This document shows positions 1 to 64,000 of a stretch of DNA of 64,000 nt, piece after piece. Origin of the DNA: Balanoglossus misakiensis (taxonomy: Eukaryota > Animalia > Hemichordata); contig CM082581.2 in assembly GCA_040954595.2 (NCBI GenBank), positions 13,589,921 through 13,653,920 of the forward strand, in the 5' to 3' direction. How positions within the stretch are numbered: the first letter of the stretch is position 1; every line of letters begins with the position of its first letter. Made by a program: the position numbers and the translations under genes. Under the pieces are notes generated by a model. That model was not told where the DNA came from, ran no database searches, and saw nothing but the letters and a program-made list of their open reading frames with translations.

Positions 1-2455
1 ACACAAACTTGCTGCCTCCCCCCCCATACGTAAAAACTGAACAGTCCCTTTGAAGGAGTGACCTCCAAATAAAACAATGCGTTGTTTTTTGCCAAAAACA
101 TTTGTGTTGAGTTATTGTGGAGACTGTCTTTGAGAGTTTTTACTACCTGTAATTTGCTGTCGTAGGTGAAAACAAAAGTTGCTTAAGGATACGTTGTAGG
201 TCATGTGGAATCTTCCTTTTCTGGCTTGCTACGAGTCACAATTAGTTTTTAGATTATACCGGCTACTCCAGGAGATGATGTCTCTTTTCTGAAGAATGCC
301 AGAGCAGTGTCAGTTTTCCCGCGGGACATGTCACCACATGTGGATCATGTTTGTCAAGAATATTGCGTGGAGATGTTGCATCAGTCCACAAACAATACAG
401 AAGCCTTGCAGGGTCATTCAGCATTTACATTCAAACATGACTGTCAGGTGCCTTTTTATTGCGGTCACCACGTCAAGCAACCTCCCAAAAAAAATGCTTG
501 CCATTGTTCATTTGGAGGTCAACCTAATACCTTACAGTGCAAATAAATTGAAGAATGAAAGAACGAAATTCTCCAGTGTATACTTATAATACCGTAAAAG
601 ATGGAACTAAGGTCTCGGCTCACAAAGAGTTATGGCCTTGTTGACAGTGCGTGCAGTGTCCCTGTTTTAGCTTCTTTGATTTGCAACAAAAGTGTTTTGC
701 TCAGGGAAAGATTTAACTACACAAGAGAGTGTTACTACAGCATGATTTATCAACACTTTATCAATATTTTATGAATTTAGAAAAAACAGTTCACATTGTA
801 AACGATCCATTACATTGCAAATTCAGTTTAAAAGTATAAAACTTGACCTTGAAGGTCGTAAATTCAACTTTTCCTCAAAAACCCTCCTCATACTTGTCAT
901 GCTGTAACTAACTTTGAATTCTTTGATCAGTTATCAGGGCATGTGTTTACTCCTTTTATAAGCAGAAAGGATAAACAGATTGGCAAAGGTATTAAAGTGT
1001 TTGTGCAAATGGCAGCTTGCAGACTTGGATAGTCAATATTTGTCATACAGGTGGCATTAGATTTTATCTTACAATCACATCCTGTGGTTGTGACAAGATT
1101 AAGTTTCCTTAGAGCTGCCTGTCAGACCAATTCTTCATTTCTGTCATAACTAATCGTAACTTACAACTAAAAGTGTTGTAACTTGGTGATTGTGCTATTC
1201 CAGAAGTGCTCGCCTTGTAAATCAAACTCTTAGACTTTTGCAAACGCTGTTCTCGGCACAAACAGGACATTTTTCATCGTATGTTGTATATTTGAAATAA
1301 ACGAATTGTTACCTAGCAAGCAAATTATAGTGGTCGCTCTTTAACTCGAGCCTCAATTAAAGTTGAAGTTTTGACACATTTGGGATGTATAAATCACCTG
1401 CTCTAACCATGATAGACTAAAATAAGTATGTATTCGCATTTAGATCCAAGACTCTAGCAAAAATGCCAATTGAGCATGCAATGTCTCTTTCGGTGCTTGG
1501 ATAGTATGTGGTTAATTCATACTGTTTGGCAAAACACTTCTATCAGAACCATTTGCATACCACAGGGTTTGCATGTTACCGCAAAGGTCAAAGAAGATTT
1601 AGGGTCTTTGTCTAATTGTTCTGAGTGAAGCGATAATGTCAACAGGCCATAAATTTGAAACACTACAGGTAGAACAGTATAAACACATTCCTATTTGGCA
1701 CAAATATGGTGCAGTCAACCGCATGCTGTCGACGGGCTTTGGCCAGTGTCGGAAAAGTACATGTGGACATGTCACGTAGGGTATTAAAGACCAAGTGGAC
1801 TAGTTTTCAGGGTGATAGCGTTTGTTCTTGAGAGAAATTCTGAGGCGGGCATAGCATCTTGGCATGCTGAGGCTGACATTTTGAACCAGATAAATAATTT
1901 GTCACGGTGTTTTGGCCGACTCTTTGACCTTCTTTAACCTAAGGTGTCTACGTGCACAATTATAACACAGCTGTGCCAAGACTGAAGTAGCTATAACATG
2001 TGACACCTGTTGCTCTGCAAAGAGGCTAACTACGAAAACCAAATCAACTGATTTGTAGTGAAAGTAAACTGTCAACAGATGTATGGTAGCTGAGTTTTAC
2101 CTGTCAAAAACAGAATGCTCAAACTCACAGCATTAACTGTGTGTATACTCAAGAGCTTGAACTGAAAACCAGAAAACTACTTTTGTGTACTTTACGTATA
2201 AATGACCTTTTGTCACTTTCTTCTTTTGATGTTTGAGTTCAGAAAATCACCCACAGATTCTAGATCTTTCCTTTGACTGTCTGTTATCAGATACGAAAAC
2301 TTGTATGATGTCATTGGTAAAACGAAAACAAAAACCAAGTTTGTTCACTGCATTCCCAGGTTCTCATATATCTCTACATCTTGCTTACATTGAACTATTA
2401 TTAATAAAATGTTATTTATACTGTATATTTATTTCTGTGCAAATTCTATTGGCAG

Positions 2456-5400
2456 ACTACAAACAAGCAGTGCCGCTACCTTCAGCCGGACTCATCCCCA
2501 TGTTACAGTACTTCTGTCCGGAAGTTAGCAGTGATTCCCAAGGTTTTCCAGATTATCCCTATGAGAGGTAGGTCATTCCAGACAAGGCTGAAATGATGCA
2601 GTCTGTAAAATGTTTAGTACACTATATCTTAAATAGGAACACAATCATTTCATGTGCTCTATATTGATTTCATATCAGCCATTTCCAATATGAGAGTACC
2701 AGTGGGGGCTGCATCATTGCTGATGACATTTTTTTTGCATTCTTCACAGCATTACCAAATTTTTGGAATTTCTGAGCACGACTGTGTCAAGTAATGATGA
2801 GTACATGGATTTACAGAGTATACAAGTGTTACTTTCATCGTTTTCTGACATGGTTGAACAAGATGGTGTGGATTACAGCGATGCAATGTTTGTAGAGTAT
2901 GAAGGTAAATGGCTAGAAGCTCTGCGTACAGGTCTGTAAGCCTGTATGCAATATGGCGATCTCAACTGGTAAACAAAAATAAATCAGGATGCCGGGAACA
3001 CACAGACCTGTACGCAGAGCTATAAATGGCTAGATGAATATCTGGCACCTTGTTATGGTTCGCCAGTTCATATACAAAGACATCGATGTCAAGGTCTTTG
3101 CCATTGTATGATGATCGTGCAATTTATATTCATGGTATAGTCATCCAGGTGTCTGTAAAAGGATTGCCAAGTTCAAGTGAATGTACCAGTGCATATGATC
3201 CACCAAGGCCAGCAATTTTTAGTTCCAGGGCCAATTTAATAGTCATGCCTGAACTGATTCTGTTCAGACTTGTACAGTGTTAGCAGGGGGACTCTTTGAA
3301 CAATGGAAACAATTCAGATGGTACATGTATATTTGTAAACAGTGCGCTGTTCAGACCACACTTCCCCTTTAAAGGGAGCATATGACACCACTCCAAACGG
3401 TTTCCCAATATATATTGAAAGTCCACTGTGGAATGTAATACGTTCTGTGGTCACGATAAAATGTAGAGACGTCATTGCATGCTCTCATCAGCTGACACAG
3501 ACAGTTCCAAAGACAGTGATATCATAATACTGACTCCACAATCATAAATTAGATCGTGTGTCATGCTATTTATATTTTACACGCTTGGTGAAATAGATAC
3601 ATGCAGGCATGGTCTGTGAGTTCATACCATCAGGACATTTCGGTAAACAGGGTAAAATTTGAAGAAGAAACAATATAGACATTGCAACTGAGATTGTGCA
3701 TCTGATAAATATATCCACATATATTTTCAATAATCCAATATTTATGCTAATGTGGTTTACAGTGAAGCAGAAACACCAGCTGTTTATGTTTCTCCCTTTT
3801 TGTCAAATTGGTATTTAGACTGTTTCATTCAGCAGAATTTCATGAAAAATTAGGTGATAAAACAAAAAAAATGAACTTTGAAGGTTTTCAATGAATTTAA
3901 TGAAACCAGAATATGACAAAGATTATTTGAAAAATGATGATGAAATTAATCCCTGTGTTTCACAAGCTGTCACCAAATTTATGTGTTGTTTTATGTCAGT
4001 TAAAAAAATTAAAGGTCTGTTGTAATTTTGGCAATTCCTTTCGTCAACTGTAGTTTGCTGTTCCACTTCCTACAGCATGAGCATTTCTTCATGCTTTGGG
4101 GAGTAGAACAAAAACACTGTGGTTTGATGATAAGAATAAAAAGAATCACAGGCTAATGGACTAGATTGTTTGGTGTACATTACAAAACTGTATGTAAATT
4201 CCTTATTAGGGGTTGGCTTGACCCCATTATTGCTGTACATGAACGCAAGTTGAACTTATAGTTGATGGTATTGTCATGTAAATGAACAGGCAAGGGATTT
4301 TATTTGACCTGACCTTGATCCAGTACTTGCAGTGTAAGATGTGACCCACATTCAAGAAATCAAGAGTGAGAGGACATGCCTGAAAAGTCCGTATCTGCAA
4401 AATGATTAAAACATTATTAATATAGTTTTGTTAACGATATTAAATTAATGTTCTGTGTCAATATTTATTTATGTATTATATAAGAAATGCACACACACTC
4501 ACATGTCAGACTTACTCAGTCACTCAAATGATCCCCAATTCATAACTTATTCGGGTGTTTCAATTTCACTGTGGTTGCCATGGGGAGTATAAACAAAACA
4601 TTGGAAATCGAAGACCTGTCTTTGCCACTGCTAAGCAGCTGACACATTTAGTACAGGAACCCTTAGCGATATTCAGTTGGAGGTGTGAGATTTTTTATTT
4701 GGTGCAATTTTTTTTAAATAACGAAATCTATTTTATGAAATTCATTTCTCCCGCTTTCAGTTTCTCTGCTGAATCATCTTTAATCATGGGAAAGTCAAAT
4801 ATTAATTTCTATTCAATGCTGATATTTTGTTGCGTTTGTAAACAGATTCAATTTCCCTGATGGCCATCTCATGATTACAGATCAGGGTGAAGGTGACCTT
4901 CTTCTGCACTGATACAGATTGTGGACCAGAGTGAAAATCTGTTGCGTCTGTGTCAGGTTGTCACAAATACAGTGCAGTCGCGTTTTTTAAATAAACCTGA
5001 GGTCAAGGCCTTGAATTCCTATTGTTGTCGTTTGCAAGCAGAAGCAGGTACCTGAAATTGCATAGAAATCCAAAGAAACGCGGGTGGGGCTGTCGAACAA
5101 TAATTAAATTCAAACTGCACCCTGTCCTCGTTTTTTTTCGCCACCACCCATCATTCTTAATGCATTGAGGGCTGAGACAATGAAACCGACACCAAATAAA
5201 TAAATATTTATACGCATAATGAAAACTGAAGTAAATGGTATCATGTAGTAGTCAGAATAGAGTTGGTAAACAATTCATCATGCTATCTATAATGAAATGT
5301 CAATTAGATAAAGAAAAATTTGCTTTAGGTACTGCCTTGTTGGCTGAGTCAACAGCTAGTGATATTTAAAATTTACTAATGAAGTCTTTGTCAGTGTAAA

Positions 5401-8400
5401 TAGTAATAGAAGTACATGACATTTCAATAAAAAGGTGAATGCAGAACTTTCTCCTATTTCAACCCCCTTTCACAGGTTTATGTATTTTTTATGATACAGT
5501 TTAACTGGAGGTTATTTTGTAAATTGATCTCCAATTATGTGTTTGTAGGTGTATGTGTGCATGTGTGTGGTACAATCAAATCTCAATCAAGATTCAGCAC
5601 AACCAACTTTCTGATCACTTAACTGCTTGTAATTGAATACATCCCCTGTAGTTGTTAATGGTTCATGTTTCCTATTTGCTTCAGATTCATTTTTAGACAT
5701 GGGTGCAGGTCCTTCGGTTGATATCATGCTATCTGACCCCCGGGTAGACCCCATACTGCGAATAGTACAGTCTTCAGGCAAGGTGAGTGTATAGTCTCAA
5801 AGAATCCAAGGCTGGATAGCTTTAAAAGGTACCGGTATATAGCCACATGTTCGTCGGAGTGTACCTATAACTAACAGATTACACAGAAGACAAAAGAATC
5901 GGAATTCAATATCCGTGGACCATAGTTTGATGCGAGTTTTAGTTCGGGAATATTTCTCATATCATAAGTCAAACCTGCAGCAGTATCTTTGCTACGGTTT
6001 GTTAACATGAATAAAGGAATGTACTCCACTATTGTTGCTTTTACTGCACTCTGGTAGAAGTGCATTGATACTGCAAGGGCGGCTACCTCAATAAAACACC
6101 AGTGGTATTCTATAGGCTGTTTATCCCTCAAATTTCCTTCATAACTGGTCTCAATATAATCTTCAATTAAGATTTTGATAATACTCCCGTCACTCAAATA
6201 TAGAGACCAATATACATGTATATGTTTCCAATTTTGAGCATAACAACAAATGTATTAATCAATAAATATTAATATTTTTAACAGATTCAATCTCAACTGC
6301 CATGGTTACATCAGCTATCTGAACAACTTGAGTCGGCATCTCAGAACGACCCTGTATGCAGTAGACACTTCAGCACTGGCAACGAAACCCAAAATAAGAC
6401 ATCAGCTTGTCTACAGGCTAAAGAATACATCTCACTTGACGCAAGCGGCAAGTACAAATTTCCCCGCGAACCAACGGTGATGCTTGTAAATGTGTGGAAT
6501 TCCTTGCAGTCGGTTCTTTGTGGGGTCAACCAGACGTTGAATGAGAGCATTTTCGACCGACCACTCTGGATCAAAGAGCTCGGCTTCACAGACCTGCAGC
6601 AGGCCAAGTTCACACAGGTGGCCACGCTGCTCTTCAAGGGAAGTCCCAAAATTCTGTACACACCAAATACCACAGAAGTCAATCTCGTCATGGCTAAGGT
6701 GAGAAATTCTGTTTGAAACAGAGGTGTGGTATTTCAAGAAGATTATGGGAAATAATGACTGAATGTACCATTGAAATCTGAAATGTTTCCTCCATCATCC
6801 CAATCGCCTGCTATGATGCTATAACTTTTTTTAATGGAAGTTACACCTGAGTCTAATGTGAACAGAATTATGTTTTTCAAAGGTGTTTGTGAAAAAATTC
6901 AACATGATCTTTGTGTTCAACCTGCAGGCAACTGAATCCATGCAGACATTGTTTGAGCTCACCCAGTCTTCAAAGGCGCTATACAACATCTCCAGCCAGG
7001 TCATCGATTTACTGGCCAAGGAAAAAATCCAAGAATTCTATCAATTACTGCAACAGGTGGGTAATCAGGCTCAGAGAGATAAGAGAATATTTTCATATGT
7101 ACTCATGAAAATCCGAACTTATTCAAAAAGACCATGTGACTAGTTTACAAAGTGCCGCACTGTATGTACTAGTTAAAACTGACCAGTGAAAATTATTGGT
7201 AAGTATAATGCATGACTGTTAATTTTAGTAGCATTAACGGGAATTCAAAATAGCTGGATGATTTAATATATACCGTGATAACATACTTTCAATATAATAG
7301 GGCCCATTTTATCTCATTTGCATATCAGTATATGAGAATATGAGTTTTATGTTGCCAGCAACAATATTGTAATCGGCAGTGCATATGCAATAATTTGTTC
7401 CACTTTAATACTGGAACATATGGAGACAATTTTAATTGTCACGTGTCCTAGTTATACTTAGTCTGAATTCATTAGGAAGGAAATATGTTATAGAATAGAA
7501 GAAAAAAGAACAGAGCTACCAAACATATATAGAAACAATGTGGTAAGGACAGTGGGGTCGCCAGTTTTATAAAAGGCTTGCATTTTCCTGATCAAAATAG
7601 AACAGAATTCTCATTCTTGCAAAACAAGTTAACAAAAGAGAATCATTATAATGGAAAATAATTTAATAAAGATATAGAGCCATGTGATTATACTTTGGTG
7701 CAAGAAATGTTGGCCTTCTTTGACTTTTTGTTGTTTGTTGTGGTTTTGATTTGAACAGAGTCAGAACAACACGCTGAAATCGCCTGGCATGGGAACAACG
7801 GAGGCAGATCTTCCTGTCATCTTGCCGGACATATCAAGCCTTCAGCAAATGGCGGAGTCTTTTCAAAGGGTCACTTGTTTGTGGAATTCTGTGATGTCTG
7901 ATGTTGACATGAATTTCTTCGTACCAGTGGCCGATGAGAAGAACATGGCAATTTACATCAATGATGCCGACAAGAAAAGCAATGTCACTGTGCTAGCTGG
8001 TAAGGGTCCTGGACCTCCACGACTTAATATAAGGACACCCATGTACATTGTAAATCAATCTATATTTGCAACCTGGTGCACATCATGCATTATTTGAAAG
8101 GGAAGGGTACATGTATGCCAGGTACTCCGAGGCTAACAGGCAAAAGACATAACATGCGTGAACACATACCTGGAAATTTATTTGACCTGCATGTATGCCT
8201 CCCATTACTTTATTTCTGTACTGTTGGAACGAAACTGGCTGCGTAGAGAAAATTGATGGCATAAGTGATGCAGGATTGTAATTTTGTATTGGTGGTGTTA
8301 ATCAAAATGACTCAGGGAATTTCAAACTGCAGGAAGTTTGTGAAGAAACCTTAATTTTGTAAAAATCAACAGTTAAACACAAATACTGAGGAATCAAAAT

Positions 8401-11400
8401 AATGTCCTAATCAGCTTGTGCTTTTATCATATTAGGATATAGCGTGTCACTGTGTGGGAATCATTGCAGGTTAATTAGGCCATATTTTGATATTGCCACT
8501 TAATTTGATGAAATTATACAATTTGGGCAAATGTACTGACGTTTTTTCACATATATCCTCAGGTGTTGTCTTTGAAACAAATCAAAATGGTGAACTGCCT
8601 TCGCATGTTACCTACAAACTCAAACTGAACAGAACCTACGCTCCTGACATTCTGGCCACACAGACTAAGATATGGTCACAGGCACCTCCATATGAGTCAA
8701 AACCTGTCTTGGATGAGCTGTTTCCGTGGCTACAGGACATCATTGATCGCGCCATAATTCAGAGTAAGACTGGAAAGCCTGTGGTGGAACCTGGTGGCTA
8801 CATTCGAGAATTTCCCTGGCCATGTCATGTTGCAGACGAGTAAGTTTATCCATCAATTAATTAAGTGTCAGTGTCATCATCTTTAACCCTTTCACCACCA
8901 TGGTTTGGTCCTATTCCTTTGTTTTCTATGGTGTAGTTGGACCTCTGTACAGGGAAATAGGGGTGAAAGGGTTAAACATATGTCATTCTTGCAATCACTG
9001 ATACAGTTATACAGCTACAGCTTGCTAGATATTCTGTCTGCTCATTTTCTGACTATAACGGAAAGAGTAAACCTGATGACATGAATGTGCATGCGTTTCC
9101 ACAATCAGTGATAATGAAAAATTACATTTTATTGCAGATTTATGGAGAGAGGTGGACCTCCACTGACAGTCGTATTACCAATGTTTTGGTGTTTTTACAT
9201 CATATCGTTTACACACACTGTTGTCTCTGAAAAAGAACAAAGACTGAAAGAGGTAAGTGTTTAATGCTTTTCTTTGAACGGTGAATATAACTTTGGAATT
9301 GGAATTGTTACCTTTTTGCCGTCACCTTGAAGGTGAATGATTAAAAATATCTTACAAATTTGTCTCACACTAACAGATGATGAAGATTATGGGTCTGAGT
9401 AATTTCATCTATTGGTTGTCATGGTTTCTGTCCAGTCTGGCCCAGATGTGCTTTTCTGTGACACTGTTAGTTGTAACACTCAAGTATGGCAAGCTCTTCA
9501 CCTATGTCAGTCCAACAGTACTATGGGTCTTTAATATGGTCTTTTCTATCTCCGTCATTTTATACTCGTAAGTATCGTAGCACCATTGTATTATTTCTTA
9601 AAGGGGAAGGGTCATCTGTATTGCACATGTGCAACTTTGCTAGCCACTGTATCCCATAAACCAGCGTCCGCAGATGGGATGATCTTCCCCCTTCAACTTT
9701 TTTGGTCGCCAAAGCTTTGCGATCGGGTTTTCCAGGATTAATGTACGTATTATAGAACAGAGAAATCATGTACCCTGGTTCATTCTTTGCATAGTTGGAG
9801 CTGAAGAATGCTAACCCCCTAGCACCATGACCCCCTGATGCCCTGTGATGTACGTTACTCAGACGTTTTCTTCTGTGTTGGGATCAAAGGGCTGAACTTT
9901 AGTTCATAAATTATCATTATATTACTGGAATGTTGCATCATTCAAAAACTAAACTTGCATCAATTTTTCAACATTTTTTCTTAAATTTTGATTTAACCTG
10001 AAGACAATGGAAAGATATGTCCACTTGGTCCAAAATTAAGGGGGGAAATTCGAGAAAAATGGGTGAAAATGTTAGAAAGTTGCACCACACTTTGACGGAC
10101 AGAACGTACGTGGCATTCAAAAGCTAGGTGTATCAGCACACTTAAAAATAGAGTCAGCACAAAGTGTTAGTCAGTCGGAAGACTTGACTAGCTCTTTTGA
10201 ATTTAATGTGGGCTGTTGTGAAGATGAACTTTGCACAGATTATATTCAGTGTCGTAAATTTTGTGTTTCTCCCTTTTTTTCTCTGCAGCCTGTTGATGAG
10301 TGCCTGTTTCTCCAAAGCCAAGCTTGGTGCTGCAAGTGCTGGTTTTGTATATCTCTTCATGTTTGTACCGTTCTATTACATCCAGAATCTTGATATCCTC
10401 TACAGTTATGTCCTGACACCAACCATCAAAGCACTGACAGTAAGTGGTATATATACATGTAGCTAGTGTATGTAAGGGTACGTGTTCATGCACTCACAGA
10501 AAATTTTTCTTGATCTATAATGTTGCATTATCCCATCATTTTATAATCACAGTGTCTGCTGCCACCGTCTGCATATGGTCTGGGACTTCGATATATTCTC
10601 TTCTATGACCATCAAGCAATCGGATTGCAGTGGTCAAATCTCAACACGCCTTGGCCAGTTTTCTACAGAGACATCACAGTGGCACAGGTTATATTTATAA
10701 TAGTGATCACCTGCATAGTTTATCTCGTCTTAACGTGGTACATTGAAGAAACACATCCAGGTACTGTCTTCCGTTTATGTTTTGGACTTTTATTTCTTTA
10801 AAGGAGCGCCTCTAATTTACATATGGTCAAAAGGGCTTAACGTATACTCTTTCAAACTTCTCAAGATCATGAAATCTAGGATTTTGAGTGACTTTGACTC
10901 GAGTGTATGGAAGCGATACTATACAGGCTGTAGATGTGCGAAAGGCAGTTGACCAGTAAAGCTTTGAAGTTGTTTCTGCAATGATTTTTTTTGTTCTTTT
11001 ACCCCTTCTTTCAAAGTTCGTATTTATCATACTCCCACTAGCTTCCATCATTTTCTTGGGCGTTTGAGTTTTCCTATACGATTTTCACAAAATAAAAGTA
11101 ACAGCATGCACTTGTCTGTCCTCATTCAACAGGGTCTTTTGGTATACCACAGCCATGGTATTTCCCAGTCACAAAGTCTTACTGGTTTAACAGCCATCAT
11201 CAGTCGACTCACCATGACGCCAGGAGCAGAAGACGATTTCAACCTTGCATGCAATCTGAATTCCGTCTGATGGATAAATATACACTTCCTGGTAAGTCTG
11301 CACTGTTGGGTGCGATTTTTTTTTTTCACATGCCGAGTTGGTTCTTGTTTTTGTGACAGGGTTATAAATAGAAACACTGTTTTTGGACAAATTGTTCCAC

Positions 11401-14400
11401 CATCTGTTGAGTGATCTAGAAGTGTTTTGAATGCCAGATCTGCAGAGCATCGATGTGCAAAATGGTGTGGTTTTAATGGGTTAAATATATCCCCATCAGC
11501 CGTTCTTTTCTCTCTTTTTTATTGGCTGCAGGCAACCTGGTAGAAGACAAACCTATTGGACACAGTCTTGGAGTTCACATCAAAAATCTGACAAAGGTAA
11601 TGAGTGCAATTGTTTGAGACTCAGCATAACCTAGCTTTTGCCCCTCAGAAACCCTATAAAAACACTTAGCATTTGGAGATACTCCTCATTTTTTTAATGT
11701 GAGTTGCGCAAAAATCATAGCTGGAGAATCATTGTGTATGCAGCATGTCAGGAATATTGAATTTCTGCATTTTATTTCCAGTTTAATAACAACATTTTGT
11801 GTCGTTTGAACAGGTTTACAAGAATGGCAGAGTAGTGGCAATAGATGGATTGAATCTGCGTCTTTACACTGGTCAAATAACTGCTTTGCTTGGACGCAAT
11901 GGTGCTGGTAAAACCACAGTCATGTAAGTCTCAACAGCCCAATTTTAATTTTTAAATACAAGCCGCAGTGGAACAGGTTGACAATCTGTGGACAATCCCT
12001 AGTAGACTGCTAGCCTTGACCCTTTCACCACCATGGTTCAGTCCAATCCCATTGTTTTCTATGGTAAGGTTGGACCTCTGAAGAGGGAACTGGGAGTGAA
12101 AGGGTTAAAGTTGCAAGACGGTATCATACATTTGGTATCAGTCAATTCAGACTAATTAAGTGATTTCTTTCATCCCCTCAGGTCGATTCTGACAGGTTTT
12201 ATTCCACCAACCAAGGGAACTGTTATGGTCTATGGAAGAGACATCAGAACTGAAATGATCCAAATCAGACAAAGTCTGGGCATGTCCCCACAGTACGATG
12301 CTCTCTTTAACAAGTAGGTAGTAAAAACTTTGAAGGTAGCAACTGCTATTGGGCATATTTTACCTTTAAGTATTCATATGCCATGGAGATTTACAGTGCA
12401 TAAGTTGAGCTGTCACAGACAACTAGTGATTAAGCATGCATTTAGTAGAACAACATAAATAATACATGTATATCAATAGAAGCTAAAATAACCTTCCAAA
12501 AACTGTACGCAGCCTTTAAAGATGTATTGTTATTTTAATACCTTTGTGACTTTCTTTGCAGGTTGACAGTTCAAGAACACTTGTGGTTCTATAGTCGGCT
12601 GAAGGGAGTTTGCATGGCAAATTTCCAGGCAGAAAATAAAAAGTAAGATCAGTTATTGTATAAGTTTCAATTGTTTTAAAAATTGTTACAACAGATTTTG
12701 TTTTCGTACCCTTCATAAAAAAATCTATCCATATCTTTTTTTAAATATCTGTGCCATGTTGCCAAAGTGGCAATTTCAATTGTAAAGAAAAGTTGACATG
12801 CTCTGTCTGCACCTTGTCTCCCAATAAAACCCGCGCCTTAACCTTTGATCTTTCCCAGTATTCATAGCAGTGTCCCAGTATCAGTGCAGTCTCCATTGGC
12901 TGTTGCCATGGGAAACGTGTAGGCGTGTGACATACCAGACAGCATCTTCATCACTAAATCAAAGTGTTTCACTGACCTGTAATTTACTTTCATTCCAAGG
13001 CATACCTCAGTGTGCTTTTGTGTTGCCAGGGCGCTGAACTTTGCCCTACTGACATTTTCAGTGGCAAATGGTGCATGACCGCACCTTAAGAAGTATATGC
13101 CCTTCAAAATGATGTAAAATTTGGTCAAGCAATTCCTACTTTGTTTGAATTCTCTTTTTTATTCTTGCCGTTTCTAGGTTGCTGACAGATATTGGTCTGG
13201 TTCATCGAAGACACAACACCATCAAGAGCCTGTCGGGGGGAATGAAACGAAAGCTGTCGGTTGCCATAGCGTTTACTGGCGGGTCCAAAACTGTCATTCT
13301 CGATGAACCGACTGCGGGGGTGGATCCGCATGCCAGAAGAGCCATATGGGACTTGCTGCTGAAATACAGAAAGGGTAGATATGATAGATTGATCCATCAT
13401 GGAGTAATTTATTGGGTCGACTTTTTTGCCCGCTCAGGTGGCAAATAAAATGAGCTTAATTGAAGATAACCCTTTGAACAGCAGAATTACTCTGTCAATA
13501 CCTGTGCAAGGTGTGTTGCTTTTATACTTGAAAATCTCCATGGTGTGCTATTACATGTACTGATATATTAGTTAGGTGTGACACGTCAGTACAGCTGGGT
13601 TCTGTGGTTGTTAGTTTACTGGTGAAAGTGTTAAAACTGGATAATGCCATAAAGAAATATGCTGGACAGTGAAGATGCTTGTGGTTTTCTAAGTACAGAA
13701 AAAATGATAGATTTTTAGAGCTGATTAGATAGCAACAATCCTGAAGCCCAACACTCTCAAATTGAAAATTGGAAAAGTCCTTAAAGCGAATGTGAACTTC
13801 AGATATTTGCTCATTGCCACTGAGAGTGCCATCAATGAAATTCATTCATCTATTTTCAGGACGTACAATTCTTCTTTCCACTCACCACATGGATGAAGCA
13901 AGTCTGTTGGGCGACCGAATAGCCATCATATCAAATGGACGTTTAAAGTTCTGTGGTTCGCCTCATCATCTCAAGACCAATCTGGGAGATGGTTATAAAC
14001 TTATAGTTGTCAAAGATGCCAACAAAAACATTACCAGTACAGGTGCGGTTCTAAGTTCAAATTCCCTTACGACATGGGTGGGTGAAAGATTTTTTCCTGA
14101 AAATGAGACAAGGCTAGAGATTTTTCTATTGCTGTACAATTACCACTGACAGTATGTCATATCAAAAATAAATCCTTCTCATTTCTCAATTAGGTACCAT
14201 GACTGTCGAAGAGAAAATAGCACCATCTTCACGGATAACCAACTTCATCCATGAATATTTCCCGTCAGCGAGACTGACGTCTGAAAACGAGAACGAAATG
14301 CAGTACTTAATCCCAATGAGAAACATCCAGAAATCCTCATTCATCGATTTGTTTGGCGCAGAATCCAGAAAAGATGAACTGGGTATTTCATCTTACGCAA

Positions 14401-17400
14401 TGACTGAGGCTACACTGGAACAAATCTTCCTTAAAGTTACGCGAGGTAAAAGTTTGGTTGTAAAATTATCTTCTTCCATATTTTATTGACCTTATGAATA
14501 TTTGATTGTCTGAAGATTTTAGGCTAGTAATGTTTAATTTTACCCTCCATAAATCTGAAAAATTTGTTCATAATATTGATGACAACATTTCTTTCTGTTC
14601 AGATCAGAATGATGGTCTCTCAGCCTGTGTGCCAACATCCACTGGTTTTGTTGAGGATGGCGAAGTTGTATGTCCACAGCAAAGCATCCAGGAATTGATA
14701 CCAGGAAATTTAGATCAGACTCTGCCGGATATGACCAAGTCTGGTATGGCCACACATCAAAATGGTGTCAATAGGCATAGCCAGGAGCAATGGAAAGGTA
14801 CTAGATTTGCTGGGTTTCTGAATTAAAAGAAATACATTAGTATTATTTTTTGGGGTTGGGGGGAATCGTCTGAATTGTAGATGACGTATTCCACAATACA
14901 AGTGATATCTGGAATGTGGCGGGAGTCATGTATCTGAAAACTTTTACATTTTCCAACAATGTTCAATCAAGTAAAAAAACAGATGAATAGAACCTGAAAA
15001 TTTACAGCAATTGTTTCTTATTTTCTCTTACAGATACAAACAGTAAAAAGGATATCTCAGGTGCAAGTAGACTTCTGTGGATATTAGTTGGGCTCTATAT
15101 AAAGCGGTGGCATTATGTCAAACGTGACATAAAGACAGTGATCGCGCAAATCATCGTACCAATGCTACTCATTGTCCTAGCTGCGGGCATGACAAAAATC
15201 TACGAACAAAGCGACCAAATCAAGTCCTTAACTCTGCTGCCATCAATGTACATGGCCAAACCTGTGTATGTGCCATATTCAAATGAGGCGGTAATGCTTC
15301 CGGAAAATGTCAGTGAGGTCGAAACGGGAATCGTGCGTGCCAGTGACCTGATACGGACGTTGTTTTATCCGGCCGGTCTGGGAACAACTTGCTTGCAGGT
15401 TCTAAACACAACAGCAGATGTGAAGAAGAATTCTTGGTTTCGTCCGGCCGGTTTTACATCATGTCTGCTGTTATCAATCAAAGTGAACCACAGCCAAAGT
15501 TATAACATCTCAGAAAGTCCAACCATGTTTGAGAAAGAATATTACAACAATGCGCACCCACAGTACAATGTCAACCTCACGACGTCTCTTCCAGACTTTA
15601 CAGTTGCCTCGTCCACAGATACAGAAGGTATGTGAGAGCTAATAAGCAATAAGGATGTAGTTTCGATGACAATTGATGTCACAGGCTTGTATAATTTTTG
15701 GAAATCAACCTACCGTACATTTGGTTGTGTAATTTCACTGTAATTCCACTGTCTTGAATTGAAAAACTTATATTTGCAACCTTTCAGATGACACTGCAGA
15801 AGAAACATGCCAATGTAATGCTGACTCTACTGACGTACTATGTTCTGGTACACCTCCGTCCAATATGCCAGCGTACAAAGTGACCAGCGGAGAAATACTT
15901 CAAGACATGTCCGGCAACAATATCACCAAGTACTTCATGGAATCCAGGCATGAACATCGGCAGAATCGGTAAGAGATCATTGTCTGGGACTTACCAGTAG
16001 AGTGGATTGTTACCAGATCCATTAATCAGTCCTCTTTCAATCAGCCCCTGCGAGTCTTCTGAGAGAAATTATTTATCATAATTCTCTTATTTTTAACCCA
16101 GGCTTGGTGCACTGTCTTTTGGTAACATCAGAACTTTTGTACCTGAAGATTTCGTTACAAAACTAAACGCATCATCCCCATTCAGGAAATTAGCATCCAG
16201 ACATGCTGTGGTGGTAAGTTTTTCATTATATCTACACTTCCCTGACTTGTAGAATTCATTGAAATTTCGATACCATGAGTCTTATCATTGGTATTTTCTG
16301 TTGTAGGCATGGTTCAACACACTCAGCACCCAAAGTGATGGTGTCTTTGTAAACGTTGTCAACAATGCCATCTTCAGGGCCAATGTGGATGCCACTATGG
16401 CCGGCAGACCATCAGACTATGGTATCACGGTGGTCAATGAACCTATCATGACAGATGCAGCACTCTTAGAAAGATTTGTGTAAGTTGTCATCTTCTACTC
16501 GAGCAGTGTTATAATAATTGAGATTAGGAGTCCTTTCTTTGGTTGACAAATATGTTTGAAAATATTTATTCTTGCCTTTTACTTCACTTCCTTAGCATTG
16601 GAGGGATGTATCTGAAGATTGCAATTGTCACTCTGGCGGCCATGACATCTGTGTCGTCCAGTATTGTCATCTTCTTAGTAGCCGAGAGAGCAAGCAAGGC
16701 CAAACATCTACACTACATCAGTGGAGTCAGTCCACTGGTCTATTGGTTGTCAAATTATAGCTGGGACTTAGTAAGTAGCTACTCGTAATATCTGTTGACT
16801 TTTTCTGTGATATGATCTCCTTATCATCTGCCGCATTGCAAAAAGTTCCCGCGAGATTTACATAATTATACTTTATTCCAAACGTTAAAAGAACAAGACC
16901 AAACTATTTTCTATATTTATCTTCATCAGCTGAACCACTTAATACCTATAGCCGGAGTTGTCGCTATTTTTCTGGCATTTGAAGTTCCTGTATATTCAAC
17001 TGCTGAAAACACTATAGCTTTGGTGGTGATCTTTGTTATGTACAGGTACGTGAATTTTTTTACTTGTAAGATGTTACTCACACATACAGCTTCAACTTTC
17101 TGGAAGAGCGATGTGCAGGTTTTAAGGGAATGTCATTTTGTAGCCAATTCAAGGACAGCGTTGTTTTATCCCTTTGAAGTAAATGTCAAAACTTTTAAAA
17201 TTTGGTTTGATTTCAGTTTGGCCACCATCCCAATGATGTACCTCGTAACTTACATGGTGAACGTTCCAAGTGCAGCGTTTATGGTGGCCTTCTTTGTCAG
17301 CGATCTCGTCAGTTACTTTCCAACGATAGTTACCTTATACATGCAGTACTTTGCACCTGTTGAGGTTTGTATTCATTTAACTCTAATAAGACTGCTTTGC

Positions 17401-20400
17401 TTTTAATGTGGAAATGGTTGTCACAGGGGTTAATGGCCAAAATTTGCTTAAGATGGCCATATAATGTGATTTGGGTATACTTGCCCCATGTTAACTAGAT
17501 TTTAACTGTGGTATAATTTATTTAATGGTTAGGCTGTTCAGTCTTTGATGGATAGTATGGACAAGTTGTTTATGCTGATACCAGGCTACTGTCTTGGTTA
17601 TGGAATGATTGAACTGGCATTCTGTGATGTGTCCAATGCTTTCTACAGAGAAATTGGTAAGTAAGACAGAGCTTCATACCTGGCCATCACCAATCTTTTA
17701 GTCAATATGTTGCATTTGTAATGACATGATCACTACCTGCTTATCCTTTCCTAAAGTTTTTCGCCATAAAATTGTGACACCTCCATCTATGTGCAGCTCA
17801 GTTTTGAGTTATACTTTTTGTCGTTTGACAGGCCAGTTTGACAGAGTGCAGTCCCCATTTGAATGGCACCTTTTGACTCATAGGCTGGTTGTCATGGGAA
17901 TAGAAGCAGTAATTCTCTTCAGTTCTATCATACTGTATGAATATGGTTTCTTCACAAGATTCTTCAGGTGAGATACATGTACAGTCAACTTATTATATAT
18001 TAATATATTCCCCTCATAAGTGGCAACTCAACCCCAATAGTTTGCTCAATAGAATGACCCACATCAAGGTGCTAGAATATAAATTTTAAGTGTCATATAT
18101 ATTTGAATGATACAGGAGAAACAGAGAAAATCTGTCAGAGATGGTGGAATTTACAGAAATGGAAGACACAGATGTTGCAAAGGAGAGAAGACGTGTCATA
18201 GCTGGTGCAACAGAGGACGTTGTCCGATTGGTCAATTTGACAAAGGTAACACCTGGTTTTAACTTATAATGTCTTGTGTCTTGTCTTGTGTCTGTATGTC
18301 TGTAAGAATTTTGACTGGAGACACTTGTATGTCATCATTGCACCAGCACCCACCTCAACCTTGAACATAGAAACAGATTACAGTGCCGGCATTTGTTGCT
18401 TATAACCTAGACAATAGAACGGATTGTAATACTTTATTTTTTAATTCATTTCTGTAGGTTTACAAAAAGAAGAAAACATCTAAGAAGTGTGTGGCAGTGG
18501 ATCGATTATGTCTTGGTGTTCCTCAGGGAGAGGTAAGAAACAAAGTGATATTTGTACAATATGTCCCCATTCCAATATATGCACCATGCTGATAATCCAA
18601 ATGTGCAGCTGCTATCCTTTTTATTAAAAAAATCACTTTGAAGAGATTTAAATGACAGAAAGATGTTCACTCATTCTTTTGTTTTTATTTTTCATCTTGG
18701 CAGTGCTTTGGTTTGCTTGGAATCAACGGAGCTGGTAAAACAACTCTTTTTGAGATGCTGACTGGTGATAGAACAGTTACACACGGAGATGCCTTTGTCA
18801 ATGGGAAAAGGTGTGTTTTTTTGTCTGTCATGGAATGTTGAAGATGGCAGGCTTTATTGTTGCCTGGCAAAATGGCAATTTATTTCAGCATCTTTGTTTT
18901 TGTGGCGGTCCATCAATCTGTTTACAGTGATGCTGTCTGTTAAATTTTGTTGAAATCTATTTGAAACTTTCAGCATATCCAGGAACCTAAGAGAAGTTTA
19001 CGAAGACATTGGATACTGCCCTCAGTTTGACGGTCTCTACAATCAGCTGACAGGACGAGAGCATCTCATGCTCTATGCAAGATTGTGTGGTGTCCAGTCA
19101 GCAAGTAGGGAACAGGTAAGAGAAGTGTTGGTCAAGTTGATTGGTCAGTGAAGGGAAGGGAAGATACAACATGATTTGTGATTGGTTGATTTGTAGCTCA
19201 TGTGGCTTTATTCAGTTGAACCAAAACAATTTGTAATTTTTCATGTTAAATTTGAAAAGTTGATGTGTTAGTAATTGATTTTAACAATGGTTTCTATAAA
19301 ATTTTGTTCTGCTAGGTTGTGGAGTCTATGTTAGAAAAAATGAACTTACTACAATATGCTGACAAGCAAACTGGTACTTATAGTGGTGGAAATAAACGGA
19401 AACTATCAACAGCTATTTCACTCATTGGCAATCCGAAGGTACTACTAATGGTATGTATCAAAGTACTTGTATTTGCAACTGTTATCTTGAAAATTCAGAA
19501 ACCGTAAAGAACACATAAAAAGAAAATTAATTTTTTATATATTACTCATGCATGCACAATTCTAAGAGATTTCTGTCCTGTCTCTTCACTACAGGATGAA
19601 CCAACCACTGGAATGGACCCCAAATCCAAACGGTTTCTATGGCAAATAATCAACAATGTCGCAAAAAGTGGTACATCGGTAGTTTTTACGTCTCACAGGT
19701 GAAAATTTATACTCATCCCTTGATGCTCGTCCAAGTGTAAATCTGTGATTGGCTGGTTACCATTTGTAACTTTAGTGGTTAAATCTGCATAGGTGACTGT
19801 GTACCTTTAATGTACATGTAGAATGGCACCTTTCATGGACTCATATTTAATATATGCACATGTAGTGTTTTTGCGGCCAATATGGAGTAAATCGTGTAAA
19901 CCTGGTGCACATGTTAATATTATTGTTGACACCATTTTCATTTCCTTATCCAGTATGGAGGAATGCGAGAGTCTATGCAGCCGTCTGGCAATCATGGTCA
20001 GTGGACGCTTTAAATGCATCGGAAACATACAACACCTGAAAACTAGATTTGGTGATGGTTACACTATCACTCTGGTGCTCAACAAAAGCCAGCCAAGGCT
20101 ACAGCAGGTGCAAGCATTCTTCAGACAGGCTTTCCCAGAAAGTGTACTTAAGGTAAAAAAGGATTTCTATACTCATTAAATTGATTAATATATGTATGAT
20201 GGACAGTGTTTGCATGTCTAAATCCATTCAAATTTTCCATCTTATTTCTTTATCATCCACAGGACAGCCATGTGAACATGGTACAGTTTGAACTGAAATC
20301 AATATCGCTGGTTGAAATGTTCTCAAAGCTGGAGGAAATGAAAATAATACTAAATATTGAAGACTACTATGTGAGACAGACAACATTAGATGATGTAAGT

Positions 20401-20751
20401 ATCATAGAAAATGACATTTCCTTCAAAAGAAAAGGTATTAGGACATACATTATATCATAAAAATGATTGGATAATGGATAACTGTTCTATTAATATACAT
20501 TTTGATATGTTTTGATGCTGTATACATGACTGCTTTATTGCAAAAGCAAGCAGTCTTAAAACCAGTTTCTGGGGCTGATACCGATTGGCCTGAAATGTTT
20601 CTCTTTTCCGTGTCAGATTTTTATCAACTTTGCAAAGCAGAGTGATTTGACAGCTTCAGAGAGTGAGTCCGGGGAATCAGTCGATGAAGAGTGCAATACA
20701 ACTACAACACCCGAACAAGAAAACTTACTGGAAAGTGATATTCCTGTCTAG
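2456..20751 (+). CDS. ABCA2: ABC transporter subfamily A, ABCA2-like full transporter; multi-exon, first exons not found in this window
   Basis: GT-AG exons. N-terminal exon 2456-2567 encodes [16 protein letters not shown]; exon 6284-6698 encodes [11 protein letters not shown]...SPKILYTP (both ABCA2-like from recall). NBD1: GRNGAGKTT (~11890), [15 protein letters not shown] and [11 protein letters not shown] (13179-13370), [12 protein letters not shown]2: GINGAGKTT (~18720), [41 protein letters not shown]-terminal QTTLDD/IFINFAK exon 20617-20751 ends in TAG. Orthology is inferred without a search. Confidence 0.9.
2918..3022. mobile_element. MITE with 20-bp TIRs and a 12-bp flanking direct repeat
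   Basis: AGCTCTGCGTACAGGTCTGT (2918-2937) and ACAGACCTGTACGCAGAGCT (3002-3021) are perfect inverted repeats; TAAATGGCTAGA occurs at 2906-2917 and 3023-3034. Confidence 0.85.
8887..8971. mobile_element. 85-bp piggyBac-type MITE
   Basis: TTAA-CCCTTTCACC...GGTGAAAGGG-TTAA: TTAA target duplication with CCC/GGG termini, located in an ABCA intron. Confidence 0.85.
12020..12104. mobile_element. Second copy of the 85-bp piggyBac-type MITE
   Basis: TTGA-CCCTTTCACCACCATGG...GTGAAAGGG-TTAA; same length and internal sequence as 8887-8971. Confidence 0.8.
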
Positions 20752-22014
20752 ATGTGGTAAGTGTGTACGGATACCAGACTGCTTAACTACAGGGCTACAT
20801 GTCATACACTCCTGGAGAATTGATGTAACCATTTTAACAGAAAGAAACCATTTTAAAAAATAAAGAAGAAATGATTTGAAAGTTTTTTGTGTTAGCCCTG
20901 TCATGGTTGATGTAATTTTACATTTATTTTTTCTCCTTTTAGTTTATTGGAAGATATTCAGCAACTGTTATGAAGCAGACAACAGAATGATGTATTCTCT
21001 GCTTTTTGTGAATTGCATCAGAGATATCAAGAATGTGGAACAGCTAACATAAGAAATGTGTAGGAGTTGATAATTGATACAGTCAGTTTAAAGTTGGGAG
21101 ATTCTTCACTCGAGTGGTATAGGCAATCATCAAGAGATTACTGCATGTGATAGGGAACCAATTCCTACCAGGAACTCTGTCATGAAGATTCGGTTGTCTC
21201 TGGTTGCTTTCCTCAAACTCCAAAGAATTCAACTCCACGTTTTGGAAATAATTGTAACCAGATCTCAGGAAACTATCATTACAATTACTGGCGTCATAAT
21301 TTGCCTTATCTATGAGCCTCACTGTTTTGAGTCAAAATGTTCACTGTGTGATTTCTTTGAGTTTTGAAAAGTTTTCCATAAAATTTCCAGACAAATGCCA
21401 AGTTCAGTAAATGTTTTATTTATTGCAAAGAACAACTAGCTTATGATATTTCTGGACTTGCTAAATCTGACCACAGCATCGAGATATGTCTTTCAGTTGT
21501 AGAAAAAATGACTGAAATAAGCAGGATTTTGATCCAGAAACTTGTAGTGACTGAAGTTGATCGTGGAATGACCCCTGCAGTTGCTAGATTATTTATGTAT
21601 TATAGATCTGAAGTCTGACAATGGTGTTAATATATGATTGAAGGTAGTTTGGAAGGTTGACTAGAGAGTACAATTTTACAAAGATATTGTCTGGGTCTTC
21701 ACTGCAATATTTGAAAAAGAAATGTTGCATGCACATTCTATGCATACTGTCAAACAGAGGGCTGACTTTTACTGTTATTCTAAATTATGCAAACAAATTG
21801 CTTAGGTCTGTTTGTTTTTTTTCATAATCATTGCTGTTAAATGTATCCAGCCTTTGCTTTATGGCGGAAAAAGTTTAGAAGTAGAAGGTCAAGAATCACT
21901 TAGGTCTGGTTCCAGACTAACATTTGCTGTTAACACAGTACTTGGTAGTATTTTTTACCTTCACACTGGAAGGTATTCATGACATGGAACATGTCATCAT
22001 TTTGTCCAAGCCTC

Positions 22015-22082
22015 TTACCCTAATTCCAATGAACTAGCCCAGCTTTTACCAATGACAACAATGGGGCTGGACCAAACCATGT
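22015..22082 (-). mobile_element. Degenerate copy of the 85-bp MITE, reverse orientation
   Basis: Reverse complement ATGGTTTGGTCCAGCCCCATTGTTGTCATTGGTAA resembles the MITE interior ATGGTTTGGTCC...TTGTTTTCTATGGT. Confidence 0.45.
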
Positions 22083-24408
22083 TAACGCTAGGGAGTGTAG
22101 TGTGTCGTTCACACAGTTAGGACTGAGCAACCATGTATTAGAGTGTATTGTAATACTGTATGCTGCAAGATCACTAACATATCTTACATTTTTTACTGAA
22201 ATAATTGTCGTTTTTCAAGGAGTAGTACAAGTATATGTGTATCAAGAAAGAACATTTCATGTGATCTGCACATGAAAATGTTGTATAAGAATATACAAAC
22301 TGAGGCTGATGTGACCAGCCTGCCATATGTGACATTGTACTTTGGAATTTTTGGGGAGGTGATTTTTCGAAGGCTGGTGAGGCTGTGATGTACAGAGCTT
22401 TTAATGCAAACGAGGTTTATTTTATGTGGTTATATATTATGAATTTGAAATATTTTGAGTTAAATAATATTCACTGATATCCAGTAAATATTCCAAGCAA
22501 GTTTGCTGTTGTGTGTCGTATGTGAACTTTACAATGCACTTTGTTTTGATGGACTCATTTTTGTTAAAGGAAGCTTATTTGTTTATTTGTTGAAGTTTCT
22601 GTGTCTGTCTGTTTGAGCACATTGAGCTTGAAATGAATATCTTGTGAAAATGCTCCAAGTTGTAAATTAATTTTACTGTTCAGAACATAATATTAATCAG
22701 TGAGGGATTTTTATACAATTTTATTTCTATATGAGGTTGATATCATTTACAATCATTTTGAAATGTACTAATTTTACTTAATTTTTACCAATTATTTATG
22801 GCATGCTAATCACACATTACAATGAGTTTGAGAGCAATCAAGTTTTAAACATTATTCCTGGGTGGATCAGGTTTTTTTTATAGAGTATCCTGTTATTGCA
22901 AATTTTCTTTACAATTTTCAAATCCACATGAGATTTTACAGCCAGAAATTATCTCACCATCTCACAAACAATGCATGCAGCCCACCTAAAAGAAGCTTAT
23001 GGTTTCAAAATGCAACTATTACAATGCAAGTGGTTGTAATTTTCATTAGACTTCTGTGTGTTGTCAAGATGGTTACCCCCTGGAAATGTACCACCAGGAC
23101 ATGTCTCACACACTGTAGGGCTGGGGTAAATTGTCCAGGGGGGAACTGCCCTAGAAACCATCTGTGTACCTTTGGTATCAGATGTACCATAAGTGGCTGT
23201 GGGATATTACCTTGATATTTGAACACAATACATGTCCTAATGTGTGATGACTTCCCATTGAACCAGATTTGGAAGACTAAACTAACCCTCACGGGGTCAT
23301 TGGTCAACCAGGGCAATATTAAAATCCTGGCTTGTGCGACGGTGCTGGCCAGGATCTATGAAATAATTATGCAAATTATGTCCAGTTACTTTACTTGTTG
23401 GCATGTTTAATATTATTTGGTTAAATGCTATGTGGATAGGTTTGAATATTTTTTTCAATTTTATGAAATTTGTATCTTTGAGATGGTTAATCATGCCATA
23501 ATTTGGCCACTGATGGCGCTGTTATTCGTAAGCCGAGTTACTATGTGCACAACAGGCAATACAGTTCACATTGGCCACAGAGTTGGAACAGGTATTTTTT
23601 TCTGTCCTCAGAGGTTAACAGATAATGACAAATATCAAGAGAACATAAGCAATTTCACCTTGAGGTAGTGAAAAAGAATATATCTTGCAGGTTTTATCAA
23701 GATTCTTACATGCTGCAAGTTTTCTGAACTTGTGATAATAAACATACATTTGGTATTTCATTCAGCAACTCGGGTTCATTTTGGATTTTCAATGCATCTC
23801 AGACTTCTGTTTTATTCATTTTAGGTTTGGGAGTTGTCTCTTTCTACCATCATGTGTTGACTCTTCCCAGCTTTTTGCTTATATACACTTATATACATAA
23901 TCTCAAACGCTGAGACTCGCAAGTTTTCATCAACGATTAACTACAAGAATACAACACTAGCCATATGTGGTGCAGTCATCTTTTATTCACAGGCAAAACT
24001 CAAACCCAGAAATACAGATGAAGGAAAAACAACTGACAGTAATAGATTGGATCCAGGGGCATTTGCTGTGAAAGTGGCAGTCAGTTCATGGACTACAGCC
24101 TGGATGGATCAAGTGTTTGCCAAATACAGTTATAATACAGTATGGGTGTCATCGCTTGTCTGCGGCAGATGATCCCAGAAACCCACAGAAGGGACCACTG
24201 CACTATAGTTGTTGAAAAAGTGTTCAATGTTCTCTAAACTTTCTAGCGTTCCACATAGTCTCATCATATCACAGAGTACTTTGAAATGAACAATTCATTT
24301 CATACACACTAGAACACTGGTTTCCACTTCAAACTGTTGCCATGACAAAGCGTCAACTGATTCACTCTCCCAGAATTTGTTTTCCAAAATGTAGTTTACT
24401 CGGCTGTG

Positions 24409-25552
24409 TTAGCTGGCTATCGGTATGTCATTTGCATAAATTTTTCGCCCTTCCTTGTCGATTGCGAAATTATAGTCTTTTGGATCAGCAAGTGCTCGTT
24501 CAATAGCTTCGTCAAGTGTTTCCATGGTGATGAATGATTTTCTGGCCTCCTGCAAGACAAAATCAGTTTCTTACAATTGACAACTTATTTTCAGAAATTA
24601 TTTCAAAATCACATCAACCAATCAGAACTTCATTAACAAGAAAAAGATCAATGGTGCTTTTCATGAGTTCTGTATGTCTCATATTACAGAAAACCTAACA
24701 ACTGAAACTGTGCTGCTGAACACTTGTGATATATTAAACTGACCTTTTCTGCTCTGACAATCAACTCATATTCTTCTTTCAATCCAGCTTTCTCTAGCAG
24801 TTTTCTCTCTCGATCTGCTTTCCACTCCTGTCGCTGTTGCCTTGCCTCCCTAGCCTGCCTAGCTTCTCTGTGAATAAAAAAAGGTATATCAGAAAACAAT
24901 GCTGACTATATTCATATAGGTTGTACTAATAAGCTGGGTAATAGGCATTTCATCGTTACTAAAAACTTGTATGAAATCTGAGTGATGAAATTATACCTGA
25001 TGGGTCGTATTCTTTCATTTTCTTGTATATTCCATTCTATTGCGGCTATGTGTTCTTCTCGTGCCATCCTGTCTGCCTCTTCAAAACTGATCCCAGCTGT
25101 CTTGCCCTCCAATTCCTGTTGAAACATAAAACTACACAAAAGAGAAAAAAGAAATATTACCTTGCTCTGCGGTAACAGGTGAAATGCGACATTATTATGA
25201 ACTTATGCGTTTATTATTATATTAGAGCAAAGCTGATCCAGGACATCACACGACTTGTACACAGAGCTAGAAAGTTTCGTGTGCACAGTACCACTTACCT
25301 TAATGACTTAATCTTCGTGTTATATATCCGAAATTGCTCTCTGAGAAATTCGGTTTCCCAAGGATCACGTGGAGTTGGTTTTCGCACATAGTTGAGTTTA
25401 GATTTCGAAGGTGGTCTGGGGATTCCCCGACCGAAGCGGCCTTGGCGACCACGGTAAAATTGGGTAAGAGCAGGTCTCGTCTCCTGCCACGGATTCCAGG
25501 CAACATTCAGTCCACCGACACGGGATAGGACGTGGCTCAATCGAGAATACAT
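24409..25552 (-). CDS. MRPS26: Mitochondrial ribosomal protein S26 (mS26), 4 exons
   Basis: Exons 25552-25299, 25131-24997, 24867-24744 and 24549-24409 are in phase with GT-AG junctions. The protein has an Arg-rich N-terminal leader, PPSKSK...DPWETEFLREQFRIYNTKIKSL, EEHIAAIEWNIQENER and a C-terminal KSFITMETLDEAIERALADPKDYNFAIDKEG matching mS26. Confidence 0.9.
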
Positions 25553-26130
25553 GGTAAAAAGTAAAATAATCAACAGCAGAAGCCCGGGGAACCAAGTATC
25601 ACATTTTTTTCAGGTCGTGAACTTTGACCTCAACAGGCTCTTTCACGGAAGGTGCCGCTGAGCACAACTCACGTTCAGCGTAGACAAGATGGAGCCGTAT
25701 GCGATTACACATGTGTGAAAGAAGAAAATGAAATTTTCATCTGTAACTGAGTACGTGACATATTTTACGTTTTTTATCATCTAATAATGTAGTTATCTGC
25801 GCCTCGTCCTCTCGTATTGTATGCCGCTGGTAGCACAGCGCAGCCAGCGGTTGAAATGGGGTAGCTACTTGAAGAGCAGAAACCCTCGGCCCAGATTTGG
25901 GTTCAGGCCTTGCCTGGATTGTTCAAACTTCGAAGAATAAACTACATTTTTCATAAAAATGGAGAATCAAGTTTGTCAAATTTGATGTCCACATCATTGC
26001 ATTGATCATAGCATGTAGCATGGCACACGTTGTGCATAGCGCCACCAGACAAAATGAACAGGCCGGGGTGGGGAGTGACAAACAAACAAACAAACACATA
26101 CATTACATATTAAAATTACAATATTTTATG

Positions 26131-26136
26131 TTTATT
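26131..26136 (-). terminator. Candidate AATAAA polyadenylation signal of the AKR gene
   Basis: TTTATT on + about 110 nt downstream of the AKR stop, followed on - by a GT/T-rich tract (~26077-26100). Confidence 0.6.
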
Positions 26137-26243
26137 GCGCAAAAGTGAGATCTATTGCTTGTTTTCACTGTGCTTTCCACGTGGTGCCATAGATATCCTG
26201 AAGATTCATTATCAGATATTGCTCCACTCAGCTACAGTTCGTT

Positions 26244-29200
26244 TCAGAAAGGATATTGCGGATGGTCAGCCGCACTGAAACAGAAAATGACATTTTTAGT
26301 GAGCTTCACCATCGTAATTATAAAATCCGTACATTCACCTTCATTATAATAAAATCACTTCATGTAATATATGGGTGAGTAAGATTTAGTCATAAATGTC
26401 ACTGTGAAATGATGGAATCGTTTGATGTTCAAAATGTCTGGCAAACTACGACTAAAAAGTAATCCGAAATTTCAACAGTTTTGCAACTGTGTCAGTATTT
26501 TTTATGCGAGTCACGTGACGTGACTTGAGACGCGTCAGAGCAACGTTTACCGGCTGCTGATTGGTTGGAGCCACCTGGACCACCTCCACTTGGAAATTTC
26601 CGTCTAGCCTTCCGTGAATTTTCATTAGTGACGGCCACGCTGCTGCACGTAGGACGCGTTTAGATGAGGGTGAGGAAAACTCTGCCCAAAACAGAGTTTT
26701 TCCGCTCGATAGTTTTCATGAAGACCGCGGTAAGTAAAGTAACAGAAGTAGACATATTTACTCAATTTTTGGCCAGAAACATGGGTTATTCTGTGGCGAG
26801 TTACGGACAACTAAATAGCCAGACGTTTACACCACAGAATTGAAAAATTGGATGCGTCACAGTCAGACAGCTCGAATCAAAGCTTCCCTGCGTTTTAATT
26901 CAAAAATTCCACCCTTTCGCGTTACTCAACTTGAGATGTACGGTTTATTAAATTAAGACAAGTCGGTTTTATAGCTCCATTGGTTGGCGGCAGTTTTTTT
27001 AAACAACAACAAAAAACGAGGCAGTTTTTCGGGAAAGGGGGGGGGGTACGATGAATTTGTAGAGGGTTCGATGAATTGACAAGCGGGTTCACGTGTAGTC
27101 AGCGTGTTTTCGAGTGTGAGCGAATGCAAATTTTGTACTACCAGACAATGACAAAAATAAGCTTTGAAACGCTTCATTGGGAACAGTTTTTTGTGTGTGT
27201 CCGCGAAGTTTTTGCCAAAAAATATTTTTGTCGAAGTTAAATAATGTTCTGCTTGGCTGTGGTTCTAAACTTGAAAATATATTCATGTGGATAGTGCCAG
27301 GCTGAGGTTTTAGGCTACTTGTCTGTCAGCGAAGCCCTAAAATATATTTTGTCGTCGTTTGTGATGTACCACGGTTGATATTGGGTTTCGTGTTCATGGA
27401 TAAGCATTCAATTTGTTTCCTCATTTTGCAGATCGAAGGCCCAGATGAACTGATGATGTACGTTCCGCGTGGATGCTATGATGTTACAAGCATGATGTCA
27501 AAGTAAGCGGTATCAGCCAAGTTTTTTGGCAATTATTAAGAACTTTCAACGATTCTGACTGGTGCCGGTAGCCAGTTCAGCGAACCGATTTTGCACAAAT
27601 CTGAAGAATGCAACAATGCTGATGCTATATGTGGATGTCATTGAAGTTTTTAAAACCAACATGACTACATGCTCGGTGCATGGGTCATTTTTGTCGCGGC
27701 ACCAACAAGTTTATCTGCTTTGAATGCTTCGAAAGGTGCTCGTTGTTGTGAGTGTATGTGCGTGTGTGCATGTGTGTCGAGGTAAGTTGTACGGTATATT
27801 TGGGCCATGCAACTGTAGTCTACAATGAGGTTAGCGTTTGTATGTTCCATGGCTGAATGAAGACCAGTGGATTATCTGAGGCTTAAAACAAGTAAGTTAT
27901 ATAGACATAAATAAAATCCCCGGTGCGGGTGGGTCCCATCCCTCAGACCGTCAGTTAATACTTAATACAAGTTTTTTTTTAGATATGTTATCTTTCGTCA
28001 TTATTCAATAAAAATAAAATAAAAACATACACGCACTCAAAATACTTGGAGTGGTTTATTTCCGTACCGATCATCTTCCCGCTCACGTATATAGTTAATA
28101 CAGGTTTTTTAGATATGTTATCTTTCGTCATTATTCAATAAAAATAAAATAAAAACATACACGCACTCAAAATACTTGGAGTGGTTTATTTCCGTACCGA
28201 TCATCTTCCCGCTCACGTATATAGTTAATACAGGTTTTTTTAGATATGTTATCTTTCGTCATTATTCAATAAAAATAAAATAAAAACATACACGCACTCA
28301 AAATACTTGGAGTGGTTTATTTCCGTACCGATCATCTTCCCGCTCACGTATATAGTTAATACAGGTTTTTTAGATATGTTATCTTTCGTCATTATTCAAT
28401 AAAAATAAAATAAAAACATACACGCACTCAAAATACTTGGAGTGGTTTATTTCCGTACCGATCATCTTCCCCCTCACGTATATAGTTAATACAAGTTTTT
28501 TTTAAGATTTGTGATCTTACGTCATTATTCAATAAAAAAAAATACTGTGCATGTCTGTTAGTCTGTTTTTATGGTGAAATGAGTTGTTTCTTTCCAGGTT
28601 TGTTTTGAGATTTGTAATCTTTTCCAATTTACCACAACTTCAATCAATAAAACTTTATCGAAACATACTGGTATAACCCGAGTGGTTTATTTTGCACCCA
28701 TCATCTTCGCGAATTTTATTTTTCAGATTTGTGGTCTTTTGACGTTTTCCTATTATAGATATTCACTTCTTTTGTTTGTTTTTTGCAGATGCAGAGACGA
28801 GATCAACTGATGAAGGGTATTCATCAACCATGGTTGGGGCTTAAGTGACTAGTTATTTTCGCCATGCAGTGGTATAGCTGTGTGAGGTAAAGGGCAGGTA
28901 TGTTCCATGGCTGAACGATCATGAATATTAGTCATTCACTTTCATTTGCTTGTTTTGCAGATCCAGAGACGAGATCAACTGATGGTGGTATTCATCAACC
29001 ATGCCTGGGGCTTAAGTGACTAGTTATATTCGCCATGCAGCGGTATAGCTGGTTGAGTTAAAGGCAGGTATGTCCCATGGCTGAACGATCATGAATATTA
29101 GTCATTCACTTTCATTTGCTTGTTTTACAGATCCAGAGACCAGATGAGCTGATAATGGTATTCATCAACCAAACTGTGGCCTAAGTGACAAGTTATTTTT

Positions 29201-32200
29201 TTGATTCGGACTGGTGCCAATAACCGGTCAAGCGAACCGATCTTGCACGAACCTTGCAGTATTAATGGACCCGGTACTGTATGTGGATGTCAATTCAATG
29301 TTTAAAAACCGCCGCGACTGCCATGTGCAAGCGGGGGTGGCCATTTTGTTATGGTTCAAGCATGTTCACCATCTTTGTAGGAGACATTTCATTTACACAC
29401 TTTTTTTATTTATTTCAGGGATCCCATGGATGCCATGATAATTGCAAGACAGTGTGATAGATGTCCCGTCCGGAGATTACTGCACGGCATGGGGAGGTAA
29501 GAATTGTGGGAAAGGAAATTGAAGCATTGACGGAGACAATACATAAGACATGTGGGGGTGAGGTGTGTTTGTCCACAATATTCAGGCGCTGTCGGTTTAA
29601 TTTATTACAATTATGAGCTTATATGGATACAACCACGTTGCCAAATGGAGTGAAATTCCAGACAACTATACAGAATTCGCATGATGTACCATCTGCGAAT
29701 GAACAGCAATTGGCGTACTAGGGGGTGTTCATGCTTTTTTCATGTTCATGAATAATTATAGACATTCATTTCTACATTGCTTGTTTTGCAGATGCAAAGA
29801 GCAGATGGTATCCAGCAACCAATATATTATTTAGAAATTTTACCGAAATGAAAATTGTATTTCCACGAATGTTTACCGAGCTGATGCAAAGCTATGATGT
29901 AAATGTTTCCGCTTTTGTTTATGGTTTTCAAAACTTGGAAATTAAAATATTCAATAAACTAGATTAAAATGAAATACTTGTGTCTGTGTCATTGTATTAA
30001 TACCCCAACACTGCACTGCCTTGATGTTGAAATAATTGAAACAGGTAAGGTCAAAGGTCGGCCCATAAAATTTGTAGCAAACGCGAACTCTCAGGCGTCA
30101 GGATTCCTCCCATTATAGATAGTGACATGTGCAAAGTCCAAATAAGGTGAGGAGTCGTCGCAATTTGAGGAAACTAATTATGTTCCCGTAATTTGTCATA
30201 GCAACTGAGACCTTGTTCTTTGCTTCCTACTAACGCTCAGAAATTTCAAAAGTAGGCGAAAGATCACCTGTAAACTTAAAAACAAATTCTGGAAGTTTGA
30301 CCTGTTTTCTAAATTTGCTAAATGTTCAACATGTCAAAAGTAGCAACAAATCTAAAGTCTGTACCCTTGCTGAACTTTTCGGTTTAATTTATTACAATTA
30401 TGAGCTTATATGGATACAACCACGTTGCCAAATGGAGTGAAATTCCAGACAACTATACAGAATTCGCATGATGTACCATCTGCGAATGAACAGCAATTGG
30501 CGTACTAGGGGGTGTTCATGCTTTTTTCATGTTCATGAATAATTATAGACATTCATTTCTACATTGCTTGTTTTGCAGATGCAAAGAGCAGATGGTATCC
30601 AGCAACCAATATATTATTTAGAAATTTTACCCAAATGAAAATTGTATTTCCACGAATGTTTACCAAGCTGGTGCAAAGCTATGATGTAAAATGTTTCCTC
30701 TTTTGTTTATGGTTTTCAAAACTTGGAAATTAAAATATTCAATGAACTAGATTAAAATGAAATACTTGTGTCTGTGTCATTGTATTAATACCCCAACACA
30801 ACCCCAACACAATTTAGTTGATACTTGTAAGATATAAATCGCCAAAACTAAACATGCAAAGTGATTACTAAATTTGCATTCGGTTTCCGTGTCCTCCAAA
30901 GTTTAGATATAGCAATACCAGAGTATGAACGCCACTTCAAAAATAAAATTGTTCTTGACTTGATAGTTAATCAGGTTCCCCTCTTACCCCGCAATGCATC
31001 CAAGTGTCTGAGCTCCTATTCCTAATTAGTGATGTCAATAGGGAGGGGAGGGGGGAAACGTTGGTTATCTTTAAACCTATCGTATATGACTGCTTAATAA
31101 AAAACAATTTTGACCAGAACGAGCCCCCATACATATCAATCAGTCCAATAAATTAACCATATGTGCAATCGATGAATGCAAACTTACATTTCCAACAGAA
31201 GGATACGGTAGTCACGATTCAACCCTAAAATAGTGCCCATATCTTCATCACTCAACTTAAAATCGAAGATCTGCAGGAAAAAAACAGACTTAGTACTTAA
31301 TTACATAAAGAATTATATACAAATAATTGTCAAAAAGTGACCACTTCCCGACTTTGCGAGGTGACACCATTAAGAAAACCGTACCGCATAAGTAAAATAC
31401 GTCGCCGAATAATTTTCTTGAAAAGTTCAACATCTACTAATTTAGGGTTAGGGTTAGGGTTGATTTTAATCAGATTGCCTTATTCTCTACTTTACCTCAA
31501 AGTTTGCTTTAATCCTTTCAGGAGTGACACTCTTTGGTATCACAACCACTTTCCGCTGAACGTGGAATCGCAGCAATATATGTGCTACCGATTTCTTGTG
31601 CCTTTCCGCTAACGCCTTCAGCGTTGGCTCCTCTAACAAGTTAGGATCATCTGGTTTTGGTTTAAAAGGCCTGAAAGGTCACATACCGATTGTGGTAGAC
31701 TAGCGGGTAGGCAAGGGTAGGAGGTATTGAGAGAGGGCCATTCAGTTGAGTTGTTTTTCTAATCTCCCGGCTATTTAATTTCCAAGAGGATCACAATGAT
31801 AACCAAAACCTTTACTTACGGCTCTCGGTCAGGTGACCCAAATGGGCTATACGCCGTCATCACAATATTTTTAGATTTGCAGTATTCCAGTAATTTATCT
31901 TGGGTTAGACATGGGTGACATTCAACCTGAAACAGGAATACTATAGCTCAGGAAAATCATCAAAAATCGCCGATTTTTCGACTTTTCCAAATCTCGAAAT
32001 TCGTCGATTTTTGAAGAAATCATGGGTTATAGCTCAGGAAAATCGTCAAAAATCGCCGATTTTTCGACTTTTCCGAACTTTCGAAATTCGTCGACTTTTG
32101 AAGAAATCATGGGTTATAGCTCAGGAAAATCGTCAAAAATCGCCGATTTTTCGACTTTTCCGAACTTTCGAAATTCGTCGATTTTTGAAGAAATCATGGG

Positions 32201-35200
32201 TTATAGCTCAGGAAAATCGTCAAAAATCGCCGATTTTTCGACTTTTCCGAACTTTCGAAATTCGTCGATTTTTGAAGAAATCATGGGTTATAGCTCAGGA
32301 AAATCGTCAAAAATCGCCGATTTTTCGACTTTTCCGAACTTTCGAAATTCGTCGATTTTTGAAGAAATCATGGGTTATAGCTCAGGAAAATCGTCAAAAA
32401 TCGCCGATTTTTCGACTTTTCCGAACTTTCGAAATTCGTCGATTTTTGAAGAAATCAAGGGTTATAGCTCAGGAAAATCATCAAAAATCGCCGATTTTTC
32501 GACTTTTCCAAATCTCGAAATTTCGCCGATTTTTGAAGAAATCATGGGTTATAGCTCAGGAAAATCATCAAAAATCGACGATTTTTCGACTTTTCCAAAT
32601 CTCGAAATTTCGCCGATTTTTGAAAAAATCATGGGTTATAGCTCAGGAAAATCGTCAAAAATCGCCGATTTTTTGACTTTTCCGAACTTTCGAAATTCGT
32701 CGATTTTTGAAGAAATCATGGGTTATAGCTCAGGAAAATCGTCAAAAATCGCCGAATTTTCGACTTTTCCGAACTTTCGAAATTTCGCCGATTTTTGAAA
32801 AAATCATGGGTTATAGCTCAGGAAAATCGTCAAAAATCGCCGATTTTTTGACTTTTCCGAACTTTCGAAATTCGTCGATTTTTGAAGAAATCATGGGTTA
32901 TAGCTCAGGAAAATCGTCAAAAATCGCCGAATTTTCGACTTTTCCGAACTTTCGAAATTCGTCGATTTTTGAAGAAATCATGGGTTATAGCTCAGGAAAA
33001 TCGTCAAAAATCGCCGAATTTTCGACTTTTCCGAACTTTCGAAATTCATCGATTTTTGAAGAAATCATGGGTTATAGCTCAGGAAAATCGTCAAAAATCG
33101 CCGACTTTTCGACTTTTCCGAACTTTCGAAATTCGTCGATTTTTGAAGAAATCATGGGTTATAGCTCAGGAAAATCGTCAAAAATCGCCGAATTTTCGAC
33201 TTTTCCGAACTTTCGAAATTCGTCGATTTTTGAAGAAATCATGGGTTATAGCTCAGGAAAATCGTCAAAAATCGCCGATTTTTCGACTTTTCCGAACTTT
33301 CGAAATTCGTCGATTTTTGAAGAAATCATGGGTTATAGCTCAGGAAAATCGTCAAAAATCGCCGATTTTTCGACTTTTCCGAACTTTCGAAATTCGTCGA
33401 TTTTTGAAGAAATCATGGGTTATAGCTCAGGAAAATCGTCAAAAATCGCCGATTTTTCGACTTTTCCGAACTTTCGAAATTCGTCGATTTTTGAAGAAAT
33501 CATTGGTTATAGCTCAGGAAAATCGTCAAAAATCGCCGATTTTTCGACTTTTCCGAACTTTCGAAATTCGTCGATTTTTGAAGAAATCATGGGTTATAGC
33601 TCAGGAAAATCGTCAAAAATCGCCGAATTTTCGACTTTTCCGAACTTTCGAAATTCGTCGATTTTTGAAGAAATCATGGGTTATAGCTCAGGAAAATCGT
33701 CAAAAATCGCCGAATTTTCGACTTTTCCGAACTTTCGAAATTCGTCGATTTTTGAAGAAATCATGGGTTATAGCTCAGGAAAATCGTCAAAAATCGCCGA
33801 TTTTTCGACTTTTCCGAACTTTCGAAATTCGTCGATTTTTGAAGAAATCATGGGTTATAGCTCAGGAAAATCGTCAAAAATCGCCGATTTTTCGACTTTT
33901 CCGAACTTTCGAAATTCGTCGATTTTTGAAGAAATCATGGGTTATAGCTCAGGAAAATCGTCAAAAATCGCCGAATTTTCGACTTTTCCGAACTTTCGAA
34001 ATTCGTCGATTTTTGAAGAAATCATGGGTTATAGCTCAGGAAAATCGTCAAAAATCGCCGATTTTTCGACTTTTCCGAACTTTCGAAATTCGTCGATTTT
34101 TGAAGAAATCATGGGTTATAGCTCAGGAAAATCGTCAAAAATCGCCGATTTTTCGACTTTTCCGAACTTTCGAAATTCGTCGATTTTTGAAGAAATCATG
34201 GGTTATAGCTCAGGAAAATCGTCAAAAATCGCCGATTTTTCGACTTTTCCGAACTTTCGAAATTCGTCGATTTTTGAAGAAATCATGGGTTATAGCTCAG
34301 GAAAATCGTCAAAAATCGCCGAATTTTCGACTTTTCCGAACTTTCGAAATTCGTCGATTTTTGAAGAAATCATGGGTTATAGCTCAGGAAAATCGTCAAA
34401 AATCGCCGAATTTTCGACTTTTCCGAACTTTCGAAATTCGTCGATTTTTGAAGAAATCATGGGTTATAGCTCAGGAAAATCGTCAAAAATCGCCGAATTT
34501 TCGACTTTTCCGAACTTTCGAAATTCGTCGATTTTTGAAGAAATCATGGGTTATAGCTCAGGAAAATCGTCAAAAATCGCCGAATTTTCGACTTTTCCGA
34601 ACTTTCGAAATTCGTCGATTTTTGAAGAAATCATGGGTTATAGCTCAGGAAAATCGTCAAAAATCGCCGAATTTTCGACTTTTCCGAACTTTCGAAATTC
34701 GTCGATTTTTGAAGAAATCATGGGTTATAGCTCAGGAAAATCGTCAAAAATCGCCGATTTTTCGACTTTTCCGAACTTTCGAAATTCGTCGATTTTTGAA
34801 GAAATCATGGGTTATAGCTCAGGAAAATCGTCAAAAATCGCCGATTTTTCGACTTTTCCGAACTTTCGAAATTCGTCGATTTTTGAAGAAATCATGGGTT
34901 ATAGCTCAGGAAAATCGTCAAAAATCGCCGATTTTTCGACTTTTCCGAACTTTCGAAATTCGTCGATTTTTGAAGAAATCATGGGTTATAGCTCAGGAAA
35001 ATCGTCAAAAATCGCCGAATTTTCGACTTTTCCGAACTTTCGAAATTCGTCGATTTTTGAAGAAATCATGGGTTATAGCTCAGGAAAATCGTCAAAAATC
35101 GCCGAATTTTCGACTTTTCCGAACTTTCGAAATTCGTCGATTTTTGAAGAAATCATGGGTTATAGCTCAGGAAAATCGTCAAAAATCGCCGAATTTTCGA

Positions 35201-38200
35201 CTTTTCCGAACTTTCGAAATTCGTCGATTTTTGAAGAAATCATGGGTTATAGCTCAGGAAAATCGTCAAAAATCGCCGAATTTTCGACTTTTCCGAACTT
35301 TCGAAATTCGTCGATTTTTGAAGAAATCATGGGTTATAGCTCAGGAAAATCGTCAAAAATCGCCGAATTTTCGACTTTTCCGAACTTTCGAAATTCGTCG
35401 ATTTTTGAAGAAATCATGGGTTATAGCTCAGGAAAATCGTCAAAAATCGCCGAATTTTCGACTTTTCCGAACTTTCGAAATTCGTCGATTTTTGAAGAAA
35501 TCATGGGTTATAGCTCAGGAAAATCGTCAAAAATCGCCGAATTTTCGACTTTTCCGAACTTTCGAAATTCGTCGATTTTTGAAGAAATCATGGGTTATAG
35601 CTCAGGAAAATCGTCAAAAATCGCCGAATTTTCGACTTTTCCGAACTTTCGAAATTCGTCGATTTTTGAAGAAATCATGGGTTATAGCTCAGGAAAATCG
35701 TCAAAAATCGCCGAATTTTCGACTTTTCCGAACTTTCGAAATTCGTCGATTTTTGAAGAAATCATGGGTTATAGCTCAGGAAAATCGTCAAAAATCGCCG
35801 ATTTTTCGACTTTTCCGAACTTTCGAAATTCGTCGATTTTTGAAGAAATCATGGGTTATAGCTCAGGAAAATCGTCAAAAATCGCCGAATTTTCGACTTT
35901 TCCGAACTTTCGAAATTCGTCGATTTTTGAAGAAATCATGGGTTATAGCTCAGGAAAATCGTCAAAAATCGCCGAATTTTCGACTTTTCCGAACTTTCGA
36001 AATTCGTCGATTTTTGAAGAAATCATGGGTTATAGCTCAGGAAAATCGTCAAAAATCGCCGAATTTTCGACTTTTCCGAACTTTCGAAATTCGTCGATTT
36101 TTGAAGAAATCATGGGTTATAGCTCAGGAAAATCGTCAAAAATCGCCGATTTTTCGACTTTTCCGAACTTTCGAAATTCGTCGATTTTTGAAGAAATCAT
36201 GGGTTATAGCTCAGGAAAATCGTCAAAAATCGCCGATTTTTCGACTTTTCCGAACTTTCGAAATTCGTCGATTTTTGAAGAAATCATGGGTTATAGCTCA
36301 GGAAAATCGTCAAAAATCGCCGATTTTTCGACTTTTCCTAACTTTCGAAATTCGTCGATTTTTGAAGAAATCATGGGTTATAGCTCAGGAAAATCGTCAA
36401 AAATCGCCGATTTTTCGACTTTTCCGAACTTTCGAAATTCGTCGATTTTTGAAGAAATCATGGGTTATAGCTCAGGAAAATCGTCAAAAATCGCCGATTT
36501 TTCGACTTTTCCGAACTTTCGAAATTCGTCGATTTTTGAAGAAATCATGGGTTATAGCTCAGGAAAATCGTCAAAAATCGCCGATTTTTCGACTTTTCCG
36601 AACTTTCGAAATTCGTCGATTTTTGAAGAAATCATGGGTTATAGCTCAGGAAAATCGTCAAAAATCGCCGAATTTTCGACTTTTCCGAACTTTCGAAATT
36701 CGTCGATTTTTGAAGAAATCATGGGTTATAGCTCAGGAAAATCGTCAAAAATCGCCGATTTTTCGACTTTTCCGAACTTTCGAAATTCGTCGATTTTTGA
36801 AGAAATCATGGGTTATAGCTCAGGAAAATCGTCAAAAATCGCCGATTTTTCGACTTTTCCGAACTTTCGAAATTCGTCGATTTTTGAAGAAATCATGGGT
36901 TATAGCTCAGGAAAATCGTCAAAAATTGCCGAATTTTCGACTTTTCCGAACTTTCGAAATTCGTCGATTTTTGAAGAAATCATGGGTTATAGCTCAGGAA
37001 AATCGTCAAAAATCGCCGAATTTTCGACTTTTCCGAACTTTCGAAATTCGTCGATTTTTGAAGAAATCATGGGTTATAGCTCAGGAAAATCGTCAAAAAT
37101 CGCCGAATTTTCGACTTTTCCGAACTTTCGAAATTCGTCGATTTTTGAAGAAATCATGGGTTATAGCTCAGGAAAATCGTCAAAAATCGCCGAATTTTCG
37201 ACTTTTTCGAACTTTCGAAATTCGTCGATTTTTGAAGAAATCATGGGTTATAGCTCAGGAAAATCGTCAAAAATCGCCGAATTTTCGACTTTTCCGAACT
37301 TTCGAAATTCGTCGATTTTTGAAGAAATCATGGGTTATAGCTCAGGAAAATCGTCAAAAATCGCCGATTTTTCGACTTTTCCGAACTTTCGAAATTCGTC
37401 GATTTTTGAAGAAATCATGGGTTATAGCTCAGGAAAATCGTCAAAAATCGCCGAATTTTCGACTTTTCCGAACTTTCGAAATTCGTCGATTTTTGAAGAA
37501 ATCATGGGTTATAGCTCAGGAAAATCGTCAAAAATCGCCGATTTTTCGACTTTTCCGAACTTTCGAAATTCGTCGATTTTTGAAGAAATCATGGGTTATA
37601 GCTCAGGAAAATCGTCAAAAATCGCCGATTTTTCGACTTTTCCGAACTTTCGAAATTCGTCGATTTTTGAAGAAATCATGGGTTATAGCTCAGGAAAATC
37701 GTCAAAAATCGCCGAATTTTCGACTTTTCCGAACTTTCGAAATTCGTCGATTTTTGAAGAAATCATGGGTTATAGCTCAGGAAAATCGTCAAAAATCGCC
37801 GAATTTTCGACTTTTCCGAACTTTCGAAATTCGTCGATTTTTGAAGAAATCATGGGTTATAGCTCAGGAAAATCGTCAAAAATCGCCGAATTTTCGACTT
37901 TTCCGAACTTTCGAAATTCGTCGATTTTTGAAGAAATCATGGGTTATAGCTCAGGAAAATCGTCAAAAATCGCCGAATTTTCGACTTTTCCGAACTTTCG
38001 AAATTCGTCGATTTTTGAAGAAATCATGGGTTATAGCTCAGGAAAATCGTCAAAAATCGCCGAATTTTCGACTTTTCCGAACTTTCGAAATTCGTCGATT
38101 TTTGAAGAAATCATGGGTTATAGCTCAGGAAAATCGTCAAAAATCGCCGAATTTTCGACTTTTCCGAACTTTCGAAATTCGTCGATTTTTGAAGAAATCA

Positions 38201-41200
38201 TGGGTTATAGCTCAGGAAAATCGTCAAAAATCGCCGAATTTTCGACTTTTCCGAACTTTCGAAATTCGTCGATTTTTGAAGAAATCATGGGTTATAGCTC
38301 AGGAAAATCGTCAAAAATCGCCGAATTTTCGACTTTTCCGAACTTTCGAAATTCGTCGATTTTTGAAGAAATCATGGGTTATAGCTCAGGAAAATCGTCA
38401 AAAATCGCTGAATTTTCGACTTTTCCGAACTTTCGAAATTCGTCGATTTTTGAAGAAATCATGGGTTATAGCTCAGGAAAATCGTCAAAAATCGCCGATT
38501 TTTCGACTTTTCCGAACTTTCGAAATTCGTCGATTTTTGAAGAAATCATGGGTTATAGCTCAGGAAAATCGTCAAAAATCGCCGATTTTTCGACTTTTCC
38601 GAACTTTCGAAATTCGTCGATTTTTGAAGAAATCATGGGTTATAGCTCAGGAAAATCGTCAAAAATCGCCGATTTTTCGACTTTTCCGAACTTTCGAAAT
38701 TCGTCGATTTTTGAAGAAATCATGGGTTATAGCTCAGGAAAATCGTCAAAAATCGCCGATTTTTCGACTTTTCCGAACTTTCGAAATTCGTCGATTTTTG
38801 AAGAAATCATGGGTTATAGCTCAGGAAAATCGTCAAAAATCGCCGATTTTTCGACTTTTCCGAACTTTCGAAATTCGTCGATTTTTGAAGAAATCATGGG
38901 TTATACATGTAGCTCAGGAAAATCGTCAAAAATCGCCGATTTTTCGACTTTTCCGAACTTTCGAAATTCGTCGATTTTTGAAGAAATCATGGGTTATACA
39001 TGTAGCTCAGGAAAATCGTCAAAAATCGCCGATTTTTCGACTTTTCCGAACTTTCGAAATTCGTCGATTTTTGAAGAAATCATGGGTTATAGCTCAGGAA
39101 AATCGTCAAAAATCGCCGATTTTTCGACTTTTCCGAACTTTCGAAATTCGTCGATTTTTGAAGAAATCATGGGTTATAGCTCAGGAAAATCGTCAAAAAT
39201 CGCCGATTTTTCGACTTTTCCGAACTTTCGAAATTCGTCGATTTTTGAAGAAATCATGGGTTATAGCTCAGGAAAATCGTCAAAAATCGCCGATTTTTCG
39301 ACTTTTCCGAACTTTCGAAATTCGTCGATTTTTGAAGAAATCATGGGTTATAGCTCAGGAAAATCGTCAAAAATCGCCGATTTTTCGACTTTTCCTAACT
39401 TTCGAAATTCGTCGATTTTTGAAGAAATCATGGGTTATAGCTCAGGAAAATCGTCAAAAATCGCCGATTTTTCGACTTTTCCGAACTTTCGAAATTCGTC
39501 GATTTTTGAAGAAATCATGGGTTATAGCTCAGGAAAATCGTCAAAAATCGCCGATTTTTCGACTTTTCCGAACTTTCGAAATTCGTCGATTTTTGAAGAA
39601 ATCATGGGTTATAGCTCAGGAAAATCGTCAAAAATCGCCGATTTTTCGACTTTTCCGAACTTTCGAAATTCGTCGATTTTTGAAGAAATCATGGGTTATA
39701 GCTCAGGAAAATCGTCAAAAATCGCCGATTTTTCGACTTTTCCGAACTTTCGAAATTCGTCGATTTTTGAAGAAATCATGGGTTATAGCTCAGGAAAATC
39801 GTCAAAAATCGCCGAATTTTCGACTTTTCCGAACTTTCGAAATTCGTCGATTTTTGAAGAAATCATGGGTTATAGCTCAGGAAAATCGTCAAAAATCGCC
39901 GATTTTTCGACTTTTCCGAACTTTCGAAATTCGTCGATTTTTGAAGAAATCATGGGTTATAGCTCAGGAAAATCGTCAAAAATCGCCGATTTTTCGACTT
40001 TTCCGAACTTTCGAAATTCGTCGATTTTTGAAGAAATCATGGGTTATAGCTCAGGAAAATCGTCAAAAATCGCCGAATTTTCGACTTTTCCGAACTTTCG
40101 AAATTCGTCGATTTTTGAAGAAATCATGGGTTATAGCTCAGGAAAATCGTCAAAAATCGCCGAATTTTCGACTTTTCCGAACTTTCGAAATTCGTCGATT
40201 TTTGAAGAAATCATGGGTTATAGCTCAGGAAAATCGTCAAAAATCGCCGAATTTTCGACTTTTCCGAACTTTCGAAATTCGTCGATTTTTGAAGAAATCA
40301 TGGGTTATAGCTCAGGAAAATCGTCAAAAATCGCCGAATTTTCGACTTTTCCGAACTTTCGAAATTCGTCGATTTTTGAAGAAATCATGGGTTATAGCTC
40401 AGGAAAATCGTCAAAAATCGCCGAATTTTCGACTTTTCCGAACTTTCGAAATTCGTCGATTTTTGAAGAAATCATGGGTTATAGCTCAGGAAAATCGTCA
40501 AAAATCGCCGAATTTTCGACTTTTCCGAACTTTCGAAATTCGTCGATTTTTGAAGAAATCATGGGTTATAGCTCAGGAAAATCGTCAAAAATCGCCGAAT
40601 TTTCGACTTTTCCGAACTTTCGAAATTCGTCGATTTTTGAAGAAATCATGGGTTATAGCTCAGGAAAATCGTCAAAAATCGCCGATTTTTCGACTTTTCC
40701 GAACTTTCGAAATTCGTCGATTTTTGAAGAAATCATGGGTTATAGCTCAGGAAAATCGTCAAAAATCGCCGATTTTTCGACTTTTCCGAACTTTCGAAAT
40801 TCGTCGATTTTTGAAGAAATCATGGGTTATAGCTCAGGAAAATCGTCAAAAATCGCCGATTTTTCGACTTTTCCGAACTTTCGAAATTCGTCGATTTTTG
40901 AAGAAATCATGGGTTATAGCTCAGGAAAATCGTCAAAAATCGCCGATTTTCCGACTTTTCCGAACTTTCGAAATTCGTCGATTTTTGAAGAAATCATGGG
41001 TTATAGCTCAGGAAAATCGTCAAAAATCGCCGAATTTTCGACTTTTCCGAACTTTCGAAATTCGTCGATTTTTGAAGAAATCATGGGTTATAGCTCAGGA
41101 AAATCGTCAAAAATCGCCGAATTTTCGACTTTTCCGAACTTTCGAAATTCGTCGATTTTTGAAGAAATCATGGGTTATAGCTCAGGAAAATCGTCAAAAA

Positions 41201-44200
41201 TCGCCGATTTTTCGACTTTTCCGAACTTTCGAAATTCGTCGATTTTTGAAGAAATCATGGGTTATAGCTCAGGAAAATCGTCAAAAATTGCCGATTTTTC
41301 GACTTTTCCGAACTTTCGAAATTCGTCGATTTTTGAAGAAATCATGGGTTATAGCTCAGGAAAATCGTCAAAAATCGCCGAATTTTCGACTTTTCCGAAC
41401 TTTCGAAATTCGTCGATTTTTGAAGAAATCATGGGTTATAGCTCAGGAAAATCGTCAAAAATCGTCGATTTTTCGACTTTTCCGAACTTTCGAAATTCGT
41501 CGATTTTTGAAGAAATCATGGGTTATAGCTCAGGAAAATCGTCAAAAATCGCCGATTTTTCGACTTTTCCGAACTTTCGAAATTCGTCGATTTTTGAAGA
41601 AATCATGGGTTATAGCTCAGGAAAATCGTCAAAAATCGCCGAATTTTCGACTTTTCCGAACTTTCGAAATTCGTCGATTTTTGAAGAAATCATGGGTTAT
41701 AGCTCAGGAAAATCGTCAAAAATCGCCGAATTTTCGACTTTTCCGAACTTTCGAAATTCGTCGATTTTTGAAGAAATCATGGGTTATAGCTCAGGAAAAT
41801 CGTCAAAAATCGCCGAATTTTCGACTTTTCCGAACTTTCGAAATTCGTCGATTTTTGAAGTAATCATGGGTTATAGCTCAGGAAAATCGTCAAAAATCGC
41901 CGAATTTTCGACTTTTCCGAACTTTCGAAATTCGTCGATTTTTGAAGAAATCATGGGTTATATCTCAGGAAAATCGTCAAAAATCGCCGATTTTTCGACT
42001 TTTCCGAACTTTCGAAATTCGTCGATTTTTGAAGAAATCATGGGTTATAGCTCAGGAAAATCGTCAAAAATCGCCGATTTTTCGACTTTTCCGAACTTTC
42101 GAAATTCGTCGATTTTTGAAGAAATCATGGGTTATAGCTCAGGAAAATCGTCAAAAATCGCCGATTTTTCGACTTTTCCGAACTTTCGAAATTCGTCGAT
42201 TTTTGAAGAAATCATGGGTTATAGCTCAGGAAAATCGTCAAAAATCGCCGAATTTTCGACTTTTCCGAACTTTCGAAATTCGTCGATTTTTGAAGAAATC
42301 ATGGGTTATAGCTCAGGAAAATCGTCAAAAATCGCCGAATTTTCGACTTTTCCGAACTTTCGAAATTCGTCGATTTTTGAAGAAATCATGGGTTATAGCT
42401 CAGGAAAATCGTCAAAAATCGCCGAATTTTCGACTTTTCCGAACTTTCGAAATTCGTCGATTTTTGAAGTAATCATGGGTTATAGCTCAGGAAAATCGTC
42501 AAAAATCGCCGAATTTTCGACTTTTCCGAACTTTCGAAATTCGTCGATTTTTGAAGAAATCATGGGTTATATCTCAGGAAAATCGTCAAAAATCGCCGAT
42601 TTTTCGACTTTTCCGAACTTTCGAAATTCGTCGATTTTTGAAGAAATCATGGGTTATAGCTCAGGAAAATCGTCAAAAATCGCCGATTTTTCGACTTTTC
42701 CGAACTTTCGAAATTCGTCGATTTTTGAAGAAATCATGGGTTATAGCTCAGGAAAATCGTCAAAAATCGCCGATTTTTCGACTTTTCCGAACTTTCGAAA
42801 TTCGTCGATTTTTGAAGAAATCATGGGTTATAGCTCAGGAAAATCGTCAAAAATCGCCGATTTTTCGACTTTTCCGAACTTTCGAAATTCGTCGATTTTT
42901 GAAGAAATCATGGGTTATAGCTCAGGAAAATCGTCAAAAATCGCCGATTTTTCGACTTTTCCGAACTTTCGAAATTCGTCGATTTTTGAAGAAATCATGG
43001 GTTATAGCTTAGGAAAATCGTCAAAAATCGCCGAATTTTCGACTTTTCCGAACTTTCGAAATTCGTCGATTTTTGAAGAAATCATGGGTTATAGCTCAGG
43101 AAAATCGTCAAAAATCGCCGATTTTTCGACTTTTCCGAACTTTCGAAATTCGTCGATTTTGAAGAAATCATGGGTTATAGCTCAGGAAAATCGTCAAAAA
43201 TCGCCGATTTTCCGACTTTTCCGAACTTTCGAAATTCGTCGATTTTTGAAGAAATCATGGGTTATAGCTCAGGAAAATCGTCAAAAATCGCCGAATTTTC
43301 GACTTTTCCGAACTTTCGAAATTCGTCGATTTTTGAAGAAATCATGGGTTATAGCTCAGGAAAATCGTCAAAAATCGCCGAATTTTCGACTTTTCCGAAC
43401 TTTCGAAATTCGTCGATTTTTGAAGAAATCATGGGTTATAGCTCAGGAAAATCGTCAAAAATCGCCGAATTTTCGACTTTTCCGAACTTTCGAAATTCGT
43501 CGATTTTTGAAGAAATCATGGGTTATAGCTCAGGAAAATCGTCAAAAATCGCCGATTTTTCGACTTTTCCGAACTTTCGAAATTCGTCGATTTTTGAAGA
43601 AATCATGGGTTATAGCTCAGGAAAATCGTCAAAAATCGCCGAATTTTCGACTTTTCCGAACTTTCGAAATTCGTCGATTTTTGAAGAAATCATGGGTTAT
43701 AGCTCAGGAAAATCGTCAAAAATCGCCGAATTTTCGACTTTTCCGAACTTTCGAAATTCGTCGATTTTTGAAGAAATCATGGGTTATAGCTCAGGAAAAT
43801 CGTCAAAAATCGTCGATTTTTCGACTTTTCCGAACTTTCGAAATTCGTCGATTTTTGAAGAAATCATGGGTTATAGCTCAGGAAAATCGTCAAAAATCGC
43901 CGATTTTTCGACTTTTCCGAACTTTCGAAATTCGTCGATTTTTGAAGAAATCATGGGTTATAGCTCAGGAAAATCGTCAAAAATCGCCGAATTTTCGACT
44001 TTTCCGAACTTTCGAAATTCGTCGATTTTTGAAGAAATCATGGGTTATAGCTCAGGAAAATCGTCAAAAATCGCCGAATTTTCGACTTTTCCGAACTTTC
44101 GAAATTCGTCGATTTTTGAAGAAATCATGGGTTATAGCTCAGGAAAATCGTCAAAAATCGCCGAATTTTCGACTTTTCCGAACTTTCGAAATTCGTCGAT

Positions 44201-47200
44201 TTTTGAAGTAATCATGGGTTATAGCTCAGGAAAATCGTCAAAAATCGCCGAATTTTCGACTTTTCCGAACTTTCGAAATTCGTCGATTTTTGAAGAAATC
44301 ATGGGTTATAGCTCAGGAAAATCGTCAAAAATCGCCGATTTTTCGACTTTTCCGAACTTTCGAAATTCGTCGATTTTTGAAGAAATCATGGGTTATAGCT
44401 CAGGAAAATCGTCAAAAATCGCCGAATTTTCGACTTTTCCGAACTTTCGAAATTCGTCGATTTTTGAAGAAATCATGGGTTATAGCTCAGGAAAATCGTC
44501 AAAAATCGCCGAATTTTCGACTTTTCCGAACTTTCGAAATTCGTCGATTTTTGAAGAAATCATGGGTTATAGCTCAGGAAAATCGTCAAAAATCGCCGAA
44601 TTTTCGACTTTTCCGAACTTTCGAAATTCGTCGATTTTTGAAGAAATCATGGGTTATAGCTCAGGAAAATCGTCAAAAATCGCCGAATTTTCGACTTTTC
44701 CGAACATTCGAAATTCGTCGATTTTTGAAGAAATCATGGGTTATAGCTCAGGAAAATCGTCAAAAATCGCCGATTTTTCGACTTTTCCGAACTTTCGAAA
44801 TTCGTCGATTTTTGAAGAAATCATGGGTTATAGCTCAGGAAAATCGTCAAAAATCGCCGATTTTTCGACTTTTCCGAACTTTCGAAATTCGTCGATTTTT
44901 GAAGAAATCATGGGTTATAGCTCAGGAAAATCGTCAAAAATCGCCGATTTTTCGACTTTTCCGAACTTTCGAAATTCGTCGATTTTTGAAGAAATCATGG
45001 GTTATAGCTCAGGAAAATCGTCAAAAATCGCCGATTTTTCGACTTTTCCGAACTTTCGAAATTCGTCGATTTTTGAAGAAATCATGGGTTATAGCTCAGG
45101 AAAATCGTCAAAAATCGCCGATTTTTCGACTTTTCCGAACTTTCGAAATTCGTCGATTTTTGAAGAAATCATGGGTTATAGCTCAGGAAAATCGTCAAAA
45201 ATCGCCGATTTTTCGACTTTTCCGAACTTTCGAAATTCGTCGATTTTTGAAGAAATCATGGGTTATAGCTCAGGAAAATCGTCAAAAATCGCCGATTTTT
45301 CGACTTTTCCGAACTTTCGAAATTCGTCGATTTTTGAAGAAATCATGGGTTATAGCTCAGGAAAATCGTCAAAAATCGCCGAATTTTCGACTTTTCCGAA
45401 CTTTCGAAATTCGTCGATTTTTGAAGAAATCATGGGTTATAGCTCAGGAAAATCGTCAAAAATCGCCGATTTTTCGACTTTTCCGAACTTTCGAAATTCG
45501 TCGATTTTTGAAGAAATCATGGGTTATAGCTCAGGAAAATCGTCAAAAATCGCCGATTTTTCGACTTTTCCGAACTTTCGAAATTCGTCGATTTTTGAAG
45601 AAATCATGGGTTATAGCTCAGGAAAATCGTCAAAAATCGCCGAATTTTCGACTTGTCCGAACTTTCGAAATTCGTCGATTTTTGAAGAAATCATGGGTTA
45701 TAGCTCAGGAAAATCGTCAAAAATCGCCGAATTTTCGACTTTTCCGAACTTTCGAAATTCGTCGATTTTTGAAGAAATCATGGGTTATAGCTCAGGAAAA
45801 TCGTCAAAAATCGCCGAATTTTCGACTTTTCCGAACTTTCGAAATTCGTCGATTTTTGAAGAAATCATGGGTTATAGCTCAGGAAAATCGTCAAAAATCG
45901 CCGAATTTTCGACTTTTCCGAACTTTCGAAATTCGTCGACTTTTGAAGAAATCATGGGTTATAGCTCAGGAAAATCGTCAAAAATCGCCGATTTTTCGAC
46001 TTTTCCGAACTTTCGAAATTCGTCGATTTTTGAAGAAATCATGGGTTATAGCTCAGGAAAATCGTCAAAAATCGCCGATTTTTCGACTTTTCCGAACTTT
46101 CGAAATTCGTCGATTTTTGAAGAAATCATGGGTTATAGCTCAGGGAAAATCGTCAAAAATCGCCGATTTTTCGACTTTTCCGAACTTTCGAACTTCGTCG
46201 ATTTTTGAAGAAATCATGGGTTATAGCTCAGGAAAATCGTCAAAAATCGCCGATTTTTCGACTTTTCCGAACTTTCGAAATTCGTCGATTTTTGAAGAAA
46301 TCATGGGTTATAGCTCAGGAAAATCGTCAAAAATTGCCGATTTTTCGACTTTTCCGAACTTTCGAACTTCGTCGATTTTTGAAGAAATCATGGGTTATAG
46401 CTCAGGAAAATCGTCAAAAATCGCCGAATTTTCGACTTTTCCGAACTTTCGAAATTCGTCGATTTTTGAAGAAATCATGGGTTATAGCTCAGGAAAATCG
46501 TCAAAAATCGCCGAATTTTCGACTTTTCCGAACTTTCGAAATTCGTCGATTTTTGAAGAAATCATGGGTTATAGCTCAGGAAAATCGTCAAAAATCGCCG
46601 ATTTTCCGACTTTTCCGAACTTTCGAAATTCGTCGATTTTTTGAAGAAATCATGGGTTATAGCTCAGGAAAATCGTCAAAAATCGCCGAATTTTCGACTT
46701 TTCCGAACTTTCGAAATTCGTCGATTTTTGAAGAAATCATGGGTTATAGCTCAGGAAAATCGTCAAAAATCGCCGAATTTTCGACTTTTCCGAACTTTCG
46801 AAATTCGTCGATTTTTGAAGAAATCATGGGTTATAGCTCAGGAAAATCGTCAAAAATCGCCGAATTTTCGACTATTCCGAACTTTCGAAATTCGTCGATT
46901 TTTGAAGAAATCATGGGTTATAGCTCAGGAAAATCGTCAAAAATCGCCGAATTTTCGACTTTTCCGAACTTTCGAAATTCGTCGATTTTTGAAGAAATCA
47001 TGGGTTATAGCTCAGGAAAATCGTCAAAAATCGCCGAATTTTCGACTTTTCCGAACTTTCGAAATTCGTCGATTTTTGAAGAAATCATGGGTTATAGCTC
47101 AGGAAAATCGTCAAAAATCGCCGAATTTTCGACTTTTCCGAACTTTCGAAATTCGTCGATTTTTGAAGAAATCATGGGTTATAGCTCAGGAAAATCGTCA

Positions 47201-50200
47201 AAAATCGCCGAATTTTCGACTTTTCCGAACTTTCGAAATTCGTCGATTTTTGAAGAAATCATGGGTTATAGCTCAGGAAAATCGTCAAAAATCGCCGAAT
47301 TTTCGACTTTTCCGAACTTTCGAAATTCGTCGATTTTTGAAGAAATCATGGGTTATAGCTCAGGAAAATCGTCAAAAATCGCCGAATTTTCGACTTTTCC
47401 GAACTTTCGAAATTCGTCGATTTTTGAAGAAATCATGGGTTATAGCTCAGGAAAATCGTCAAAAATCGCCGAATTTTCGACTTTTCCGAACTTTCGAAAT
47501 TCGTCGATTTTTGAAGAAATCATGGGTTATAGCTCAGGAAAATCGTCAAAAATCGCCGAATTTTCGACTTTTCCGAACTTTCGAAATTCGTCGATTTTTG
47601 AAGAAATCATGGGTTATAGCTCAGGAAAATCGTCAAAAATCGCCGATTTTTCGACTTTTCCGAACTTTCGAAATTCGTCGATTTTTGAAGAAATCATGGG
47701 TTATAGCTCAGGAAAATCGTAAAAAATCGCCGATTTTTCGACTTTTCCAAATCTCGAAATTTCGCCGATTTTTGAAGAATTCATGGGTTATAGCTTTGGA
47801 TAATCGTCAAAAATCGCCGAATTTTCGACTTTTCCAAATCTCGAAATTTCGCCGATTTTTGAAAAAATCATGGGTTATAGCTCAGGAAAATCGTCAAAAA
47901 TCGCCGATTTTTCGACTTTTCCAAATCTCGAAATTTCACCAATTTTTGAAAAAATCATGGGTTATAGCTCAGGAAAATCGTCAAAAATCGCCGATTTTTC
48001 GACTTTTCCGAATCTCGAAATTTCGCCGAAAAGAAACGTCGAAAAATCGGCGATTTTTGACGATTTTCCTGAGCTATAACCCATGATTTCTTCAAAAATC
48101 GACGAATTTCGAAAGTTCGGAAAAGTCGAAAAATCGGCGATTTTTGACGATTTTCCTGAGCTATAACCCATGATTTTTTCAAAAATCGGCGAAATTTCGA
48201 GATTTGGAAAAGTCGAAAAATCGTCGATTTTTGATGATTTTCCTGAGCTATAACCCATGATTTTTTCAAAAATCGGCGAAATTTCGAGATTTGGAAAAGT
48301 CGAAAAATCGGCGATTTTTGATGATTTTCCTGAGCTATAACCCATGATTTCTTCAAAAATAGACGAATTTCGAAAGTTCGGAAAAGTCGAAAAATCGGCG
48401 ATTTTTGACGACTTTCCTGAGCTATAACCCATGATTTCTTCAAAAATCGACGAATTTCGAAAGTTCGGAAAAGTCGAAAAATCGGCGATTTTTGACGATT
48501 TTCCTGAGCTATAACCCATGATTTTTTCAAAAATCGGCGAAATTTCGAGATTTGGAAAAGTCGAAAAATCGGCGATTTTTGATGATTTTCCTGAGCTATA
48601 ACCCATGATTTTTTTAAAAATCGGCGAAATTTCGAGATTTGGAAAAGTCGAAAAATCGGCGATTTTTGATGATTTTCCTGAGCTATAACCCATGATTTCT
48701 TGAAAAATCGACGAATTTCGAAAGTTCGGAAAAGTCGAAAAATCGGCGATTTTTGACGATTTTCCTGAGCTATAACCCATGATTTTTTCAAAAATCGGCG
48801 AAATTTCGAGATTTGGAAAAGTCGAAAAATCGTCGATTTTTGACGATTTTCCTGAGCTATAACCCATGATTTCTTCAAAAATCGGCGAAATTTCGAGATT
48901 TGGAAAAGTCGAAAAATCGGCGATTTTTGATGATTTTCCTGAGCTATAACCCATGATTTCTTCAAAAATCGACGAATTTCGAAAGTTCGGAAAAGTCGAA
49001 AAATCGGCGATTTTTGACGATTTTCCTGAGTTATAACCCATGATTATTTCAAAAATCGGCGAAATTTCGAGATTTGGAAAAGTCGAAAAATCGGCGATTT
49101 TTGACGATTTTCCTGAGCTATAACCCATGATTTCTTCAAAAATCGACGAATTTCGAAAGTTCGGAAAAGTCGAAAAATCGTCGATTTTTGATGATTTTCC
49201 TGAGCTATAACCCATGATTTTTTCAAAAATCGGCGAAATTTCGAGATTTGGAAAAGTCGAAAAATCGGCGATTTTTGACGATTTTCCTGAGCTATAACCC
49301 ATGATTTCTTCAAAAATAGACGAATTTCGAAAGTTCGGAAAAGTCGAAAAATCGGCGATTTTTGACGACTTTCCTGAGCTATAACCCATGATTTCTTCAA
49401 AAATCGACGAATTTCGAAAGTTCGGAAAAGTCGAAAAATCGGCGATGTTTGACGATTTTCCTGAGCTATAACCCATGATTTCTTCAAAAATCGACGAATT
49501 TCGAAAGTTCGGAAAAGTCGAAAAATCGGCGATTTTTGACGATTTTCCTGAGCTATAACCCATGATTTTTTCAAAAATCGGCGAAATTTCGAGATTTGGA
49601 AAAGTCGAAAAATCGGCGATTTTTGATGATTTTCCTGAGCTATAACCCATGATTTTTTTAAAAATCGGCGAAATTTCGAGATTTGGAAAAGTCGAAAAAT
49701 CGGCGATTTTTGATGATTTTCCTGAGCTATAACCCATGATTTCTTGAAAAATCGACGAATTTCGAAAGTTCGGAAAAGTCGAAAAATCGGCGATTTTTGA
49801 CGATTTTCCTGAGCTATAACCCATGATTTTTTCAAAAATCGGCGAAATTTCGAGATTTGGAAAAGTCGAAAAATCGTCGATTTTTGACGATTTTCCTGAG
49901 CTATAACCCATGATTTCTTCAAAAATCGGCGAAATTTCGAGATTTGGAAAAGTCGAAAAATCGGCGATTTTTGATGATTTTCCTGAGCTATAACCCATGA
50001 TTTCTTCAAAAATCGACGAATTTCGAAAGTTCGGAAAAGTCGAAAAATCGGCGATTTTTGACGATTTTCCTGAGTTATAACCCATGATTATTTCAAAAAT
50101 CGGCGAAATTTCGAGATTTGGAAAAGTCGAAAAATCGGCGATTTTTGACGATTTTCCTGAGCTATAACCCATGATTTCTTCAAAAATCGACGATTTTCGA

Positions 50201-53200
50201 AAGTTCGGAAAAGTCGAAAAATCGGCGATTTTGACGATTTTCCTGAGCTATAACCCATGATTTCTTCAAAAATCGACGAATTTCGAAAGTTCGGAAAAGT
50301 CGAAAAATCGGCGATTTTTGACGATTTTCCTGAGCTATAACCCATGATTTCTTCAAAAATCGACGAATTTCGAAATTTCGGAAAAGTCGAAAAATCGGCG
50401 ATTTTTGACGATTTTCCTGAGCTATAACCCATGATTTCTTGAAAAATTGGAGAAAATTTCGAGATTTGGAAAAGTCGAAAAATCGTCGATTTTTGATGAT
50501 TTTCCTGAGCTATAACCCATGATTTTTTCAAAAATCTGCGAAATTTCGAGATTTGGAAATGTCGAAAAATCGGCGATTTTTGACGATTTTCCTGAGCTAT
50601 ATCCCATGATTTCTTCAAAAATCGACGAATTTCGAAAGTTTGGAAAAGTCGAAAAATCGGCGATTTTTGACGATTTTCCTGAGCTATAACCCATGATTTC
50701 TTGAAAAATTGGAGAAAATTTCGAGATTTGGAAAAGTCGAAAAATCGTCGATTTTTGATGATTTTCCTGAGCTATAACCCATGATTTTTTCAAAAATCTG
50801 CGAAATTTCGAGATTTGGAAAAGTCGAAAAATCGGCGATTTTTGACGATTTTTCTGAGCTATAACCCATGATTTCTTCAAAAATCGACGAATTTCGAAAG
50901 TTCGGAAAAGTCGAAAAATCGGCGATTTTTGACGATTTTCCTGAGCTATAACCCATGATTTCTTCAAAAATCGACGAATTTCGAAATTTCGGAAAAGTCG
51001 AAAAATCGGCGATTTTTGACGATTTTCCTGAGCTATAACCCATGATTTCTTCAAAAATCGACGAATTTCGAAAGTTCGGAAAAGTCGAAAAATCGGCGAT
51101 TTTTGACGATTTTCCTGAGCTATAACCCATGATTTCTTCAAAAATCGACGAATTTCGAAAGTTCGGAAAAGTCGAAAAATCGGCGATTTTTGACGATTTT
51201 CCTGAGCTATAACCCATGATTTCTTCAAAAATCGACGAATTTCGAAAGTTCGGAAAAGTCGAAAAATCGGCGATTTTTGACGATTTTCCTGAGCTATAAC
51301 CCATGATTTCTTCAAAAATCGACGAATTTCGAAAGTTCGGAAAAGTCGAAAAATCGGCGATTTTTGACGATTTTCCTGAGCTATAACCCATGATTTCTTC
51401 AAAAATCGACGAATTTCGAAAGTTTGGAAAAGTCGAAAAATCGGCGATTTTTGACGATTTTCCTGAGCTATAACCCATGATTTCTTGAAAAATTGGAGAA
51501 AATTTCGAGATTTGGAAAAGTCGAAAAATCGTCGATTTTTGATGATTTTCCTGAGCTATAACCCATGATTTTTTCAAAAATCGGCGAAATTTCGAGATTT
51601 CGAAAAGTCGAAAAATCGGCGATTTTTGACGATTTTCCTGAGCTATAACCCATGATTTCTTCAAAAATTGACGAATTTCGAAAGTTCGGAAAAGTCGAAA
51701 ATTCGGCGATTTTTGACGATTTTCCTGAGCTATAACCCATGATTTCTTCAAAAATCGACGAATTTCGAAAGTTCGGAAAAGTCGAAAAATCGGCGATTTT
51801 TGACGATTTTCCTGAGTTATAACCCATGATTTCTTCAAAAATCGACGAATTTCGAAAGTTCGGAAAAGTCGAAAAATCGGCGATTTTTGACGATTTTCCT
51901 GAGCTATAACCCATGATTTCTTCAAAAATCGACGAATTTCGAAAGTTCGGAAAAGTCGAAAATTCGGCGATTTTTGACGATTTTCCTGAGCTATAACCCA
52001 TGATTTCTTCAAAAATCGACGAATTTCGAAAGTTCGGAAAAGTCGAAAAATCGGCGATTTTTGACGATTTTCTTGAGCTATAACCCATGATTTCTTCAAA
52101 AATCGACGAATTTCGAAAGTTCGGAAAAGTCGAAAAATCGGCGATTTTTGACGATTTTCCTGAGCTATAACCCATGATTTCTTCAAAAATCGACGAATTT
52201 CGAGATTTGGAAAAGTCGAAAAATCGGCGATTTTTGACGATTTTCCTGAGCTATAACCCATGATTTCTTGAAAAATTGGAGAAAATTTCGAGATTTAGAA
52301 AAGTCGAAAAATCGTCGATTTTTGATGATTTTCCTGAGCTATAACCCATGATTTTTTCAAAAATCGGCGAAATTTCGAGATTTGGAAAAGTCGAAAAATC
52401 GTCGATTTTTGACGATTTTCCTGAGCTATAACCCATGATTTCTTCAAAAATCGACGAATTTCGAAAGTTCGGAAAAGTCGAAAAATCGGCGATTTTTGAC
52501 GATTTTCCTGAGCTATAACCCATGATTTCTTCAAAAATCGACGAATTTCGAAAGTTCGGAAAAGTCGAAAAATCGGCGATTTTTGACGATTTTCCTTAGC
52601 TATAACCCATGATTTCTTCAAAAATCGACGAATTTCGAAAGTTCGGAAAAGTCGAAAAATCGGCGATTTTTGACGATTTTCCTGAGCTATAACCCATGAT
52701 TTCTTCAAAAATCGACGAATTTCGAAAGTTCGGAAAAGTCGAAAAATCGGCGATTTTTAACGATTTTCCTGAGCTATAACCCATGATTTCTTCAAAAATC
52801 GACGAATTTCGAAAGTTCGGAAAAGTCGAAAAATCGGCGATTTTTGACGATTTTCCTTAGCTATAACCCATGATTTCTTCAAAAATCGACGAATTTCGAA
52901 AGTTCGGAAAAGTCGAAAAATCGGCGATTTTTGACGATTTTCCTGAGCTATAACCCATGATTTCTTCAAAAATCGACGAATTTCGAAAGTTCGGAAAAGT
53001 CGAAAAATCGACGATTTTTGACGATTTTCCTGAGCTATAACCCATGATTTCTTCAAAAATCGACGAATTTCGAAAGTTCGGAAAAGTCGAAAAATCGGCG
53101 ATTTTTGACGATTTTCCTGAGCTATAACCCATGATTTCTTCAAAAATCGACGAATTTCGAAAGTTCGGAAAAGTCGAAAAATCGGCGATTTTTGACGATT

Positions 53201-56200
53201 TTCCTGAGCTATAACCCATGATTTCTTCAAAAATCGACGAATTTCGAAAGTTCGGAAAAGTCGAAAAATCGGCGATTTTTGACGATTTTCCTGAGCTATA
53301 ACCCATGATTTCTTCAAAAATCGACGAATTTCGAAAGTTTGGAAAAGTCGAAAAATCGGCGATTTTTGACGATTTTCCTGAGCTATAACCCATGATTTCT
53401 TGAAAAATTGGAGAAAATTTCGAGATTTGGAAAAGTCGAAAAATCGTCGATTTTTGATGATTTTCCTGAGCTATAACCCATGATTTTTTCAAAAATCGGC
53501 GAAATTTCGAGATTTGGAAAATTCGAAAAATCGGCGATTTTTGACGATTTTCCTGAGCTATAACCCATGATTTTTTCAAAAATCGGCGAAATTTCGAGAT
53601 TGGAAAAGTCGAAAAATCGGCGATTTTTGACGATTTTCCTGAGCTATAACCCATGATTTCTTCAAAAATCGACGAATTTCGAAAGTTCGGAAAAGTCGAA
53701 AAATCGGCGATTTTTGACGATTTTCCTGAGCTATAACCCATGATTTCTTCAAAAATCGACGAATTTCGAAAGTTCGGAAAAGTCGAAAAATCGGCGATTT
53801 TTGACGATTTTCCTGAGTTATAACCCATGATTTCTTCAAAAATCGACGAATTTCGAAAGTTCGGAAAAGTCGAAAAATCGGCGATTTTTGACGATTTTCC
53901 TGAGCTATAACCCATGATTTCTTCAAAAATCGACGAATTTCGAAAGTTCGGAAAAGTCGAAAATTCGGCGATTTTTGACGATTTTCCTGAGCTATAACCC
54001 ATGATTTCTTCAAAAATCGACGAATTTCGAAAGTTCGGAAAAGTCGAAAAATCGGCGATTTTTGACGATTTTCCTTAGCTATAACCCATGATTTCTTCAA
54101 AAATCGACGAATTTCGAAAGTTCGGAAAAGTCGAAAAATCGGCGATTTTTGACGATTTTCCTGAGCTATAACCCATGATTTCTTCAAAAATCGACGAATT
54201 TCGAAAGTTCGGAAAAGTCGAAAAATCGGCGATTTTTAACGATTTTCCTGAGCTATAACCCATGATTTCTTCAAAAATCGACGAATTTCGAAAGTTCGGA
54301 AAAGTCGAAAAATCGGCGATTTTTGACGATTTTCCTTAGCTATAACCCATGATTTCTTCAAAAATCGACGAATTTCGAAAGTTCGGAAAAGTCGAAAAAT
54401 CGGCGATTTTTGACGATTTTCCTGAGCTATAACCCATGATTTCTTCAAAAATCGACGAATTTCGAAAGTTCGGAAAAGTCGAAAAATCGACGATTTTTGA
54501 CGATTTTCCTGAGCTATAACCCATGATTTCTTCAAAAATCGACGAATTTCGAAAGTTCGGAAAAGTCGAAAAATCGGCGATTTTTGACGATTTTCCTGAG
54601 CTATAACCCATGATTTCTTCAAAAATCGACGAATTTCGAAAGTTCGGAAAAGTCGAAAAATCGGCGATTTTTGACGATTTTCCTGAGCTATAACCCATGA
54701 TTTCTTCAAAAATCGACGAATTTCGAAAGTTTGGAAAAGTCGAAAAATCGGCGATTTTTGACGATTTTCCTGAGCTATAACCCATGATTTCTTGAAAAAT
54801 TGGAGAAAATTTCGAGATTTGGAAAAGTCGAAAAATCGTCGATTTTTGATGATTTTCCTGAGCTATAACCCATGATTTTTTCAAAAATCGGCGAAATTTC
54901 GAGATTTGGAAAATTCGAAAAATCGGCGATTTTTGACGATTTTCCTGAGCTATAACCCATGATTTTTTCAAAAATCGGCGAAATTTCGAGATTTGGAAAA
55001 GTCGAAAAATCGGCGATTTTTGACGATTTTCCTGAGCTATAACCCATGATTTCTTCAAAAATCGACGAATTTCGAAAGTTCGGAAAAGTCGAAAAATCGG
55101 CGATTTTTGACGATTTTCCTGAGCTATAACCCATGATTTCTTCAAAAATCGACGAATTTCGAAAGTTCGGAAAAGTCGAAAAATCGGCGATTTTTGACGA
55201 TTTTCCTGAGTTATAACCCATGATTTCTTCAAAAATCGACGAATTTCGAAAGTTCGGAAAAGTCGAAAAATCGGCGATTTTTGACGATTTTCCTGAGCTA
55301 TAACCCATGATTTCTTCAAAAATCGACGAATTTCGAAAGTTCGGAAAAGTCGAAAATTCGGCGATTTTTGACGATTTTCCTGAGCTATAACCCATGATTT
55401 CTTCAAAAATCGACGAATTTCGAAAGTTCGGAAAAGTCGAAAAATCGGCGATTTTTGACGATTTTCTTGAGCTATAACCCACGATTTCTTCAAAAATCGA
55501 CGAATTTCGAAAGTTCGGAAAAGTCGAAAAATCGGCGATTTTTGACGATTTTCCTGAGCTATAACCCATGATTTCTTCAAAAATCGACGAATTTCGAGAT
55601 TTGGAAAAGTCGAAAAATCGGCGATTTTTGACGATTTTCCTGAGCTATAACCCATGATTTCTTGAAAAATTGGAGAAAATTTCGAGATTTAGAAAAGTCG
55701 AAAAATCGTCGATTTTTGATGATTTTCCTGAGGTATATAACCCATGATTTTTTCAAAAATCGGCGAAATTTCGAGATTTGGAAAAGTCGAAAAATCGTCG
55801 ATTTTTGACGATTTTCCTGAGCTATAACCCATGATTTCTTCAAAAATCGACGAATTTCGAAAGTTCGGAAAAGTCGAAAAATCGGCGATTTTTGACGATT
55901 TTCCTGAGCTATAACCCATGATTTCTTCAAAAATCGACGAATTTCGAAAGTTCGGAAAAGTCGAAAAATCGGCGATTTTTGACGATTTTCCTTAGCTATA
56001 ACCCATGATTTCTTCAAAAATCGACGAATTTCGAAAGTTCGGAAAAGTCGAAAAATCGGCGATTTTTGACGATTTTCCTGAGCTATAACCCATGATTTCT
56101 TCAAAAATCGACGAATTTCGAAAGTTCGGAAAAGTCGAAAAATCGGCGATTTTTGACGATTTTCCTGAGCTATAACCCATGATTTCTTCAAAAATCGACG

Positions 56201-59200
56201 ATTTTCGAAAGTTCGGAAAAGTCGAAAAATCGGCGATTTTTGACAATTTTCCTGAGCTATAACCCATGATTTTTTCAAAAATCGGCGAAATTTCGAGATT
56301 TGGAAAAGTCGAAAAATCGTCGATTTTTGACGATTTTCCTGAGCTATAACCCATGATTTCTTCAAAAATCGACGAATTTCGAAAGTTCGGAAAAGTCGAA
56401 AAATCGGCGATTTTTGACGATTTTCCTGAGCTATAACCCATGATTTCTTCAAAAATCGACGAATTTCGAAAGTTCGGAAAAGTCGAAAAATCGGCGATTT
56501 TAGACGATTTTCCTGAGCTATAACCCATGATTTTTTCAAAAATCGGCGAAATTTCGAGATTTGGAAAAGTCGAAAAATCGGCGATTTTTGATGATTTTCC
56601 TGAGCTATAACCCATGATTTTTTCAAAAATCGGCGAAATTTCGAGATTTGGAAAAGTCGAAAAATCGTCGATTTTTGATGATTTTCCTGAGCTATAACCC
56701 ATGATTTCTTCAAAATTCGACGAATTTCGAAAGTTCGGAAAAGTCGAAAAATCGGCGATTTTCGACGATTTTCCTGAGCTATAACCCATGATTTCTTGAA
56801 AAATTGGCGAAATTTCGAGATTTGGAAAAGTCGAAAAATCGGCGATTTTTGATGATTTTCCTGAGCTATAACCCATGATTTTTTCAAAAATCGGCGAAAA
56901 ATTTCGAGATTTGGAAAAGTCGAAAAATCGGCGATTTTTGATGATTTTCCTGAGCTATAACCCATGATTTTTTCAAAAAACGGCGAAATTTCGAGATTTG
57001 GAAAAGTCGAAAAATCGGCGATTTTTGATGATTTTCCTGAGCTATAACCTATGATTTTTTCAAAAATCGGCGAAATTTCGAGATTTGGAAAAGTCGAAAA
57101 ATCGGCGATTTTTGATGATTTTCCTGAGCTATAACCCATGATTTTTTCAAAAATCGGCGAAATTTCGAGATTTGGAAAAGTCGAAAAATCGGCGATTTTT
57201 GATGATTTTCCTGAGCTATAACCCATGATTTTTTCAAAAAACGGCGAAATTTCGAGATTTGGAAAAGTCGAAAAATCGGCGATTTTTGATGATTTTCCTG
57301 AGCTATAACCTATGATTTTTTCAAAAATCGGCGAAATTTCGAGATTTGGAAAAGTCGAAAAATCGGCGATTTTTGATGATTTTCCTGAGCTATAACCCAT
57401 GATTTTTTCAAAAATCGGCGAAATTTCGAGATTTGGAAAAGTCGAAAAATAGGCTATTTTTGATGATTTTCCTGAGCTATAACCCATGATTTTTTCAAAA
57501 ATCGGCGAAATTTCGAGATTTGGAAAAGTCGAAAAATCGGCGATTTTTGATGATTTTCCTGAGCTATAACCCATGATTTTTTCAAAAATCGGCGAAATTT
57601 CGAGATTTGGAAAAGTCGAAAAATCGGCGATTTTGATGATTTTCCTGAGCTATAACCCATGATTTTTTCAAAAATCGGCGAAATTTCGAGATTTGGGAAA
57701 GTCGAAAATTCGGCGATTTTTGATGATTTTCCTGAGCTATAACCCATGATATTTTCAAAAATCGGCGAAATTTCGAGATTTGGAAAAGTCGAAAAATCCG
57801 CGATTTTTGATGATTTTCCTGAGCTAAAACCCATGATTTCTTCAAAAATCGGCCCAAACACCAAATCTCAGGAGGTCGAGAAATCGTCGTTTTTCGACAG
57901 TTTTCATGAGCTATAGCCCATGAAAAGTGTCAAAACCGGCCAAAACACCAAATCTCAGGAGGTCGAGAAATCGTCGTTTTTCGACAGTTTTCATGAGCTA
58001 TAGCCCATGAAAAGTGTCAAAACCGGCCAAAACACCAAATATCAGAAGGGTGTGAATTCGTCGTTTTTCGACAGCTTTCATGAGCTATAATTTATCTTAC
58101 CTGTAGGCTGGATACGGGGATTCTTGCAACGGCTAGAATTCTATCTATCTGATCGACGTTGAAGTTTGAAAGACCAATGGCATTGCACAGACCGTCATCA
58201 ACAAGCTTTTCCATTGCCTGTAGATAAGGTTTATCATTTATGAACTGAATGCGCCCTCTTGCTTCGAGAAAAAAAGCAGCAAGATTTTCACAAAACTGTC
58301 CGAATCCTTGCTTTGAGAAGCACTACAGCAAGGACGCGAGGTACAAAATAGCCGCGAAAAAAGTTTAGACATAAAGTCCATCGAGCACTATCGAGTGTAT
58401 TGGCCGGATAAAGGCTGAAAACCGTCTCTCTCGTACCTTCATGGTCAAACATACCTGCCACGTATCGACGAAATCCGTGTCAGCAATTATCAATTTTCCA
58501 TTCTTATCCGACGGTTGAAGTGCTTCCCCTCTCTGGAAATGATTAGTGATTATAAAGTGTAGCTCTGTTATGGGAACTTGGGATATGGTCGAATGATTTG
58601 TAACGCCGATATCTTCAATTGTTTCAGTTTCAAACTTATACCGAATTTGTGTGAATTAAAGGAATGTTTCATTCTCCATTGGTCATGTTTATCATACGTA
58701 GACTTACCCGATATGCCATCGGATAATGCATCAAGTACAAATCCAAAAAGTCTAACTGCAGATTCTTCAACGTTCTCTGACAAGCCTTCTTAACATCCTC
58801 AGGATGATGATCAGAACACCACAGCTAACAAAAATATGTGGTTATTATTCAAGCATGGGTTTTATTCAGCAAAGCGGTGAATCTATACCATCTAGATGGA
58901 AGGAAAGGCTCTCAGGCGACTAAATCTAAACAGTTTTGACAACATCATGAAACTCAGACAACTATAGCTCCCCGGTCATCTAAAAAAATCTGAAGAAAAT
59001 ATAATGTATATGTTGTATTTTCATAATCATTAGAAATTGACGACATACCTTGCTACAAATAAACAAATCATCTCGTTTAACAATTCCTTTGTTCATGGTT
59101 TCTATCAGTGCCAAACCAATTTCAGCTTCGTTCTCATAGACATGAGCACAGTCGATATGACGATAGCCAACTTCAATGGCATACTGCACTGCTTTTCCTA

Positions 59201-59450
59201 CTGTCCTCTTTTTTGACTAAAAATAACAGCAGATATTGCAATTTCATTATTTATAAACTTTACATTATTTTTTTTTTCACAAAACCTCCACCCCCACTCT
59301 TTTTTGTGATCACTGCCTTAAACATAACTCAAGCAAATAAATCGAACTTAACTGCTGCGGCATCTAATACTCTAAACTCACCTTCCATGTTCCCAAACCA
59401 ATCAAAGGGATACTATTTCCTCCAGCTAAAGGATAACACTGTCCTGCCAT
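26244..59450 (-). CDS. AKR1B1: Aldo-keto reductase family 1 (aldose/aldehyde reductase-like), complete, 9 coding exons, 314 aa
   Basis: Exons 59450-59382 (MAGQ...GLGTWK), 59216-59049 ([14 protein letters not shown]...CSK), 58824-58708 (LW...LDLYLMHYP), 58532-58455 (DTWQ), 58217-58101 ([20 protein letters not shown]...LQ), 31926-31820 (VECHPCLTQ...[10 protein letters not shown]), 31670-31496 ([17 protein letters not shown]), 31270-31188 (IFDFKLS...LNR) and 26274-26244 (AADHPQYPF*). All junctions are GT-AG and in phase, 945 nt in total. The Asp/Tyr/Lys/His tetrad is intact. The symbol is a family-level assignment only. Confidence 0.95.
26510..26566. promoter_or_regulatory. Promoter-like motif cluster: palindromic E-box GTCACGTGAC and inverted CCAAT box
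   Basis: GTCACGTGAC at 26510-26519 and GATTGGTT at 26559-26566, in a locally CpG-richer stretch inside AKR intron 8. Confidence 0.4.
27960..28535. repeat. Tandem repeat, unit about 130-133 bp, about 4.3 copies
   Basis: TTAATACAGGTTTTTTAGATATGTTATCTTTCGTCATTATTCAATAAAAATAAAATAAAAACATACACGCACTC...CACGTATATAG repeated almost identically. Confidence 0.95.
28760..29195 (+). repeat. Tandem repeat, unit about 170 bp, about 2.5 copies, each shaped like exon plus 63-nt intron
   Basis: TTTTGCAG|AT(G/C)CAGAGACGAGATCAACTGATG...GGCAG|GTATGT(T/C)CCATGGCTGAACG starting at 28789, 28961 and 29131. Confidence 0.9.
29592..30799 (+). repeat. Pair of ~420-bp direct repeats (29592-30011 and 30379-30799) around a ~370-bp spacer
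   Basis: Both copies run TCGGTTTAATTTATTACAATTATGAGC...TAATACCCCAACAC with only a few differences. Confidence 0.95.
31442..31459 (+). repeat. Interstitial (TTAGGG)3
   Basis: TTAGGGTTAGGGTTAGGG in AKR intron 7. Confidence 0.8.
31942..48029 (+). repeat. 87-bp satellite, left arm, about 185 monomers
   Basis: Consensus ATGGGTTATAGCTCAGGAAAATCGTCAAAAATCGCCGA(T/A)TTTTCGACTTTTCCGAACTTTCGAAATTCGTCGATTTTTGAAGAAATC; very homogeneous. Confidence 0.99.
48038..58089 (-). repeat. 87-bp satellite, inverted right arm, about 115 monomers
   Basis: Reverse complement of the same monomer; two subtypes mixed, with three strongly diverged terminal monomers at ~57850-58089. Confidence 0.99.
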
Positions 59451-59816
59451 TGTAAGCGTTTGCTTCGATGTCACTACTATTAATTATGTGGGAAAATTAC
59501 AGCTATTAATATATGTATATATCGTATCATGTTTTGACTTGATTTTTTTCTGGAAGACTACAATTTCTGTGGGGGGAGAACAAAGTTTGATGTGTGTAAA
59601 AAAAAGGAAGAGGAGTTCAGGAGCAACCATACCATTAAAAAAACATTTCAAACTCTGCATTTTTTTCCATGAATCTTTACTGATAACTCCATCAATGATT
59701 CAACAATAACAGTTTTAAAAAGTTTACAAAAAACATATCATCTTGATATTTTTCTTTACAAATAGACAAGTTTCTGGTATATTTTAAGTGAAGCATATCT
59801 GTTCAAAATCTTCATT

Positions 59817-59863
59817 TTATCTAATATAAAACTTATCTAATATAAAACTTATCTAATATAAAA
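59817..59863. repeat. 16-bp tandem repeat x3
   Basis: TTATCTAATATAAAAC repeated three times between the REC8 3' end and the AKR start. Confidence 0.85.
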
Positions 59864-60534
59864 ACCAGTTTTTAATATAAATACATTAAAAACTTGTCTG
59901 TTTAGTGTTAGTGTATATTCAACAGTTTTGAAAAAGAATTCGAAAATTCATTTCAATCTGAAATTTTGAAAAAACACTGTAAGCCAGAATACAACTTTGA
60001 ACAGTATAAATATAAATACAATTGAACTTTAAAATATTTAATTTATATTAAGACCAATATTTCACGTGATTAGGCATGATTGAAATTCCTATGCCATAAA
60101 GGCAAAGTCAAATAAATTATGTTTAGTCATTAGCATAATCCCAAGTTTTAAAATAGGTTAGCAGGTAAAACAGCTTAATTTTTAAAATGAAAAATCAGTA
60201 CAAAAATTACTACAATGCTTATACAGCTGCATTATTACATTCATTGAAGGCAGTAAACACCTTGAAAATTAGCCTTAAAACTTTTCCCAAGGTAACTTCA
60301 GATTATTATTATTATTATTATGAGAATATGGCTACCAAACTCTGTGTTAACTGTATAGATTAAATAAAATGCAGTGATTTTTATGACGACAAGATGGTGA
60401 ACAACATACTTTCTTCTTTGTTTTCAAAAAGACTCCTCACACACAAGAATTGAAAAGTTTAGAGAACTGTCACTTTTCTGGATCTGTCCCTAAGGCACCT
60501 AATCCCTTGCTGCTGGCAATGTTCAGCGTGTCAC

Positions 60535-63500
60535 TTAATGTTGGCTATCGCTGTATGTATTTCTTCTTATTCGAGAGAAAGCTGGTCCTCTTTGTATGTA
60601 GATTGAGCCATACGCTTTTTCTTGACTGAGGCGAAGGGTTCGAGTGACAGTAAAATCTGAAGAAAAAGACATTTTGAAAGGAGTTCAAATTTGAAATGTC
60701 ACATACAATGCTAACATGGACCAGGTTCTGGTTCGCAACATACCATGTATTGTTGTACTAACCATTGTTAGTGTTGACAAATGAATTTATGTGGGAACTT
60801 AAATTCAGTATTTTTTAACCGCAAAGACATCCATATTGCCCACTTACCCAGACAAGCTGAAAATATCTTGGCTGCAACGTTTCTTGCTGTAGTGGTTGGA
60901 ACCAGTTCCTTGAAAGTGATGGTGTCTTTCTCGTCTGTCAATTCACTAATTCTCCTACATGCACATACAAAATAGAACATTATAAGATTATTTCCAACTA
61001 CAATGCATTGATTTTTTATTGAAGATTCAGATTGGTCTATTTTGCTAGTTTCTTTTACAGAAAAACACTTGGATGTGTAATTTTTGTCATATATGACAGC
61101 CAATATTGTTGCATACACAAGCTCAGTAGCCCCAATTGGTGACACTTACAATGCACAACCATGGCTTTAATTCAGGGACACAAGGAATCATTCACATGAT
61201 CACAAAGGAAATACTAACGGAACCCTAAACATGTTCTTGAAAATAAAACCTGTATAATTAATGTAAAGTTGCATGCCTTAGAAGGTCAGAATGAGGAAGA
61301 ATTGGAGGGGATTTCTCTGCTGTTTCTATTTGATCTTCCATTCCAGGAACAATTGCAGGAGATTCTATTTCCAGATCCGGCAAAACCATTTCCGGCAGGG
61401 CTATCTCAGCGACAGGGATTTCAACTTCTTCCATCTCTACAATTCTCTGAAGGCTTGTGCCTGGCCTGAAATAAATCATGTTACAAACACATTTAAATAT
61501 TTATTGATAGACGGTAGACTTTCTACAATTGATTACAATTATTTTAATCCATGACTCATTCACTTTCTAATTTTGGTCTGGTAATAGCTTGTTTGCTATA
61601 ATTACAAGAGAACAATAGAAAGTGAATTATAAAATTCCGAGAGCGACTAATTATTGTAGCCTTGTTGGCTTTTCTGCATGAATATAAACCTTTAATTATT
61701 TGGATTACCTGATGGATGTGCTTGATAACTCTTGTGGAAAGCTAGTTGACATTTCTCTGGACTCCAATAACTGATGGCTGATGTCTGCAAAATTATGACA
61801 TTATTTCAAATATTCAGTCTTATAGGGACACAACTGTTCTGATAGTACGAGTCTTATATCATTTTGGTTATCAACATGAAAACTTTAACAAATCTCCCAT
61901 CTTCAGACAGTTTTAAAATACTATACCCGAGAGAGACAAACAAAAACAAACACATTTTATATTATCTGTGTTTTCAACATTTTGCTGCTATACACATAAA
62001 GGCCCTGCTTAAAGTGAAAGGTCAATTGAGGTCACTCACCCGAGGTTGACAGTGATACAGGAGTAACTTCCATGGCTGCAGAAGCATCAGCTCCAATTGA
62101 TACTCTTAATCTCTCTGGAGAACTCATCGAAGTTTCTTTGGGCTTTCTAGATTTCTGGCAGCAGGAATAACAAAGGAAAGATCAGTTTACTTGTTTTTTT
62201 ACAAAAACACTCATTCTTGAAAATTTGGACATACGAGATTTGATGAAGCTACTATTTGAAGTGCATCAATTTTATCAATCTCTATCCGATCATTATCAAT
62301 ACAAGTTTCAAACTTCTGCACCCTGATGAATATCCTCCTACATTAAGAAGAAATAAATAATTTTCACATCTGCAAGCGGCAGAATAAGTCCAATATATGT
62401 GATTCACCTCAACTGTGTCTTCCAATTCACTTTCTGTGGAGGAAACTGCCACGGCCGGTGATGACGATGTCCTTGGATGAAGATGTGCCACAGACCAGAT
62501 AGCTCTCTCTTCATCAGTGGATGGTGTCTCTTCTTCCATTGTCTTGCTGTTCCGCTTCCACAAATCGATCAGAGATGGGTGTAATCCTGCCAAAAAAATC
62601 AGTTTTCACTTTAAACCGATATGCCTTTCAATACCATGATTTGGTCCAAATCCAGTTTTCTATGGTATAGCATTAGTTGGACCTCTATATCAGAAAATAT
62701 TATGTAATATTGGATTAAGAGCCTTCAAGATTCACAAAAATCAACATTTTATTCCAACTTGGTTATTTTCCAGAACTCCAAAAATTCTGCCATTAAAAGA
62801 AATAATTTCAACTATACCAACTGTACATACCCTTTCTGCCCGGTTGTTCAAATAACTGTTTGACTGTTGGATATTTCGGAATCTTTGCATATTGCTGAAA
62901 ATAATAAACAGAAATGATTTATTAATAATATCACTAATCAATGTCAATTTTTATCTTCTGACTTGCAAATTTTTTTCCCACTTTAAGTCAAGTCAGTGTT
63001 TTGCAAACAGAAAGACAAATATGTTGGAAAACTTTTATTGAACAATCAAGTAAAAACAGGCTGAGATACAAGTACAATTATTATTTGCTCAAAACCATGG
63101 CTGCATTTTCAACTTCCACGACAAATACAAAAAGGGAAAGTACTTACTATCGGTGAACACAACTCGTTGGAAGTTTTAAAGTTATTCGTTAGTTCTTCCT
63201 TTGTTAGCTGTATAGTGGTATCAGCAAAGACCAGTCTTCGAGCTTTCTTTCCCTTCCTAGTTTTGGGAGGAGATTCTACAGGTTCCTCCAGATGTGACAA
63301 TTCCAATAGGTGTAGTCTCCGCTGTAGAACAAGACAATCAGGCGGAAAATCAAAGTGATTTTTATGAAGAGGGTGAACAAAAAGACTTTGCACGCACAAT
63401 AATATAGAATAGAATTGAAAGGTTTGTGGGGGGACTACGATTCTTCTTCTGAAAATCTGTCCCCAAGGTTCGTACTATGAAACTAAGCTTCCTAAACTTT

Positions 63501-63936
63501 ACACAGTCAGTTACTCACTTTGACAGCAGCTGATGTTGGAGTGACCATGTCCATCTCAGTCGGTTGGTCCTCCTGCTGTGGTGATGACAAGCCAACACCT
63601 GGTGGTGTAGTGACATCAACACCTGGTGGTGTAGTGACATCAACACCAGGTGCAGAAATGTCACCAGGTGGCTCAGGAACATCTACAGGTGGCTCTTCCT
63701 TAATATCTTCCAATTTGATGTCAGTCAAATCACCGGCCCGTCTTATCCTAGCTGTTTCCTCATCATCCGATATGTCCGATACCCTTGGCTTCTTCCTGCT
63801 CTTTCGTTTCTCCTTCTCATCCTTCTTTCTCTTGGGAGGCAAGATACCAGTCATGGGAGACAGACTTGAAGACAGTACAAGATCACCAGTGATTGGGTGA
63901 ATCACCCATACATCTTCCCCTTCTTCCATAGGTGTG
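60535..63936 (-). CDS. REC8: Rad21/Rec8-family kleisin, REC8-like meiotic cohesin subunit; 3' exons only
   Basis: Exons include 63936-63519, ~63322-63147 (RRLVFADTTIQLTKEEL), 61784-61709, 61465-61277, 60954-60848 (ITFKELVPTTTARNVAAKIFSACL) and 60656-60535 (LRLSQEKAYGSIYIQRGPAF...*). The last two match the kleisin C-terminal winged helix, and QEKAYG resembles REC8 QEKPYG. Confidence 0.82.
62624..62690 (+). mobile_element. Degenerate copy of the 85-bp MITE
   Basis: CCTTTCAATACCATGATTTGGTCCAAATCCAGTTTTCTATGGT...TTGGACCTCT aligns with the MITE interior. Confidence 0.5.
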
Positions 63937-64000
63937 CTGGAATAAACAAAATAAAAATTAGTATCATAAATTCAAACGAAAATGTCAAAATCGACCAAAA

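Follow-up and report, generated by a model that had tools for sequence, protein, structure and literature searches.

Foldback elements whose arms consist of tandem repeats seed satellites (PMC4079207), MITE-plus-array composites are on record (PMC12628747), and MITEs of about 100 bp occur as tandem arrays (PMC2872659). Tetris from Drosophila virilis (Dias et al. 2014, PMC4079207) is a non-coding, satellite-seeding element with inverted arms of variable-number tandem repeats. Its TIRs reach at most 1,735 bp and comprise flanking, outer and inner domains; the element further has a middle domain and target duplications of 8-10 bp. Hairpin-like tandem units of about 80-100 bp are found in Xenopus Xstir/Xmix and miDNA4 (PMC12628747, PMC9659126) and in coral CMITE (PMC2872659). 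Such MITE-derived satellites form composites of element end and array, with TTAA as a 4-bp A/T boundary word. For the coral CMITEs, TTAA duplications, CC[C/T]T ends and empty alleles are shown.

In terms of introns, two other systems are relevant. Fish (AC)m-(GT)n introns (Lin et al. 2016, PMC4691745) carry complementary repeats at both ends that could pair across the intron. These repeats are short, the introns are mostly short as well (example: a 170-nt bin), the repeats mask the branch point and pyrimidine tract, and minigenes have shown them to be necessary. The giant introns of the Drosophila Y (Fingerhut et al. 2024, PMC11207136) consist almost wholly of repeats within working genes. They range from hundreds of kb to Mb, and the text available describes their co-transcriptional splicing, not inverted arms.

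Here we describe intron 5 of an aldo-keto reductase (AKR) gene of the hemichordate Balanoglossus misakiensis. The window is a stretch of 64,000 nt (GCA_040954595.2, contig CM082581.2, positions 13,589,921-13,653,920 of the forward strand), and all coordinates refer to it. Like Tetris, the intron holds non-coding inverted arms of tandem repeats, but these are pure arrays of 10 and 16 kb around an 8-nt middle, with neither a flanking domain nor a long target duplication. It shares the unit size, the composite layout and a 4-bp A/T word (here TATA) with the MITE-derived satellites, a likeness of layout, and differs from them in having hundreds of units in two orientations within one intron. Like the fish introns, it has complementary repeats at both ends, its arms beginning 11 nt away from the donor and 15 nt away from the acceptor. 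Unlike them, it has an intact pyrimidine tract (9/12) and 70 near-equal pairing registers. Unlike the Y introns so described, it measures 26 kb and is large only relative to its neighbours. No published description of this geometry was found in the literature covered, which comprised mainly titles and abstract openings and few subscription papers. We class intron 5 as an extreme case of a kind already known.

Gene structure and transcription

The AKR gene has nine exons on the minus strand, giving 945 nt, or 314 amino acids plus a stop, with no internal stop. Exons 1 to 5 (58101..59450; residues 1-183) are located at 59450-59382 (69 nt), 59216-59049 (168 nt), 58824-58708 (117 nt), 58532-58455 (78 nt) and 58217-58101 (117 nt), and encode Asp45, Tyr50, Lys79 and His112, which we take to be the AKR catalytic tetrad. 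Exons 6 to 9 (26244..31926; residues 184-314) are located at 31926-31820 (107 nt), 31670-31496 (175 nt), 31270-31188 (83 nt) and 26274-26244 (31 nt), and include the IPKS motif at 263. Pfam PF00248 was matched by all five exons scanned (2, 3, 5, 6 and 7), in model order and with four above the curated cut-off. The product is 54.7% identical to protein P0003 over 307 amino acids. Of the 138 AKRs that cover residues 176-191, 131 show no gap at the joint between exons 5 and 6, SSLQ|VECHP, and the halves on either side of the array form one complete AKR, with gap 0 and overlap 0. Protein searches returned no hemichordate AKR orthologue.

The preliminary description of this DNA had presented the gene as intact, with its motifs preserved, its exons on one strand, in order and in phase, and six of its seven other introns short. 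All of this holds. Introns 1 to 8 measure 165, 224, 175, 237, 26174, 149, 225 and 4913 nt, and all are GT..AG. The exon 5/6 boundary and the exon sizes 168, 117, 78 and 107 follow the vertebrate AKR1B1 pattern. On this match, the creation of intron 5 by an element was rejected.

Three sequencing runs (X1, X2 and X3) come from one sample; none is registered as RNA, and X3 was judged RNA-like by its splicing, being spliced across AKR introns 3 and 4. One RNA contig from X3 is identical to the window over 58216-58099, after which its final 42 letters depart from the sequence of intron 5. A match ending at 58099 is predicted by exon 6 alone among exons 6-9, and by 12 of the 1,126 downstream AG sites. 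The RNA evidence for the joining of exons 5 and 6 is this one contig, at depth 2.6 and from one sample, and the partner exon is indicated by the endpoint of the match, not by junction letters. In this RNA-like run the AKR gene is transcribed, with splicing in its 5' half and use of the donor at 58101. Of the 58101-31926 junction that the preliminary description had put forward, the donor side is seen to leave the genome sequence, and the acceptor side fits exon 6 by that single endpoint.

At the DNA level, one contig of X1 covers 58011-58938, including the donor-side junction, with 0 differences, and X1 is possibly the source of the assembly. Summed contig depth in X1 is 469,256 at 57800-57906 and 2,845 at 58014-58120, against about 23 in the single-copy flank; these values are not copy numbers. 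By this depth the 87-bp repeat also occurs abundantly at other places in the genome. Run X2 has 14 listed differences from the window and lacks cover at about 58121-58150, a gap that proves nothing.

Extent and splice signals of intron 5

The 87-bp repeat occupies 31942-58089, which is 26,148 of the 26,174 nt of the intron (99.9%), as had been described. The same applies to the non-repeat remainder. It consists of 11 nt on the donor side (58090..58100, minus strand), with the near-consensus donor CAG|GTAAGATAAAT, and 15 nt on the acceptor side (31927..31941, minus strand), with the acceptor GTATTCCTGTTTCAG. The donor reads CAG|GTAAGA, and the acceptor has 9 pyrimidines in the 12 positions from -15 to -4, compared to 7-10 of 12 at the other introns of the gene. 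In strength, both splice sites equal the other sites of the gene.

Branch points usually lie about 18-40 nt from the acceptor. Besides the AG, the 15 non-repeat nucleotides on that side contain a single A (-13). A candidate branch point, CTGAG (31946..31951, minus strand; A at -22, position 31948), is found in the terminal repeat unit. From its sequence, the branch point likely lies inside this unit.

No strong decoy donors were found in the intron: GTAAG is absent beyond the real donor, as are GTGAG, GTATG, GTAAA and GTAAT. There are also 0 poly(A) signals (AATAAA or ATTAAA). AGGT occurs only twice in the 26 kb, in a weak context both times, and recursive splicing was rejected as a removal route on this count. 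With strong splice sites and a repeat free of strong decoy donors and poly(A) signals, splicing can be explained without structure. Positions 31000-33000 have 0 matches in Rfam.

Organization of the array

The array consists of two arms. The donor-side arm (48038..58089, minus strand) measures 10,052 bp, with 115 full units and a partial one, and the acceptor-side arm (31942..48029, plus strand) measures 16,088 bp, with 184 full units and a partial one. The orientation switches mid-unit at 48030..48037, through an 8-nt spacer, AAAGAAAC on the plus strand. The preliminary description had called the arms reverse complements. They are built from one unit in opposed orientation but are not mirror copies, at 16.1 and 10.1 kb and with a longest exact inverted match of 437 bp.

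Each unit is made of TATA and an 83-bp hairpin, an imperfect inverted repeat. The hairpins fold with the TATA outside, with z of -3.2, -3.6 and -3.7 in three unit/strand cases and -1.7 in the fourth. TATA begins 298 of 299 units and stands at both ends of the array; as a candidate target duplication between units and at the array ends, it coincides with unit sequence. Both outer ends start with TATAGCTCA in register, as TATA|GCTCA, an inverted terminal repeat that is exact over 9 bp. Ends placed at random would fall on the same base about 1 time in 87.

The two arms differ in age and make-up. The donor-side arm is heterogeneous, with 5.7% mean pairwise divergence, B-type units at 46 of 115 and local higher-order repeats. 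The acceptor-side arm is homogeneous, with 1.7% divergence and two variants making up 144 of its 184 units; its B-type units (6 of 184) are near its two ends only. B-type units also flank the orientation switch on both sides, and these older units are common to the outer ends and the centre of the array. About 2.7 divergent C-type 87-bp units make up the donor-side terminus (57845..58089, minus strand). They are 67-68% identical to the main unit and found on this side only. In the second of these C-type units, 10 of the 11 outermost bases at one end match the other end in inverted orientation, and this match is weaker in A and B types.

We found no target duplication of 8-10 bp: exact flank repeats do not exceed 4 bp at 10 boundary choices, and the best flank 8- and 9-mers have 3 mismatches each. 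A Mutator-type target duplication was rejected on these grounds. The flank repeats are only TA, AT or TATA, which is also unit sequence, so that duplication and unit are indistinguishable.

The array has no coding capacity, with periodic frames only and an 8-nt middle. Its long open frames were rejected as coding, being a periodicity artefact of 87 = 29 x 3, and no transposase is present with the array. The unit-boundary motif had 0 matches in metagenome and viral contigs, and the unit-start motif had 0 in prokaryote genomes. Three metagenome contigs matching the unit-start motif represent one locus, with a single match of 25-28 nt and no array, partner end or evident transposase, and were set aside as likely chance. 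In layout, the array corresponds to a foldback/MITE-derived satellite element, a point that the preliminary description had overlooked.

Predicted RNA structure

For the transcript of intron 5, pairing of the two arms into a duplex of about 10 kb is strongly predicted, as the preliminary description had proposed. The calculated energy is about -150 kcal/mol per unit, compared to -21 to -29 for local hairpins. The hairpin at the orientation switch gave -45.4 kcal/mol (z -6.9).

The end-to-end register was the best of 70, both by mismatches (546; mean 566, sd 6) and by summed duplex energy. Its advantage over the centre register is 95 of 14,900 kcal/mol (0.6%). When the first 8 units are shifted into the end register, 54 kcal/mol is gained; for the outer three units there is no gain (rank 65/70), and the three outermost donor-side units have 63%, 68% and 77% identity to their end-to-end partners. 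Cofolding the two 440-nt ends gave a structure paired to its base, with donor and acceptor free; this fold holds the ends only, with no competing registers. If zipping starts from the centre hairpin, 6,003 nt ahead of the acceptor would stay unpaired. The proposed spacing of about 30 nt between donor and acceptor belongs to one of the 70 registers, the best one, and is not supported as a default state.

Discussion

We consider it reasonably probable that intron 5 holds a putative non-autonomous foldback-type element that has overgrown into a satellite, and that the intron is removed by ordinary splicing through its two strong sites. Under this explanation, the starting point would have been a small hairpin (TATA + 83 bp), from which an element with the GCTCA end outward on both sides arose and inserted at a short A/T target within the pre-existing intron. 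Slippage and unequal exchange would then have expanded the arms independently, latest of all on the acceptor side. Deletions that halted at the splice signals likely removed most of the older intron, and as a result the branch point is now likely provided by the terminal unit. Long double-stranded RNA would be a by-product of the transcript. Several observations count against an element: the absence of a target duplication of 8-10 bp and of a transposase, the unequal array ends, with C-type units on one side only, and the parent intron of 28-30 nt implied by a clean insertion, compared to 149-237 nt in six of the seven others, so that extra deletions must be assumed. The first rank of the end-to-end register leaves some probability to a bridging stem, and the single RNA contig also weighs against this explanation.

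The unequal ends, the implied parent intron and the unclear target duplication suit a plain satellite, in which abundant monomers were patched in at break repair and expanded, with an inversion or template switch, and are tolerated by the gene. The unit is self-complementary and very abundant in the genome, and the mid-unit switch with its 8-nt spacer looks as if it came from end-joining or template switching. We regard this origin as rather unlikely, since both outer ends fall on one unit base, outside the hairpin of the unit, and older B-type units stand at both outer ends and the centre; a simple internal inversion would also invert flank or shift the register of the second end. An assembly artefact, in which AKR halves or opposed arrays were joined through satellite or a palindrome arose from a fold-back read, appears very improbable. 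Inverted repeats can bias long-read sequencing, an effect shown for simple satellites (bioRxiv 10.64898/2026.07.13.738322), and the length of the acceptor-side arm may be wrong given its homogeneity. A fold-back read was nonetheless rejected because the arms are not mirrored, their variant content differs, and edge-type units occur on both sides of the centre. The complete AKR across the array and the X1 contig over the donor-side junction, with the caveat on its source, also argue for a correct assembly.

In the remaining explanations, the RNA structure itself has a role. Accurate or efficient excision of the intron may require the arms to pair end to end, which would bring donor and acceptor within about 30 nt of each other. 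The fish introns are a precedent for such bridging (PMC4691745), and the best register, the energy gain of the first 8 units and the free splice sites in the cofold are consistent with it. We nonetheless judge this model to be unlikely. The splice sites are strong and unobscured, the energy advantage is slight and lost in the outer three units, centre-out zipping would keep the ends apart, the cofold excluded other registers, and a mirror order or sign of co-variation between the arms is absent. A need for the stem in splicing is unsupported. It is similarly unlikely that a selfish satellite element has taken over the working parts of an intron reduced to its splice signals, supplying both the branch point and an end-to-end duplex of about 10 kb, with the opposed orientation letting the 26-kb array persist in an expressed gene. 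If true, end-to-end bridging would be structure-assisted splicing far above the scale of the fish AC/GT introns.

With the foldback-derived satellite as the favoured reading, the array would capture a transition from MITE to foldback to satellite, in units of three ages standing side by side. The locus is an expressed single gene copy. Its potential double-stranded RNA is near-perfect over about 10 kb, and only 26 nt of the intron lie outside the repeat. Intron 5 offers a clean test of whether the spliceosome is helped, hindered or unaffected by long intronic duplexes, and a test of how animals avoid editing, silencing and cruciform instability at such loci.

The AKR gene and its intron 5

The aldo-keto reductase (AKR) gene, on the minus strand, is confirmed to be split by a satellite. 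When both flanks were read and the exons joined, every coordinate of the preliminary description proved correct, with exons 1-5 at 59450-58101, exons 6-9 at 31926-26244 and the repeat-filled intron 5 between them. The repeat spans 31942-58089, which is 26,148 of 26,174 nt and agrees with the 99.9% first claimed. The gene, also described as intact across the array, is so: nine exons bounded by GT..AG give a coding sequence of 945 nt that is free of internal stops and encodes 314 aa, and the SSLQ/VECHP joint is ungapped in 131 of the 138 AKRs that cover residues 176-191. Each of the five AKR exons scanned matches Pfam PF00248, and the matches follow the order of the model; that of exon 5 reaches profile position 161, and that of exon 6 takes up at 162. 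The closest relative among the fetched AKRs has 54.7% identity over 307 aa. The introns measure 165, 224, 175, 237, 26,174, 149, 225 and 4,913 nt; the position of intron 5 is presumably ancestral, on the exon sizes that we take vertebrate AKR1B1 to have.

Anatomy of the array

The acceptor-side arm (31942-48029) holds 184 full 87-bp units with 1.7% mean pairwise divergence, and 144 of these are two variants one base apart. In the donor-side arm (48038-58089) there are 115 full units with 5.7% divergence; 46 of them belong to an older B type, local higher-order repeats occur, and the arm is terminated by about 2.7 divergent C-type units with only 67-68% likeness to the main unit. In the longer, acceptor-side arm, B-type units are confined to the centre and near the outer end. 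At the centre, orientation flips mid-unit around an 8-nt spacer (48030-48037). The arms had been called reverse complements. They are indeed opposed, but they are not copies of each other: just 5 of 76 distinct unit variants are common to both and no exact inverted match exceeds 437 bp. This rules out one arm having been copied back on itself and argues for separate growth.

The outer ends of both arms start at the identical unit base, where TATAGCTCA forms a 9-bp exact inverted repeat. Units fold into hairpins from which TATA is left out (z -3.2, -3.6 and -3.7 for three cases and -1.7 for a fourth), the C-type unit has ends that agree at 10 of their first 11 bases, and TATA begins 298 of 299 units; the unit therefore resembles a MITE-like hairpin of 83 bp with a 4-bp A/T word attached.

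Two neighbouring 93-bp units (38902-39087) carry TACATGTA in place of TA at the unit boundary. Excision of Tc1/mariner elements leaves a footprint of similar form, which suggests that such an element may once have inserted at the boundary TA and then left. Furthermore, the repeat profile weakly matches intron 7 at 31325-31360 (E 0.004 in the window), close to a (CCCTAA)3 run. An older repeat subfamily, like those in the loose ends of run contigs, may have left this relic.

Predicted pairing and splicing

Long double-stranded RNA is predicted, since a perfect inter-arm unit duplex is computed at about -150 kcal/mol against -21 to -29 for local hairpins. The tandem arms, being of unequal length, allow 70 full registers (alignment offsets between the arms). 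The end-to-end register, on which the proposed end-paired stem depends, is the best of these, with 546 mismatches (mean 566, sd 6), because both outer ends hold B-type units. Its margin over the centre register is however 0.6% (-14,928 against -14,833 kcal/mol, as unit-by-unit duplex energies summed rather than a full fold), and for the outer three units alone it ranks 65 of 70. Because transcription reaches the donor arm before the acceptor arm, and the centre folds into a tight hairpin (z -6.9), outward zipping would consume the short arm, and by computation 6,003 nt ahead of the acceptor would stay unpaired. Shifting the first 8 units to the end register would gain 54 kcal/mol (summed duplex energies), so that juxtaposition of donor and acceptor would be reachable in principle, not the default.

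The donor (CAG/GTAAGA) is near consensus, and the acceptor has pyrimidines at 9 of 12 positions (7-10 in the other seven introns). Transcript-sense intron 5 contains no second GTAAG, no GTGAG, GTATG, GTAAA or GTAAT, no AATAAA or ATTAAA, and two AGGT. The 15 non-repeat nt on the acceptor side hold one A, at -13, so that the branch point probably falls within the terminal unit, with CTGAG (A at -22) as the candidate. Short exons, strong sites and an intron free of decoys, as here, suffice for ordinary exon definition.

Evidence from sequencing runs

Contigs of three runs from one sample (X1, X2 and X3) were compared with 57800-61000, the 5' half and donor side. In X1, DNA contig 4 covers 58011-58938 without difference, across the donor-side junction. 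Summed contig depth in X1, which is not copy number, is 469,256 over the repeat and about 23 on the flank, so the repeat has many copies elsewhere. X3 was presumed to be DNA, but its contigs omit introns 3 and 4 exactly and therefore derive from spliced RNA.

An X3 contig of 182 nt (record 21, depth 2.6), which alone accounts for X3 depth in its bin, matches 58216-58099 without difference before its final 42 letters depart from the intron. A stop at exactly 58099 is predicted for a join to exon 6, because exon 6 starts GTT and the intron GTA. For exons 7-9 the predicted stop is 58100 or 58101, and of the 1,126 AG sites downstream just 12 give 58099. A single contig thus lends indirect support to the expected 58101-31926 junction between exons 5 and 6. 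Among the X3 contigs in 57800-61000, none is listed with a joint into the array.

Neighbouring loci

Intron 8 (26275-31187) contains a 130-bp tandem (x4.5, 27958-28544), a 170-bp tandem (x2.5, 28761-29196) and a duplication of about 420 bp with copies 787 nt apart. Related acceptor-like segments on its plus strand (27416, 28773, 28945, 29115, 29755 and 30542) may represent exons duplicated within a nested antisense gene. Downstream of the AKR gene lie the mS26 mitochondrial ribosomal protein gene (24412-25552, minus strand) and an ABC transporter gene (about 6300-20500, plus strand; ABC_tran match), which we take to be of ABCA type. The first exon of mS26 had only three matches, Ptychodera flava (84% identity), Saccoglossus (65%) and Glandiceps (51%), which makes an enteropneust (acorn worm) the probable host. 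Exon-like frames occupy 60770-64000 (minus strand); the stretch ending them resembles what we take to be a kleisin (REC8/RAD21-like) C-terminus, and Pfam gave no match supporting kleisin for these frames.

Origin of the array

The most likely reading, somewhat better than even, is a putative overgrown foldback or MITE-derived satellite element tolerated within the intron. The likeness is in layout. Foldback elements have inverted arms built from tandem repeats and can seed satellites; in Tetris the TIRs reach 1,735 bp and the duplications 8-10 bp (PMC4079207). Other sources present Xstir and miDNA4 as MITE-array composites (PMC12628747), describe coral MITEs of about 100 bp in tandem arrays with TTAA (PMC2872659) and report that in Drosophila tandems can arise when an element inserts into its own target duplication (PMC5932611). 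The longest possible target duplication at the array boundary is TATA, with TA and AT as the alternatives, and all three words also belong to the unit sequence; on target duplication the array departs from Mutator. Had the element inserted cleanly, the parent intron would have measured only 28-30 nt; an older intron was probably trimmed instead by deletions halting at the splice signals.

A plain satellite plus inversion ranks second and is rather unlikely. Splicing that depends on the structure, as the preliminary description proposed, is doubtful enough to rank third: the end-to-end register and the gain over the first 8 units speak for it, but its narrow energy margin, the 6,003 nt ahead of the acceptor that zipping from the centre would leave unpaired, and splice sites strong enough for exon definition speak against it. 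In fish AC/GT introns the repeats obscure the pyrimidine tract and the need for pairing is shown (PMC4691745), whereas the tract of AKR intron 5 is pyrimidine-rich; from Drosophila Y introns (PMC11207136) this intron differs in scale. Misassembly is the least probable reading, as the X1 contig bridges the donor-side junction, although X1 may be the assembly's source, and the differing unit variants of the arms oppose an arm folded back on itself. As a whole, the earlier interpretation is partly supported. Our literature search found no description of this intron geometry or this 87-bp satellite.

Lastly, X2 differs from the window over 58855-60235 by 14 listed differences and a 16-bp repeat-unit deletion. 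As it is recorded as the same sample, a second haplotype is present in the data, and it could show a different intron 5.
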